NCBI GenBank assembly: GCA_965178125.1
Contig: OZ237750.1
Location: 620,001-684,000 of the forward strand
Direction: 5' to 3'
Length of the DNA stretch: 64,000 nucleotides
DNA from: Bilabrum cf. latius
Lineage: Eukaryota
This document shows positions 1 through 64,000 of the stretch, piece by piece. Made by a program: the position numbers and the translations under genes. The notes under the pieces were generated by a model that searched no databases, had not been told where the DNA came from, and worked only from the letters and a program-made list of their open reading frames with translations. Numbering within the stretch: the stretch's first letter is position 1; every line of letters starts with the position of its first letter.

Positions 1-809
1 TGAACCCCCTTTGAGGCAGCCGCTTGGGACGGTGACCGCAGCGGGCTGCGCTGCGCGGCGGCAGATGCGGCTGCGCGACTCGTGCCCCTAGCTTGAGCAT
101 CATCATCGAGATCTTCAGTGTCCAGGTCGGTGGCCGAGGCCTGGTTGCGAAGCATGCTCTCGCCCACGTCCTGCACGGCAGGCACGGCTGGCGAGGACCC
201 TCCGGCATGCGCGCTGCTCGCGCTTCGTGCTTTGGAACCCTGTTTGAGGGAGAATGACTGCGCAGAAGGATTTAATTTATTGCCTTGATGTGCAAGCACG
301 GCCGACTGCAGCATGCTTGGGGGTACTGATTCAGTCTTCTAGGTTTGGCTGTGGTCGTCTTCTGCATCCCCATTGGCTCCACTCGCCGAAAATGATTTCG
401 GAACGCTACCAGGAGCTACATTAATGTCATCAATTGCTGCTTGTCGGAGAATGTGAATTGGTGCCCGCTGGTGTTCCAGATTAGGGCTGCCAAACAGCGG
501 GACCACCTGCTTGGATTCAAATCCGATTTTTTCCGCCTGCTTTTGCGGCGTATCTGATCCTGCACCGAAGGAAATTTCATGATAAGTAGATGATTTTAAG
601 TCTTATATAGAAAATGATCATCAAATTTAGACAATTAACGACCACAAACGGTGCTTACTTGGAGCCACCACTAGGCGAATAGTGCCGGTGAAGTTGCTGA
701 GACGAAGGCACACCTCATCCAGCGATACTCTGGTCTGCAACCCTGATCCACATGAAATATATACATCTAAAGTGTCCCCAGGCGTGTCAATGGTTAGTGG
801 GGCTGACAT
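1..809 (-). CDS. Hypothetical protein, 3' end outside window (exons 809-659, 559-<1)
   Basis: ATG at 809; a GTAAGC..TGCAG intron at 658-560 keeps the frame. The frame is open to the window edge if TAG at 341-339 is sense. Contains KLNPSAQSF, weakly PAM2-like. Confidence 0.55.
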
Positions 810-928
810 TTTCCTCGGTAGTCTGCGATCCAATTTTCGAAGATGTTTAGTCCACGGAGCGAATGTTCGCCAAAGTTCGCCAGGCGAGCCCAGTTCGCTG
901 ATTTCAGATTGCCGCCCAGGTAGCAAGC

Positions 929-3373
929 ATGGCCTCCGTAGCGAAGGCCTCGGCGAGCTTGCTGTCGCTGGCTAAGCGTGATCTACTCTCTGTCGCCCCA
1001 ATGATGGCCTGGACGACCCGTGCTTACCGCTACTTTGTCAGAAGCTGTACGTCGAGAACGAAGTTGTACACCGAGATGTATGTGGCAGACACGATTCACT
1101 ATGCAAATGACAGGCAACTTCGCGAGCTGATGGAGTTTGAAGAAATCCAGAGGCCGCTAGCCCTGCAGCTGGGTGGCTCAGACCCGGACCGCATGCGCCA
1201 GGCGATGCGCCGGGTATTGCCGTTCGAGTACGACGAGTACAATTTGAATTGCGGGTGTCCAAGCGACAAAGTAGCCGGGAAAGGCTGCTTTGGAGCAGCG
1301 CTCATGCTTCGCCCGGAGCTAGTCCGAGATGTGGTGGGGGTCATGGTGGAGGAGGCCCGGAAATGGTCGAACGACGAGGGGAAGCCAATGCCAGAAATCA
1401 CTGTCAAGTGCAGACTCGGCGCAGACGACATGGACACGTACGCCGAATTTCGCAACTTCATCGCGGTGGTCGCAGAGACGGGGGTACGTCACTTCATAGT
1501 GCACGCTCGGAAGTGCTGGCTCAAAGGCCTCGACCCCAAGGCCAACAGGAACGTGCCCCCACTGCGGTACTCTTGGGTGCAGCGCGCCGCGCTGGACTTT
1601 CCCGGGCTGCGAATATCTGTCAATGGAGGAGTGAAGAGCCTCAGGGAGACGGATTTGTTCCTCGGACTGCGCCCTTGCCCTGGCTCCCAGGTGGGGTGCA
1701 CCGACAGAAGCGAGGGCGCTGCCAGCAGTGCCAGTGCCAGTGGGGACGGGACGAGCGAAGGCAAGCGGAGGGATGAGACAACAAGTGCCGGAGCGACGGG
1801 GGCCGGGTCATCGCTGGATCTCTCCATCAAGCCCAGGACGGCAGCAGAAGAGGCAGCCATGGCCATGCTCACCTCCCAGGACTCGGCTGGTGGCACGAGC
1901 GGCACCACGGCGAGGAAGCTCACCAAGCGAGGCGTGCAGGTGAGCAAGGACGGGCTTGGTCCCGATGCAGGCAGCAGGTGGCGTGTAAGGGACGATATTC
2001 AGAGGCTGCACGACGCCCGCGCCGAGTGGAAATCGGCTGACGTCGCCAGACGGCGCGCCGTACACGAAATCCGCGCCAAGGAGGCCGAGGCATGCAGGGC
2101 ACGGGGGGAAGAGCCGCCGTGCCCGCAGGAGCAGGCGGCCAAGGAAGCCAGTGATACCGGCCCCCCGCGTGCCAGTGACCCGTCGTTGCCACCGCCAAGA
2201 CTGCAACCCGGGGAGGCCCCTCTCACGGTTCCCGAGCCTGTCCCCGTGGAGGGCGAGGTGCCTCTGTGGTTCGACCGAGAGCGCGCGGAGGTCTCCAGCG
2301 AGTCGGCATTCTCGGCTGAATCTGCTACCGCTGGATCGGGGGCAGACGGTAGCGCAGGAGGTGCCCTGATCGACAGCGTGATGATCGGCAGGCAGGCATA
2401 CTACAGCCTGTGGATGCTGGCCGATGCTGACAGGAGGTACTGGGGGGCCAAGAACCGGGGCCTTTCTCGACGGGAGGCCGTCCTTTGGTACGCCCGCACC
2501 TACATCGTGGCGCGGCTGCAGAGGGCTGCCGCAGACCGCCACGGCATGGATTTTGAGACTGCATTTCGCCGGGAGGAGGAGGACGCCGTGCTTGAGGCCG
2601 CGCAGGAGGAGGGCTACAGAATACACAAGAAGGCGACTGGAACGGACGACAGTGGCGGTGACGGCGGCGAGGCTGATATCAAGGAGGTCGACAAGGCAGC
2701 AGCGGGTGCAGCCGACGCACCCGATAGCAAAGAGGCCGGCATAGCGGCGGATCCAGGGGACGGCAGGGAGGGAGCGGCTCGCCGCCCCAAAGGGAAGAAA
2801 ACAGCGGCAGAGAAGAAGTGGCTTCGGCGGTACGGCAACAACAAGGTAGGGTGCGACTGCCACGGGCTGCTGAGTCCGATCAACTGCATCATGTTTGGGG
2901 TATATGGCGCCAGCAGGTTCAAGAAGAGGCTGCAGGCCATGGCGATGGCATGGAAGGACTTGGACTACAGGCGCGTGCTGGCGTGGCTGCCGGCCGATGC
3001 GGGTGCCCCGCTCGCTACTGGGGCGAGTTCCGAAGCTGTCGCTGGTGGCGATGCTGCGGGAGCTGGCACAGCTTTCGATTTCAGCAGGGAGGACTTTCCC
3101 GAGTTCGACCCGGTCAAGGAACTCGCCAGGGAGCTGGACGCGATGCTGCCCTACTAGCTGGACGAGAAACCCCCTTCGTCGCACGAAGACCTGCCGCCAT
3201 TGGGCTGGGAGGGTGACCCGCCCCGGATTACCATGGAAATGAAAGCTGCGATTGCGGCGAGAAGGGAGGTGAGGCTGGCGGCAGAAGCGCGTGCCAAGGC
3301 GGCTGAAGAAGGCCATGCTGGCTCATGTGTTGCCGCTGGTAGGAGTGGTGCGGCGGAGCCTCGTATCGGTTGA
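929..3373 (+). CDS. dusA: tRNA-dihydrouridine synthase, DusA-like, with large low-complexity insertions
   Basis: Motifs SVAPMM, LYTEM, LQLGGSDP, NLNCGCPS, GCFGAALM, TVKCRLG, FIVHARK, NRNVPPLRY, NGGV, VMIGR. Reads through TAG at 3155 to TGA at 3371. Confidence 0.9.
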
Positions 3374-3437
3374 CCGCCAAACCCTGACGCTTTAAAGCGC
3401 ACACAAATGGTCAAATTCGTAGAAATCGTTGCGCTTA

Positions 3438-6400
3438 TTAGTCTTGTAGCAGGAGCACCTCGCAGCCCTGCCCATTCACAGCCAGCAGGTGCAGGTCTGT
3501 GGCTCCGTCGACACCCGACCGCAAAGCCGTCCCGCCGACATCCCCCACCTGCAACTCAATGACTTGCTTCAGCTGCATGCCCGCCTCAGCCGCAGCAGCT
3601 TCAGTAGCGCACGGCTCCTCATCAAGCTCGATGGGCCTGGGCCCTAGGCCCGCCTCGATCAGTGAGGCCAGCTCGTGCGCTGGCGAGACACCAACACCGA
3701 CCTCGGGTCTGCCAGACGCAGAGCTGGCACCTTCCACTTCAAGCTTTTTGGCTCCCCAGCCCGGGGCCAGCTCCCACACCAAGGCCCGCGAGTCTACGCC
3801 GACCGAAACCGCCTTGCTTGTACCCATGAAGTGCACCCCGCGCAGAGCAGCAAAGGACGCGCCCGGCACGCGAGCCGACCTCACCACGCACAGCTAGTAC
3901 CGGTGCGACTTGGCTGCCATGCTAAGCTGCAGCCTGCAAATGCACTCGTCATCTCCAGCGGTTATCACTTGGAACGACGTGGTGCCGTCCTCAGCTTGAC
4001 CTTGTAGCCTCACATCGAGCGCATTGACGCCCGCATCGTGGGCCTGCACCGAGCCGAGCAAGTGAACGGAGGCACCAAAGGCAGCACCATCAGACGCCTC
4101 GCTGCCAGGCTCCGATATCGCAACTCTGAGGACAAACAGCACGCCGCTAGTTCCGCCGCACATCACGATAAACTCCCTGCCTGCAGCAGTCGCAGCCGTG
4201 CGGAGGGCCTTGACTGACAGCAGCGGCTGCCCGAGATCCACTGAACACAGCAGAGTCAGACCGGGATACTCCTGGGGTGCTGATCCGCCGAATGGACCGC
4301 ATTGAAACACCATGAGCTGCCCGCTGGTGCAGGCTGCAAACCCAATGGCCGCCTGAGCCGCAGCAGCACCTCCTGCTGTAGGGCTCAAGGCGAGGGGCAC
4401 AAGATCGGCGCATGTGATTCTCTGATCAGCGATCTCCACGGCGTCCTCGTCTGTACCGCTGTCCAATGCTTCTGATGCAGCGGCTTCACTCTCAGGCTCT
4501 AGCCTTGTGGAGGGTGCCGTCGCGTCGTCGATGGACAGCAGCTGTGTCGGAGTCCCAACCAGGCGGTGGCCAGCGAGGAATTCCGGCAGAACCACTGGCA
4601 CCTGTGAGCCTTCTTCTGCCTTTCCCGCCGATCCAGACTCGATGTCTAATCCCGCCTCAACACTGGAGGATTTCTGATCCCGAGTCAGTGCCCACAGCAC
4701 TACCTCTTTAGCAGCGCCACACGACACCATCAGGCCTAGAGGCTAGGTGCATGAGCTACCAGAGAGCCCCTCTAGATGGCAGGAAGCCACGGCGCGGGGG
4801 GAGCCGGTGTGGCCCAGCAAGCTCGCAATGTGCTGGAGTGCCACGGAGCCAGAACCCATGCTTGAGCTCACAACAGCACGCTTCACCATCACCTGCATGT
4901 CCTCTCCAACAGTACAAAGCAAGGAACCATCGAACCCATCCGCATCAAGGAACGCAGCATGAAGCCCTGCCCTGTCGTGCGACGGGCACCCCAGCACAGC
5001 CGGTCCAACGAGAGGGAGTGCGTCTCTGAGATCGGATTCACCGGATCGCTCCAAGGTTCTGGGGATGCCCCCGATACTATGGGCCTTGCAGCGCATTCTA
5101 GCGTACCGAAGTCCGCGGAACAGGGGAACGGGCTTAACCTTCTTGCCCTGCTTCTTCTTCGCCTTACTGGTGCTGCGCTCGAGAGTCCCCGCTTCACTTG
5201 GGGCTGATGCAGACTCTGCAGAGTCACCGACCTACTCAGCTTTGCTGCTTGGTTTCGGAGCATTGAGCTGCTTCAAGGCCAACAGCAAATCCGCATCAGT
5301 CTTTGTTCTTCCGTCTTCAGGTCCAAGCAAGGCCTCAACTGCGCTCAGCCCCTTCTGCCCCTCGCAGTGTGCGATGCCCGAAGCGGCCGACAGGACGGAT
5401 CGAGAGGCAGGCCCGTCTACGTGCTGAGCATAGAATGACAAGGCTGGGTCAATCGGCTGGCTCGCTCTCCCGATGTGAAAGTCTCCGCCCAGGCCTGCCC
5501 TGAAGCTCCCAAAGGATGCAGTCTCGGGCACCCCGCTCGCGTGCACCCGCAGGAAGCGAGCCTCGACCTTGGCCTTCCCGACCATGAGCGATGCTTCCTG
5601 TGTCTGATGCAGCTGGGTGGGCAGATCGGCAGCCCACGGCTCAAACGTGCCATCCGCTAGTGAAGCGCTCCCGGAATATGTCAGGTCAGTGGCTCGCCTC
5701 AGCTACACAAAGGCGCGAGGGTAATCGCTGCGAATCACGGATGGGTGCCAAGGGACTCGAGAGCTCTCGAGAGCGAACGCGACCGTGTTGACCTTGAATC
5801 GCTCGGTGGCCTCCAGCGCAACAGCTGCGGAGTGGCTCTTTTTCGCACCTTTTGCTGCGGGAGGGCCATCACTGGCACCGGCCCCGGACAACGCCTCCCT
5901 GGCCTTGATCTGCCGCCTCGACACGCCTTGCCTGCGCTGGGCCCGGCGAGACAAAGACGACATATCCCGCCCTTCCTTTTGGTCCCTGTCGCCGTACCCT
6001 TGCCACGGCAAAATTAAAGCGTCCTGAGGTCCATTGCCGTTGAATTCGGAGCTTAAATCCATCAGGGACCAGCTCAAAATATGGGCACTGCTCTGTCCGG
6101 TGCCAGGCACGCTGCCGCTCGAACCGCTTCCTGTGACAGCCGATTCGTCAGACATTGGGACACTGGGGCCCATGGAATCGGCACTAAATGATCTATCACC
6201 GGTCCCATCAATGTTCTCCCAAGTCCCCCTCGCCACCAGCACGGTCACCCTGCTCTCGGACATGAACATGTGTGCTGTGTCACCGACGCATCGAAGACGA
6301 ATCAGCGAAGCGTCCTTTCTGCGCAGGCGCAGCACCGCCGCTGGCGGGACTACGCCGGCAAGGGCCGACTGCCTAGTTCCACGGGAACGCATGCTGCTAT

Positions 6401-9024
6401 ACGCTTCCACCAAGACGGATTTCCCCCGCATTTCACCGGCTGGCACTCCGATGCACGACCCGTTGCTGGCGTGCTCCAACGGCAGCTCGTGCTGCTCGAT
6501 CCCCAAAGCTCTAAAAGGCAGCAGCACAGCGCAGTACGACTTGCCCAGCACGCACAACGCAACCTTCCCGCCGTCCATACTCGTCATATCTCTAGGCTCT
6601 TGACCTGCCTGGATGAGGTGCGTGCCTTGCAACAGCAGCCGGCTCGAGGGACCACCCGTTGGTGACACACCGGACTGCAGCGCGGTAAACGTCGACACGA
6701 TACCGCCGGGCATGTACGTGACAAACTGGAAGGATGACGCAGACTCCTCGTCGCTGCAGCCAGGGACATCCTAGCGGAGGTCGGACGGGAGGTTCTCCAC
6801 ACGGACGTTCCCGCGCTGCATGCCGAGGCGACAGGCAGCCACAGGCACGACGCACGCTTCTCCTCTCGCGGTGCCAGGCGCTGTCGACACGACACGAATC
6901 TTGCCTGTGACCAAGCCACTCGCCTTTGCTGCCGATGATGCCGCCCTAATGGCATCCAACGTCACGCCGTGCATGCGAAACACGTGCAGCGTGAGCATGG
7001 TGGTAACCACAGCAAAGTAGCCGCGGTCCTTGTCCACGGCCATTGAAGCTACCTGCGTGCGACTGCGGAGTGCCTCTGCAGCGGCGCTTAGGCCACTGCT
7101 GCTGCCGCTGCCACTGCTTAAGTCACTCGGTGCGGGGGCAGCCGATGACGAGGCCGCACCACTTGCAGGGCCAGGAACAAGCTCAGCCACCTGCTCCAGC
7201 ACGTCCTCAATGGATACCAGCTCGACGGGAGGTAGCTCACCAAATATTTTCTCGTGCACCATACTTCGCCTTGAATCCGGCCCAGCTGCATCAATATCAC
7301 CCTCTGGCAAGCTTGCCATGCCGAAAATCCCGTTGATTGAGGTTGCGCATATGGCACTGCTCCCACCGTGCAGCAAGGACACATCCACCGCACAGCCACC
7401 CCCCTATCGCTGCACAAGCTCCAACAGCGTCTGCACAGCAGCCTCACCAACATGCGAGCTCGCCTCACCTCTGAATGATTCATCAACAGAATTTCTGGCA
7501 GACTGCAGCGCAGCCGCCACTCTGTGCGGAATGAGAGCCGTGCCCTCTGGCATGCCGGGCTGCAGTCCGGTTCCCCGATTCTGCTCGTGTGCCACCCACG
7601 CACGCGTCATGAGTCCCCTCACCGTGCCATCACCGCCACCAGTCCACACCACCTCTTCTCCGGCGGGATTGTTCCCCACGCTGAGGCACCACCCGCCGTT
7701 GCACGAGTGCATGGGCGTCCTGCCCATCAGCTTGCCGGTGCTAGGACACGACAGCACGAGCTGCCCATCGCATCCCATCGACAGAAGCCCCCTATCTGAC
7801 AGGCCAACCTTCCAAACTCTATCACCGTGCGCGAACCTCTTCCAAGCACTGCCTACTGTGGCCACCCCGTCAGCTGCAGCAGAGCCAGACTCTGCCTCGC
7901 GCAGAGAGTGCACCTCCCACATGCGCAGCTCTCTCGCATCTCCGCCTCCCGCAACTCGCAATGTGCCCAGCTCAGCAGCAGAATCTGTCAGACCACCAGC
8001 TCTACTGCTAGCGGTTCTGCCGCTGCTGCTACCGTGCGCAAACCAAGCAACCACATCTCGGACGGGACCGTTGTGGCCGACCAAGACGGCGACATCCCTC
8101 ATGACGGTGTGACGAGTGGGCGAGGGCCGGCTGATACAAGATGCAGAAAGGCTAGTTTCCGTTTCGTCGGACGCGCCTGCAGGTTTGTTTCCCTGCAAGT
8201 CCCCTGCCCCTCCTCCGCTTGGGGAGAGGGACTCACCCGACCCCTCGGGGCCGAGGTGCAGGTCAACCACCCGCACGGTGATGGGGCCAAGATAGGAGCA
8301 GGCGCAGCTGATCACTTGCACGGGAGCGCTTGGTCTTGCCGCTGGCTGCAGCAGGAGTCTATGTGCTGATAAGGTGAGTGCCTGCCTGTCGGCGGGGACC
8401 GCGGCTGTACCCCACTCCAGGCCGATGCTGCCTGGGCTCGACACCGACGCGGGCTGCCACACTGCAGCCAGCGATAGGACTGGGCCATGGTTCAGAGCAA
8501 GGGCAATTGCGATTCGATGACGCCTAGAGTCGCCAGTCGGCTCGGCGGGTCCCTACTGGAGCACCTGGATGGAAGAGACCGTGTCCCCCACTAAAATGCA
8601 GCGCTCAACAACGGCTGACTTAAGCGGAACAAGCCGAGGTCCAGGACCGGTGGAGCACTTTGCCAGTACCGCCAGTACATTGAGGAACGCGATGGCATGC
8701 AACGTCCTTACTGCTACCAAAGCGCTGCCATCTGCCATGCTCAAAATCTTCACTCCCATCGCAACACCTCTGAGTGCTTTGGGCAATCGGATACGAGCAA
8801 TCTGCTCGCCGGTAATTGCATTACCCAGGCATACTTCGCGCCCTCTTGCTGCGGTTCCAGTTGGCACATATCAATCAAGTCAAAACATGGGCACGAAAAC
8901 TGTATCCCAGACTACATCCGCATGCCATCGATTGCTCACCATACGCGACAACGCTACCGCAGGAGCTGACATCGACAGATATGATTGGCCCTGCGTACCC
9001 TGCTGGTACAACATGCGTATCCAT
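3438..9024 (-). CDS. WDR6: WDR6/Trm734-like WD40 protein (partner of tRNA 2'-O-methyltransferase Trm7/FTSJ1), about 1,830 aa; exons 9024-8940, 8848-3438
   Basis: Eight track ORFs in one frame are joined by TAGs at 8553, 7404, 6771, 5703, 5232, 4743 and 3894, ending in TAA TAA. WD motifs HGDRVWKV, TGGGDGTVR, TVGEDMQV, AHDAGVNAL, TAGDDE, SVGVDSR and the C-terminal GQGCEV follow the WDR6 order. Confidence 0.7.
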
Positions 9025-9176
9025 GCTGAATTTGCTCCTTTCTTGTTCCTGCTGGATTGCGGAACCGACAATTAAAAACGAACGTTCCGTGCTCATGCCG
9101 AGATGCGCGGCGCCGGGATTCCGCAATAAATGGCCTATCCTAACCATTCATCACCGCACCAGTAGTATCTGCAGCC

Positions 9177-11204
9177 ATGATGCGCGTAAATCGAGCCGTA
9201 AGACAGCTAACGGTGCGCGGAAGCGCGCAATATTGCCAAAGATATGCCTCAGCGGCAGCAGCGGCGGCAGCAAGCCTTCCGGCTTCGGATCGAGGCATCG
9301 GCATCCTTGGGATGGAGTACTACGGTAAGCTGAACCCAATGGTCAACATTTTACTGATATTTTATTTTCTGATCTGTGTTTTGTGGGGTTCTTGTGCCTT
9401 CTGAGGGGTTCATAGAGATGTGGCATTCAACTGAGAATTGGATGCTGCACAGGTGGATTGCACTTAGAACGCCTCAGATTACGGGGCATACGGACCGAAA
9501 ATGTACCAAAGTGCATCAAGTAGCTATGATAAATGCATCTTACGGGCCAGCTAAGCCGTGCATGCTTGCAAGCCGATTATTTGGCGACTGCGAGACGTTT
9601 CTCCGCTGCAGTGCAAGCTGGAGCGGATGACGCGCCGTGCTGCTTTGGGTGTGCTGCTGGCTGACTTTGCACTCGCCGTGCGCGGTATTGCTGAAATCGA
9701 ATTTATGACTTCGGGGTATGGCGGATTATCTTCTCAATTTTTGAGAAGTGCAGCCCGCTCAGCAGGCTGGATTCAGCTGCCTGCCGTTGCTCGCGAACTC
9801 GCCCAATCACCGCTGTGTTTCGTTTTCGTTTGCCTTCTGCGCTTCGCAGTGCCCAGTCGGTATGTGTCCCAGTCTTCTCTCGAGAAGGCAGACGGCGTAG
9901 GGGAAGGCAAGTACACCATCGGCCTCGGCCAGACCAACATGGCGTTTTGCTCTGACCGCGAAGACATCAACTCTGTGATGCTCAACGCCGTCGATAGGCT
10001 CCTGACCAGCTACGATATTGATCCACGCGACGTAGGCCGTCTTGAGGTGGGGACAGAGTCCCTAGTTGACAAGAGCAAGAGCACCAAGACGACGCTCATG
10101 CGCCTGTTCGGAGACAACACAAACATCGAGGGCGTCACGCAGATCAACGCCTGCTACGGAGGCACGCAGGCGCTTCTTGATTCATTGTCTTGGTGCCAGA
10201 GCCTCGACTGGGACGGACGGTACGCCATCGTCGTCTGCGGCGACATCGCGGTGTACGCGCCCGGACCGGCTCGCCCCACCGGTGGAGCCGGTGCGGTCGC
10301 CATGCTGATCGGCCCTGACGCCCCTCTCAAGCCCGTGTCCGGCGGCCGCACCACATTTTGCGGCGATTTCTACGACTTCTACAAGCCGAGCATGGGCAGC
10401 GAGTACCCACTGGTTGACGGCGCCCTCTCCCAGGTGGCCTACATCCAGGCCGTGGACTCGTGCTACCAGGGAACAGTGGGCAAGCTGGAGCGCATCGACG
10501 GGCGAGACTACCACACCGTGCGCACCGCCGTGAACCACATGGCCTTCCACGCCCCGTACAACAAGCTCGTGCAGCAGTCCCTCCGTCGCCTGGTATTCAA
10601 CGACGCCGTACGGGCGGCGGCCAAGGGGGAGAGCCGGGCAGAGTTCGCATCCCTCGCTCAGTGGGTGGACCCCTACGTGAACGCAGGGAACAAGGAGGCC
10701 AAGGACGCCGCCTACAGCGCCACCCTGGCCGACCGCAACCTCGACAAGGCCCTGCAGAAGCTCCAGGGAACAATGTACGAGGACCTCACCGCGGTGTCTG
10801 ACAAGCTGCCCAAGCACATCGGCAACAGCTACACGGCCTCGCTGTACGCTGGTCTGGCGTCCGTGGTGGATTCCCGCGGGGCGGGTCTAGTCGACGAGCG
10901 TGTGGGCATGTTCTCGTACGGCTCCGGATCCATTGCGACCATGTTCGCGCTGGAGGGGAGCGAGACGAGCACCGGTACCTTTTCGCTTGACCGCATGCAG
11001 AGGGTGCTCGACCTGGACGCTCGGCTGGGGGCCCGTCGCGCCGTGAAGGTGGACGAGTACCTCGAGTCGATGGAGCAGCGAGCGCAGACCTACGGGACGT
11101 CGTCGATGGAGCCGCTGGGGCGCGTGGAGGACGTGCCCAAGGGCTCCTTCTACCTCGCTGGCGTGAACGAGCAGTTCCACCGCGAGTACCGCCGCCGCGA
11201 GTGA
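9177..11204 (+). CDS. HMGS: Hydroxymethylglutaryl-CoA synthase; exons 9177-9324, 9850-11204
   Basis: GILGMEYY|VPSRYVSQ across a 525-nt GT-AG intron; motifs GKYTIGLGQ, VGTESLVDKSKS, catalytic NACYGGT, ARPTGGAGAVAML, FHAPYNKLVQ, GNSYTASLY, FSYGSG; TGA stop. Confidence 0.95.
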
Positions 11205-11936
11205 TCGATCGATTGCAATCCACCCGACGGTTGATGGTGGACTCCTCATGTAGGCCGGCGCTTTGCGGCCGGAAGCTGCCGCCCCTGCCTACCGTCCTCG
11301 CACGCTCTTCCAGGCCTGATCCCACGTAACTGTGCGTCCGTACTTTCGTGCGGGTGTCATGGTGCGTTGGATCGGGCCGGAAGAGCAAGAGGCGCGGCGT
11401 GCATGGGTGGCCCTCGCGCTTCCGAGTGGCCCGCAAACGTGCCCGCCACACTCATGGCTGGCGATGGCGAACCGACGGACGGGGCGCCAGCTCTGAGATT
11501 TTCTCTAGTTTTAGTGTATTTTTCTTTGGTTGATTGGATTGAGGACGGCTCGGGATGGTCCCGAGCTGTCCGGCTTGTATGTTTGCTGGTCCTTGCCACG
11601 GTACGCGTGATCGCTGGCGGTGGCAGGGACCCTCCCCGCGCGGCAGTCCTGGGAGCATGGCGAGGTCTGCTATTGCATGGACACGGTCATTGTGGCCTTG
11701 TTCGGCAGCAGCCCGCCACCTCTCTCTGCCGTCGCGGTCTGTTCCCGCCCATCGCTCTGCGTGCTACGTCTGGAGCCGCAGTCGATGGGACCGGGGTGTG
11801 GCCTTATTGTTGGCCGAGTGAATTGGGACGCGGAACATAGATTTCGTATTCTCAGCACTGTGTGCACTGTGTGCAAGCAGAATAGAGTTCGGCTGGCAGC
11901 AACATCTAAGCACGACAGTCACCGCAGCGATGTCCG

Positions 11937-13586
11937 TCACACACCAGCCTCCCCCGCATGCGCCACGCTCGATCTCCTGTGGGCCTCTGTCTCATGCCCT
12001 GCCTCCTCCACGGGAGTACCCGCCCCGCCCTCGGCAGACTCTTCCTCGCTAGCAAACGCGCGAACGGACGCACCGTACTCGGACGCAGTGGTCGGAGTGA
12101 GGCCACCGGACCCAGCACCCGACCCGGGCCCCGCCCCAGCGCGGGTGCTGACTCGAAGGGCCTCCAATCGGCTCCCCGACCTAGCGCCACCCACAACCGG
12201 CTGCAAACTGCCGTTCCCGCTGCCAGCGCTCTACCTCTTAAGAGGAGAGCCGGCACGGCGGCCTCCAGACCCCGACCCATTCATCAGCTCCACCCTAACC
12301 GACCCTGATGGCCCTGTCGCACCGACGCCCCGTGATCCCTCCGTGGACTCCCCCACCTCGGGGTCCCTGTGGAACCCCTCCCCGCCTAGCAAGTGGTGCT
12401 GGTCTACAGCAGCACCTGCCCCGGGCAGCGCATCCTCGTGGTCAGCCCTGGAGCCCGATCTTACCTTCTGCTTCTCCTTCTCTTCTTTCTCTGCGGCCTC
12501 CGTCGCCCTCGCCGCCTGCGCCTCAAGTGTCTTTACGTACGCAAATATGACGCCGCCAGTAAGCCCAAACGCCATAAATATAATAGTAGACGGCTTCACT
12601 GCGGCATCAAACACCAGCAGGCCGATGAGGGACAGCGGGATCTTGTTGAGCGCGCCCACCATCGAGTATGTGGTGGCTCCCGTCTCGCCCACGCACCACA
12701 GCGATGCCAGGGACAAAAAGAACCCGACCGATCCGGAGAACAAAACAGCGATCCAGAAGGTAGGCCAGGACATTTGCTCCGCGGAGAGTGCCCCAGGCAG
12801 CTCCCCCATGAGGAGGGAGAGGAGGAAAGAGAGCGGGATGGCCATCGCGTTGTTGTAAAAGGCCTGGTCCTGACGGGACATGTCCTTGAAGTCCGCGGCG
12901 GCGCGCAGGTACAGCACGTAGGTAGCGGTGGTGAAGCAGTTCAACAGCATCCATGCGTATCCAGTCAGTCTGTCGAGGATGCTGTCCTCGTCGGCGCCTT
13001 CCACGCTCGATGGATCGGTGCTGGCAACGTCTCGCAAGTCGGCGAAGCCGGCCAGGATTGCTCCCATGACAAGGATCAACAGGGCACCCAGCAACATAAT
13101 ACCAACGCGCTCGCCGAACAGATACCTGCAAGGGGTTGTTAGGATGCACGTAATACGCGAAGGACTTGGTTGCCGTTGGCACATGCAAGGGTTGGGGACC
13201 GGTCGTTCGTGGACCACGACTCACCATGCGCCTGCCGTGATTCCAATGTTCGTCAAATTTTTGAAAATGGTAACAATAGGCATGGACAATACCCCTAGAG
13301 CCCTGAAGCTTGTGTAAAGCATAGCCACAAAGCATAGATTGACGGGAAGCCATTTCCGTGCGAGATCCCAGTTGGGGTGGTTCAAGTCATGGATCAACCC
13401 CACCCGGAAGCCAATGAGCTATGTTACTACTGCAGCAGTTGACTGCAGCGCGAGCAGCAATATATGCGACTAGAATCCAAGATGCGAGACCAAATGCTTA
13501 TTTGCAAGCGTCATCGAAATGCTGCAGGCGCTATACGCAAGAATTGACGCAACCTGTCTGGCCCATTTGGGCAACAATGTAGGCAT
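11937..13586 (-). CDS. Golgi nucleotide-sugar (GDP-mannose, VRG4/GONST-like) transporter; intron 13224-13126
   Basis: Motifs AYSACSISMTLANK, WLPVN, TIFKNLTNI, GYAWMLLNC, FYNN, TTYSMVGALNKIP. In-frame TAGs at 13470, 13419 and 12231; TGA at 11937. Confidence 0.88.
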
Positions 13587-13762
13587 TTTCCAAACACTAA
13601 GAATCCAGGTGGATTCCCCGGCAATTTCGTATGCCAGACCGGATGTGGGGCACTTGCTGTTGGTTGCACTTTGTTTTAAATGAGATTTTTGCAGCTGAAA
13701 CAACACTGCTCAACTTCTCCCAATCAGTGCAATTTTTGCAGGCCCATTGCACTCCACAGACG

Positions 13763-15464
13763 ATGTACCGTAGCATACTGAGCAAGGGAGGTCGATTAAT
13801 TCGAGCCTGTCCATCCCGTAGATTGGACATCAGCGTTAGAGTATCTCGATGTGGGGGCTCCTGGGGGGGATTCGGGAGGTCTCTGTCAGTCTCCGCGTCT
13901 GCGCTTGCTTCAGCTGACCCAAGCAATGACGGGAAGGAGTCGTGGTTCACTAGTAAAGGGACAGACTCAAATAATAGCTAGGACTTTACCCAGGCAGGAT
14001 CTAGTTTCGATAGCGAGGGCGTTGATGCCAGTGGCGCTAATGGCGGATTCGATATTGTAGATTTGTCCGAGAAACCAGGCACAGATGTGCAGGATATTGT
14101 AGAAGACTTGGCGTCACAAGACACTGAACAGTACGCTGATGTTATTAGATCTATGAGTGAGTTTTCCACTGCAGTTCACAGATCGCAGATGTGCTCGTCC
14201 GTCTTGCAAGGAGCCCTCCGATGTGCAGTGTCGCCCCCCTTTTTCCTCTCCTCCTGGTCTCGCAGCCTGGGTCGAGGACTGGACCATGCGATTCCCTTCG
14301 CCGCTGGGCTGGGTGGGCTCTCGTGTCCTCGACGCCCACGACACGCTGGGCCTGGAGTGGTGGGCCTCGATCGCCGCCGTCTCCGTGCTCTTCCGGGCGG
14401 CCTACCTGCCCATCGCCATCTCGCAGCAGGCCATGGGCAGCCGGTCGAGGACCATCCAGGTGGCCACCAAACAGAGCACCGAGATGCTCAAGGAACTCGC
14501 GTCTGGGGGCGGCGCCCAGGTGGACCCGAAGGTGCGGCTGGACCACTTCAAGCAGATGTCAGAGCTCAGGAAGAAAGCGGGGGTCAGTCCCCTTAGGATG
14601 CTGCTGCCCATGTTCGTCCTCATCCCAGGGTCTATCTTCGTGTTCCAGGGAATGAGGCACCTCTCGGAAGCTGCCACGAGGATACCGGGCATGGAGACCG
14701 GCGGGCTGCCCTGGGCCCCTGACCTGAGCGTGCCCGACCCGTATTTCATTCTGCCGGCGCTTTCTCTCGTCGGTGCGGGGATCAGCGCTGCCATAAGCAG
14801 GAAAACAAACGAAGAAATGGCACGCTACAGCCCCCCCGCCCTGAACCCCGACACGATCTTCACGGGCCTCGTGGGCATGCAGCTCCTCTTCGCACCCATC
14901 ATGGCGGGCTTCCCCCTGGGCCTCCAGATCCTGTTTTGCTCCACCTCCTGGACCCTCATGCTGACGCCGCTGCTGGCCAGGCAGCCCTTCATCCACAGCA
15001 TGTTCAAGTTCGCCCCGGGGTGGCCCAACCACGTCAAGCAGATCCCCCCTGCAGGCATGACACAGAGGGAAGCAGACCTCAAGGCGCTAGAGATCGCCGA
15101 GGAGTCCGCCGCATAGTTCCTGCCCTACATGGGCGGCTTGCAGGGGGTGGCGCAGCGCTTCACCAGGCGAAAGGGCCAGGCACCTGGGGCGGACAACCCC
15201 AACTACGTGGGCCTGTTTGGGTCCCACAGCGCGGGCCCTCCGCCACCACCCTTGCACGTCGTTGCCGCGAGCCAGTCAGCCAAGTCGGTGGCGGAAGAGG
15301 TGGCTGCAAACGTTGCGCAGGCGAACTTTTCTGGCGCCCAGACTGCGGCCCCGCTCGGCTCGGGCTCGGTGGAGGGAGCGGGGGAGGGAGCGGGCGCGAG
15401 CAGCGCACCTGCGCCTTCGAGCGGCCCCGTCCGCAGGAAGAGGCGAAAAGGGAAGAGGCGGTGA
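13763..15464 (+). CDS. OXA1: Mitochondrial OXA1/YidC-family membrane insertase; intron 14157-14265
   Basis: Arg-rich presequence; HDTLGLEWWASI..FRAAYLP; GGLPWAPDLSVPDPYFILP. TAGs at 13979 and 15114; TGA at 15462. Confidence 0.85.
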
Positions 15465-15630
15465 CGTTCTAGGTTTGATTCAGTGATTTGCAATGCACAG
15501 CATGGTCTACGTGGCACGCACAGGCACGCATCGCGATGGTCGACGGACGGAGATCCGCCCACTCATCACACTAAACGGCACACTTCCCTGAACGCGTAAG
15601 AACTGGCAAAGAGGGGCTCGTGCAGTCGCC

Positions 15631-18600
15631 ATGTCGAGCCCATCCTAGCCAACGAAGGAGCAAGTGTCTGGACTACTTGGTGCTATGCACTCAGATGACG
15701 ATAAGGCAAGGTCTGTAGCCTAGCAACGGTGGTTCGAGTTTCACTCTCGCGACAAGATTGGGGTAAGTGCAACGGCAACCATAGCGTGATGCATGGCGCA
15801 GTTGCGATGTCACCGCCAGATTCAATGGATTATTCAGAATCATTTGCATAATCGCAGGCAGTTAGAGCAGTAATGGTGCAAGCAGCGGAGAATCCTGCGG
15901 CGCCAGCACGTAAAATGGCAACAGTGCTCCTTCGCAGCCTGTTGGACAGCTCTGGGGACGGGAAAGAAGTTGCCCAGAAGCTTCCTGGCGCCGGACTGAG
16001 CTCTCTCCAGAAAATGCTGCTGAGCCGCATGAACGAGGAGCCTGATGAGTCTGTAGCCGCAGGCGTACAGCACCTCATCGGCAACTTGGCCGCCATTCTG
16101 GTCACCCCAGACGATGAGAGGTCTGCCAGCAAGCTCGACCTGCGGTCCAGATGGCCTGACTTGCTGCCGTTTATCGGTTCCGGCTGCAACTCTCCGAAAC
16201 CCGCCAGCCGGGCTCGAAGCTTCCAGCTGCTGGCGACCATCGTGGGCTACCTCGGCGGCGAGGTGGCAGACAGGCTCGTGGGCTCCACCGCGAAGGCGAT
16301 CCAGGCCGGGGTTAGCGACTCTGACGTCAGCGTCAAGGTCGCTGCGGCAATCGCGTGCGTGACTCTAATGTCGGAGACGAGCAGCGTGGAGACGGCCAAG
16401 CCCATGCTGGGCGCGCTCCCCGCCATGTTCGGGGTGCTGCGGGAAGCCATTTCCAGGGACGAGCAGGCAGGCTCGCAGGTCATGCAGGCCCTCGTGGAGC
16501 TTGCCGGGCAGAAGCCCTCCATCTTCGCCCCTCCCGCCTTTTAGCCCGCGGTGCGTGCCTCCCTCGAGGTCGCCTCCACGGCCTCCTTCGAGCCACAGAC
16601 CAGGAAGGCGGGTCTAGAGCTGCCGGTGCAGCTGTGCGTGTGCGCAGACCACATGGTCAGGAAGGCACCCGCAGAGACCCGCGCTGCCATCCTGCAGTGC
16701 GCCTGTCGCATGGCATCCGAGGTGGACGACGACGAGGACTGGGCCAAGGAGAACGACGTGGAGACCAACTTTTTCCTCGAGTCAGACCCCAGCCCGGTGG
16801 TGGACGCGGGTCTCGATGCCATCCAGAGGGTCACCCTGTCGCTGAAGGGGAGGGTGCTGCTTGCTCCGATCGTTCAGATCACGGATAGGCTGATGAAGTC
16901 CGGCAACTGGAAGGAGCGGTACGCTGGGCTGGCCGTGCTAGGCCTGAGCTCCAACGGGTGCGCCGACCAGCTGATCAAGAACCCCACCAAGGCGCTGGCT
17001 CCCTTCGTGAGCCTGGCCAAGTCGGATCCCCACCCGCGGGTGCGCTACATCGCGTACCAGGGCATCGCCGCCATGATCGACGCCCTCTCGACTGACTCGG
17101 TCAAGGCAGCCGTGCCTTTCCATCAGCAGGTGCACAAGGCGCTGTATCCCTACCTCTGCGATGCGATCGCGGCCAAGGAGAACAAGGCCCAACCCAGGGT
17201 GCACGGTGCTGCAGTGTATGCCATGCGCCAGTTTGTGATCGTGAAGGTGAAGGAGCACCACATCGCGCCGCCGGAGCGAGCCATCGTGCCGCTCGTTGAC
17301 GCCGTCCGGTCGTCGCCTCGCGCCAACACCAAGCAGTTCGCGCTGCAGGCCATCAGCCTCATGATCACCAACGCGATGTCCAAGGCGACATGCACATCAA
17401 TCTACTCCAAACTCATGCCCGTGCTGCGGTCGAGTCTTGGGGAGGCCCGGAAGGCAAAGGCTGCGACTGGGGAGGAGATGCCTCTGGTGGACCGCGTGCT
17501 CGAGGTGGTGGGCACGCTCATCTCCAACGTGAGGGAAGATGTCGCGGGGAAGGACGCCTCCCAGGTCATGAAGCTAGTGGAACCCTCGCTGGCCCGGAAG
17601 TCGTGCGCCCCAGACACATACAGAATGGCGCACATGACGGCTGTGCGGATCGCCATGTGCGTGGGGGAGAAGTTCAAGCCTTTTCTCCCCAGGATCATCC
17701 CAGGGCTAGTGGAAACGGCCAAGTCAGAGATCCCCATGTACGTCACCACCTCGCCGGAGTACGCGACCGTTTCAAACCCCTCAGGGAGCGGTGAACCGTT
17801 CACCCGCGTCGTAGAGATGAAGCCAGAGGCAGTGTCTGGGGGAGGCGCAGCCGCTGGGGGCGCGTCTGCCAGAAGCGAAGCATACGTGCAGACCATTATT
17901 CCGGGTTCCACGCGAGCGGTGGCATACAGCAGGGACGCGATGGAGGAGAAGGAGTCGGCCGTGTACACGCTATTCATGTACGCCAGCAACCTGGTAGACA
18001 GCATGTTTCCCTTCGCGGGAACCGTGGCGCAGACCGCGGCTGCGCTTCTCGGCCAGAAGATCGGCCCAAACATTCGCTCGCTTGCCGCACCCATGCTTGT
18101 AAAGTGTGCGTACATTGCCGCCAAGGATCCTAGAGGGCCGTCCTACTCGCAGCCGATGTTCGTGCGCATGGTACAGTCGCTGGTTGGAGCTATCGACGGG
18201 GAGAAGGACGTGGATGTGCTGCCCACTCTGCTCGAGTCCCTAGCGGGTATGTGCAGGCTGTGCTGGCGATTGCGACCGACAGACGGGTCTCCACCGTCTG
18301 TTACCGTTCCCGAAGATGCTCTGGACAAGGTGTTTACGACGATGGGCACAGTGTTCCAGCTGTCCAACGACAGACGGGAGCAGCTCCACCTGCACATGAG
18401 GGACCACCCGGAGGAGGTAGATCCTGAGACGCTGGATTTCATGCGAGAGACGAGCGCAAAGGAGGACGAGATCATCTAGGCGGTCACCGAGGTGACAGAG
18501 GCCCTTCTCAAGGTGCATGGCTCCAAGGCGTTCGGGGCAGTGCGGGCGCACCTGGTGCCGCAGCTGCCCAAGCTCTTCGGCAAGCACGACATGCCCGACG

Positions 18601-19400
18601 TGCAGTACGTGGCTGTGAGCGTGCTGGACGCACTGTTTGACTTTGCGGGACCCGAGGCCTTCGGCTTGCTGCCCAAGGTCTTTGAGGACATGAAGAAATT
18701 CGCGGGTCACCAGCACCCCGACCTCAGGCAGTGCGCCGCCTACGGCCTCGGCCTAGTGGCCGAGAAGGGACCCCCGGACGCAGACAAGGTCATGCCCGCC
18801 ATCGTGGGCGCACTGCGCTCCGGCCTGTCCCTTGACTGCGCCAGGGCGGACGAGGAGCAGTCGCGCAGCACGGACAACGTGGTGAGCTCGCTGCTCCGAG
18901 TAGTTCGGTACAGATCCAAGGCACCCGGCGTGGACGCGGGCCGCATCCTCAAAGAGTGCGTCCTGCCGAATCTGCCGGCCACCGACTGCCCCACGGAGAG
19001 CAAGATCATCCACGGGTGGGTCCTCCGCGCCATCGAGGCCAAAGACGGCATGCTGCTGGCTGCCGCGGGGGGCGGCGCTAGCGGGGCAAGCCGGCTGCTG
19101 CAGCTCCTGGCCATGATGCTCGGGGAGCACCACGTGAAGGTGTTGTTGTCTGACGTGGAGTACGAGGGCGGGGAAGAGGTCGGTACGGAGGTGGACGAGG
19201 AGGACATCCCAGGCATCCTCTTCGCGAGCGACTTGCCTCTCGCCAAGCGCTGCGTGGATGCCCTGATGGGCGGCCTGCCCAAAGAGGCAGTGCAGGCGGT
19301 GCTGGGGAAGGTACCGCCGCCGGTATAGGAGCTACTGAAGGATCCAAGTCAGGTTAGGGACCCGGAGGCACTGATTGGTGCGATTCACGGCGAATTCTAA
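15631..19400 (+). CDS. Importin-beta family karyopherin (importin-4/5-like HEAT repeats); intron 15763-15857
   Basis: WPDLLPFI, NWKERYAGL, DPHPRVRY, PRVHGAA, GEKFKPFLPRIIP, EEKESA, DLRQCAAYGLG, TDNVVSSL. In-frame TAGs at 15646, 15721, 16542, 18477 and 19326; ends at TAA 19398. Confidence 0.88.
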
Positions 19401-19433
19401 CTGGTTACTATTCTTGCAGTTGCACTTGTGCAA

Positions 19434-20006
19434 TCATCCTCGGAAGCCGCCACCTCCAACTTTTGTCTTCGGCGGCCTGTAAACCTAAAAGCTACCCTCG
19501 TTCGGCTTTGCGTGCGTGAAGTATGCCAGGGCTTCATGCAGGCCATTCTCGGAGCGAGACCCTGGAAAGGGTCCTTCGATCGATCCGGCACTAAACATGG
19601 ACTAGATTCCGGTCTTCGCCTCCCGTTTCACTTCGTGCTGCATAGTTACAGCAGCTTGCTTTTCAAACAGGTGACTCTCCTCTTCCAAGATCTCCTTGAC
19701 CGGTACTTTTGCTGGAGCAACTGTTGGAGCTGATCCATCTGCCGCTTCACGATTCATGGTGGCTCGCATGCCGTCAATTTTTTCCAATGGAACTGCTTCA
19801 ATAGCATCTTTCAGTAGATCCGCGTGCTTTTGCTCGTGTCTGCTCTCAATGCACCGCTTTTGCATCTCGTCCGCAGATGCCACTTCCATCATCGTGCTTC
19901 TTGTTGTGGTTGTCTGGGGCACGCCACCAAACGGCTCCGTCTTCTGTTTTCGTACGCGTGTTGATCGCAACATTGCGCCTTCTGTAGAGCCCCAAGTGAC
20001 TTCCAT
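19434..20006 (-). CDS. Hypothetical protein, about 190 aa (start uncertain)
   Basis: The track ORF 19602-20036 extends through two TAGs to TGA at 19434, filling the gap between importin and PRP31. No recognisable motif. Confidence 0.5.
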
Positions 20007-20132
20007 CGCACAATAAGACCTTCTGGAGCTTCCCACTTGTGTCCGTTCAAGAGTAGGTTCCGCAGGTGGCCGCGGCGCGGCGCCTGCTGTGCATCTGCCA
20101 GGATTCAGAAATTGCCTCTACCGGAAAGGCAT

Positions 20133-21938
20133 ATGGCGGCTAGTGGAATTGACGATGACTTTCTGGATGATTTGGATGATCTTGGAGGTGATGAAGAGAT
20201 AGCTGTTCAGGATAGTCAAAACGTTCCTGCTTCCACAGGGGCACCAAATGAGGCAGCCAGTGTATCCGCCGATGGTGAGGGTTCTGGAGCCGCTGCAATG
20301 GAGCAGGAAGGCGGCGACTCCGAATCAGACGAAGATGATATATGGTTTTCAGGTTCCAAGCCTGCAAAGGCAGCATCGGCTCAGGAACGTGTCGTGCCGC
20401 CGTCACTTCCCAAAAGTAGCATCAGGGCATCCTCCCTTTCGGCAATCGATAGGTAGGCCGAGTCCGAGTCCGAGACGCTTCGTTCCGTTGATGCGATGCG
20501 ATCTGGGACAGGCAGAGCTGCTGGGAGCGCGACAGCTGTGGATGAGATGCCTCAAAGATTGCGCTCGATTGCGAGACTGCGAGCATCTGCCTCGTTCGCC
20601 GACCACATGGCTCGCGTGCGCGAGGCCACACTGCGCCCAGCGCCTAAAGCAATCGTAGGCGCGCTAGAGGCACAGCCGGAGTACAAGTTGCTGGTCGCTT
20701 CGAACGTGCTCGTGCAGCAAGTGGAGGAGGAGCAGGAGGCCGTGCACAAGCTGGTCGCAGACACGTACCAGGCGCACTTTCCGCAGCTGATCGATCTCGT
20801 TACGGACCCATTGATGTACTGTAAGGCGGCTCACATGATTCGAAATTCGAAGGATCTCACCAAGCTCGATTTGGAATCAGTCCTCCCCAGAAACGTGGCG
20901 ATGGGCGTGGTAGTGGCGGGCTCCTCCACGGCAGGTCGCGACCTCACAGAGGAGGAGCTTTCGCTGTGCGTGGCTGGCTGCGAGGAGGCGGAGCGGCTGG
21001 ACTAGGATCGCACCGCCATGCTTGATTTCGTGGAGAGCCGCATGTCCGTGCTGGCGCCCAACCTGTCGACCCTCCTCGGTACTGCGGCGGCTGCTAGGCT
21101 CGTGGGGCTGGCGGGGGGGCTGGCTCGGCTGAGCGAAGTGCCCGGCTGCAACATCCTTGTCATGGGCAAGCCCAAGCAGAGGATGCTGGGGATGTCCACG
21201 GTGGGCAGGGACCCCCACGTTGGGGTCATCGCGCAGTCCCCCCTGGTGTCGGAGGCCCCCAAGCACCTCCGGAGAAGGGCCGCCAAAGTGGCCGCCAGCC
21301 GCGCTGCCTTGGCGGCGCGGGTGGACTGCCACCGCACCCACCAGGACGGCCGCACGGGGGAGTCCTTCCGCGATTAGATCCTCGCTTAGATCGACAAGTG
21401 GGACGAGCCTCCCCCCAGCAAGTCCGTCAAGCCCCTTCCCCTCCCGGACCAGGTGAAGCGCAAGAAGCGGGGGGGGCAGCTAGCCAGGAAGAGGAAGGCC
21501 AAGTTCGGCCTGACGGACGTGCGTCAGCTGGCGGGGCGCACCACCTTCGGGACGACAGAGGGAGAGTACGGAGACGTGGCCATGGGCAGCACGCTGGGCA
21601 TGCTATCCCAGCGCAAAACGGCTGCTGGCAGCAGCTCCCGCATTGTGTCCAAGGCGCAGGAGCAGAAGAAGATGTTCGTGGGGTACAAGAGGGGCAAGCC
21701 GAAGGGGGGCAAGGCTGCAAGAGCAGCCGCATCATCGCAGTCCTCGTCATAGGCTTCCGGCCGAGCTGCTCCTCCCGGGACTGGAGCCTCCGTGCGAGGC
21801 GGGCTGGATACGTCCCTGGTGCTCACACCCATGGTGGGAGCCGGAGGGAAGGCCATCTCGGCGGCGGACCGAGTCCGCAAGGCGAACGAGAGGTACTTTG
21901 CGCAGGCTGGGACGTTCACGCAGGTAAGGAAGGATTGA
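20133..21938 (+). CDS. PRPF31: U4/U6 snRNP protein Prp31 (Nop domain)
   Basis: PEYKLLVASN, FVESRMSVLAPNLS, ALAARVD, DKWDEPPP..KPLPLP, RKKRGG, C-terminal ANERYF. Five in-frame TAGs (20454, 21003, 21375, 21387, 21750); TGA at 21936. Confidence 0.95.
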
Positions 21939-22015
21939 TGTGCTTGTGTTCGCGGGGCTTTGTCGATGCAACTGCCATTGGGACATGGAATGAATCTGAG
22001 GGATTGCACTTGTCT

Positions 22016-22127
22016 AGCAGTGCCCGCACAGCAAACTTCAACTGTCCAATGGTTGGACTCTACCTTTGTTCGGGAAGAGACGCCGGTTCAATTCCGGCTA
22101 CTTTACGGGCACAGCCATCTTCTTTTT
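22016..22127 (+). ncRNA. tRNA-like putative Pol III ncRNA, copy 1
   Basis: Terminal stem GTGCCCG(22020)/CGGGCAC(22106); D-like arm GTCC-AATGGTT-GGAC; T-arm GCCGG-TTCAATT-CCGGC (B box); T5 tract at 22123-22127. Confidence 0.65.
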
Positions 22128-22435
22128 GCGATCCAGCAGATCTTAGCCATGCCGCGTTACGAAATAGCCAAATGGCACATTAAAATCGCACATGCATATT
22201 ACATGCACCGAATGTGGTTGAGGATTCGGTACCGGGACCCAAAATCGAATCGCATGCACGGGTGGCAAAACCAGACATAGTCAAATCTCCAATCAAATTT
22301 AATACGCCTTGCCCAGGCACGCCTCGCGCACCAAAAAACAAGATAGATATACTTCTTATTTATGATCTTCGGGTTTTGGCTGCATATCGTAACACGGCAC
22401 TGGCTACCCTGGAAGTTGATGGATTCGACAAGCGG

Positions 22436-22566
22436 AGCAGTGCCCGCACAGCGATTTCATTCGTGAATTTGGTCCAATGGTTGGATTCTACCCGGTTAGG
22501 GAAGAGATGTCGGTTCGATTCCGACAATTTACACCCAAAAAATACGGGCACAGCTCACGTATTTTT
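22436..22566 (+). ncRNA. tRNA-like putative Pol III ncRNA, copy 2 (near-complete cloverleaf at 22463-22533)
   Basis: Same terminal stem (22440/22545). Acceptor-like stem GTGAATT/AATTTAC, A box TGGTCCAATGG, T-arm GTCGG-TTCGATT-CCGAC, non-canonical anticodon arm, T5 tract at 22562-22566. Confidence 0.7.
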
Positions 22567-22760
22567 CTCCGGATCGAGTCTGAGTCTACTTTTCCCGCAC
22601 TGACCCGGAGAAAAATACGACCAAGAACAGCACCAGTCTGCCGTCCCACCGCCCACTCAGCAACGATTGCATCTTCAAGTATCTACGTTGTTAGCAGTGA
22701 GCCAGCGTGCTGAGCATTGCGCCCTTGCTTTCAGCTGCAAACGCCTACGCGACCATGTGC

Positions 22761-23840
22761 TCATACTTCAGCGACGTAGGCGAAGGCCTCTCGTCGCAGC
22801 GCCAATGATGACGGGCTGTGACCAGCAGCACCGGCTCCAATAAGCCGAAGCAGCTTTTGCATGCCTCCCAACCTGCTCGGCGCTTTACCTCTGCAGGGAG
22901 ATCGCATGCTGCCCGTGCCTTCCGCTGGATCTTGCGCGTGGCCAGCGGGCTAGAGTGTCAGGAAATCTCGAATGACCTCGTCAGCGACCGAATCCGCGCT
23001 CTCCAGAGAGTCGAATCCGCTATAGATTGGTTCCTCCGACGACTCAAGTGTATCGCAGGGTGCAGCTGCTGCCTGTGGAATCCCGAGCGATGTCCAGCGC
23101 ACCCTACGGAAACCTGCTTTTCGCAAGAGCGGCTCTCTCAGGTCAGGGTGTTCGTCCGAATAATGGAGAAATTGGGATGATGCTGGTAGTTTCCCAAGGT
23201 TGCTTGGCTGTTTTACAGGCACCGCGCACGCCCGGTGGTGTGACATCAATGCTCGAACCGGACCGGCCCGAAGCATCGCAACTGCTGCTGGAACGCCACC
23301 TTCGGGTGGTTTACCAAGCACAACTGCATCTATACCGCATTTATCAACGATTACTAGCGGTTCACCCCGAAACTGTCCTTCGTGTTGATGTACATCGCGC
23401 ATCGATCCGACCTAGAACGAACTCGGTGCATGCTAAGCCCCACCCGAAGCCTTCGAGGCCACTTGGGCTGATTGAAACAAAGACTGTGCGCCCTTTACAG
23501 CCTCAGCGGAGGCATCGATATTAATCACCTGGCTCGTAGTTCTGAGCGATGCAATGGCAGGAGACAAGACGCTTGTCCCACATCCAATGTGTATCACAGC
23601 ACAGCCTTGGCTTCTCCCAGCAGTGTTCGGCGCAATTCCCCTCATTCCGTGTGTCAGTTTCTCCATAGCCCTGGCCATATGGCGCAGAATCGCCGCAGTT
23701 GAGTACGGAAGCCAGTCGTCATACTGGGCGTGTCGGCCGGCAAACCATGAGTCCCACGACTTCACATCGGCTAGGTTCTGCAGCATACCAGTAGTTAATG
23801 GAGGCTTGGAGGCCTGTGCTAGCCGGGTCACAGCCCGCAT
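22761..23840 (-). CDS. Class I SAM-dependent protein-lysine methyltransferase, CSKMT/METTL12-like
   Basis: LADVKSWD..DW, HIGCGTS (motif I), INIDAS, VIVDKCGIDAV, YSDEHPDLR. TAGs at 23433, 23412 and 22950; TGA at 22761. Confidence 0.72.
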
Positions 23841-24013
23841 CAGGGCAGCAATTCTGCCACAGGCAACGAAATCTCCATCTCCCTCGCAGCTCCGAGTTGG
23901 CCAATCGCCACCGGCCAATTGTCAAGTTGCCAGTTTTTTAGAGTTGTGACGAGCAGAGTGCTGAGTGCTTCTCGTGAAAGACAGCCGAATTCGCGCGAAT
24001 GCATCTGTTCAAG

Positions 24014-25939
24014 TCACTGCCTACCATCAGCACCGCCACCATCGCCACCACCCGCGGCAGCTCCCGTCGGTGGCAGGTTCACGCCAAGGCTCGGCAGCAC
24101 AACTTCCCGGATCTGCTTGGCTTTCACTGGGCTCTTTTCCACGCCGATCCCCTGCTCGTGCATGTCGGCCATGTTGATCCAGCCCTGCACGGAACCGAGG
24201 TCCGCGGCACGTCGGTATAGGGCGAAGGCGCGACCCGCGTCGGGCACGCAACCCTGCCCCCGCAGCCGCATCGCTCCCGCGCTCAGCAAGCCACCAGTCT
24301 CGCCCTCCACCCCGGCCCGTTCGTAGTACGAGAGTGCTAGCACGTAGTCGCGCTCAACGCCGTCCAGACCCTTGTAGTACGCGTCTCCGAGGTCAAACAG
24401 CGCCGGGCCGTGCCTGCCCTGCTCCGCCAATCGCAGGTATCTCCACGCGGTTGCAACCAATCCATCGCTCGTCGCACCACCATTGACCTGTGCCTGTTCC
24501 CTGTAGTACTGCGCGAGGTAGTGTGCCGCTCCCGCGTGCCTACCGGAGTCAGCCGCGGCGCGGACAAGGCCTAGCCCCTCCTCTGCATTGCGGACGATCC
24601 CAGCATCCTCCTCCCCGGACAACAAGGCCACCCCGAGCCAAAACTGAGCCGAGGGGTCCCCTGCATCCGCAGCAAGCCGGAAGTACCTCGCCGCGAGCGG
24701 CCTGTCCCTGGGCACCTCCTCCCCGCCCGCCGCTCCGTCATAGTACAGCACACCTAAGTTGTAGAGGGCGTCCGGGTGCCGTGCCGCGGACTCGGAATCA
24801 ATCGCGTCCAGAGGGGAGGAAGATGACGAAATTGATGATGATGCATCGCCTGCCAGAGCGCCACCGCCAGCCTCTTCTTCCCCTCCGATGGAGGCCCCAG
24901 TCACCGCACTGAGGTACCAGGCAGCAGCTTGCGCGGGCAATGGGGGATCCTGGGCCAGGCACATGTTCCCCAGGGCAACTCGCGCGTCGCCGTGTCCCGC
25001 CGCTGCGGCCCGCCGGAGCCACCGTTCCGCCATGCCAACGTTCGTCGCGAGAGGGGGCAGTTCTGCAAGCATGGCCTCTTCGCTCTGTGAGTCGTACTCG
25101 GCCTAGCCCAGGATCGACGACTTGGGGAGCGCCTCGGCGGGGGCTGTGGCGGGGGCTGGCGATGCGGCTGCAGACTGAGACGCTTCTTCCGTGCTGTTTG
25201 CACTGTCCCCAGCGTGAGGCTTCGCTCCCGCTGCGGGTCCTTTGCCCTTGGAAAGCACCCTGGCGATTTTGGCCTTGCGCGCCTTTCGCCTCAGGGCCTT
25301 GATTTCCTGTGTGACGAGCGCGGCCTTCCGCATGCGAGCCAGTCTGTCTGCCACCGATTCGTCCCCAATGGCGACGTCGGCCCTATGCGACGGCCGGCTC
25401 GGGCTCGGCGCGCTGCCTCGCTCGAGGACCCTAGCAACAGACATGCCTGACGAACCACCGGCCTTTGTCGCGGCAGCGAGCTCGTCCGCGGTCTGCAGCA
25501 GCCGAGCGAGCCAGTACATGCTATCGGGATCCCCTCCTATGGCAGAATCGTGAAGCTACCGCAGAGCAAACTCGCCATCCACTGGGAACGGTCCTATCCC
25601 GAACATTGCCCATCGGCCGAGCCGCCCTCTCGCTTCCAAGTGGCCAGAGCTTGATGCCTTCTGCAACAACTCTGCAGCTTCGTTAAAGTAGTCCTCCTTC
25701 TGCTTGACGAGTTTAGCAACTGCTGCTGTATTCGACTAGGCGGCATCCTTGGCAGCCTGTTGCGCTAGCTGCTGGGCTTGTTGAATGAGTTCTGTTGCCT
25801 GCACGTATTGCTGTTCCGCTTCACTCGCTGTAACAGAAGTCGACGTACTACAATTCATGCGCAAAACGAGCCCCATAAGAGCGGGCGGTCGAATATGGTA
25901 CAGCCTGGGTACCTACGCCAAGCCTCGGAGCGCCCGCAT
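24014..25939 (-). CDS. Sel1-like repeat protein, possibly mitochondrial
   Basis: Repeats ALYNLGVLYYDG, AQFWLG, ALFDLGDAYYKG..ERDY, AFALYRRAADLG. Arg-rich N-terminus. TAGs at 25913, 25736, 25556 and 25103; TGA stop. Confidence 0.85.
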
Positions 25940-26252
25940 GGCGAACACGTCAGTTGCAGTTCTGCGTGATGGATGGAATACTTAATATACGGAGCCGTTC
26001 TGTCGTTGAGACTTGACAGCGTATGCAAACAATAATAGAGATTGGCCCTATCGAATCAAAATCGCTCTTTGTGGACAGCAAATCGGGAACTTGAAAATCT
26101 GCTCCAGGCCCTGTCGGGATGACGAGTGCTGATTGACCGACCGTGGTGTGTGGGCAGGTTGGCCACCACGCTGCACGCAGAGCAAGTCGCTCACCGACAC
26201 CAAGACGCATTACGACCAGCAAGCAAGGATGCGCGCTGCATCCACCACTCAT

Positions 26253-27887
<1,635 letters not shown>

Positions 27888-28181
27888 GCTAGGTCGTAGA
27901 TATGCAGTGCAACGATCAATCCAAGCTCGTCGAGATATATACCAGAAAATGCACGCAACCTCACAGCACTGCTCAACTGAATCAACTTGCAGCTTGAGCA
28001 GCTGAACGCAAACACGCTACATCCAACGCAATAGAGTGACTTGCTCCCACCAAGCGATGTTGTGGCGGGGGCTATCGGCACTTCAGATTGATCGTATGAG
28101 CGCAAGCAAGTGGCGAACGCAATCGGGCCCTCCCAGCCTTGCACGAACCACAAGGCAGACATTGCCGGTCAGGTGCTCCCC

Positions 28182-28479
28182 TCATGGTGTTGGCAGCGGC
28201 AGCCTAAACGTCTCCACGGCAGCCCCGGTCACCGACAGCTACCCTTCCGCAAACCCCATGGGGTCTCCCCCGATCCTCACAGCCCACTCGCCTGGCTGAA
28301 GCGACTCCACCCCGCTCGAGTCGACGGTCGCGAGGGCCTGCGAGGGAACAGCGAGGGTCACCAATCGACTCTCACCCGGCTGCACTGCGCCCTCGCGAGC
28401 AAACCCGAACAAGGATTCGAGCGGCTCCTGCCCCGCCCCTGCCTCTGCCTGCGAATCCTCCTCCGCCTCTCTCCACTAG

Positions 28480-28516
<37 letters not shown>

Positions 28517-31073
28517 CAGAGGTCTTCGAGACAAACCCGAGTACCACCACGTCACTCGTGACACGGCCCGTGTTGGTGACCTTCACCGTGTACGACGGCA
28601 GCCCAGCATCCACCGGTGGATTGGCGTAGTACCCTTCCCACCGTGCGAAGAGGTCGCTCGTGGTGGTACCCTGGCTCCAGCCCTGAGGCGATGCCTGCTG
28701 CACTTCGAACGTCGTGTAGGACAGTCCGTACCCGAACGGGAAAATCGTCTCGTTCTTAGGATAGAAACGGTGCGTAACCCCAGGGACTGTCTGCGCGGGA
28801 TCATAGCTGTTCGGATGCGGCCTCAGGACCATGTCTGTGATGTTGCGCGCAGCGGTGAACGAGGCCGGATACACCGTGTTGGGCATGCGGCCGGACGGCG
28901 ACACGTCTCCCATAATCACGGAAGCGATGGCATCGCCACCCAGCTCGCCGGGGTAGAACGCTTCTAGAACCGCGTCCGCGTTCGCGTACGTGAGTGACGC
29001 ATCCAGCCCGCCCGAGTTGATCAGAACGGCGACAACTCGCTTGCGAGGGGTATGGGAAGCAGCCCTCCGAATGACCGCGCGGCTGAAGTTCGCCTGGATC
29101 TCGGGGAGAGTGAGGAACGTTCGGTCGAAGCCCTCCCTCTCCATCGCGGCGTTGTTCATGGTGGCATTCTGCTGCCCGTCCATGGTGCGGAGACCCAGGA
29201 ACATGAGCACCACGTCGGCCGCGTCCACGGCATCAAGGGCCGCGTTGAAACCAGACGTGTCGTTCCCAGCGAGCTCGCACCCCTGCGCGAATGCGGCTAC
29301 TTCGACATCGCTCCGCGCCTGGAATGCTTGCAGGGGCGAGTGCTCGAGGACCAGCAGGTTCTCACCGAAGTAGTTGGCCAGTAGCTCGGTTGTCGAGTTG
29401 AAGTGAGGGCCCACCACGGCGACCTGAGGGGTTGCCGCGGTGGTCCGGGTGCCCGTGTCGCTGCTGCCTGCACCATGCCCGCCCAGTGGCAGGGTCTGGT
29501 CCTTGTTCGTGAGCAGGACCATGCCCTGGGTGGCGGAATCCAGGGCCAGCTACCGATGCTCCTGGCTGTCGATGTCCGCCAGGCCGTACTGAGTCCAAGG
29601 CGTCTCCTCCGGCGGGTTCCCTACCCCGAGGTCAAAGTACTGCCGCAACACGCGAGTGAGCGCGAGATCCACGTCAGACATGGTGATGTTTCCGTTGACC
29701 AGCGCCTCGTCCAGGTGCAACTCGAAGAATTTGCCCAGGTTGAGGTCGGTGCCTCCCCGCATGGCCTTCTGCACCGTGGCCGAGGTGGTGTTCGTGTAGT
29801 GATGCGAGTACTGAATGCCAGCGATGGCCCCCGCGTCGCTTACAACCATGCCCGAGAAATTAAACTTCGCTCTCAGCACTTGATTGATCAGCAGGCCGTT
29901 CGCGCACGAGGGTACCTCTCCTGTGCGCTACCCATCCACCACGATGTCCTCAGCGTTGTAGCTGCACATGATCCCGGCATTGTCGGCCGCGAACGCGATC
30001 GTGCGAAAATGGGCCAGGTAGGTCTCCACGAGGTCCCTCGGTGTGACGACTGCGTCGAATCCGGAGCGGCTGTAGGGCTCTCCCTTCCCCTCCGAGGTGG
30101 AGCCCCTCTCCACGTCGTACGAGTTGTAGTGCTTCAGGTTGCACATGGCCTTGTAGTAGCCCGCGCCGTCCTCCTACTGCATGGCGCCGACGTAGTGCCG
30201 GCCGTACTCGCCCGTGAGGAAAGGGTCCTCCCCGGGCACCTCGACGCACCTGCCCCAGCGCGGGTCCCTGCACAGGTTGACGTCAGGGGCAAAGTAGGAG
30301 AGGGCGTGCGAGCTGTCGGTCGAGTTTCCCATCATCCAGAGGTTGTAGAACCCCCTTGCCTCGTTTGCGATGGACGTGCCCACCGCCGACCACGCACTGC
30401 GGTTGAAGCTCGCCGCGAGCAGCTGCGCGTGCGGAAAGCTGGTCGGGCACACGGGCTGCCCCGACCCTCGTCCGATCACATCGCGTGCGCAATTGTACCG
30501 CAAACCGTGGAGGCTCTCCCGCCAGAGCTCCTGCATGGGGATTCCCAAGTCCCCGATCGAACAGCCGCTATATTTAAGGCAGCTTTCCTTTTGCGCCGTA
30601 GACATGGATCCGAGGAGCGATTGGATCCGCTCGTCCGTCGAAAGGCTCGAGTTGCAGTACGGCTCGCTGATGGGATTCAGCTGGCAGTGATCGACGTGAA
30701 AAGCAATCAGGCGATCTGCTGCGCCACATATCTCTGATGCATTCCCAGTGCATGGCATCTTGGCGCAGTCTGTAGCCGGGACGACTCTCGAGTGGTCCGG
30801 TGCATCGCGTCCGCAGAAACACTGAGACCCGTACTCAACGCCGGCATAACTGTAGCCTTGGTAGCTGCAAAACCTCTAACATACGGCATATGTCATGGGC
30901 ACAGAGGTCAGGTTTGGGCCCGGTAGCGTCCTGGCGTGGTTGTCATCCGAAAAGCAACCAAGATCGGTCGCACTGCAGCTGAGCTTGGTGCACGGCGAGA
31001 TGGGTGGAAATGGGGCGCCAATGACCCCCAATGATGAAATAACAAGCATAATTGCACCATGTGCCCGAGACAT
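28182..31073 (-). CDS. Secreted glycoside hydrolase family 3 (beta-xylosidase-like) with N-terminal WSC domain and C-terminal Fn3-like domain
   Basis: WSC domain (GCFSD..C*RFC..YAGVEYGSQCFCG..CTGNASEICG); ESLHGL, RDPRWGRCVEVPGEDP, KHY, MCSYN, nucleophile motif VVSD, YPGELGG, FPFGYGLSYT. TAGs at 30876, 30174, 29928, 29550, 28476 and 28239; TGA at 28182. Confidence 0.92.
28479..28520. repeat. (CCAGAG)n hexamer microsatellite encoding a Gly-Ser linker in the GH3 gene
   Basis: About seven tandem copies read directly from the sequence. Confidence 0.9.
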
Positions 31074-31275
31074 GCTGAAAGGATTCAGTTCATCAACTGT
31101 CCACTTCATCGTTCTGGGGACTCTATCTTCATCTTCGACTGTGGCACACATCGACCCTCCATTGACCACTGGCCAATACAGGTGATTCTTGACCGCACAG
31201 ATGTTGTGTTGGGTGCTGAGACCGCATGGGGACCCCTTCAACTCTTAATGGCTGGCACTAGCTCACGAGTTCACA

Positions 31276-33990
31276 TCACACGGTGTGCAGCGGACCCCCC
31301 TTGAGTCCCACTGGACGCAACACGATGCCCCCGCCCTTCCCAATCACCGGAGCCTCCTTCTGCACCCTCCCTGTTCCACGCGCTCCACCTGCATTGTTAT
31401 GGTCCCCTTCACCTCCCCCACTCTCCCTCTCACCATCATCAGCAATATTAGACACCACGCAGCCCGCTTGCACCGCGCCCACTTGCAGCTCACGCACCAC
31501 CTCCCACATCGACGGGCGGTCCATAGGTCGTGACGCCCAGCACCGACGCATCAGCCTCCCGTACGACGCAGGAAACGCGCGAAGCATGCATCGGATGGAA
31601 AGTACAGCCGCCTCGCGAGCCTCTGCATCCGTCAGGCCGCGACTACCACCAGCACCTCTGGCTGAACCATACGGCCCAGACTATGCCACTGATGACCCGC
31701 CCGTTGATGACCCGCCAAGAACCTCCCCCACCACGTCCTTCGCGCCAACTAGAGACCTCCTCACCGCGCAGGGGCACGTGTGGGTGTCGGGCCTAGCACC
31801 GCCCTCCACCACCAGGTGTGCGAGCCGGAACTGAGACCCCGTCCCCGCGGCACCCGCCGCTGTGCCCGCGCGGCCCCTCCCCCTCCCGCCCTACCCCCCG
31901 GAAGCATCGGGAGGCGCGTCCATCACCTCCCATCCGTCGTAAGGACACAGAGAAGTTGCCAGCTCGAACATGACCACACCGAACGCGAACACGTCAATGA
32001 ACCCACCGTTCGGTCTCACATTACGCACGGTCTGCGGCGGCCCGTCCCCTGCCGCACCGGCACCCACCTGTCTCCTTCCACCCTGTCCCTCCGCTGCTGC
32101 CCCGCTGCCACCTCCCTCCAACGCCATACCCCCGCCCTGGCTCTCCCCCTCCTCCACCCCCTCAGCAGGCACCTTTAGGCTGCCCCCCGCCAGCATCAGT
32201 GGACACAGCCACTGGATCGTGCCCAGCCCCCCCGTCAGTGTTGCTGCTCTCTGCTTTGCCTTGGCCAGCCCCAGGTCAGCGATCGATACCGAGGCCCTCG
32301 CCCTCGCAAATGCCGCTAATGCATCACTAGTCATCCCAGGGCCTACAACCTCGCGCACGCGCATGCCCCCATCTGCAGCTGGTGCAGCTGCCGCGTTCAC
32401 CTTCACGCCTCCATCCCTCGTCGGCACCGCTGCTTCCTGGTCCCTGAGGAGAAGATTCGGAGATTTCAGGTCGCGGTGCAGCATGGGTGGCGACCTGCCG
32501 TGCAGGTATGCGATGCCTTCAGCGACCCCGAGTGCCAGTCCCATGGCGCTTGCAACGGACAGGCGAGGCCGCCGCAGCGCGGCAGCGACGGCCCGCATAA
32601 CAGCAAGGGAGGTAGAGGGGGGCAGGCCAGGCGGTATGCGGGCCAAACCACTCGTTAACTTGTGTCCAGCACCAGCAGCACGCTGCGCTACCACCTAATC
32701 GCCGGTGCCGTCTCCGTTCTCGTGCTTTTCTAAGTCACTATCATCGACATCCTCATCGTCACCGGCATGCAGCGCATCCCAGACAGAGCCGCCCGCCATG
32801 AACGGAGTCACGATGCCCATTGCCAACTGAAACAGATCGGCACCGGGTGAAGTCGCCTTCTCGATCGTGGTCATCCTGCTTCTGCTGCTGCTGCTACCCC
32901 CACTCCTTGCCCCTGCGGGCACCAGCACGCCCAGCAGCTCGATCACATTCGGGTGCCTCACGCCGGCCATGGCGCTCACTTCCGATCGGAGCTCTTCTGC
33001 CGCGGCCTTGGGGGCTCCCAGCATCACTTTGACTGCCACGGGCCGGCCCTGCCACCTCCCCGCCCTGACTTGCCCGAAGGCCCCGCTCCCGATGATGGGC
33101 CCCAGCTCCACCTCGTCCTCTCGGATCAGCCGAACCCCGTCCTGTGCCTACTGGGCGCCAAGGGGCGGCTGAGTTGTGGGGTTTGGTTGTAGTCTTTCTT
33201 CCTCCACCCCGGTGCTATCCCGCCGGGCAGCAGCTGCCGCCCTCTCTCGCATGACCATGTGCGCCGCGCCAGCCGGCCGTCTCCTGCGGCGCGGCGGGGC
33301 GGGAGACACAGCAGGCTGCTTCGAAGCCGCGTTAGATTCTCCCTGGGGGTAGACAGACGACTACTACGGCACTGGAATGCCCATAGGCGTTGCCGCACCA
33401 GGCTGTTGGCCCCCTGGTGCAGGTAGGTGAGCGCCGTGGCCGGCGAGAAGTGGTTTTCGTATGGGCTGCGTCGGCTGCAACGCAGGGCTGGCGCCGCCAT
33501 TGGAGGGCGCATTGGCATTGAACAGTACACCTGGTGGAGCTTCACCGTACGGTGACGGCGCTTCCTGCATAGCAGCGCCTGGACCACCCCCTCCAAGACC
33601 AACCCTGAACACTGGTGGCGGCTTGGCTCTGCGACGTCCCGCAAGCCGTGGCCTCCACCCGGCTGGGTGTGGCGACAACTTGAGCTACACACTATGAGAG
33701 AATCTTGACGCTTGTGCTGCAAACCCATTGCCACCCGCGGCGCCCGCGGCTGCAGTGTCTGCTGCAAGAGGCGCAGGCTTCGATCGGAAGCACTCCATGC
33801 AGCATCCCAAGCAAGTATCGGCACATGCCCTGCAAAAAGACCAAATTCGCGCTGATGTCGACCTGCGATCCTTGGATCGTTGATCATCGGCCAAGATATC
33901 CTGCCGGTCGAAGCCGTAGTCGTTTGACAGCTGTTCATACTGCTGGCCGGGCCGAGCGCGACGTCCTCGGAAGTTCTTCTGTGCGGCCAT
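31276..33990 (-). CDS. Tyrosine-kinase-like (TKL) protein kinase with low-complexity insertions
   Basis: IGSGAFGQV, VAVK, RHPNVI, HRDLKSPNLL, DLG, GTIQW, DVFAFGVVMFE, CWASRPMDRPS. TAGs at 33685, 33364, 33361, 33148, 32695, 31891 and 31681; TGA at 31276. Confidence 0.88.
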
Positions 33991-34195
33991 CTTGCCAATC
34001 AGGTTCTTATTTTAACCCATTTAATGAAACCATGATTCGCTGGGCCTTTCAGGTCTGTGTAGAAGTGGCACGACAGTTTTCCTTGAAATCGCTCCGAATT
34101 GCAGATCGGCCGCCACGCACAGGTGCGGCGTATGCAGCGTGACTTGGAGTACCATGTGATGCTTGATGCCTTCATTGTCTTTCTTAGCTTACTAC

Positions 34196-36118
34196 TCATG
34201 CAGTCCACCCGTAAATAATGCCCCCCAGCGACACGAGCCCCACCACAGCCCCGCCCCCAATCATGAGCTTGGCACCCCACCGGTGCAGCTCGATCCAGCG
34301 CAGCCGCTCCTCCAGCTCTTCCACGCTCTCATGCAATTCCACCGCGGGTTCAACGCCCCCATGTCCATCCAAGAGGCCCCCATCCTCCCCCTCATCCAGC
34401 ATGAACCTACCGATGCCCCCCCCGTCCTTCCCGTTGGCACCCTCCGCAACCATGGCGCCTCTCACAGGCGACATCTGCACGTCGTGCGGCTGCTGCTGCT
34501 GCTGCTGCTGCTGCTTGCGCTCCCTTGCCTATCCATCAAACATAATGTGCGCCCCACCGCCAACACCCCCGTCATGATCGCCGCCACTCCCGTCATCGGC
34601 ACGGCCCCCTCCTCGCCGGCTCTTCAGGGCCGCTTTGAGCCCGTCCGCCACGCCGGCGTACACCCCCTCAAAGAACAGCGAAGGCAGCACAAATACCAGC
34701 ATCACGCTTGTCGTGGCGCCCACCAGGCCAAACACCGTTCGGATCCCCGGTAAAAAGATCGCGATCACGGTGACGAGCGTGAGCATGCACACCGCGATGC
34801 CCACGTGCCGAACCCAGCTGAACGGCTAGTCCGCGAAGAACAGCAGGGTGGCCGCTCGTCGAAACGGGAAGTGGATGAGCGGCACCGTCACCGCGATGCT
34901 CACGCATACCAGGATCCGCAGCACCAACACGGCAGCGTTCTTTTCCTCCACGGCCTGAAGGCTCTCCAGAGAGTCGGGGAGCACTGCACCCCTGAAGGAC
35001 GCATACCCGGCGATCCCTGCGGTGAAGTAGAGCAGCATGCAGCTGGCCATGGCGCACATGCTGATGCTCTGCATCACTGAGGGCCTGCGATCGTGCAGCT
35101 CTGTGTAGATGGGCAGCAGGGACGTGTGGCAGACGAACGAGAAGGCTAGAGTCGGGAAGGTGATGGCCGTCTGCTCGTCCACGTGCGCCAGCCGGAAATC
35201 GCAGCCCTCTCCGGATGTCTGGCCCGGGTCGCACATGTCATCCCCCTTCGCCTTGAAGCGAACGGCCTCCACCGCGTAGAGCACTGCAAAGAACACCATG
35301 ATGATAATCGAGGCACCCGAGCCGTAGCCCAGCATCCCAATGTCCTTGAAGCAAGCCATGGGGAGGTCCACGCAGAGAACAACCAGGGCCATGAGCACCC
35401 ATCGGCGCTGGAAGAAAGGGGTGGAGCCGTCATCCCCGCCGCTGTCGTGGTGGTGGTAGTGCCCGCCGTGCCCCTGCGCGACCTGCCGGATGAGGGGTGG
35501 CACCAGGTCCCCAAGTATCACGATGTAGCCGATGAGCGCCCCAGTGTTCTGCAGCATGATCGTGACCGTCGCCACAACTTTCCAGCGGTATCCCATCGCT
35601 ACTTCCCCCAGCTGCTCGTAGGAAACTACCTTCGCGGCCTCGCAGGCACGGGTGAGCAGGACCACCGCGTAGTGGGCCGCCAAGGACATTCCAACCAACA
35701 AGAAACAGAACAGTATGGCTCCCGCAGAACGCATGGCGTATGCCTGACCCAGAATACCCGATCCGAGAATCGCGTTCATCAGCAAAAACACGGCAGACAC
35801 GCTCGAGGTGGTGCCGCGGTGAGAAAGTGCGTCCGCAGAAGAACCTTCCTACTTTGACGACCCATCCCTGGATCGAAGACCGCTTGGCGACGAGTTGATT
35901 GCAAGCAGAGCGCCACCACCACCGGGAAGAACTGTTAAGCGGTGGTCAGCATTGGGAGTTGTCATTGTGTCGCGCTAAATGGAAGCATGATCTCCCTCGA
36001 GGTGCTATGATCTCGACTTGTTGAATAGGGCCGGCGAATCCGTGCGAAATATGCTGGCCTCAGACTGATGCTCGTATGTTTGGGGCGTTAATAGGCTGTC
36101 ATCGAGGGTGCTATCCAT
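34196..36118 (-). CDS. SLC38/AAAP-family amino acid transporter
   Basis: VFLLMNAILGSGILG, SYEQLG, LAFSFVCHTSLLPIYTEL, VPLIHFPFR, PFSWVRH, FGLVGATTS. Five in-frame TAGs; N-terminal DDSLL dileucine-like motif; TGA stop. Confidence 0.9.
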
Positions 36119-36304
36119 AGTTCAATCACAAAATGCCTCCATTCCAATTTCTTGCACTTCTCTTTTTTGCTCCGAGTGATTTTGAAACGTGCACATCAAT
36201 CAAATTTCCGATTTTCTAGCGTAAACTGTAAATTGGAGCACATAGCTCGTAGCAGCAAGGGTTGGGCGGCCCAATCCGACAATTCTGTGCATTATCATTC
36301 AGAT

Positions 36305-39300
36305 ATGTCTGCCACAGGGGACGATAATGAAATAGAATTGCTAAGGTAGGAGGTGGCGCAGAAAGACGATGAGAGGCGGCAGTGCGAGGCCATGCTGGCC
36401 GATTTGGAGAAGCGGTTGACTGCGGTAATGGATGATTTGAACGACTCCAAAGCGTCGCAAGAGGATCTTAGCAGCCGTCTCGAGACTGAGAGTGAGACAC
36501 CGGTATGCTAGCAGTTTCACGCACACTTCTCCGTTGCCCGATCGCGCACGATCCAAGTAGTGCCGCGCACAGCCCCATCAACGACCTAGCAAACGTTTTT
36601 AGTGTTGTGTGCGCAGAAAAGCGGAATGTGCAACTCGAGGACGATCTCGCAAAGCAGAAGGGCGCGTCCGAGCGGCTCTAGACGCTGCGCTAGCAGCTGG
36701 ACAGCATGCGGCAGCTAGCGGACGGCGAGAAAGAGGCCGCCCTTAGGAGAGCAGACCAGCTGTAGGCTCAGCTTGATGAGATGCACGCGAGCCAGAAGCG
36801 CCGTTCGGAGCAGCTGGCAGAGGAGCAGGATCGAGCAGCCAAGGCGGAGGAGGCCGCGAGCGCCGCCCGCGCCGAGCTGCTGCCGCTGCGGCACGAGAAG
36901 TCCAGCCTCTCGGACGAGCGAGACATGCTTAAGGGTCAGATCGAGCGCAGAGACGAGCAGCTGAGACAGGCCACGGAAGAAGCAGAGGCAGCCAAGTCGG
37001 CACTCAGCACCGCAAGGGGCCAGCTCAGCGCCCTCCAGGCCAGGCTCCAGCGGCAGGAGACCTCCTCAGAGGAAGAGCTGCGCAAGGCGAGGAGCGCGCT
37101 GCAGCAGGCCCGGGAGGAGGCGGACGAGGCCCGCAGGAGGTAGGAGGAGGACACGAGGGCGAGGGCGGAGGCAGAGTCGAGGGCGCGCACGCAGAGCAAG
37201 GCCACCGAGCAGCTGCTCCGGCAGCAGGACGACTCGTCGAGGCAGCTGCAGCGACAGGTGGAGCAGCTGGAGGCGCAGCTGGCCGACGCCAGGGGTGACG
37301 CGGCCGACGGCCGCAGGAAGCTGCTCGGGCAGCTGCAGGCAGCCAAGGCCGCGTTGGCTGGAGGCAGGAAGCAAGCCGAGGAGGAGGTCGCAAGGCTCCG
37401 GCAGCAGCTGGGAGAGGCCAAGGCATCGCTCGCCGCGGCACTGCAGGCCCAGGGCGACAGCATCGCAGCGGCCCGGGCGGTGGCACCCGGCGGGGACGCA
37501 GGGGACGGCGGCCAGCTGGCCATGGTGGCTGCGAATGGCGGCGAACCGGGCGAGGACGAAGAAGGAGGGGCCTCTGCAGCCGCGGCATCATCATCGTCGT
37601 AGACCTCCGGCTCCTCCTAGTCGGCGCTCGCGGGGCGCCTCATGCAGAAGGAGCGTGAGCTTCAGAGCGCCCGCGCCGAGGCCTCCCGCCTCACGGCGTA
37701 CCTGGGCCGCGTCACCGAGAAGGTCGAGCAGACCGCTCCGGTGATCACGCGGCTGAGGGCAGAGCACGGGCGTGCCACCAGGGCGCAGGAGACGCTGGCG
37801 GCTAGGCTGGAGGAGGCGCTGCGGGAGTCTGACGGTGCCAGGGGCCGAGAGGCCGAGGCAAAGGCTGCCGCGGAGAGTCTCCGGCAGCGGCTGTCGTCAG
37901 TGGCGCAGGATGCTAGCGACTAGGCGAGGCAGGTGCAGGCACTCATTTGGAAGGTGCAGCAGCTGCAGGGGCGCGCGGGCAAGGGGCCCTCATCGGGAGG
38001 CGGGTCCATCTCTGGGTCACAGCTCGGCGGCAGCGGGATCTCGCTTGCCCTGCCAGGCCTGGCATCGGCCCCGGGGCCCCACGAGCTCGTCGCGAGGACG
38101 CCCGCCACGGTCCTGGCACAGGCCGCGCGGCGCGCAGAGGAGAGCGAAGCCCCCAAGACGTCTCGGAGCATCTCGGAGCACCTCGTGTCCTTCGACGATC
38201 TCGATGCGCTCCGAGAGAAGCACAGGCAGCTGCTGCGTGTGGTGCGCGTGCTCGCCGAGCAGCGCGCCAAGGAGGTGCGCGCGACCTCGTCCGTCGCTGG
38301 CGGCGCAGGATCGTCCCAGCTGCTGGGAGGCGAGGCCGGCGTGGTGGCGCAGCTGGACCCGCGGGCGCAGCAGGCCCTGCGGCAGGCCGCGCAGAAGCTG
38401 GCCGCGCTGCAGTCCGAGCGCGAGAAGCAGCAGCGATTCCTGGCTGGGATCGTGCAGCAGCGAGACATGTACAGGGCACTCGCCAAATCAGAGGGCAAGT
38501 CCATCGGAGCCCACGCGGGGGCCGGTGCCGCAAAGTCCTCCCAGGACGCTGACGCCGGGGCGCTGCTCGCGGGCGGTTACGACGCTGCCCACTGGAAGCG
38601 CGAGAGCGAGGCACTCCGCGCGCGGCTCGACCAGGAAAGGGCATCGGCGCAGCAGGCCCTGGACGGAGCGGAGAGGGAGGCGGAGCAGGCCCGGGCCCGG
38701 CTCGTGACCGCGCAGGAGGAGTGCAAGTTCCAGCGCGACGCCGTGCGCAAGCTCAAGGCGGAGATCGACGAGCTGCAGTCGCAGCTGCGATCGGAGCGGA
38801 GGCGCCTCAGCGAGGCCCAGGCCAGGACGGGCGAGCAGGAGGAGAGGCTGGCCGTCAAGGACCAGGCCATCGCCCGCATGACCGGCGAGGTGGCCAACGA
38901 GAAGGCCCGCGCCAGGCGGTTCCAGGGCGAGGCGGAGCTGCTGCGTGCCGCCGAGGAGCGGCTCCGGGTCGAGCTCAAGAGCGTGAGCGAGGAGCGCGCC
39001 AAGCAGGAGAGGCTCGCGGACCAGCTGCGGAGGCTGGAGGAGGGTCTGCAGGCGAGGCAGGAGGGGTCTCGCAAGGCCGCAGACGAGGAAAGGTCCCGGC
39101 TGGCGCAGGACCTGCGGAGGGCCCAGGCGGAGGCGGACCGCCTTCGTCAGGAAAAGTCAGACGACGCGAAGGTGCATGCCAAGGAGCTCCAGGAGGCTGC
39201 CGCGAGGAGCGCAGAGGCAGCCGAGGCGCTGCAGAGGGCCAGGGACGCGGCTTCCTCTGCCAAGACCGAGGCTGCTCAGCATGAGGCGAGGGCGGGGCAG

Positions 39301-42300
39301 CTGCAGAAGCAGGTCGATTCGCTGATCAGCAAGCTCGAGGGCAGAGCCGCCACCGCCGCTGCTGCGTCCGGTGGCAGCGGCAGCCGTGGAAGCGGCAGCG
39401 CCGCCGATGGAACTGGCGCCGCGGGCGAGGGCGAGGGCGACGACGCCGGCTTGCAGGTGGCCGAGCTCCGGTCGGAGCTGGAGTCCCAGCGCGAGGCGCT
39501 GGAGGACGCCAAGCGGCACGCGGACGACTTCAAGGCCCTGGCAGAGGACGCCGAGCGGAGGGCGACCGAAGCGGCAGAGGCTGCCGATGCCGCCATCAAG
39601 GAGAGGGACGCGGCCCGGGAGCAGGCGGACAGGCAGAAGACCAAGCGTCTCGAGGCGGAGACCAACCTACGGCAGGAGATCGCCCGCGTGGAGGAAGAGG
39701 CCAAGGCGGCTGCAGAGGCGGCGAGCAAGCGCGAGGCGGACGTCAAGGCGCAGCTCAAGGCCACGCTAGATGACCTGGCTGCCACCAAGGCCCGCGTGGA
39801 GTCCGTGGATGCCATGGAGCAGACGCTCAAGTCGCAGCTGGAGGCCATGGAGCGGTCGAGGGACGAGGCGCGGGAGGCTTACGACAGCGTGGTGCAGATG
39901 CAGGCAAAGGACAACAAGCGGCTGCGTGAGGCCACCGAGGAAGCAAGGCAGAGCCGGGGCAAGAAGGACGAGGCCCAGGCCCGTGCCAACCGCCTGGAGC
40001 AGGAGCTGCGATCGCACAGGGAACAAGCCGAGGCGCGGGAGCTGGCCCTCCGGAAGGAGCGCGACGAGCTGCTGGCCAGGGCCAACGCCGAGAAGGAGAC
40101 GAGGGCGGGCATGCAGGAGCAGATGCAGAGCCTCGAGGCAGTCCTGCGCACGGCCCAGCGGCGCGCCGAGCAGCTCGAGGACCAGGTGGCCAGGGCCAGG
40201 GAGGATGGTGGGGCGGTGGGCGAGGGGGGGGAAGGGGGTGGTGCCGCCGAGGCGGGCGGAGCGGACTCGGCCGCGGAAGAGCTCCAGGCCCTCCGCACGG
40301 CGGACGCGCAGCTGCGGGAGCTGGTGGCGCACCTGCGCCGGGAGGTGGCGCTCGCGGACTCCAAGGTGGAGCTGGCCACCCAGCGCGCGCAGGCAGCCGA
40401 GGCGGCGACGGCCGTGGCGGAGCGCCGCGCGGAGCAGGCTCGTCTGGACGTACGGTCGCTGCAGGAGCGGCTTGACGGCGGCGAGGGCGGCAGCGGCAGC
40501 GGCGGGCTCAGCGCCCAGGAGGCCGCAGACCTCCGTCGCAAGGTGGACGAGCTGCAGATGTCCCGCGAGAGCAACGCAGTGCTGCGGGCGCAGAAGGACG
40601 AGGCTGTGCTGCGGGCCGAGCAGGCCGAGACCCAGGTGAAGGAGCTGCGGGACGAGGCCGAGCCCGCTGCGGAGAGGCTGCGTGCTCTGGAGGCGGAGAG
40701 GGCGGAGTGGGACTCCGAGAGGGCTTCCCTCGAGAAGCAGGCGACCAGGTGGCAGGAGCGGTTCCAGGGCCTGCTGGCCAGGCACGGCGAGGTGGACAAG
40801 GAGGAGTACGATGCGGTGCGCAAGGAGGTGGACGAGGCCAAGGCCGCACTGGATGCCTCAAGCAAGCGCGAGGAGGACCTGCAGGCCTCGCTGGAGGCGG
40901 CCAGGCGAGAGGCCAAGGAGGCGGCCCAGCGCGCGGACGCTCTCGAGGAGGCGCAGCAGAGCCTTGACCAGCGCATCTCGAAGGCGAGGCAGGTCGTCAA
41001 GAACCTCCGCGACAAGAACCGCGAGCAGGAGAAGGCGCTGCAGGAGGCCAGGCAGCAGCAAGAGGCAGCGGAGAAGGCGCGCGACGATGCCGTGGCCCAG
41101 GCCGCAGATGCCGGCAGCGGAGGCGGCGGCAGCGGTGGCAGCGACGGCGTGCAGCCCCGGCAGCTCAAGCTGGCCCGGAAACGGTTGCAAGACACGCAGA
41201 AGCGAGCCAGCAAGGCCGAGGAGCGAGCCTCCGCGGCTGCCAAGGAGCTCACCGAGTGCCGCGCTCGCGAGGCCGCCCTTCGAGCTGCGCTTGAGCGCAT
41301 GGAGAAGGCCAACGAGGGCCTTCTCGCCCTGTGCGCAGAGCAGAAGGACGAGCTCGCCGTGGTGGACACCGAGGCACAGAGCCTGCGGCAGCGGGCCGCT
41401 CGCCTGCTCAAGCGAAGCACGGACGGTGGGATGGAAGCTGTGGATGAGGAAGAGGGAGACGATGAGGAAGAGGCGGAGGACCTGGTGGAGGGTAGCGAGC
41501 CGTTGGACGGGGACGGGGACGGGGATGCTAGCCGCCTGTCTGCCTCTCCTGTGGAGTCGGAGGGTGACGGTGGCTTTGGAGCGTTCGAGTCGGGCAAGCT
41601 GCAGCAAGGCGGTCTGGAGTTCGGCGGCGAGGGCGAGGGCCTGCCCGTGCCCTCAGAGGAGGACGGCGGGGGCGCAGGAGGCGACGGCGGCGAAGTGGAC
41701 GGCTGGGGGCTGTCGGGGCAGGATGGGGAGGGCGGCGACGAGAACCAGGACCACGACGAGGAGGACGAGGGCGATGACTAGGATGAGGATGAGGATGAGG
41801 GTGATGCTGGAGAAAGCGGAGGAGGAGACGTGATGGAGGGGTGGGCCGTGGATCGCCAGGAGAGCGCAAAGTCCGAGGACTTGGAGGCCATCGAAAAAGA
41901 GGCCGCAAAGCAGCAGCTGCTGCGAGACCTGCTCAACGCGGCAGCTAAGCCTGACTAGGGCCAGAGCGGAGCCTCGCCTGACATCCAGGCAGTGCAGGAT
42001 CGCAAGGAGCGCCGCAGGATGCGCGAAGCGCTGCGGAAGGACGTGTTTGCCCAGCACGGGGGACAGGACGACGATGCTCTAGCCACAGCATCGTCCTCAA
42101 GCTCATCCGCGGCGGCAGCCTCCGCTGATGACGGCGCAGCATAGGGCCAGGATGGAGATGAGTTCGGGTTCGGAAGCGGAAGCGGGGGCGAGGATGGGGG
42201 CGACGGCTTTGGCGGAGACGGAGCTGCCGGCTCTGGTTCGAAAGATGCTTCGGACGGAGAGGGAGAGGGAGAGGGAGAGGGAGGGGATGATGATGATGAC

Positions 42301-42852
42301 GACGACGTGTTCGGAGATGGTGATGGAGGGGAGGGCAATGAGTTTGGCTTCGGATCCGGCGAAGGTGATGCGGGCGTGGAGGGGGATGATGGCGATGACA
42401 ATGGCGAGGGCGAGGACGAAGACGACGAGGACGAAGATGAAGATGAAGTTGAGCTTGCGCGGGCAGCAGCTGCTGCCGCTGCCATTGGTAGAAAGCGACG
42501 CAGGGCTCAGATGTCCTCGTCGGCGGGTGACGAAGATGCAGGGCGCAGCCAGAGTGGTGCAGGTGACGACGAGGACGAGGACGGCAAGGGCGGTGGCGAT
42601 GAGGAGGACGATGACGGAGGCGAGCGCGAGTCCAAGGTCAGGCGCGTACAGCCGGCCTCTGGCGGTGCGGCTGCAGACCCTCTTTTTTCGGCGCTGGCCG
42701 CCTCCTCTGGCGTGGGTGGAGGTGATAGCACCAAGGAATCCGGCAGCGGGAAAGGGGCAGGCGAAGGTGCAGCCGGCAAGGGCGGCCGTGGCGGTGCAGC
42801 GAAGAGGGGTGGCCGATAGCGGAGGAGCCGCATCAAGCGGCCGACTCTTTGA
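36305..42852 (+). CDS. TPR: Nuclear basket nucleoporin TPR/Mlp1/NUA-like coiled-coil protein, about 2,140 aa; intron 36492-36616
   Basis: Long coiled coil with TPR-family hallmarks (EKVEQTAPVI, ISEHLVSFDDLDALREKHRQLLRVVR, IVQQRDMYR, RESNAVLR, RWQERFQGLL) and an acidic tail. About 12 in-frame TAGs; TGA at 42850. Confidence 0.85.
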
Positions 42853-43003
42853 AATAGTTTCGTCGTCGAAACCCAGTAATGGGAGCACAGCGATGTCTAG
42901 TTTTGTTTTCGTTCAACACTTTGTCAATCGCGTCAGACGGTATCCGGATTCCGGAGCAACAACTTGAATATGAATCCCTGCACTATTTCGATTGTTTTCA
43001 GAA

Positions 43004-44239
43004 ATGATGCGAATTTGTATCGGCAGCGTACTTCTGTTTGCGCTTGCTCGGGCATGCAGCTCCGACCTCGACTGCAACCTGAACGGCCTGTGCGTGAATC
43101 AGCAGTGCAAGTGCGACAGCCCGTGGAACGGGGCTAGCTGCGAAGCAATGACCTTCAAGCCCATAAGCTTCCCTCAGGGTTACGGGATGTCTCCAAACAC
43201 TACGACTTGGGGGGGCAATGTCCTGCAGGATGACTCGGGAACGTGGCATTTGCTGGTCTCTCGAATGACCAACGAGTGCCCGTTGAAGGATTGGACAGTC
43301 AACAGCAGGATCGACCACGTAGGGCATTGTACACTTCATGCATCTATGTTTTTATTATATTTTCAGAAGCAGGACTAGTGATGCACTAGCCATCAATCCA
43401 CGCCAACATCGCAGGCCACAAGCAAGTCAATCGAAGGCCCGTACGAGTTCCAGGACGTAGCCATCAACACATGGTCTCACAATTCAGCCCCTGTGAAGCT
43501 GAAGGACGGCACATACGCCATTTTCCACATCGGCCACGGGACCGGGGCGCCGGACGGTGGTCACAACTGCACGGAAGCTGTCTCAATCGACGGCGGCTCG
43601 CCAGGCCCAATCGAACGAGAATACGCGAACGCAACCGCCGCGTAGCAGAAGTCCTCTGGGGGATCTACCATACACACATCTCCGTCTCTCAACGGCCCAT
43701 GGGAGCCGCTCATCCCCAACTACCTGGGCGGGTGCAACAACCCGGCCCCCTGGGTGCACCCTGACAACGGGACGGTCTACATTGTGTGCGGCAGCTCGCT
43801 CCTTCGCACGGAGGACATCCGGGGGAACTGGACCGAAGTGGCCAAGATCTCCCACAGCGGGGGCCCGAGCGGGGGCTACGAAGACCCGTTCGTGTACACG
43901 GACCACAGGGGCCGCTGGCACGTCCTCTACCACGTCTACACCATGCAGCCGGCCCACACCTGCGTCAACACCACGGTGTCCGCTCACATCTTCTCCGAGG
44001 ATGGGTACACGTGGCACACCACCCCCACGCAGCCGTACACCTCCCAGCTGCAGCTGCAATCCGGAGCCACGATCACGGTTGCAACCAGGGAGAGGCCGAA
44101 GCTGGTCTTCAACGCCTCGGGCATCCCCACGCACCTCGTCAACGGAGTCTGCGGCGCGGCGGTGTGCGCACCAACACACTGCAGCGCCTGCAAGCAGACT
44201 TTCTGGGATTACACGCTGGTGGCTCCGCTGGCTGTTTGA
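43004..44239 (+). CDS. Secreted EGF-like plus putative five-bladed beta-propeller (GH43-like) protein; intron 43319-43414
   Basis: Signal peptide; CSSDLDCNLNGLC..CKCDSPWNGASC; WGG, GPYEF, SHN, NNPAP, EDPFVY, RERPKL. TAG at 43643; TGA stop. Confidence 0.7.
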
Positions 44240-44639
44240 CGAGGAAGAGGGTGGGCTGCGGTGGCGGGCCATTCTTGAGACGGAGGATGCACCTCGTGGT
44301 GCTTTATTGAGCTTGTTGCGCAGTCCGCGTATACACGCGTTGCGAATTGGTTCACGGCAAATGAACACACACCTTATCGATTTGCACTGCCACCGCAAGC
44401 CGCAGTTGCCAGCGGGCCGGGCTGCACCCCTCCAGTACAGAATAATCTACGTTTCACACATCAGTTGTTAACATCAGTCAATGGACACACGCCCCCTTCC
44501 GCAGGGCTTCGCCCCCCTTCTCCTTCATCCTCCCCCAGCTGGTGGGACTTCGCGCGGCAATCCCACACAGTACCTACCACAAAGCCCCAAACCGCACTCG
44601 CATCCCTCCGCAGCAGCGAGCAAGCCCAGTGCGGGTCCA

Positions 44640-47600
44640 TCACTGTCCTCCGCTAAACGGAGCGAACGCGGCAGTCACCGCATCGTTCGCTCCCTCCTCC
44701 CCAGAATCATTGTCCTGCCCATCCTCCAACTCCTGCTCGAACTAAGCAGCCAGGGCATCCAGGGCCGCGGTGCTTCCGCGGGTCCCCGCAGTCGTGCCCT
44801 CCACGGAGGCGCGCCTCCCGCCGCGGCGGCCCGCCGCACCGTCCTGCTGCACAGACACATCGTCCACGTCCGCGCCGTCCACCTGCGCCGGGCTGCCGTG
44901 CCTTTGGGCAGACGAGGACACCCGCACCCGCTTGGGCTGCAGCGCGGTGCTGCCCTGCGAGCTGCGCCGCGAGCCGCCCTCGGCCGAGCCGACGCGATCC
45001 GCCATCCTGACCTCGTCGATCCCCGTGCCAGCGGCCAAGGACGGGTCCTCAACCCCGTCGTGCACCCCGCCCACATCCTCGTTGGAGGCGCTCCCGCTGG
45101 GCACGATCTTGGCGAGGTTGCTGGTCCCGTAGGCGCCTCCGGCTGGGCTGCCCACCAGCCCGGTGGCATCGTCCAGACTGCCCCCGGTCGGTGCGGCGGC
45201 ACCGGCAGTCACGCCATCGAATTCTTCACCGCCCTCCTTGCTGTCCTCCGGAGGGGTGCTGCGGCCCGCCTCTGCGCCCACGGTGGGCGAGTCCGAGGCC
45301 TCCGTCTCGTCCTCCAGACCCTCCTGCACCGCAACCACGACGAAGTACGCCGCCACGGCGATGAGACCAGCCACCACGAGGCCGCCCACTGCGATGCCGG
45401 CGATGGCACCGCCGGACAGGCCCGAGGGACCGTCATCGCCGCGACCGTCTCCGCCACCGCCGCCACCGTTGTTGTCGTCGTCAGCACCGGGGCCCGGGCT
45501 GGGCGAGGCGGCGGGCGCGCCGATCCACGGGGCAGGGAGTGCCCTCTGCACCGCGTTCACTCGCATCAGCTGCACGAACAGCACGCTTCCGTCCGAGCAG
45601 CCGGTGGCCGTCACGGTGCCGGTGGAGTGGTCGTAGGACCTCCAGGCCTCCTGCCCGTCGGTGCCCGCGCTGCCGCACGCGTCCGACCCGGTCGACCCGG
45701 CACCCGCCACCGCCAGCGCGGCGTACTCGTAGGAAGAGTTCAGCCTGGCGGCCATGGTCGTTGGCAGCCTCACCGACACGCTCGACGTGCGCCCAGACGT
45801 CCTGCTGCCCACCGTCACCGCCACGGGCAGGCAGTCCACCACCTCGTCCGCGCTGCCGCTCGTCTCGGGCTTGCCAGAGGCCACTCGGGCCGCCGAGGCA
45901 GAGGCGCACGCGGACGACGCCACGCCGCTCTGGCCCGCCGACACGCGCACGCCCGACGCGCGCCAGCCAGCCGCGGGCCTGGTCACCTGCACGCGGAACG
46001 GATCCGCAGACGACTGCGCGCGCCTCACCAGCAGCAGCGCCCTGGCGGCTCCACCGGCGGCGGCTGCGGGCCCCGCCAGCTCCTCCTGCTGCTCCGCGGT
46101 GGCGCCGTACGTGGCCTCCCTGGTGACCGACAGGAGATCCTCGTCACCCGCAGAGTCTAGGCCCTCGGGGTCGGGGACCACCACGTCGCTGCACGTGGCG
46201 CCCTCGTAGCCGTCGTCGCACACGCACTGCGCCTCGCCCGACGTGGACTGCACCAGCGAGCTGGCTCCCGCAGACTCGGCCGTCTGCGACACGGCCTCGG
46301 CGCAGATGGTGCCGTGCCAGTTGCACGCCGCCCGGCAGTGCGTGGAGCAGTCCGGCCCGCCCCATCCGTGCACGCACCTGCACTGCAGCGCCTCGGCGAA
46401 GGCGGCCCTGTCCGTGGCGGCCACCTGCCCCGTCGCGGTGGAGCCGCTGCCGTCGCCGCCCGGCCCGGCGGCCGCCACAGCGCCCTCGCTCACGTCGGCT
46501 GAGCCCGCGAGCCACTCGTTCACGAAGCCGCTCACGGCCTCTGGCAGCGCGCCCATCTCGGCCTGCGTGGCAAGCACGGCTCCTGGGTTCTGGCCCGTGC
46601 CCGGCAGGAAGGGCTCCGGCCTCCAGGCCATGGACTTGCCGTCCGACGTGCGCTGCAGTACGCTCGAGGGCAGCCCGTGCACGCACGTGAACTGGTCGCA
46701 GCGCTCGCCCGCCCAGAACGGATCGCACTCGCACGCCACCTCGCCGTCCTCCCCGGTCACCTGCACGCCAAAGTAGCACGCGTCGCTGCCGCGGCCCACG
46801 TACGTCCCGCAGTCCTCGCCGGTCCAGCCCTCCTCGCACGCGCACTCGAAGCTCTCCACCCCGGTGAGCACGCCGTCGTTCTCGGGGTCCACCAGCACCG
46901 TGGTGGTGGTTGCCTCGCCATGGAAGCACCGGATCGGCTCCGGGAAGGGCGTGCTGCAGTCGGCCCCGCTCCAGCCCGGCATGCAGCTGCACATCTCGCC
47001 CACCACCGTGCCGAACACGCAGGGCACCCGCACGTCGCACGACTGCCCGTCGGAGCCGCCCCACCCGGCGGCGCACTTGCAGATCACCGAGCCGTCCTGC
47101 CTCGTGCCCTCCACGTACGCGTTCTCGCCGCACACGCTCTCCTCGCACCTGTCACCGGTCCAGCGCAGGGGATCGAAGCAGTCGCACTTGCTGCTGTCCT
47201 GCGCGTTGCACATCCCGCGGCCGTGGCAGTAGTCCCTGCACAGGTGCTCGCACCGGGGCCCGCGGCGCCACGTCGGGTCCGTGCACACGCACTGCCCGTC
47301 CACGATGCTCCCGTGAAGGCCGCAGTCGGGCAGCGAGGGCGAGCCGAAGCGGCCCAGCACCGCCTCGGGCCCGCTCTCCGCCATGAGCCGAAGCAGAGAC
47401 GCGGTCTCTGCAGGCACGCCGTCCTTCCCTGCCATCTCCAGCAGGTACTCCTCGTAGGACTCGTAGCCATCGGGCAGGCCGGCCCCGCCCTCGGGCAGCG
47501 GCGGCAGCTCCACGCCCTCCTGCAGCATGCGCTGGCGCCAGCCCTCGTGCCCGCCGGCCTCCGCGGCCTCCTGCCTCAGGCGCCTCGAGCCGGAGGGCAG

Positions 47601-50600
47601 CCCAGAGATGGACTGGGCCGCGGCCGCGCACTGCGCCAGCGACCGCAGGCTGGCCTCCGCGTCGTCCTCGAACTGGGACGGCAGCAGCCCGGTGTCGGCG
47701 CCGCTCGCGGACCCGTCTGCAAGGAAGCTCTCGGTGATGCCCATCGACACCACGTTGGCCGCGTTGACCATGGCCAGCAGCGAAGGGTCGGCGCCAGCCG
47801 CGAACATCGGGTGGTTGATCTGACCGCGGCCCTCGAAGCTCCTGACGATCAGCTGCCCGTCGATCTCACCGGTGGGGAACACCGTGTCGGCGCGAGGCGC
47901 CAGCAGGGTTCCCTTGATGCCCACGCGCACGATGTCCATCGTGTCGGCGAACGGCGCGTTGATGACCAGGCGAGAGGCCACGTCGTTGTTCTAAAAGTCG
48001 CCCGTGAAGCCCAGGGGGCCGATGTCCACGTGCCGCGCCGGCTGGGGCTGGCCCCCCTGCACGGCCGAGCTGCTGCTCCCGCCGCTTCCGCCGGTGGTGC
48101 CGTTGAATGCAAGCAGCGTGAACAGGTCGCCGTTGCCCTCGCCGATGCCGGTCCACGCGGTCTCGTACAGCACGTTGATCACCGTCACAGGCACGCCCGA
48201 GCGGGCGGGCAGCCCCTCGTTCTGAGCCGCCTGCACGCCGGCCGCCATGCCGGTGAGCTCGAGCCTCACCTCTGCGGCGGACTCCAGGAGGTCGGCGCTG
48301 ACGTGGAACACGTTGATGTCGGAACGAGTGCCGCGCAACACCAGGGTCGACCACTGCAGGTCGGTGGTGCCGGTACGGGGCAGCCGAGCCAGGCTCATGC
48401 TCAGCCAGCGAGCGCCCAGCGAGGCGCCGAAGAAGTCCACCGGCATCGGATGCCCGGCCGCCGTGTCGTCCTCGAGGCTCTGCCAAACGCCCGGCTGGTT
48501 CACGCTCGCACGGGGATAGCCGACCATGCTGTTGTCTCCGCGGCCGAAGAAGGCGTTTCCGCCGGACAGCACCGCGCCCGACGTGAAGTTGAGCCGCCCG
48601 CCCACGGCCAGGTCGGCCCTTCGGCTGAACCTCGTGCTGTTCTGCAGGATGCCGTCGGCCTCGTCCCAGGCCAGGGCCCACGACTCGGGGAAGATGCCGT
48701 CGGGGGGCAGGCTGTACCCCCCAGGCAGCCGCATGGCCTCGTGCTCGTACCGCTCGTGCGGCGGCGTGAACCAGATCTCGCCCACAGAGTACAGCGACAG
48801 CGTCACGTCACCAGCGGCGGCCATCAGGCCCTCCACGTCGCTAGACGGAGCCTCCCAGTCCCCAAGTGCCACGGCCATGTACTGGCTCAGAGCGGGGTGC
48901 AGCATCTGAGGCGGCTGCGGGCGCATCGCCTCGCCTGCGCTCGGGTGGAAGCTCGCCTGCGGGCTTGGCGCGGGCGAGGACGACGGCGACGGGCCGGCAG
49001 AAGGGGCCGCGTTGGCCGCGGCCAGCTCCACCAGGCGCTGGTACTCGTCGATCGCAACGTCGCAGAGCGCCCCCGCGAACCCCATCGGGCACACGCACGT
49101 GCCGCCCGCCGTGCACACGCCGCCGTTCATGCAGCCGGACCCGCGGGCCGCAGAGGCGCCTCCGTCCCAGGCAGCCGCGAAATCGAACGCGCCTTCGCTG
49201 AACGCCGCATCCGGGACGCATCGCACCAGGGTATACTCCGCGTGCTCCCCGGCCGCGCCACCCATGTGCACCGTCGAGTTGCCGTAGTACTGCACCGGGC
49301 TCGCGTCACGGTTGGGCCCGATGTTGAGGTCCAGGCTGCCGCTGTCCAGCTCGGCCTGGATGCGAACCGCATTCGAGTCGTCCTCGGACCCAGTCTCCGC
49401 GATGGCGTCCTGCACGTCGCCTTCGTCGCGCAGTCCCACCGCCAGCGTGAAGCGCCGGAGAGGTGCCGTCAGAGCAAACAGCGAGACGGAGGGAGAGGGG
49501 TCCTCGGCCAAGTCGCCGTACGCGCCGCCGTACAGGATGTCGTCCATGTCTGCTGGCACAGGGCACACGAGCCTAAACTCGCTGGTGACCGTGGCGGTCT
49601 CGCTGGCCAGCACCACCTCGGGCATGTCCCGATCCAGGAAGATGCACACGGGGCGCCCGTTCGCAGAGCAGCCCAAGTTGCCGCCGAACACGGAAATAGC
49701 ACCCCCGGCAAACACGGCGCCGCCCGCTGGCCTGAAGCCGGTGACCGTCGTGTTGAAGTCCTCGCACTGCTGCACCGAGCAGTCGTCTCCCGAGAAGCCC
49801 AGATCGCACACGCACCCGCCGCACGTGCAGGTGCCTTGGCCCGTGCACAGACTGGGGCAGAATTGCACCTGGTTCAAGCCCGTCACCTGGCACGAAGGGC
49901 TTGGCGAGACACTCGGGGTCGGCGTAGCTGACGTTGTTGGCGATGTTGACGGTGTGAAGCTGGGCGTGGGGCTGTTGCTTGGGCTGCTGCTGACGCTGGC
50001 ACTGGGGGTCACTGAAGCAGTCGTTGACGAGGTCGGTGTGGCCGATGCCGTGCTGGTGGTCGATGGCGTCGGGGTCGACGAAGCCGTGCTAGTGGTCGAT
50101 GGCGTCGGAGTCGAAGAAGCCGTGCTAGTGGTCGATGGCGTCGGAGTCGAAGAAGCCGTGCTGGTGGTCGATGGAGACGGCGTCGCTGATGCCGTGCTGG
50201 TGGTCGATGGCGTGGGAGTCGACGAAGCCGTGCTGGTGGTCGATGGCGTGGGAGTCGACGAAGCCGTGCTGGTGGTCGATGCCGTCGGAGTCGCTGAGGT
50301 TGTACTAGTGCTCGATGGCGTGGGAGTCGACGAAGCCGTGCTGGTGGTCGATGCCGTCGGAGTCGCTGAGGTTGTACTAGTGCTCGATGGCGTGGGAGTC
50401 GACGAAGCCGTGCTAGTAGTCGATGCCGTCGGAGTCGCCGAAGCCGTGCTGGTGGTAGATGGCGATGGCGTAGCGCTGACCGACGTTGATCCGGACGGAG
50501 ACGTCGATGGCGTTGCCGAAGTAGTGCTTGTCGTGCTCGGGGTTGGACTTTGAGTAGGTGACGGAGTCGTTGACGGTGTGAAGCTGGGCGTAGGGCTGTT

Positions 50601-53600
50601 GCTCGGGCTGGCCGTCACGCTGGCACTGGGGGTCACTGAAGCAGTCGTTGACGAGGTCGGTGTGGCCGATGCCGTGCTGGTGGTCGATGGCGTCGGGGTC
50701 GACGAAGCCGTGCTGGTGGTCGATGGCGTCGGAGTCGACGAAGCTGTACTAGTGGTCGATGGCGTCGGAGTCGACGAAGCCGTGCTGGTGGTCGATGGAG
50801 ACGGCGTCGCCGAGGCTGTACTAGTGGTCGATGGCGTCGGAGTTGACGAAGCCGTGCTGGTGGTCGATGGCGTGGGAGTCGACGAAGCCGTGCTGGTGGT
50901 CGATGGCGTCGGAGTCGACGAAGCCGTGCTAGTGGTCGATGGCGTCGGAGTCGAAGAAGCCGTGCTAGTGGTCGACGGCGTCGGAGTCGAAGAAGCCGTG
51001 CTGGTGGTCGATGGAGACGGCGTCGCTGATGCCGTGCTAGTGGTCGATGGTGTGGGAGTCGACGAAGCCGTGCTGGTGGTCGATGCCGTCGGAGTCGCTG
51101 AGGTTGTACTAGTGCTCGATGGCGTGGGAGTCGACGAAGCCGTGCTGGTGGTCGATGCCGTCGGAGTCGCTGAGGTTGTACTAGTGCTCGATGGCGTGGG
51201 AGTCGACGAAGCCGTGCTAGTAGTCGATGCCGTCGGAGTCGCCGAAGCCGTGCTGGTGGTAGATGGCGATGGCGTAGCGCTGACCGACGTTGATCCGGAC
51301 GGAGACGTCGATGGCGTTGCCGAAGTAGTGCTTGTCGTGCTCGGGGTTGGACTTTGAGTAGGTGACGGAGTCGTTGACGGTGTGAAGCTGGGCGTAGGGC
51401 TGTTGCTCGGGCTGGCCGTCACGCTGGCACTGGGGGTCACTGAAGCAGTCGTTGACGAGGTCGGTGTGGCCGATGCCGTGCTGGTGGTCGATGGCGTCGG
51501 GGTCGACGAAGCCGTGCTAGTGGTCGATGGCGTCGGAGTCGAAGAAGCCGTGCTAGTGGTCGATGGCGTCGGAGTCGAAGAGGCTGTACTCGTCGTGCTT
51601 GGTGAGACGCTAGGAGTCACACTAGGCGAGACACTTGGCGTGGAACTGCTGCTTGGTGTCGCACTACTCGTCGTCGAGGGCGAAACGCTGGGCGTGACAC
51701 TGGGAGTCACACTAGGCGAGACACTTGGCGTTCCACTGGTGCTCGGGCTGCTGCTGACGCTTGCCGTTGGGCTTGCAGTAATGGAGCTAGTCACCGATGG
51801 CGTGGGGCTGTTGCTTGCGCTGGGTACGATTGGAACCTGGGACGGGGTCGTGCTGGCAGAGCTGCTCGCCCCGGGCGTTCCGCTGGCAGAGGGCGTGCTG
51901 GATGACGACGGCACGAGCACTCCCGGCGATGGCGAGCTGGAGGGCGACGGCGTCGGCGTGGGCGGCGTGTTGGGCTGCAGGGCCTCGATGCACTCCTGCA
52001 GGTATAGATGGTAGGCCGTCAGCCCCAGCTGCGTATCGCCCGACACGCAGGCATCGAACAGGCACGCCTCGTAGTACGTCTGTCCATCCACTCCCAGCGC
52101 GTTGCAAATCTGAGCGTACGTGCCGTTGATGAAGGCATCCGCGCATATGTCCTCCACCTGCTCCTGCAGCTCCTCCGTCGCGCACTCGCCAGGCTCTACG
52201 TCGGGATCCGTCTGGTTGTTCGGCGGCGGCGGGCCGAGGCCGCCCCCTCCGTCATCGTCCCCGCCGTTGTTGTTGTCATCGTCGTCATCGTCCACGTCAT
52301 CCGTGATGTCGTCCGAGTCGTCGCCGGGCCTGAGCGGGTCCACGGGAGGAGGCACCGAGGCAAAGCACTGCAGCACATCCGTGGAGCCGAGCTCGCCACC
52401 GGAGCCGCCCCCGCACGACCCGACCGGCACGATGGCAGGGTTGCTCGTCGGGGGGATCGTGGCGCCGGAGCCAAGCGTCATCAGCTGCTCGCTGGGAGGC
52501 ACGATCCACGAGTCTCCAAAGCCGCGGCGACCCTGGCGGTTGCCCCTGTCGTACGTCACACCGTCCCAGCCGAGGAAATCGTTCGAGGCGTCGCCGTCCA
52601 GCGAGCCGCACATACCACCGACCTTACCGGCCCACACGGCGCCCAGGTCGATGTCGACGTTCATGTAGTAGAGCCCCCGCCAGGAGCTGACCTCTACCTG
52701 CACGTACGAGCCGTCTGGCAGGGTCACCCGGTACTTTGGCTTGCCGAGCGAGCTGCCGACCTGGTGCACGGACACGTGGTTCAGCCCATTCGACAGCACC
52801 ACCAGGGGGTGCGGCGAGTTCCTGTTGGCCACGGTGAAGGCCATGATGTCGCCACGGTACTGCACCGCGATGGCGTCGTTGCAAGACACAGTGAAGCACT
52901 GCTTCTGCCTGGCCTGCACGCTGAATTCGCCGTCGCAGCTGCGAGCCAGGTAGAAATCCCCCGTGCCAAAGTAGTCGTACTTGGAGCCGGTCCAAGAGAT
53001 GATGTGCGGGTCGCCCCACGACCTGCAGCGCCCGCCGGAGCCGGAGTGGGTCAGCTGCAGCTGCACGTCGTCGCGCACCACGCCCTCCGCAGAGACCTGC
53101 GGCGGCTCCCCGGCTCCGTCCTCGGTGATGGCCAGGCCGGTCTGGGGGTCGATCACGATGGAGCCGTTCGCGAGCGTGGACACGCCGACACCGGGCTCGT
53201 ACGAAAGGGTCTGCGAGTAGTTGAACGCGCGCAGCAGCACCGGGAAGTTCTGCTGGCCGCTCGTGTACTGGGAGCGGCGCGGCGTCACGGTCACGTTCTG
53301 CCAGACGTTCCAGTTGGTCAGGTTAAAGTACAGCACGCAGGTGCTCAGCCCAAAGGCAGAGTCGGCCAGGGAGGAGTCGAGCTCCACCCAGATGTTGCCG
53401 CTGTGCCGAGGAGGTGTGGTCAGGCGCACCTAGAAGGTGCTCGTCTCGTCCGCGCTCACCAAGACGGGGCTAGGGCTGATGTCCAGGCCGGGCCCGCACT
53501 CCTCGGTCTCGAGCAGGGGCGGGCAGCCCACGCTGCCCGACAGGATCGTCCTCGACCGCGACCTCACGGCGGAGAGGCCGCACTGAGGGGTGCCCTGGGC

Positions 53601-56600
53601 CGCCCCGCCGCAGCTGGCCGCCGACCCACCGGACATCGGGGAACAAGGGGTCCAGTCGGACCAGTCGCTCACCACGCAGTCGTTCACGGAGCCGTCCCCG
53701 AACCAGTACCGGTGGTTGTACTCGGACCACAGGAGCCTCGCTTCCTGGCGGTCGAGCGGGCGATCGTACAGCCTCACGTCGTGCAGCTGCCCGCAGAAGC
53801 GGTCCCTGCCCTCGCCGGTCGACGAGGTCTGCGACGAGCCGATCAACAAGGCCTTGGGAAGGGCCGCCAGCGCGCCCGGGCCGCTCACGCTCACCTCGGC
53901 ACCGTCCACGAAGAAGGTGGCCACGTCGCGGAACCCATCGTACGTGATCACGGCCGTGTGCCAGTCACCCAGCGGAGCGTTCGCGATGAAGCCCTGCGGG
54001 CTCGCGCCCCCGTTCAGGTTGAGCAGCGCAGCCACGCTGGAGCCGTCCTGGTTGTCGGGCGACCGCACCTCCCAGCTGGCGGAGGTCCTGGGCCCGTTGC
54101 CGAACAGGTACTGCGAACCGGACGCCAGGCGCCTGCGGTAGAACAGAGCCGCGGTGAAGCCCCTGGGGTCGTTCTCAGTGCCGCTTGCCTGCCCCGTGGG
54201 GTTCTCCCAGGCGTATCCGGCGAGCCCGGGCACCTCAAGGTGCGCGTCCCAGCAGGAACCCATCACGGCCATGCGGCGGGAGGCGGACGCGGCGCCGCCG
54301 ATGGCGGCGTTGCCGAAGGGGAAGTCGGACGAGGAGCCGTCCGCGCGCAGGGTGGCGTCGTTGCCCGCGCCCGACCGGTCAGACACGGTCACCACGGGCG
54401 GGGGGTTGGGCTCCTGCTGCGTGGGCGTCACGGGCGTGACCACGGCCTGGGACGTACCAAACGTCAGCCACAGCGAGGCCGGCAGCGTCGGCAGCGAGCT
54501 GGAGGACTCCGCCGACGTGCCAGGCTGCGCGGGTCTCTGGAAGTCCGCGTCGGCCTCGATGAACACGGGCCTGACGGCGCCCAGGATGGCGCCGTGGGCC
54601 CCCTGCGGACCAATGTCCTCGATCCCCACCACGTCGTCCGAAAAGATCTCGAGGCCCTCAATCAGCACGTCATCGCTCGTGTCGCCGCGCAGGTAAGCGG
54701 CCACCGAGGGGCTCAAGTTCAGGTCCGCCTCCGCGGCGGTGATGCCGCCGCCCACAAGGCCAGTCACCAGCCCGCTCTCGCCGCCGGTGAGCGTGTCCGA
54801 GTCGCTGCCGAACAGGAGGGCCCTGGCGCCGGTGCCGTCCTTGGCCTCGCTCCACACGGTCAGGCCGCCCACGTACCCCTCGAGGGAGAGCTGGGGCAGC
54901 AGGCCGGTGCCGCACTCGTACGAAGCCGCCAGCCCGTCGCGAAGAGCGCCCGAGGACGCGATCTGGCCGAGCATGAGGCATCCCTGGGAGGAGAAGGAGG
55001 GCCCCGCCAGCTGGGCGCGGGCGCCCTCATCGTCGGCCGTTGCGGCTGCATCGCCCTGCAGCGCAGGGCCGGGCCCGTCGTAGACGTCCCTGCCATCCAC
55101 CCACACGCGCAGGTTGCGGCTGCTAGAGGACGTGGCCCACGCCACGGCGATGTGGTGCCACGAGCCGTCCCTGATCTGCACGCCCGTGGCCAGCGTGCTG
55201 CCGAAGAGGAGCACCTGCAGCTTGCCAGCGGCGTCCATGAGGCACACCAGCTCGTTGCCGCCGCTGCCCTCCGTGATCGAGGCGCCGCCGCTCCCATAGC
55301 CGGCGTAGCTCAGCAGCGCCGCGCCGGCGTCGTCGTCATCGTTGGTCCTAACAAAGAACGACACGGTGGAGTCCGAGGTAGGGTAGGCGAGCCCGGGGAA
55401 CTCCGTGGCGTTGTAGTCCACCTGCACGCGCGCGCCCAGTCCGGGTGCGTGCAGGAACACCTTGTCCCTCCTCTCTGAGGTGCGGAAGACGTACCGCTGG
55501 TCCACGAACCGGCGCGTGGTGGGAGCGCCCGCGGGAGCTTGCCCGCCCCCCGCCACGTACTTGAGGTGGAACTCGAGGGTGGCCTGGGCCTCGCCCCCGT
55601 GCTCGTAGAACTCCATCTCGATCGTGTGCAGACCGCGGGACAGCACGACGTCGCCCGTGTTTGTCTTGTACGCCCTGGGCCCGTCGTGCCCCGTCACGAG
55701 AGCTCCGTCGATCCAGACAAGGCCGCCGTCGTCAGAGCCCATCCTGAACTCGTAAGTGCCCGCCGTATCGATCTTGAGCAGGCCGTGCCACCGCACGTAA
55801 AAGTCGCTGTCGGGGATGCCCTGGTACGGCCCTCCCCACACGTTGTTCCTCCGGGCGGCGATGTTGATCTCGTCCACCACCCCGGTGACGCGGGTGCCCA
55901 GGTCGAGCTTGTCGGGGCGCAGCTCGTCGAACGTGCGCTTGCGCTCGGTGATCTCGTACCCCTCAAAGGCCCAGCCGGGCTCGAGGCCGCCGGTGTCCAC
56001 GGGTGCCTGCGTGGAGCCGCCGGTGCCCGTGCCCGTCCCGGTCGGGTTGTGGAACAGGTGGGCCGGGCTGCCGGATCCCACCTTGCGCCATTGCTGCGTG
56101 GATTTGAAACAAAGGTAAGCAACTTATGAAAGTAGCATGTCCATAGGCAGTGTCTGAATCCAGGCCAGCCGTTCCATGGCGTCGGGGCGGCGCAAGATTC
56201 GATTGTCGTCTCTCACGTTGAAAGGGCCGGGGCCGTCCGTGCTCTTGAACTCAAGCGTGAGCCCAGCGGTTCCACCGTTCTGGAAATGGTCCACCTGCGC
56301 GGTACGGATATGAGGAGGAACATCAAATACTCGCGGTTCTCATGCTCGCACGCACGCGACGAACAGCCGCTGCGAAGTGTGGGTTGCAAGCAGAGAGGCC
56401 ATCGGATGCTGCTCGCGCACTCGCTTCCAAACACTCACGCGGATGTTATGAAGGCCCTGGCTCAGCTAAATGTGCTGGCTCGTCTTGTGGGAGAAGGAGT
56501 GCCCCCCATCATGGTTGATTGCCTGCGGTAGCAACAAGAATCAAGCAGAAACTCAAATGATCAAGCCTCAGCCGAGCATCACAGGCACGCACGGAAATAA

Positions 56601-57045
56601 TGTAGCACTGCTACAGCACGGATTTTGGGTGGAAGAGCGGGAGGAGGCGCATTTCAGGCCACACAGATGCTCAGGAACTCACCACTTGGCCGTCGATCGT
56701 GAGGATGGAGCCATCGTTCGAACCAATCTTGAACATGAAGCGGCCAGCCGTCTGGATCGCCAGGATGCCTTCGTGGCGCGTCACAAAACAATCTGTCGAG
56801 CCCACGGTGTAAGGACTCGGCCAGGAAGTGCCAGTGTTGGCAACGTCGATGGTCTGAACGGTACCTGATGCCTCGCTGTGGAAGTCGTTCACATCCCAGT
56901 TCACGATAGAGTTGGGGCACTCGTTGCTATCTACGAGATACGTTCTGAACGACCAGCCGCTGCTGAGGCCAGACGTATCTACATTAGCCATGGCGTGGCC
57001 CAAGAAGGCCACTGAAAGAAGGCACGAAACTGAAGCCGTCCTCAT
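44640..57045 (-). CDS. Giant type-I membrane mucin/adhesin-like mosaic protein, about 3,990 aa; exons 57045-56683, 56522-56439, 56294-56217, 56093-44640
   Basis: Signal peptide; two PA14 domains (GSNDGS, GSDDGG); LamG/pentraxin-like (DGSWHHIAVAW); TSP1 (CVVSDWSDWTPCS); VWD (WGDPH) with C8-like region; S/T/P repeat; EGFs; choice-of-anchor A; TM (GAIAGIAVGGLVVAGLIAVAAYFVV). TAGs near 56464 and at 53430, 47991, 44742; TGA at 44640. Confidence 0.85.
49900..51800. repeat. Coding tandem repeat: 36-bp unit (STTSTASSTPTP) organised in higher-order blocks
   Basis: Repeated GTCGACGAAGCCGTGCTGGTGGTCGATGGCGTCGGA variants. A marker block recurs at about 49951, 50575 and 51379 (spacings 624 and 804 bp). 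Confidence 0.95.
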
Positions 57046-57652
57046 CGCGCGAGGGCTCCAAAAACACTGCAGTCGTTGGCTCCTTGGTAAATTTAGCTAT
57101 ACTCGTTTGCAATTGCGGGGTTCGCTTGGGCCTACGGCGCACTTGGTGCAGCTGCGAAGGCTTCTAAATGGACGAAACCATCCCGTCTCGGATTCCGCCG
57201 TTCGCACGCATTGGTCGCACAACTTGAAATCTGAGTTATTCACGTAAGTAAGGTGTATATACGAGGCCGGAAAAACTGCACCTGGAAGTCTCAGGCTGAA
57301 ACTACAGCACTGTGCCCAAGCAAGAAGGCTTCATGGATGTGTGTCAGCTCCGTTGCAGAATGCGATGATGTTTTGGCCTGGCGCCGGCTGGCTTGGTGAC
57401 TTGGGTGTCAGCGTGGTGCAGACGTTTGCGCTCATTGCGTCGCTGGTTTCCGTTTCACTCCTAGCAATCAACCACCTACGAAACAGTCTACGCCCACAAT
57501 CCAGGCATTCGTTCCCATCGCATGCTAGCTCAAGAAGAGAGAGACAAGCAGTACCCGTGTTCCGGTATCCTGTCCAATGCTCTCTTGCATCTCACTTGAA
57601 ACGTTTTTGCCAAGATCAAATTTCATTTAGAATCAAAAATTACTTGAGCCGA

Positions 57653-58790
57653 ATGGATCGCCTGTATCGGGTAGCTGTTGCCATTCTGGCTGGAGTTGCA
57701 GTTGGGCGGCAAAGTGCAGAGCTGCCACATCTGATCATCGACACGGATGCATCTACCGATGTAGACGATGCAATGGCAATTTGTATGGCTAATGCTCTTG
57801 AGGACCTAGGGGAGGTGCGTATTGCAGCGGTCGTGCACAATGTGGGGTATCCGAAAGCGATCGGTGAGATGGCACGGCACATGAACTCCTCACCGATTTA
57901 ACTCCTCTCGCCAAGTCAACGGGCAGACTAATATCTACTTTATTATCATCGCAGGAGCTGTATCCAGTTTGATGCACTGGTACGGCCGTGACAACGTCTC
58001 GCTGGGAGCCTACAAAGGCCCGTTCGGCCGCTCCCCAACCGGGCAGTGGGTCCCGGGGCGGTACGTTGATGACCTCGTGGAAAACTTGCCAGGGCCAGTG
58101 ACCAACTACGACTAGGTTCCGGACGCCGTGGCGGTCTACCGCAGGGTGCTGGTAGCCGCGCCGGACTAGAACATCACGATCGCCTCGATCGGGTTTGCGA
58201 CCAACTTGGCGGGTCTCCTGCAGTCCCCCCCCGACAGCATTAGCCCCTTGAACGGGTCGCAGTTGGTCGCAGCAAAGGTGAAGCGAGTGGTATGGATGGG
58301 CGGCAACTACCCTGTGGGCAGCGCCAGCTGGAACTTCGACTGCGGTGGACGTGCCTACGACCCGGTAGGGTGCCAAGGAGACGCGGGGATCGCCGTGGGG
58401 ATGATGCCGACGAGCGTGGATCAGGTGTTCTCCGGACTTGGGAAGGACGTGCTCACCGGCGGGGTGCTGACCGACTGCGCCCCTCCGTCGAACCCATGCC
58501 GGCGAGCCATCATCGACAGGCAGGGGCCGGGCACTCCCCGCAGCAGCTGGGATCCCCTGGTGACCCTCGCTGCCATCCGGGGGGTGGATGCAGTGCACTG
58601 CAATCAGCAGGGAAGGGGAGGCCGGTGTGTCGTAAGCCCAGCGGGGGTCAATAAGTGGGTGACCCCGGGCGTAAACGAGACGTACCTGGCCTTCAATGCG
58701 CCCGCGAACGCTTCGATGCAGGCGCTCGGCCTTACCATCGATGACTTGCTGTGCAGGCCTCCTGCCTTGCAAGATCGCGCCTTAGATTGA
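57653..58790 (+). CDS. Secreted nucleoside hydrolase-family protein; intron 57864-57954
   Basis: Signal peptide; IIDTDASTDVDDAMA (Asp-rich Ca-binding motif); SIGFATNLA, WMGG, WNF, SSWDP. TAGs at 58113 and 58167; TGA stop; branch-point-like GACTAAT in the intron. Confidence 0.88.
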
Positions 58791-58937
58791 GTTGTTCTCT
58801 GCATGCTCATGTTTGCAGCGCTCAAAGCGTTGCAAGGCGCTGGAAAAATCGCCGTGCAGTTCAGGAAGCCACTGGTTCCGTTATTTTGCGCGGCGCCAGC
58901 ACCGAGGCTGGCTTTCTGCAACGCGACTAATACTGCG

Positions 58938-61900
58938 ATGGCTTCCAGCAAGGAAGCAGAGCAGGAGCTAATACTTCGATTGGCTTCATTGGCATCTTTG
59001 CAAAACCAAGAAAAGTAGTTGGCTGCGACTTTGGCAGCTGCGAGGCTGAAGGGAAGCCCGACCGAGATTATTGAAGGTCTCAAACATGGCAATCTTTCTC
59101 GCCTTTTGAACGTCGCGTCACATGACACAAGTGAATCTGGTCTCCCAGTTGAGCCACTGCTGCGCCTTCCGAAGAACAAGTCAGGCTCGGGTTCCAGAGC
59201 AGTCTACGGCGCCAGCTATAATCTTGGCGGCAGCCCGGGGCCTGCTCCTGGCGGGCGCAGGGCAAGGCGAAAAGGCTCAGTCGTAGCAGCCCAAACCAGC
59301 ATCTCTGAGCATGCTGGCGTGAAAGTATCTCACGGCCAGAGCGTTGGGATCATAGTTCGCAAATTGCAGTTCCAAGTGAGACTACCGTGCTGTAGTGCTT
59401 TGCTATTCCAGCGCTTGTATCCAGCAAAAGGTATTCAATTTGTACACCACCGAGCCGCAGTTGTCTGGTGGAACCAAGGGAGTAGCCAGGAAGCAAGACA
59501 TAATCTTACTCCCAGGTGGTAAGTCGTACTTGCAGCAGGGTGCAAGTGCGTGCCTGTCCCAATCTGAATGCTTAGCCAGATGAGAAAGCCCCGTCGCCTC
59601 CTCTCGCAGATGCCGACGTCACGAAATCTATCATGGAGGTGCCCGATAGAACGGCATTTCGTCGAAACCGGCAGCTCGACGAGATTAAAGACGTAGAATC
59701 TGAGGATGGCTCGCCCCTCCCCGACGAATAGTGGTCGCTGGCCATCGTGGTGAACACGGACGTGGATGCCGCTGTAGGGGAGACGCAGCCCGTATGGATT
59801 TTCTTTAATAGCTATGTGGACACCCTGTTCAAGGTCGTGAACCAAGGCGTTGGGGAGAGCGAGCAGGGCGAGGGCGAAGAAAGCGAGCAGAAGAGCAGCT
59901 CCGCCGACGACCCGGCCTCGGCCAAGAAGGCAGGCAGGGGCGTGTTTGGTTGGCTGTGCTGCTGCTGTGGGAGCGGGGTCTCAGCCGAGGAGCTGGCGAA
60001 AGCGGACCGCGCGTCCAAAGACAGGGCGAAAGCTAGCTCGGATGCGGCGGCCGCTGGCCCGGCGGCTGCAGCACAAGAGGACGGCAGCCCTGGCGAGGAC
60101 CTGGGCAAGGGCATGCAACCCGGTGACAGTGGCCAACCTTACGAGGACGGCGAAGACGACGGGGATTCAGACTACGACTGCGACGCAGCCGACGGAGAAC
60201 CGGCCGGGGGTAGAGATGGCGAGGTTGGCGGGGAGAGACCTGCGTTGCCTAGCATCAACACAGGGGCGGACGGAATGTCTTTAGAGGAATGGAAGGCCCA
60301 GGGACAGGCAGCCGAACTGGGCTCTGAGCCTGGCGACGGTATCGATGGCAAGGACGGCGCCGTGAGCACGGGCCACGCCATCGTTCCATTCAGCCCATAG
60401 GGCAAGGGCATTGGGAAAGACGGCTAGAAGCGGTCGGTGCGCTTCGATGCTGGTACCAAGGAGGACGATGATGAGAACTGGCATTCTGGGGGTGATCAGG
60501 ACGAGGAGAAAGCTGCTCATGAGGGCGGGATTGTCGATTCTACGTCGGGGGCTGGCAGGCATTCGATCTCGGGCGACGGAAGCAGCCCCGAGTCTGTTGC
60601 ACCTGCTGGCTCAGCAGCCCCAAGCCGAGATGCTGCCGCGAACACACCTGGATCGAGTGGTGCCCCAAGCGCTGCAAGCGCAGACAATGTGGCTGGTGGG
60701 GACTCACCCAAGGCTCGCCGCGAGAGGAAGAAGAAGCGAGGTCCCAGAAAGCAGAAACAGGCTGTAACTGTCGTGGATCCCATGCCCGATATCGTGGGTG
60801 ACTTGGCATTTGGCAGCATGATGGCTGTGATGGGCCTGCCAGTGCCCCTCCAGCAGACGAGTGGCCAAGACGGAGGCTTCGACTCCCAGTCGTCAGGGGG
60901 CGACAGCAGCGATTCAGAGGGTGAGCATGGCAGCGATGCGACCGAGTCTGGGGACGACGCCCAGTAGTCCGCAGCAGGCCGTACGGGTGCAGCCAGAGGT
61001 AGCGAAGCTGCCTCGACCATATCAGCACCAGTCGTGCTCAGCCGGGGCGATGGGCCCGACACGGACAGCAGCAGCAGCAGCAGCGGTAAAGCAGCAGGCG
61101 ATGACTCGGAGCCCAGCCGGAAGTTCCAAGAGGCAGAGCTTGCTGCTGTACACGGGGGCGTGGTCAGCATCTCGGGTGCCAAGTCGGAGGGCGCAGCGCC
61201 CGGCACCAGCAGCACCTCGCAGCGCAGGCTCATGCGGGGCCAGGCCAGCCAGCCGCTGCAGACACCAGCCGAGCGAATGGAGTCTGATCGGGGGCTAGAC
61301 GCTCTTTCGAGTGCCTTGGTGGGAGGTGTCGAGCTGTACGAATACGGCGGTGGATAGGGGCATGGGAATGGAGGTGGTGCTGGGTCGGGCTCTAGGGGCG
61401 GGGCGGCTGGTCTGGGTGGAGCGGGCAGGGCAGGTGGCTCTGGTGGTGGCTCTGGTGGTGGCTCTGGGGGCGGTGGTGGCTCTGGGGGTGGTGGTGGCTC
61501 TGGTGGCGGCTCAACTGAGTCAGGTGCATCTGGCGATGATGCGCTGCGCGACATCTCGCTGGTAGGCGGTGGCATACACGCCGGTCTGGGCCTCGATAGC
61601 CTGTTTCGCGGCGCCGAGCACGACACTTTTGGAGCAGCCAAGGATTTGCGCAGAGACGACGACTACCAGCACGTGCTCCCACCGAGCCTACCGCCAGGCA
61701 AACCCATCGCTTCCGCTGCGACCACACAATCAGTGCTGGACAAAGCTAGCCGCTTGCTGAAGCAGCTGGACCCCGGCACATGGAAGGACTCGAAGAGAAC
61801 TGAGGCCAGTCGAGACGATGAGGTAGGTGCACATGATGCTGGCGTGAGCTAGGTAGATGGTGATGGGGAGCCGGAGCAGAAGTCAGCTGCTGAATCAACA

Positions 61901-62353
61901 AGCAAGACGAACCACGGGTCAGCTCAAGGCTCCAGTAGGCTAGCTGGGGGCTTGCCCGTGGTCCTTGCACCAGAATAGCCTAGACGAAGTATGGGCGCAA
62001 GTGTCGGCAGTCCTGCCGATGTGACAAGGTAGCAAGCGGGTCGGTCCGGGTCTGTGGAGGATGGACCATCTTCGTCGTACCTATATATGCCTAACTCGAT
62101 CGATGGTATAGACTTTGCAGAATAGCCCGCCGCCCCTCTCCCTAGGGACAGCGCCGTGAAGACAACTAGGTCTGAAGCGCCGCCACGAGCAGCAGCTGGC
62201 GGGTCGGGTGCATCAGCTCAAGCCAGCCATGGGCTCACCTTCAGAGACTTGGCCGATCGGGGCTCCGATGGATACGTCGGCAGTCCGTACATGCGTAACC
62301 TGTACACATCTGCGATCGAAGGGGCGGGAGACGAGATGGACCCGCCGCCTTGA
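58938..62353 (+). CDS. Hypothetical, largely disordered protein (introns about 59376-59424 and 59519-59609)
   Basis: Track ORFs 59747, 60437, 61034, 61646 and 62156 share one frame, joined only by TAGs and ending at TGA. Contains a WLCCCCG cluster and a Gly/Ser repeat at about 61370-61510. Confidence 0.6.
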
Positions 62354-62652
62354 GGCTCGGTGATGAGAGTCAAGGGATGTGATCGAATAGAATAGTATAT
62401 TCAGTTTGGCGAATTTCGCTTTAGAGGCACAGTCGGGCCCAAAGGCAGGTGAGCGCGTCACACAAGAAAATCACCCAGTCTCCGCCCCCCTCTCCCGAAC
62501 ACAGAAAGGGTATGCGCGTCATCGCAAGCAATCCGTAGGCTCGGTCGCACCTTCCCGGTTGCGACCGCCAGCGGAACCGAACCCCGTACGGCGTTGGGGT
62601 TAATAAGGTGTAGCCTCAGCCGCCAGTCGTCCGCACCGTCTTTATCGGGGCC

Positions 62653-64000
62653 TCATTCGCTGTCATCCCGATCTGAGGACTCACCAGAGCTCTCACTCGA
62701 TTCCTGTAAAGCTGCTCGAGTGCGTCGCAGCCTGCCACCTCGAGCAGTCCCGCCCTCCAATGCAGCCGCAGCCTCTCGCTCTGCCGCCAGTCCCAGACCA
62801 TCCTCAAGAACCTGCACTGCCACTCGCGCGGCCTCCACGGCCTGCTGATCCTCGGCTCCCACCATTTCCTACCAGCCCAATACCACAGCCACTGCCCGGC
62901 CTCCGATGTCCTCGGCATCGTGGTGTGGGAGAGCGGCGAGAGCGTACAGGCCCGCGCATCGGCCAGCAAACGCTGGTCCTTCCATCAGTGTGAGAGTTCC
63001 TTGTGCACCGCCAGGTGCACCAGGTACTGTTCTGTTTGGCTCAGTAACACGATTGCCGTAATCGTGGTCAACGGAAGGTCCCCGGTCCCGTGCCGAGGCA
63101 GTCGCAATGGCGGCAGCAGCTGCACCTGTGGCAGGCAACTCATCTAACGTGCTAGTTGCACCTGTGATCGGCGCAGCATTGCTGCCTTTACTACGCCCCT
63201 GCATGCCGTCGTTTTTATGCACGCGCAACTGTCCCAGCAGGACGCCTTTCATGAGTGACTGTGAACCGTCCGCTTCGGCAACCCGCAGCAGTGCGTCGCC
63301 ATCCGGACCCCAGCGAGCTGTAGCGCTGGCCTGACGCCTGCCTGCAATCGAATCACCCACCAGGTCCGTGCCAGTACTACCACTACCACTACCACTGCTG
63401 CTGAGCGCGGCAGGCTCCGCCGCGCCCATCAGCAGATCGCATCGCACAGCGGATGACGAAGGTCGCAAAAGCCACGGCACGTGCCTCGTTCGCAGCCACG
63501 AAAAGTGACCGAACGCCCACTGCAGGGGAGCATCCAAGGCAGCTTGCAGAGGAACTGCGACCAGCATGGATCCCGCGCAGGTCGCAGCCCACATGGTAAG
63601 CATGTGAAGCGATTGGAGCTGGAAGCTACCTGTGTCCGGCCTGGGAAGCATTCCCTGGTCGTCCTGCTCTGGCATGAGCACTCCCGGCGTTGCGGGCCAG
63701 GGGGGACCCATAAGCTGCAACATTAAGCAAGCTACGAGCGGTGAAGCTATGCAAGCAGCCTGTGAGTGCCTGGCCAGGGCTCGCAGGGTCCCATCGACGG
63801 ACAGGCCATTGCCCGCATCTGTAATATCCTTCCTCCCTGCAGCAGCACCCGCGCCAGTAGCAAATTCCACCCTTGATGAGCAGCCAAAGAGCGTCATGGC
63901 TCTGTGAAATCCCCAACTCCACGCATCGAGTCGCGATAAGTGCGACAGCCGCAAGCCCCTTACCCACTCGGCGCCGCCCACCACCACCCACGCATGCAGC
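62653..64000 (-). CDS. Hypothetical membrane protein, C-terminal part (start outside window)
   Basis: Open frame from the window edge through TAG at 62869 to TGA at 62653, with hydrophobic segments. Confidence 0.5.

Follow-up and report, generated by a model that had tools for sequence, protein, structure and literature searches.

Genes of the window

We analysed a 64-kb stretch of DNA, hereafter the window, with a GC content of 62%. Nineteen gene models were read between consecutive stops, with only TAA and TGA counted as such. The coding sequence was started at the first ATG or, in six partial models, at the start of the ORF. Genes were named from Pfam matches unless stated otherwise.

The Prp31 gene (19965..21938, plus strand), with Nop and Prp31_C domains, ends in TGA and contains five in-frame TAG codons, with first bases at 20454, 21003, 21375, 21387 and 21750. 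Its alignment with human Prp31 (3jcr_J) over query residues 134-597 crosses four of them, and the string FRD*ILA*IDKWDEPPP quoted in a preliminary description of this DNA was found in the window. The same description had named importin, TPR and OXA1 genes, and each label was backed by Pfam. The importin-5-like gene (15852..19400, plus) contains three TAGs (16542, 18477, 19326); its terminator is the TAA at 19398-19400. The gene for a nucleoprotein TPR-like coiled-coil protein (36496..42852, plus) ends in TGA and contains 11 (36679, 36691, 36763, 37141, 37600, 37618, 37921, 41779, 41956, 42142, 42817), of which seven have coding signal on both flanks. The OXA1/60KD_IMP insertase gene (14157..15464, plus; TGA) has a single TAG at 15114 with coding signal on either side.

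On the minus strand, a gene with a WSC domain and a GH3 beta-xylosidase-like domain (28182..31244; TGA) contains six TAGs, whose highest codon coordinates are 30878, 30176, 29930, 29552, 28478 and 28241. PDB alignments to fungal beta-xylosidase, covering query residues 187-911, cross three of them. The adjacent protein kinase gene (31276..34011; TGA) has seven (33687, 33366, 33363, 33150, 32697, 31893, 31683), including one TAG-TAG tandem, and the conserved C-lobe of the kinase is located beyond the last. An Aa_trans amino-acid transporter gene (34196..36121; TGA) has five (36007, 35977, 35851, 34828, 34531), and its Pfam domain at residues 104-483 crosses the one at 34828; Pfam domains likewise run across TAGs in Prp31, GH3 and importin. 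Four TAGs were present in a Sel1-repeat gene (24014..25981; TGA) at 25915, 25738, 25558 and 25105, and three in a methyltransferase gene (22761..23921; TGA) at 23435, 23414 and 22952. Three were also found in the gene for a 3827-aa adhesin with PA14, VWD, teneurin-type EGF and pAdhesive_15 domains and a Ser/Thr/Pro repeat (44640..56123; TGA), at 53432, 47993 and 44744. A partial nucleotide-sugar transporter-like gene (11937..13220; TGA) has one, at 12233. The gene at 3435..8870 encodes a 1810-aa protein with seven TAGs (8555, 7406, 6773, 5705, 5234, 4745, 3896) and ends in a tandem TAA-TAA (3435-3440). Its earlier name, WDR6, is unverified, as neither Pfam nor PDB gave a match. The gene running past the window edge (62653..63999; TGA) has one TAG at 62871. 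The last exon of the gene for a Zn alcohol dehydrogenase (ADH; 26051..27797) is free of TAG.

The remaining plus-strand genes encode a dihydrouridine synthase (Dus; 902..3373), with one TAG (3155) placed 71 codons ahead of TGA; HMG-CoA synthase (9555..11204), free of TAG and ending in TGA; and a nucleoside-hydrolase-like protein (partial model 57885..58790; TGA), which has TAGs at 58113 and 58167 and gave no match in a PDB search. A low-complexity protein with no Pfam family (59504..62353; TGA) has nine TAGs after the first ATG and one upstream.

In-frame TAG codons and terminators

In total, 69 in-frame TAGs were present in 16 of the 19 models (17,131 codons); the coding sequences of HMG-CoA synthase, the last ADH exon and an ORF at 43.4 kb had none. 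Two models each have a further TAG ahead of the first ATG, and two more are present in the ORF at 13601-14722, which was left out of the 19 models; with these the total rises to about 73. The preliminary description, which counted about 80 TAGs interrupting 19 of 21 genes, was therefore right in substance and slightly high in its numbers. Seventeen models end in TGA and two in TAA, and no TAA or TGA is internal to any of them, in agreement with the earlier claim that both were kept as stops.

The absence of internal TAA and TGA is circular for ORFs defined by these codons, so we ran a separate coding-signal test that uses no ORF definitions. In this test, the 40 codons on each side of a stop triplet were scored for coding-like codon usage, with a threshold of >0.3. 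Coding signal on both flanks was found for 38 of 775 TAGs, 0 of 329 TAAs and 0 of 1466 TGAs. Half of the 38 were false hits from the Ser/Thr/Pro repeat of the adhesin (50091-51624) read in a wrong frame, which left 19. The summed length of ORFs of at least 300 aa was 19,090 aa with the standard code and 36,189, 21,733 and 51,241 aa when TAG, TAA or TGA, respectively, was read through; this plain length test does not discriminate, since in GC-rich DNA TGA outnumbers each of the other stop triplets in all frames.

The TAGs were evenly distributed along the length of the genes. The base following TAG was G in 30, C in 21, T in 10 and A in 9 cases (n=70), a pattern that resembles the one after CAG, and the TAGs stand without a read-through context.

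We considered whether UAG is ambiguous, as it is in context-dependent codes, being usually Gln but ending translation in certain genes or contexts. Weak coding scores past the last TAG in Dus (-0.08), the methyltransferase (-0.28) and the 59.5-kb low-complexity gene (-0.10), and a TPR tail of only 10 codons after the last TAG, would agree with this, and termination at TAG may occur occasionally in these four genes. However, all 19 models can be closed without TAG as a terminator, and the stretch beyond the last TAG outscores, in 12 of 16 genes, every true 3' flank apart from that at the window edge. Homology also goes on beyond the last TAG in Prp31, GH3 and the kinase, and the even spread of TAGs along genes speaks against a terminator role as well. 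We therefore regard ambiguity of UAG as unlikely.

Amino acid assigned to TAG

We compared the window with fragments of relatives. The GH3 ortholog of a related species, L001, is identical at 626 of 918 residues (68%) and shares one TAG with the window. L001 has 26 in-frame TAGs, of which 9 are in the GH3 ortholog, 16 in a TPR_12 protein and 1 in an SLC12 tail. At 11 GH3 positions TAG is present in one species only, and there the partner was Gln four times (CAA, CAG, CAG, CAG), Ala twice, and Asp, His, Val, Glu and Thr once each. In Prp31, window TAGs are matched by Gln, Arg and Ala in fragments of the relative, and two of these fragments end at a Gln of the window.

When these positions were pooled, Gln was the partner at 7 of 16 (binomial P = 2e-6 against a background of 4.3%), a count that includes the two Prp31 ends, whose stop is assumed to be TAG. 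The nine non-Gln partners included no Leu and no Ser. In a strain fragment, P0179, with 98% identity, Gln stands at the window TAG 21375 and the fragment stops at the next TAG.

Distant homologs mostly carry residues other than Gln in the columns at TAG sites. In Prp31, Glu predominates in column 415, all 11 sequences have Lys or Arg in column 419, and Glu, Asp or Ala make up most of column 291. GH3 column 565 (n=150) holds 42 Ala, 38 Gln, 15 Glu and 11 Arg. The abundance of Glu, Lys, Arg and Ala in such columns, together with Ala as partner at 3 of the 16 ortholog positions, could be taken to mean that UAG is a sense codon for one of these residues. Against this, three Ala partners are what the background predicts (P = 0.30), set beside seven for Gln. 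Glu fits poorly at the Lys/Arg column and Lys at the Glu column, and the 98%-identical strain has Gln itself at a window TAG. By likelihood, Gln was ahead of the next candidate, Glu, by 3.0 log10 units with BLOSUM62 and 5.4 with BLOSUM80, that is by 10^3 to 10^5, and by more over the rest. Assignment to another residue is thus very unlikely. Judged by these sequence comparisons, the residue at TAG is most likely Gln, as had been proposed, and at least one related species, L001, probably reads TAG as Gln like the window organism.

UAA might be read as Gln together with UAG, as in the ciliate-type table 6, with in-frame TAA missing only through GC-richness. Among the 735 Gln-type codons of the 19 models, 69 were TAG (9.4%), 588 CAG and only 78 CAA; with CAA this rare, only about nine TAA would be expected, and TAA is also the rarest stop triplet of the window (331 against 777 TAG). 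Yet not one of the 329 TAAs tested has coding signal on both sides, the importin gene ends in TAA, and coding signal falls after the TAA-TAA end of the 1810-aa gene. The less GC-rich L001 is informative here, since its CAA:CAG ratio of 38:62 and 26 TAGs predict about 16 TAA codons; internal TAA was seen zero times, and one L001 gene terminates at TAA. We consider this coupled recoding highly improbable.

TAG codons in transcript contigs and independent reads

The window was compared with DNA runs X1 and X6 and with contigs X5 and X7 from two studies. The label "RNA?" of the contigs is a guess, and X5 was marked by the tool as "probably DNA"; their RNA status rests on spliced joints. Four ADH introns (26997-27149, 27366-27461, 27565-27672 and 27707-27796) are removed in the contigs. 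The joints, with CT..AC ends that are GT..AG on the minus strand, are present in X5 and X7 and absent from X1. In the importin gene, both X5 and X7 jump from 15857 into an exon at 15732-15761, which implies a 5' intron at 15762-15856. From these missing introns we infer that the contigs are transcripts. The spliceosomal introns of the window measure about 80-150 nt, and the DNA contig that carries it is at least 30 kb long. Runs labelled as algae and protist metagenomes also contain the window sequence, in small shares.

The contigs of X5 extend over 21 TAGs from five genes, with neither gaps nor differences, in record 9 (20121-22112, Prp31), record 8 (importin, also covered by X7 record 22), record 10 (24082-25989, Sel1-repeat gene), record 12 (28529-31084, GH3) and record 13 (32189-34052, kinase). 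X7 covers 14 of these 21. At no covered TAG did any of the four data sets differ from the window or show a gap or joint, and CAG was found at none of the covered sites. Since 21 TAGs remain unchanged in spliced transcript contigs, editing, introns and assembly error are excluded. The broader idea that the TAGs are untranslated, being pseudogene lesions, assembly errors, missed introns, edited sites or sites of low-level programmed read-through, is extremely improbable and largely refuted, because TAG alone is affected and never TAA or TGA, X1, X5, X6 and X7 agree with the window at all covered TAGs, the genes are conserved across TAGs in 68%-identical orthologs with one TAG shared, a TAG-TAG tandem is present and a read-through context is absent.

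Proposed code and mechanism

We conclude, with a probability of about 0.84, that the nuclear code of this microbial eukaryote has changed UAG from stop to Gln while UGA, the usual terminator, and UAA, a rare one, still terminate, which corresponds to NCBI translation table 15. This reading rests on in-frame TAGs in conserved coding sequence that are kept in spliced mRNA, on homology and coding signal beyond them, on the same habit in L001, and on Gln as by far the commonest partner residue. It bears out the preliminary description, which had taken UAG as a sense codon, probably for Gln. Reassignment of UAG alone to Gln is a rare nuclear code, previously known in a few unrelated protists. The code type itself is already known, and the window apparently adds an unreported lineage to those that use it.

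By analogy with other recoded eukaryotes, UAG would be read by a tRNA-Gln with a CUA anticodon, one anticodon change from tRNA-Gln(CUG), which would not read UAA, and recognition of UAG by eRF1 would be lost or reduced. In a GC-rich genome with nearly all genes ending in UGA, UAG would be a rare terminator, and we propose that this rarity made it easy to capture. ARAGORN and Rfam detected a single tRNA gene in the 64-kb window, tRNA-Asn(GTT) (22463..22535, plus), and no tRNA with a CUA anticodon.

Comparison with known systems

The ciliates Hartmannula sinica, Trochilia petrani and Protocruzia tuzeti are AT-rich and have short chromosomes. They read UAG alone as Gln (table 15), and UAA is the end point of almost all their C-terminal alignments (PMC11687900). 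They share with the window the codon table and the way in which the code was inferred, from Gln-conserved columns and terminator use. The window differs in its high GC content, in UGA as the predominant terminator, in its spliceosomal introns of the length given above and in lying on a long DNA contig.

In the fornicate Iotanema spirale, UAG is Gln, making up about 8% of Gln codons, and UAA and UGA are stops (PMC5304391). As in the window, only UAG is reassigned, to Gln, it is a minor Gln codon (about 8% vs 9.4%), and the predicted mechanism is the same, a tRNA-Gln(CUA) unable to read UAA. However, Iotanema is an anaerobic flagellate with UAA as the primary terminator, whereas UGA ends 17 of 19 genes in the window, which is further set apart by its 62% GC and its OXA1-type insertase gene.

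The uncultured rhizarian exLh and Scotinosphaera also have non-ciliate nuclear genomes with UAG uncoupled from UAA, but are described as reading it as Leu and Ser, respectively (PMC5304391, PMC11687900); hydrophobic and Ser residues are not enriched among the 16 partners found here. Amoeboaphelidium protococcarum, an opisthokont-side protist, was considered in view of the runs with algal and protist-metagenome labels mentioned above. It resembles the window as a non-ciliate with stop-to-Gln recoding, but it is cited as having UAA recoded together with UAG (PMC5304391, PMC6299283), and its genome is 40.5% GC (Table 1, PMC10608142) against 62% here. The Prp31 search gave no named match above 45% identity and none from Amoeboaphelidium, and we take this species to be a different organism. 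Finally, giant viruses catalogued as reading TAG as Gln (GVMAGs, PMC13524828) share the codon table with the window. The window differs from them in being cellular, with spliced introns and with genes for a spliceosome component, a nucleoporin and an importin.

In-frame TAG codons in the genes of the window

The window is dense with eukaryotic nuclear genes. Its GC content varied between 57 and 71% along the 64 kb (62% overall), with 65-71% across 36001-56000, where the TPR and adhesin genes are placed, versus 57-63% in the rest. Strong G and A skews were also seen on the TPR coding strand in this region. Pfam annotation was run on the window proteins with TAG masked as X. Recognised were a dihydrouridine synthase (Dus, 902..3373, + strand), HMG-CoA synthase, a nucleotide-sugar-transporter-like protein, OXA1 / 60KD_IMP, an importin-5-like protein (15852..19400, +), Prp31 (19965..21938, +), a methyltransferase, a Sel1-repeat protein, a Zn alcohol dehydrogenase, a WSC + GH3 glycosidase resembling beta-xylosidases (hereafter GH3; 28182..31244, -), a protein kinase, an Aa_trans transporter, nucleoprotein TPR, a 3827-aa adhesin (44640..56123, -) and a nucleoside-hydrolase-like protein, the last of which gave no match in PDB. 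The 1810-aa protein encoded at 3435..8870 (-) had been called WDR6 in the preliminary description; it matched nothing in Pfam or PDB, and the name was not upheld.

Nineteen gene models were each read from stop to stop with TAA and TGA as the sole stops, and codons were counted from the first ATG. Among 17,131 codons in total, 69 in-frame TAGs were found in 16 of the 19 models, where TAG made up 9.4% of Gln-type codons. The preliminary description had counted about 80 TAGs in 19 of 21 genes; the pattern stood, and the count was slightly high.

ORFs defined in this way cannot hold TAA or TGA, thus a test independent of ORFs was made. A codon-usage score was trained on standard-code ORFs with Pfam support, and each stop triplet in the six frames of the window was examined for 40 codons on either side that both scored >0.3. 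Coding signal on both flanks was detected at 38 of 775 TAG triplets, and at none of 329 TAA and none of 1466 TGA triplets. Nineteen of the TAG positives were in gene frames, and the other 19 were false, falling in the wrong frame of the Ser/Thr/Pro repeat of the adhesin, because this repeat scores high off-frame. The alternative frame at 49306-52251 (-), which reads …HGFVDSDAIDH…, contains 21 TAGs and has a high codon-usage score. A plain comparison of ORF lengths was rejected as a test: reading TGA through lengthened ORFs more than reading TAG through, an uninformative outcome, since GC-rich DNA has TGA as its most frequent stop triplet whichever frame is read.

Homology also ran through TAG. 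The alignment to human Prp31 (3jcr_J) covered query residues 134-597, crossed four TAGs and ended close to the TGA, and alignments to fungal beta-xylosidases covered GH3 residues 187-911 and crossed three TAGs. In Prp31, GH3 and the kinase, homology went on past the last TAG. The homologs found for importin were two weak matches with 23% identity, and their TAG columns were not informative.

A related species with the same TAG usage

In a HMMER search with the GH3 protein, two short proteins matched portions of it with 70-74% identity. Both were on the same contigs, so one gene there was split by the gene caller. By scanning metagenome contigs with a GH3 fragment, we recovered L001, a contig of 10,038 bp with 55% GC. 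It encodes a complete WSC + GH3 ortholog, in which 626 of 918 aligned residues were identical, with nine in-frame TAGs and a TGA end at the end position of the window gene. Also on L001 are a 1748-aa TPR_12 protein with 16 TAGs and TAA as terminator, and a C-terminal piece of an SLC12 protein with one TAG. A second contig, L002, was rejected as a relative, its GH3 being unrelated (28% identical).

One TAG was common to the GH3 genes of the window and L001, at the same position in the WSC domain. The GH3 gene of L001 is flanked by the SLC12 tail and the TPR_12 gene (L001 1-8170) and that of the window by the kinase and alcohol dehydrogenase genes, indicating that the locus is not syntenic; no counterparts of the two other L001 genes were found in the window, and L001 thus supplied GH3 as its sole ortholog pair.

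When Prp31 was used as the query against metagenome contigs, no relative was recovered. In the protein collection, three Prp31 fragments with 97-98% identity to the window ended exactly at window TAGs, and other fragments, 69-78% identical to the window, were assigned to the relative.

Termination at UAA and UGA

TGA terminated 17 of the 19 window models and TAA the other two, importin and the 1810-aa gene, the latter with a tandem TAA-TAA. On L001, two of three ORFs ended with TGA and one with TAA. The coding score fell after TGA terminators. UAG was a necessary terminator in none of the 19 models, and in 12 of 16 genes the coding score beyond the last TAG exceeded that of true 3' flanks. Weak scores were given by the tails of Dus, the methyltransferase gene and the gene of a low-complexity protein at 59504..62353 (+), and the TPR tail was 10 codons long; that UAG has lost its stop function altogether is the less certain part of the reading.

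Programmed read-through of stops would be expected at a small number of sites close to gene ends, each in a specific 3' context. The base at the +4 position after TAG had the same distribution as that after CAG, and 70 sites were spread evenly along the genes. A TAG-TAG tandem was also present at 33361-33366 (-), in an N-terminal, low-complexity stretch of the kinase (…IPVPXXSSVY…). Programmed read-through does not fit sites that are this many and this evenly spread, lack a specific 3' context and include a tandem.

A code of the table 6 type, with both UAA and UAG read as Gln, would place TAA inside genes as well. No internal TAA was found in the 17,131 window codons or in ~2,950 codons of L001. 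The GC bias of the window could by itself mask sense TAA: from its CAA:CAG ratio (78:588), ~9 sense TAAs would be expected if UAA were Gln. In the less biased L001, where the ratio was 38:62 and 26 TAGs were present, ~16 TAAs would be expected, and the absence of any argues that UAA has not been reassigned. The table 6 type was therefore rejected, with no in-frame UAA in the genes of the window or L001. The earlier claim that UAA and UGA are still stops agrees with these results: neither had coding signal on both flanks, and together they end all 19 window models.

TAG is retained in spliced contigs

The stretch 15800-35799 was compared with assembled contigs of four public sequencing runs (X1, X5, X6 and X7). 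In X1, it was present as a single unspliced contig of 30.9 kb, and X6 gave long DNA-like contigs. X5 and X7, which came from two separate studies, gave gene-sized contigs whose depth varied widely. Four introns of the alcohol dehydrogenase gene (26997-27149, 27366-27461, 27565-27672 and 27707-27796) were missing from both the X5 and X7 contigs and had GT..AG ends on the gene strand. In importin, the contigs of both runs joined 15857 to 15732-15761, defining a 5' intron of 95 nt at 15762-15856. The contigs thus defined five spliceosomal introns, all bounded by GT..AG and 90-153 nt long; most other window genes appeared intronless across their conserved parts. The X5 and X7 contigs were inferred to be transcript assemblies solely because introns were spliced out of them; the labels of these runs read 'RNA?', and that of X5 also 'probably DNA', and no run listed with this sequence is recorded as RNA.

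The X5 contigs spanned 21 TAGs (importin 3, Prp31 5, Sel1 4, GH3 4 and kinase 5), with no differing letter, no gap and no joint at any of them, and the X7 contigs spanned 14 of the same sites. The check for UAG in RNA called for in the preliminary description, when run on these contigs, found TAG unchanged at every covered site and never CAG. Because TAG is retained in spliced contigs, the in-frame TAGs cannot be put down to errors of assembly, to introns that escaped notice or to editing of the RNA into CAG.

TAG had been proposed to be a sense codon, and this was borne out by its in-frame occurrence in conserved genes, by alignments that cross it and by spliced contigs that keep it. The results show UAG as a minor codon that is conserved and translated in two or more related species, alongside UGA and UAA as stops.

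Another joint was observed at 22696-22897, where one X5 contig lacked 200 bases that are bounded by GT..AG on the + strand. The joint lies just downstream of a tRNA-Asn gene and reaches into the 3' end of the methyltransferase gene, encoded on the minus strand, which suggests a spliced + strand transcript antisense to the methyltransferase tail.

Glutamine as the probable residue at UAG

Comparison of the GH3 orthologs of the window and L001 gave 11 positions at which TAG in one species was paired with a sense codon in the other. The partners were Gln at four positions (CAA, CAG, CAG and CAG), Ala at two, and Asp, His, Val, Glu and Thr at one each. At three window TAGs in Prp31, the residues of the relative were Gln, Arg and Ala, and two fragments from the relative ended where the window has Gln, their stop being assumed, not seen, to be TAG. 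In the pooled set, Gln was the partner at 7 of 16 positions against a background of ~4% (P = 2e-6), and Ala at 3 of 16, as its frequency predicts. In a BLOSUM-derived likelihood, Gln exceeded the runner-up Glu by 10^3.0 (BLOSUM62) or 10^5.4 (BLOSUM80), and it was still ahead when just the 11 DNA-verified GH3 pairs were used (10^1.4 to 10^2.5).

The most direct single observation for Gln is a Prp31 fragment in the protein collection, P0179, which is 98% identical to the window protein. It reads ...FRDQILA and then stops, with Gln at the window TAG at 21375 and its end at the next TAG.

Distant homologs were less informative: the TAG sites fell at weakly conserved positions, with columns made up for the most part of Glu, Lys/Arg or Ala. 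Where GH3 was best conserved among these sites, Ala was found in 42 of 150 homologs and Gln was second with 38. Of all residues, Gln alone suited the Glu column of Prp31 as well as its Lys/Arg column.

Glutamine, as had been proposed at the outset, is in line with the partner residues, the likelihoods and P0179. We concluded that UAG is most likely decoded as glutamine, on support that is statistical, not biochemical. The code would then be NCBI translation table 15, in which UAG encodes Gln while UAA and UGA end translation, to which we give a probability of roughly 0.84.

Possible route of the reassignment

UAG without UAA can be read by a single anticodon, CUA, which differs by one change from that of tRNA-Gln(CUG), and CUA tRNAs of this kind are present in other recoded eukaryotes, as described in part of a published account (PMC5304391). 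By analogy with that account, a tRNA-Gln with anticodon CUA would read UAG in this organism. The sole tRNA gene found in the window by ARAGORN and Rfam was tRNA-Asn(GTT) at 22463-22535; no CUA-anticodon tRNA was found in the window, and no tRNA of any kind on L001 or L002.

The release factor eRF1 would be expected, again by analogy, to have lost recognition of UAG; no eRF1 gene was among the window genes. In a rhizarian with UAG as Leu, eRF1 had no obvious change according to the same partial account (PMC5304391), so that an altered eRF1 may not be diagnostic.

UAG may have been captured as a rarely used terminator. Such codon capture would fit, we infer, because UGA ends nearly all genes. 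If the reassignment is true, a GC-rich, UGA-dominant lineage would be a natural test of codon capture and would help to explain in what way eRF1 tells UAG apart from UAA.

Placement of the lineage and comparison with known codes

As sampled, the lineage comprises two species or more, whose proteins are about 68-78% identical in the two genes compared. Since both have a TAG at the same WSC-domain position, the code change would predate their split. The best Prp31 matches were 36-45% identical to the window protein, no better than human; the best named one, Pelagophyceae sp. CCMP2097, had 40% identity and a bit score near that of human Prp31. Named GH3 matches were scattered (a choanoflagellate, Pelomyxa), and protein-atlas clusters of HMGS were broadly eukaryotic only.

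In public protein collections, proteins of the window organism were found only as fragments ending at TAG. Since standard gene callers cut at every TAG, such proteins are under-represented and mis-annotated.

Sequence near-identical to 15800-35799 was observed in nine runs (X1-X9) with four coded organism names from four studies, and small shares of the window sequence were seen in runs labelled algae and protist metagenome (among X10-X17), which were left aside as evidence of habitat. With so many organism labels, the window organism may often accompany or contaminate other cultures or samples. If the proposed code is true, the lineage would also be a candidate natural host type for giant viruses that read TAG as Gln, which we regard as a lead only.

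Non-ciliate nuclear stop reassignments are few, and those with UAG changed and UAA still a stop are fewer, as far as the sections of PMC11687900 available to us describe. The cases named there as differing between UAG and UAA in the nuclear code are a rhizarian (Leu), Iotanema spirale (Gln) and Scotinosphaera (Ser). Ciliates with UAG but not UAA as Gln are Protocruzia tuzeti, Hartmannula sinica and Trochilia petrani, and one ciliate reads UAA as Lys and UAG as Glu (PMC11687900). Amoeboaphelidium was rejected as a match, with 40% GC versus 62% in the window; it is cited as reading both UAA and UAG as Gln. No report of UAG as Gln in a GC-rich non-ciliate was found in the full-text literature searched, which takes in few subscription journals. 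The sequence data are from 2025, and a description of the lineage may already have appeared or be under way.

As far as partial published descriptions allow, and by description only, the window does not match Iotanema or the table 15 ciliates: it is 62% GC, UGA is the dominant terminator, an OXA1 gene is present, and its contigs are long and contain spliceosomal introns. These mismatches, together with the lack of a literature report, led us to the tentative reading, at somewhat less than even odds, of an independent origin of a UAG-only glutamine code in an undescribed GC-rich, intron-poor lineage, with the change predating the species split. The codon table itself is known from these earlier systems, and the lineage is apparently unreported.

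Follow-up and report, generated by a model that had tools for sequence, protein, structure and literature searches.

Two tRNA-like units lie in the same orientation, on the plus strand, in the 0.8 kb that separate two convergent genes, PRP31 and a methyltransferase, of the protist Bilabrum cf. latius. In the window, by which we mean the whole 64-kb stretch of DNA that was analyzed, the end of PRP31 is at 21938 and that of the methyltransferase frame at 22761; between them, copy 1 of the unit occupies 22016-22127 and copy 2 occupies 22436-22566, each comprising two arms, a tRNA-like core and a T5 tract. A preliminary description of this DNA had named the two neighbors and had placed two elements 420 bp apart between them, with shared blocks, differing loops and a common mismatch; the naming of the neighbors was borne out, the genes are convergent, and all of the features described were found in place. 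When two 470-bp halves of the region were compared to each other, similarity was confined to the units, which indicates that the duplication is old.

Within the units, conservation is distributed block by block. The 5' arm, AGCAGTGCCCGCACAGC, occurs at exactly two places in the 64 kb when up to three mismatches are allowed (22016 and 22436), both of them exact; the 3' arm, TACGGGCACAGC, also has two occurrences (22104 and 22543), and the core string GTCCAATGGTTGGAYTCTACC has two in the window, with a match in 0 of 100 shuffles. The pattern GTGCCCG-N60-90-CGGGCAC gave one match, to copy 1, against an expectation of 0.01, with the spacing in copy 2 being 98 and hence outside the range of the pattern. 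Between copy 1 and copy 2, identity is complete in the 5' arm (17/17), the 3' arm (12/12), the T5 tract (5/5) and both strands of the anticodon stem (5/5 and 5/5), and it is 14/15 in the D arm, 3/4 in the variable region and 14/17 in the T arm. Among the unconstrained blocks, the 5' spacer matches at 3/10 positions and the tail from arm to T5 at 2/7, and the acceptor and 3' spacer regions are gapped. The arms are thus identical at 29/29 positions compared to approximately 48% (22/46) in four non-structural blocks (the 24-nt upstream block, counted by eye, the 5' spacer, the 3' strand of the acceptor and the tail), and at that rate the chance of 29/29 would be about 5e-10. Similarity also extends approximately 24 nt upstream of the 5' arm and amounts to 76% over 41 nt including the arm. 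This upstream block lies on the plus strand at 21992..22015 in copy 1 (GAAnnTGAnGGATTnnAC) and at 22412..22435 in copy 2, and it is a candidate start-site or promoter element; its motif is exact only at 21992 and 22412, for a pattern that was itself derived from both sites. Given that conserved blocks alternate with scrambled spacers, selection, and not recent duplication, is indicated, which supports the earlier claim of selection on the family. Judged from the two sequences, the units look conserved by selection.

The core of copy 1 (22043..22098, plus strand) has D, anticodon-like and T arms. Its D arm is closed by GUCC/GGAC, its T arm reads GCCGG-UUCAAUU-CCGGC, its variable region is 4 nt long, and its anticodon-like stem (CUACC/GGAAG) contains an A-A mismatch and carries an 8-nt loop, UUUGUUCG, with a C after GUU. 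It lacks an acceptor stem and U8, yet all of the other blocks are kept. The core of copy 2 (22463..22535, plus strand) forms a complete cloverleaf, which ARAGORN called as tRNA-Asn(GUU) and which matched the Rfam tRNA model RF00005 over its full length (model positions 1-71) at 45.4 bits, compared to a gathering cutoff of 29; this was the only Rfam entry over the 64 kb. The acceptor stem of copy 2 (GUGAAUU/AAUUUAC) is A/U-rich, contiguous with the T stem and paired at 7/7 positions, including one G-U, and the core also has U8, A14, the D-loop GG, a 4-nt variable region, the T arm GUCGG-UUCGAUU-CCGAC, A37 and A73. Its anticodon loop, CGGUUAG, has GUU at positions 34-36 preceded by G33 and not U33, and C32 and G38 are pairable. 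The middle pair of the anticodon stem is an A-A mismatch in both copies, such that neither has a regular 5-bp stem. The loops (TTTGTTCG versus CGGTTAG), the shared mismatch and the restriction of the acceptor stem to copy 2 were all confirmed as first described. Copy 1 went uncalled by ARAGORN under default settings, and relaxing the thresholds (80% and 60%), permitting introns or switching to mitochondrial mode produced no credible call for it, the folds returned being of low quality and either unrelated or overlapping; an 801-nt scan likewise gave no match of copy 1 to any Rfam family at E values up to 10. The preliminary description could assign the elements to no known class, which stands for copy 1 and fails for copy 2. 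It had also regarded a hit to a standard tRNA as evidence against its reading, and this half counts against it, with copy 2 above the threshold and copy 1 not.

On this basis, copy 2 could be an unusual but functional tRNA-Asn(GUU) gene and copy 1 its decaying pseudogene, with the arms and upstream block being extragenic DNA elements and not part of an RNA (for example, promoter or terminator-proximal motifs of the organism's tRNA genes). Copy 2 resembles a canonical tRNA-Asn in its full cloverleaf, 7-bp acceptor, D-loop GG, canonical UUCGAUU T loop and GUU at 34-36, and U8, A14, A37, the ARAGORN call and the full-length Rfam match speak for the same explanation, although the score of 45.4 bits is modest. 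The loss of the acceptor stem and U8 from copy 1, together with its 8-nt loop, is in keeping with decay. However, a pseudogene would not keep its arms at 29/29, its D arm at 14/15 and its anticodon stem at 10/10 against spacers at 2/7 and 3/10. Furthermore, neither the G33 that replaces the near-universal U33 nor the A-A mismatch kept in both copies is a decoder feature, and copy 2 has A73 where tRNA-Asn normally has G73. We consider this explanation rather unlikely. The combination of G33, the A-A mismatch, the pairable C32-G38 and A73 makes it plausible that copy 2 is non-decoding, as had been proposed for the pair.

In the nuclear genes of the host, TAG is a sense codon, and TAA and TGA are kept as stops; what look like breaks in PRP31 are in-frame TAG codons and not introns. 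PMC5304391 documents such a code, in which UAG alone is reassigned, for only two lineages. A role of the units in UAG decoding was considered. No CUA or UUA anticodon supported by pairing was found in any loop register or on the minus strand, and CUA occurs in the units only within the 5' strand of the anticodon stem (UCUACC); a simple role in UAG decoding was therefore rejected.

The preliminary description had further claimed that a conserved outer helix, GTGCCCG/CGGGCAC, encloses two paralogous tRNA-like elements, and the exactness of the arms and their pairing agree with this. In copy 1, the 5' arm (22016..22032, plus strand) contributes the clamp strand GUGCCCG at 22020-22026 and the 3' arm (22104..22115, plus strand) contributes CGGGCAC at 22106-22112, with A22113 in the discriminator position opposite A22019, followed by the pairs C22018-G22114 and G22017-C22115. 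In copy 2, the 5' arm (22436..22452, plus strand) has GUGCCCG at 22440-22446, the 3' arm (22543..22554, plus strand) has CGGGCAC at 22545-22551, and A22552 stands opposite A22439. The core of the clamp has exactly 7 bp, beyond which come the A-A mismatch and two further pairs, a geometry that, on paper, matches an acceptor stem plus discriminator. Canonical tRNA genes need no outer helix, whereas both copies carry a conserved one. The arms form a 10/12 inverted repeat, and copy 2 is listed with a 12-nt arm that is 92% complementary. Standard pairs were found in 51/51 scorable base-pair cells across both copies, with no stem position disrupted; one pair is changed on both sides (C-G to U-A in the T stem), and one is changed on one side (G-C to G-U in the D stem). 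The compensatory change that had been pointed out in the T stem is therefore real, and the changes in the stems keep pairing. When the 3' partners were slid by 1 to 3 columns, only 33-45% of the cells paired, a control that is lenient because the structure was derived from the same two sequences, and a pairing shuffle of the two-row alignment was uninformative (250/500). Covariation comes down to a single pair, given that there are two sequences and that the arms never vary. The G-U pairs of copy 2, in the D stem and the acceptor stem, fit the plus strand only. The clamp is present in the minimum-energy fold of each copy (-37.1 and -40.0 kcal/mol), with z values of -2.89 and -2.50, and 2 of 200 shuffles folded as well for each copy.

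Being invariant, the arms could equally be DNA motifs, as the explanation by an ordinary tRNA gene would have it. The 5' arm is itself near-palindromic (GCAGTGC-CC-GCACAGC), as binding sites of dimeric proteins often are, and the arms lie far upstream of the A box. A half-site model nevertheless leaves the complementarity between CGGG in the 3' arm and CCCG in the 5' arm unexplained. If ordinary tRNA genes carry the same arms genome-wide, our finding shrinks to a lineage-specific feature of tRNA-gene flanks.

The signals expected of a type-2 Pol III gene, namely, an A box, a B box and an oligo-T tract, had been claimed for both elements, and an A-box-like motif, a B box and a T5 tract are indeed present in the type-2 order. 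The B-box consensus is matched by GGTTCGATTCC and GGTTCAATTCC, exactly in copy 2 and with an allowed R57 change in copy 1, and TGGTCCAATGG is A-box-like, agreeing at 9/11 positions with the consensus. The T5 tracts (22123..22127 in copy 1 and 22562..22566 in copy 2, both on the plus strand) each begin 7 nt after the 3' arm, and that of copy 2 is also part of the 5' arm of an 18-nt inverted repeat (22558-22575/22602-22619). The distance from the 5' arm to the position of the A box is 27 nt in copy 1 and 34 nt in copy 2. The usual leaders of tRNAs made from type-2 promoters are shorter than this, and at such a distance, if the A box alone determined the start, the RNA would not include the 5' arm.

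Four sequencing runs were compared, of which X5 is DNA-like and X7, X8 and X9 are RNA-like; none is recorded as RNA. The RNA-like signs in X7 are a GT..AG spliced joint and the lack of coverage of both the intron and the spacer between the copies. In this run, a 151-nt contig covers copy 2 (22422-22572) as an isolated island at a depth of 2.3, and it overshoots the unit by 14 nt beyond the 5' arm and by 6 nt past the T5 tract. Another X7 contig contains the PRP31 coding region, extends across copy 1 and ends at 22112, where the clamp strand has its final base. The PRP31 mRNA contig of X8 stops at 22001, before copy 1. A spliced plus-strand RNA begins 20-40 nt after copy 2. The X7 contigs, from one of the three RNA-like runs, cannot show RNA ends, strand or polymerase, and neither copy is covered by a contig of X8 or X9, an absence that is uninformative. 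All of the contigs match the window exactly and so reveal no sequence variation.

These contigs raise the question of whether the units act in cis on neighboring Pol II transcripts, either as 3'-end processing signals of PRP31 in the manner of MALAT1/mascRNA or as TFIIIC/Pol III roadblocks that separate convergent transcription. The position of the units between convergent genes, the passage of the X7 PRP31 contig through copy 1 and the start of a spliced RNA just after copy 2 would all fit this explanation. MascRNA is also alike in having a tRNA-like fold at the end of a Pol II transcript, and the leader-trailer helix of MALAT1 is reported to aid processing of the tRNA-like 3' element (PMC8457004); the corresponding point here is the inclusion of copy 1 in a PRP31 RNA contig. 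However, the ends of contigs are not the ends of RNAs, and the X8 contig stops short of copy 1. Copy 1, the unit within the mRNA contig, lacks the acceptor stem needed by RNase P, and, unlike mascRNA, there are two copies here, each with its own T5 tract. A roadblock would need only the B box and not a conserved anticodon stem or complementary arms. We regard action in cis as distinctly unlikely.

A covariance model of the unit, run with filters off over the 64-kb window, recovered only the two copies (160.8 and 134.6 bits), with the next-best match at 10.1 bits, and thus no third copy in the window. In a metagenome scan, the 19-nt core gave 14 loci, in coding or unrelated contexts and including some duplicates, and none (0/14) had the rest of the element. 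Among viral contigs, the core and the T-arm block each had 0 matches, whereas the 16-nt 5' arm had 26 loci, about the number estimated by chance; none of these (0/26) had CGGGCAC within 160 nt downstream, and two of them had GGTTC. No relatives were found in the metagenome and viral collections searched. The arm and core strings retrieved from published full text only papers that are unrelated by title, and our search of the literature on closing-stem tRNA-like Pol III RNAs and leader-trailer pairing returned no description of such a design.

These searches also bear on an origin as relics of mobile elements, that is, a tRNA-derived SINE or a MITE with the arms as its terminal inverted repeats. 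SINEs typically carry heads derived from tRNAs that contain A and B boxes, and the arms do form a 10/12 inverted repeat. Moreover, repeats do occur at this locus: a 16-nt inverted repeat flanks the spacer that separates the copies, and 22149-22195, within that spacer, aligns with 4 mismatches to a different RNA contig of high coverage. Against such an origin, no direct repeat of at least 5 nt that could represent a target-site duplication was found at the arm or T5 boundaries of either copy, the units end in an arm plus T5 and have no A-rich or LINE-like tail, and conservation runs past the supposed terminal repeats into the upstream block of about 24 nt. Two copies 420 bp apart in one orientation, with no third in the window, are a better fit to local duplication. 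We judge a mobile-element origin to be very improbable.

We favor the reading that the pair are paralogous, tRNA-derived, non-decoding RNA genes, probably transcribed by Pol III, and we would put its probability at roughly 45%. Under this reading, each unit would run in the order of upstream block, 5' arm, free spacer, tRNA-like core, free spacer, 3' arm, 7 nt and T5, and the core would consist of the D arm (A-box-like), a 5-bp anticodon-like stem with its fixed A-A, a 4-nt variable region and the T arm (B box). The A and B boxes inside the gene would recruit RNA polymerase III, the upstream block would position the start, and termination in the T5 tract would give a predicted product of approximately 110-130 nt. 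The arms would then clamp the ends of the RNA through the 7-bp G/C-rich helix, the A-A mismatch and the two outer pairs, thereby imitating an acceptor stem whose discriminator is unpaired and whose leader and trailer are paired. The L-shaped elbow of a tRNA may be kept by two conserved elements, the GG of the D loop and the UUCRAUU of the T loop. Given that the loop at the anticodon position is free of the rules that bind a decoder, we propose that the RNA would be a tRNA mimic and not a decoder, and it could serve as a scaffold or decoy for a tRNA-binding protein. The inner 7-bp acceptor stem is kept in copy 2, which could therefore be cut by RNase P and RNase Z to yield a tRNA-like product of 72 nt.

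Several known systems share parts of this design. Bacterial YrlA RNAs, in the description of them in PMC4201824, place a tRNA-like module on a closing stem and have a 7-bp acceptor cut by RNase P in some members only; the same source gives Yrn1 an anticodon-like loop of non-standard length and describes metazoan Y RNAs as having no apparent tRNA-like module. The likeness lies in an RNA of approximately 100-130 nt (a predicted size here), in D and T arms carried on a stem formed by the ends and in an acceptor present in some members; the difference is that YrlA belongs to bacteria, whereas the host here is a eukaryote. Vault RNAs are approximately 90-140 nt long and are alike in having tRNA-like A and B boxes, a T-run terminator and pairing 5' and 3' ends, as Pol III-type genes; they have the two boxes only, whereas the units here have full D, anticodon-like and T arms. 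The Rfam Vault family gave no match at E values up to 10, a weak negative given that the model is built mainly from animal sequences. No Y RNA family in Rfam matched at E values up to 10 either, and within the tRNA clan only tRNA itself was kept as a match. The bacterial Y RNA motif GNCGAAN0-1G, as given in PMC4201824, was absent from both strands of both units. In trypanosomatids, degenerate tRNA-like sequences are reported to act as promoter elements beside snRNA genes, where the A and B boxes, and not decoding, account for their retention (PMC4950102). Conservation here, in contrast, reaches stems and arms that would be superfluous to a promoter, and Rfam detected no small-RNA gene beside either unit over the 64 kb. 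Permuted or bulge-helix-bulge (BHB)-disrupted tRNA genes of red and green algae, as described in PMC3978253, combine leader-trailer pairing with an upstream promoter-like element and a downstream T-stretch, as do the units here. A permuted or BHB-disrupted tRNA was rejected for this pair, in which the D, anticodon and T arms are in the normal order and the clamp is a 7-bp helix with a single 1x1 mismatch and not a 3-4-3 bulge-helix-bulge.

Collectively, tRNA-shaped molecules that do not decode are already known from bacteria (YrlA), from long non-coding RNAs of animals (mascRNA) and from the heads of SINEs. A conserved, free-standing eukaryotic pair of genes with a full tRNA body inside a pseudo-acceptor clamp could be matched to none of the described classes that we compared. 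The two paralogues appear to capture different stages, the inner acceptor stem being present in one and absent from the other, and if they are expressed as a discrete RNA, they would offer a small, tractable case of the passage from a tRNA gene to a structural RNA. Given how rare the TAG code of this host is, its whole repertoire of tRNAs and tRNA-like RNAs deserves a look. In a more far-reaching version of our reading, which we hold to be improbable, the pair would represent an undescribed eukaryotic family of clamp-closed tRNA mimics that act as the RNA subunit of an RNP, with a Ro60/Y-like, a vault-like or another tRNA-binding protein as partner. The L-shaped body would here be freed from decoding and held by the outer pseudo-acceptor helix; RNase P and RNase Z could still cleave one paralogue, and the other would be locked. 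If true, the bacterial YrlA design would gain its first eukaryotic counterpart, found in an orphan protist lineage that has likewise turned UAG into a sense codon.

The two tRNA-like units, copy 1 (22016-22127) and copy 2 (22436-22566), lie on the + strand within 21992-22580, with the starts of their 5' arms separated by 420 bp. Both follow the order of upstream block, 5' arm, spacer, core, second spacer, 3' arm, seven bases and T5. In a pairwise alignment of the two copies, the 5' arm (17/17 nt), the 3' arm (12/12 nt) and both anticodon-stem strands (5/5 and 5/5) were identical, followed by the D arm (14/15) and the T arm (14/17). The 5' spacer was unalignable (3/10), the seven-base tail before T5 was unconserved (2/7), and copy 2 contains 8 and 12 extra bases absent from copy 1. 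The upstream block common to both (21992-22015 and 22412-22435, + strand) was 76% identical over 41 nt including the arm, with 14/24 counted by eye for the block itself. A 21-nt core was found twice, compared to 0/100 shuffles, and blastn comparison of two 470-bp halves revealed no colinear similarity outside the conserved blocks. Identity was ~48% (22/46) over the pooled unconstrained positions (24-nt upstream block, 5' spacer, acceptor 3' strand and tail), and at this background the chance probability of 29/29 identical arm positions is near 5e-10. By this comparison the duplication is old; the conserved blocks are not explained by recency and have been maintained by selection or some equivalent constraint.

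The arms are predicted to pair with each other in an outer clamp, originally described as a GTGCCCG/CGGGCAC helix, and RNAfold included this clamp in the minimum-energy folds of both copies. Fold energies were -37.1 kcal/mol (z = -2.9) for copy 1 and -40.0 kcal/mol (z = -2.5) for copy 2, and 2/200 shuffles folded equally well for each copy. The inner part of the clamp consists of exactly seven Watson-Crick pairs (GUGCCCG/CGGGCAC). Beyond these 7 bp, an A lies opposite an A (22019/22113 and 22439/22552), followed by two further pairs; in its geometry the clamp would thus resemble an acceptor stem whose discriminator is left unpaired and whose leader and trailer pair over a short stretch. An alternative hairpin, GCAGUG-CCCG-CACAGC, can be read within the 5' arm alone and would precede the clamp during transcription. 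We scored the clamp, the copy 2 acceptor stem, the D stem, the anticodon stem minus its A-A mismatch and the T stem, and standard pairs occupied 51/51 scorable cells, a count that is consistency and not proof given that the structure was read from the same two sequences and two rows have almost no statistical power. Just 33-45% of cells paired in a control with partners shifted by 1-3 columns. One D-stem pair was altered from G-C to G-U, and one T-stem pair was altered on both sides from C-G to U-A, which confirms the compensatory change proposed earlier. The G-U pairs are compatible with the + strand only.

The preliminary description considered the units not assignable to a known class, which held for copy 1 and was not supported as stated for copy 2. 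ARAGORN called the copy 2 core (22463-22535) as tRNA-Asn(GUU), the sole tRNA in the 64 kb, and the Rfam tRNA model matched it over its full length at 45.4 bits (gathering score, 29). Copy 2 has U8, A14, GG in the D loop, a canonical T loop and A37. It has G at position 33, where U is nearly universal in tRNAs; C32 and G38 are able to pair; the anticodon stem is interrupted at its central pair by an A-A mismatch; and its discriminator is A73, the tRNA-Asn discriminator being G73. Copy 1 has an 8-nt loop and lacks both U8 and an acceptor stem, the latter being confined to copy 2 as first reported. It matched no Rfam family at E up to 10, and ARAGORN found no credible fold even with lowered thresholds. 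Apart from the copy 2 tRNA match, neither unit matched Y RNA, vault or other Rfam families (E up to 10). One explanation is that copy 2 is an odd but working tRNA-Asn gene, copy 1 a pseudogene and the flanking motifs DNA-level elements. We consider this unlikely, given that copy 1 keeps all the other blocks as well as copy 2 does, which is unlike pseudogene decay. Both copies retain the A-A mismatch, as had been noted. The tRNA elbow, the anticodon-like stem and both arms are under constraint, and the loop, acceptor stem and spacers are not. This pattern fits the reading that we tentatively prefer, at a probability of about 45%: that the units are an RNA keeping the tRNA shape without decoding, its ends held by the outer helix.

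A B box within each unit, an A-box-like motif and the T5 tract suggest transcription by Pol III. The 5' arm is 27-34 nt upstream of the A box, so that it would fall to the conserved upstream block to set the transcription start. PRP31 (19965-21938) is a single 657-aa frame, with TAG read as sense and TGA as its stop, that contains a complete Nop domain and a contiguous Prp31_C domain. The methyltransferase frame on the minus strand (22761-23921) ends at 22761, which places both units between two convergent genes. No listed sequencing run was recorded as RNA, and RNA nature was judged from behavior. A contig of run X7 has a GT..AG joint from 22696 to 22897, and both this intron and the spacer 22196-22421 lacked coverage, so that this run behaves as RNA. 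One X7 contig reads out of the PRP31 coding region, across copy 1 and as far as 22112, where the 7-bp clamp strand ends, and a separate 151-nt contig (depth, 2.3) spans 22422-22572, comprising copy 2 with 14 nt upstream and 6 nt past T5. Two other runs, X8 and X9, had no contig over either copy, and the X8 PRP31 contig ends at 22001. Both units are therefore present in RNA-derived assemblies of one run, whose contigs are uninformative on ends, strand and amounts and do not demonstrate a discrete Pol III product. That the units act in cis on the neighboring transcripts, as processing or roadblock elements, is quite unlikely in our estimation.

Several other features were observed around the units. 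The spliced X7 contig joins 22608-22696 to 22897-23100+, skipping 22697-22896, and its GT..AG lies on the + strand, which makes it antisense to the methyltransferase frame over that frame's 3' part. Unspliced contigs over the 22608-23100+ stretch were present in X8 and X9, and + strand frames in the spliced stretch were not coding-like. An 18-nt inverted repeat (22558-22575/22602-22619; 94% complementary; 26-nt loop) begins in the copy 2 tail and includes the T5 tract of that copy. The downstream RNA contigs start within the 3' arm of this repeat, and its matches to a miRNA precursor family were weak and chance-level. A 16-nt inverted repeat (22150-22165/22384-22399; 88% complementary) flanks the inter-copy spacer on both sides, and the left end of the spacer (22149-22195) matches another X7 contig (2396 nt; depth, 321) with 4 mismatches. 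This spacer may be a repeat or insertion, and the units would be almost adjacent if it were removed.

An origin of the units as mobile-element relics is very unlikely, given that they lack target-site duplications and that conservation extends outside the arms. A covariance model search, one of the checks proposed at the outset, found no third copy in the 64-kb window. No homologue of the core was found among 14 metagenome loci matched, and three scans of viral contigs gave 0, 0 and 26 matches, the 26 being chance-level and none having a partner arm. The HMG-CoA synthase in the window is 53% identical to its closest named homologue and 82% identical to one metagenome protein; the host protist has been poorly sampled.

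In this nuclear genome, TAG is a sense codon, and TAA and TGA are stops. In-frame TAGs number 55 across fourteen long frames, of which 10 terminate in TGA and 4 in TAA, and reading TAA or TGA as sense did not extend the real genes. The TAG at 21750-21752 lies inside both the Prp31_C domain and a colinear RNA contig. In the best solved homologues, TAG is opposite A, E and K for PRP31, G and A for the GH3 enzyme, and E and L for importin-5. It is plausible that TAG encodes glutamine, with which these alignments are compatible without demonstrating it. UAG as sense with UAA and UGA as stops is a rare code, reported from just two lineages in one paper (PMC5304391). No pairing register in copy 1 or copy 2 supports a CUA or UUA anticodon, and thus we saw no direct link between the tRNA-like units and the reassignment. 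With TAG read through, three abutting open reading frames at 44640-56123 (- strand) merge into one 3827-aa frame with VWD, EGF/teneurin-like, laminin-G-like and PA14 domains, whose product resembles a giant adhesin-like surface protein. The window also contains a dihydrouridine synthase (Dus) gene (902-3373, + strand), whose product is an enzyme that modifies the D loop of tRNAs.

To our knowledge, the nearest design to these units is the bacterial YrlA Y RNA. YrlA carries a tRNA-like module on a closing stem, and a 7-bp acceptor stem, cut by RNase P, occurs in some members only (PMC4201824). The bacterial Y-RNA motif GNCGAAN0-1G was absent from our units, in keeping with the preliminary description, which had found no canonical Ro60-binding helix, and membership in the family thus fails. 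The likeness to YrlA lies in the way in which the tRNA-like units may function.
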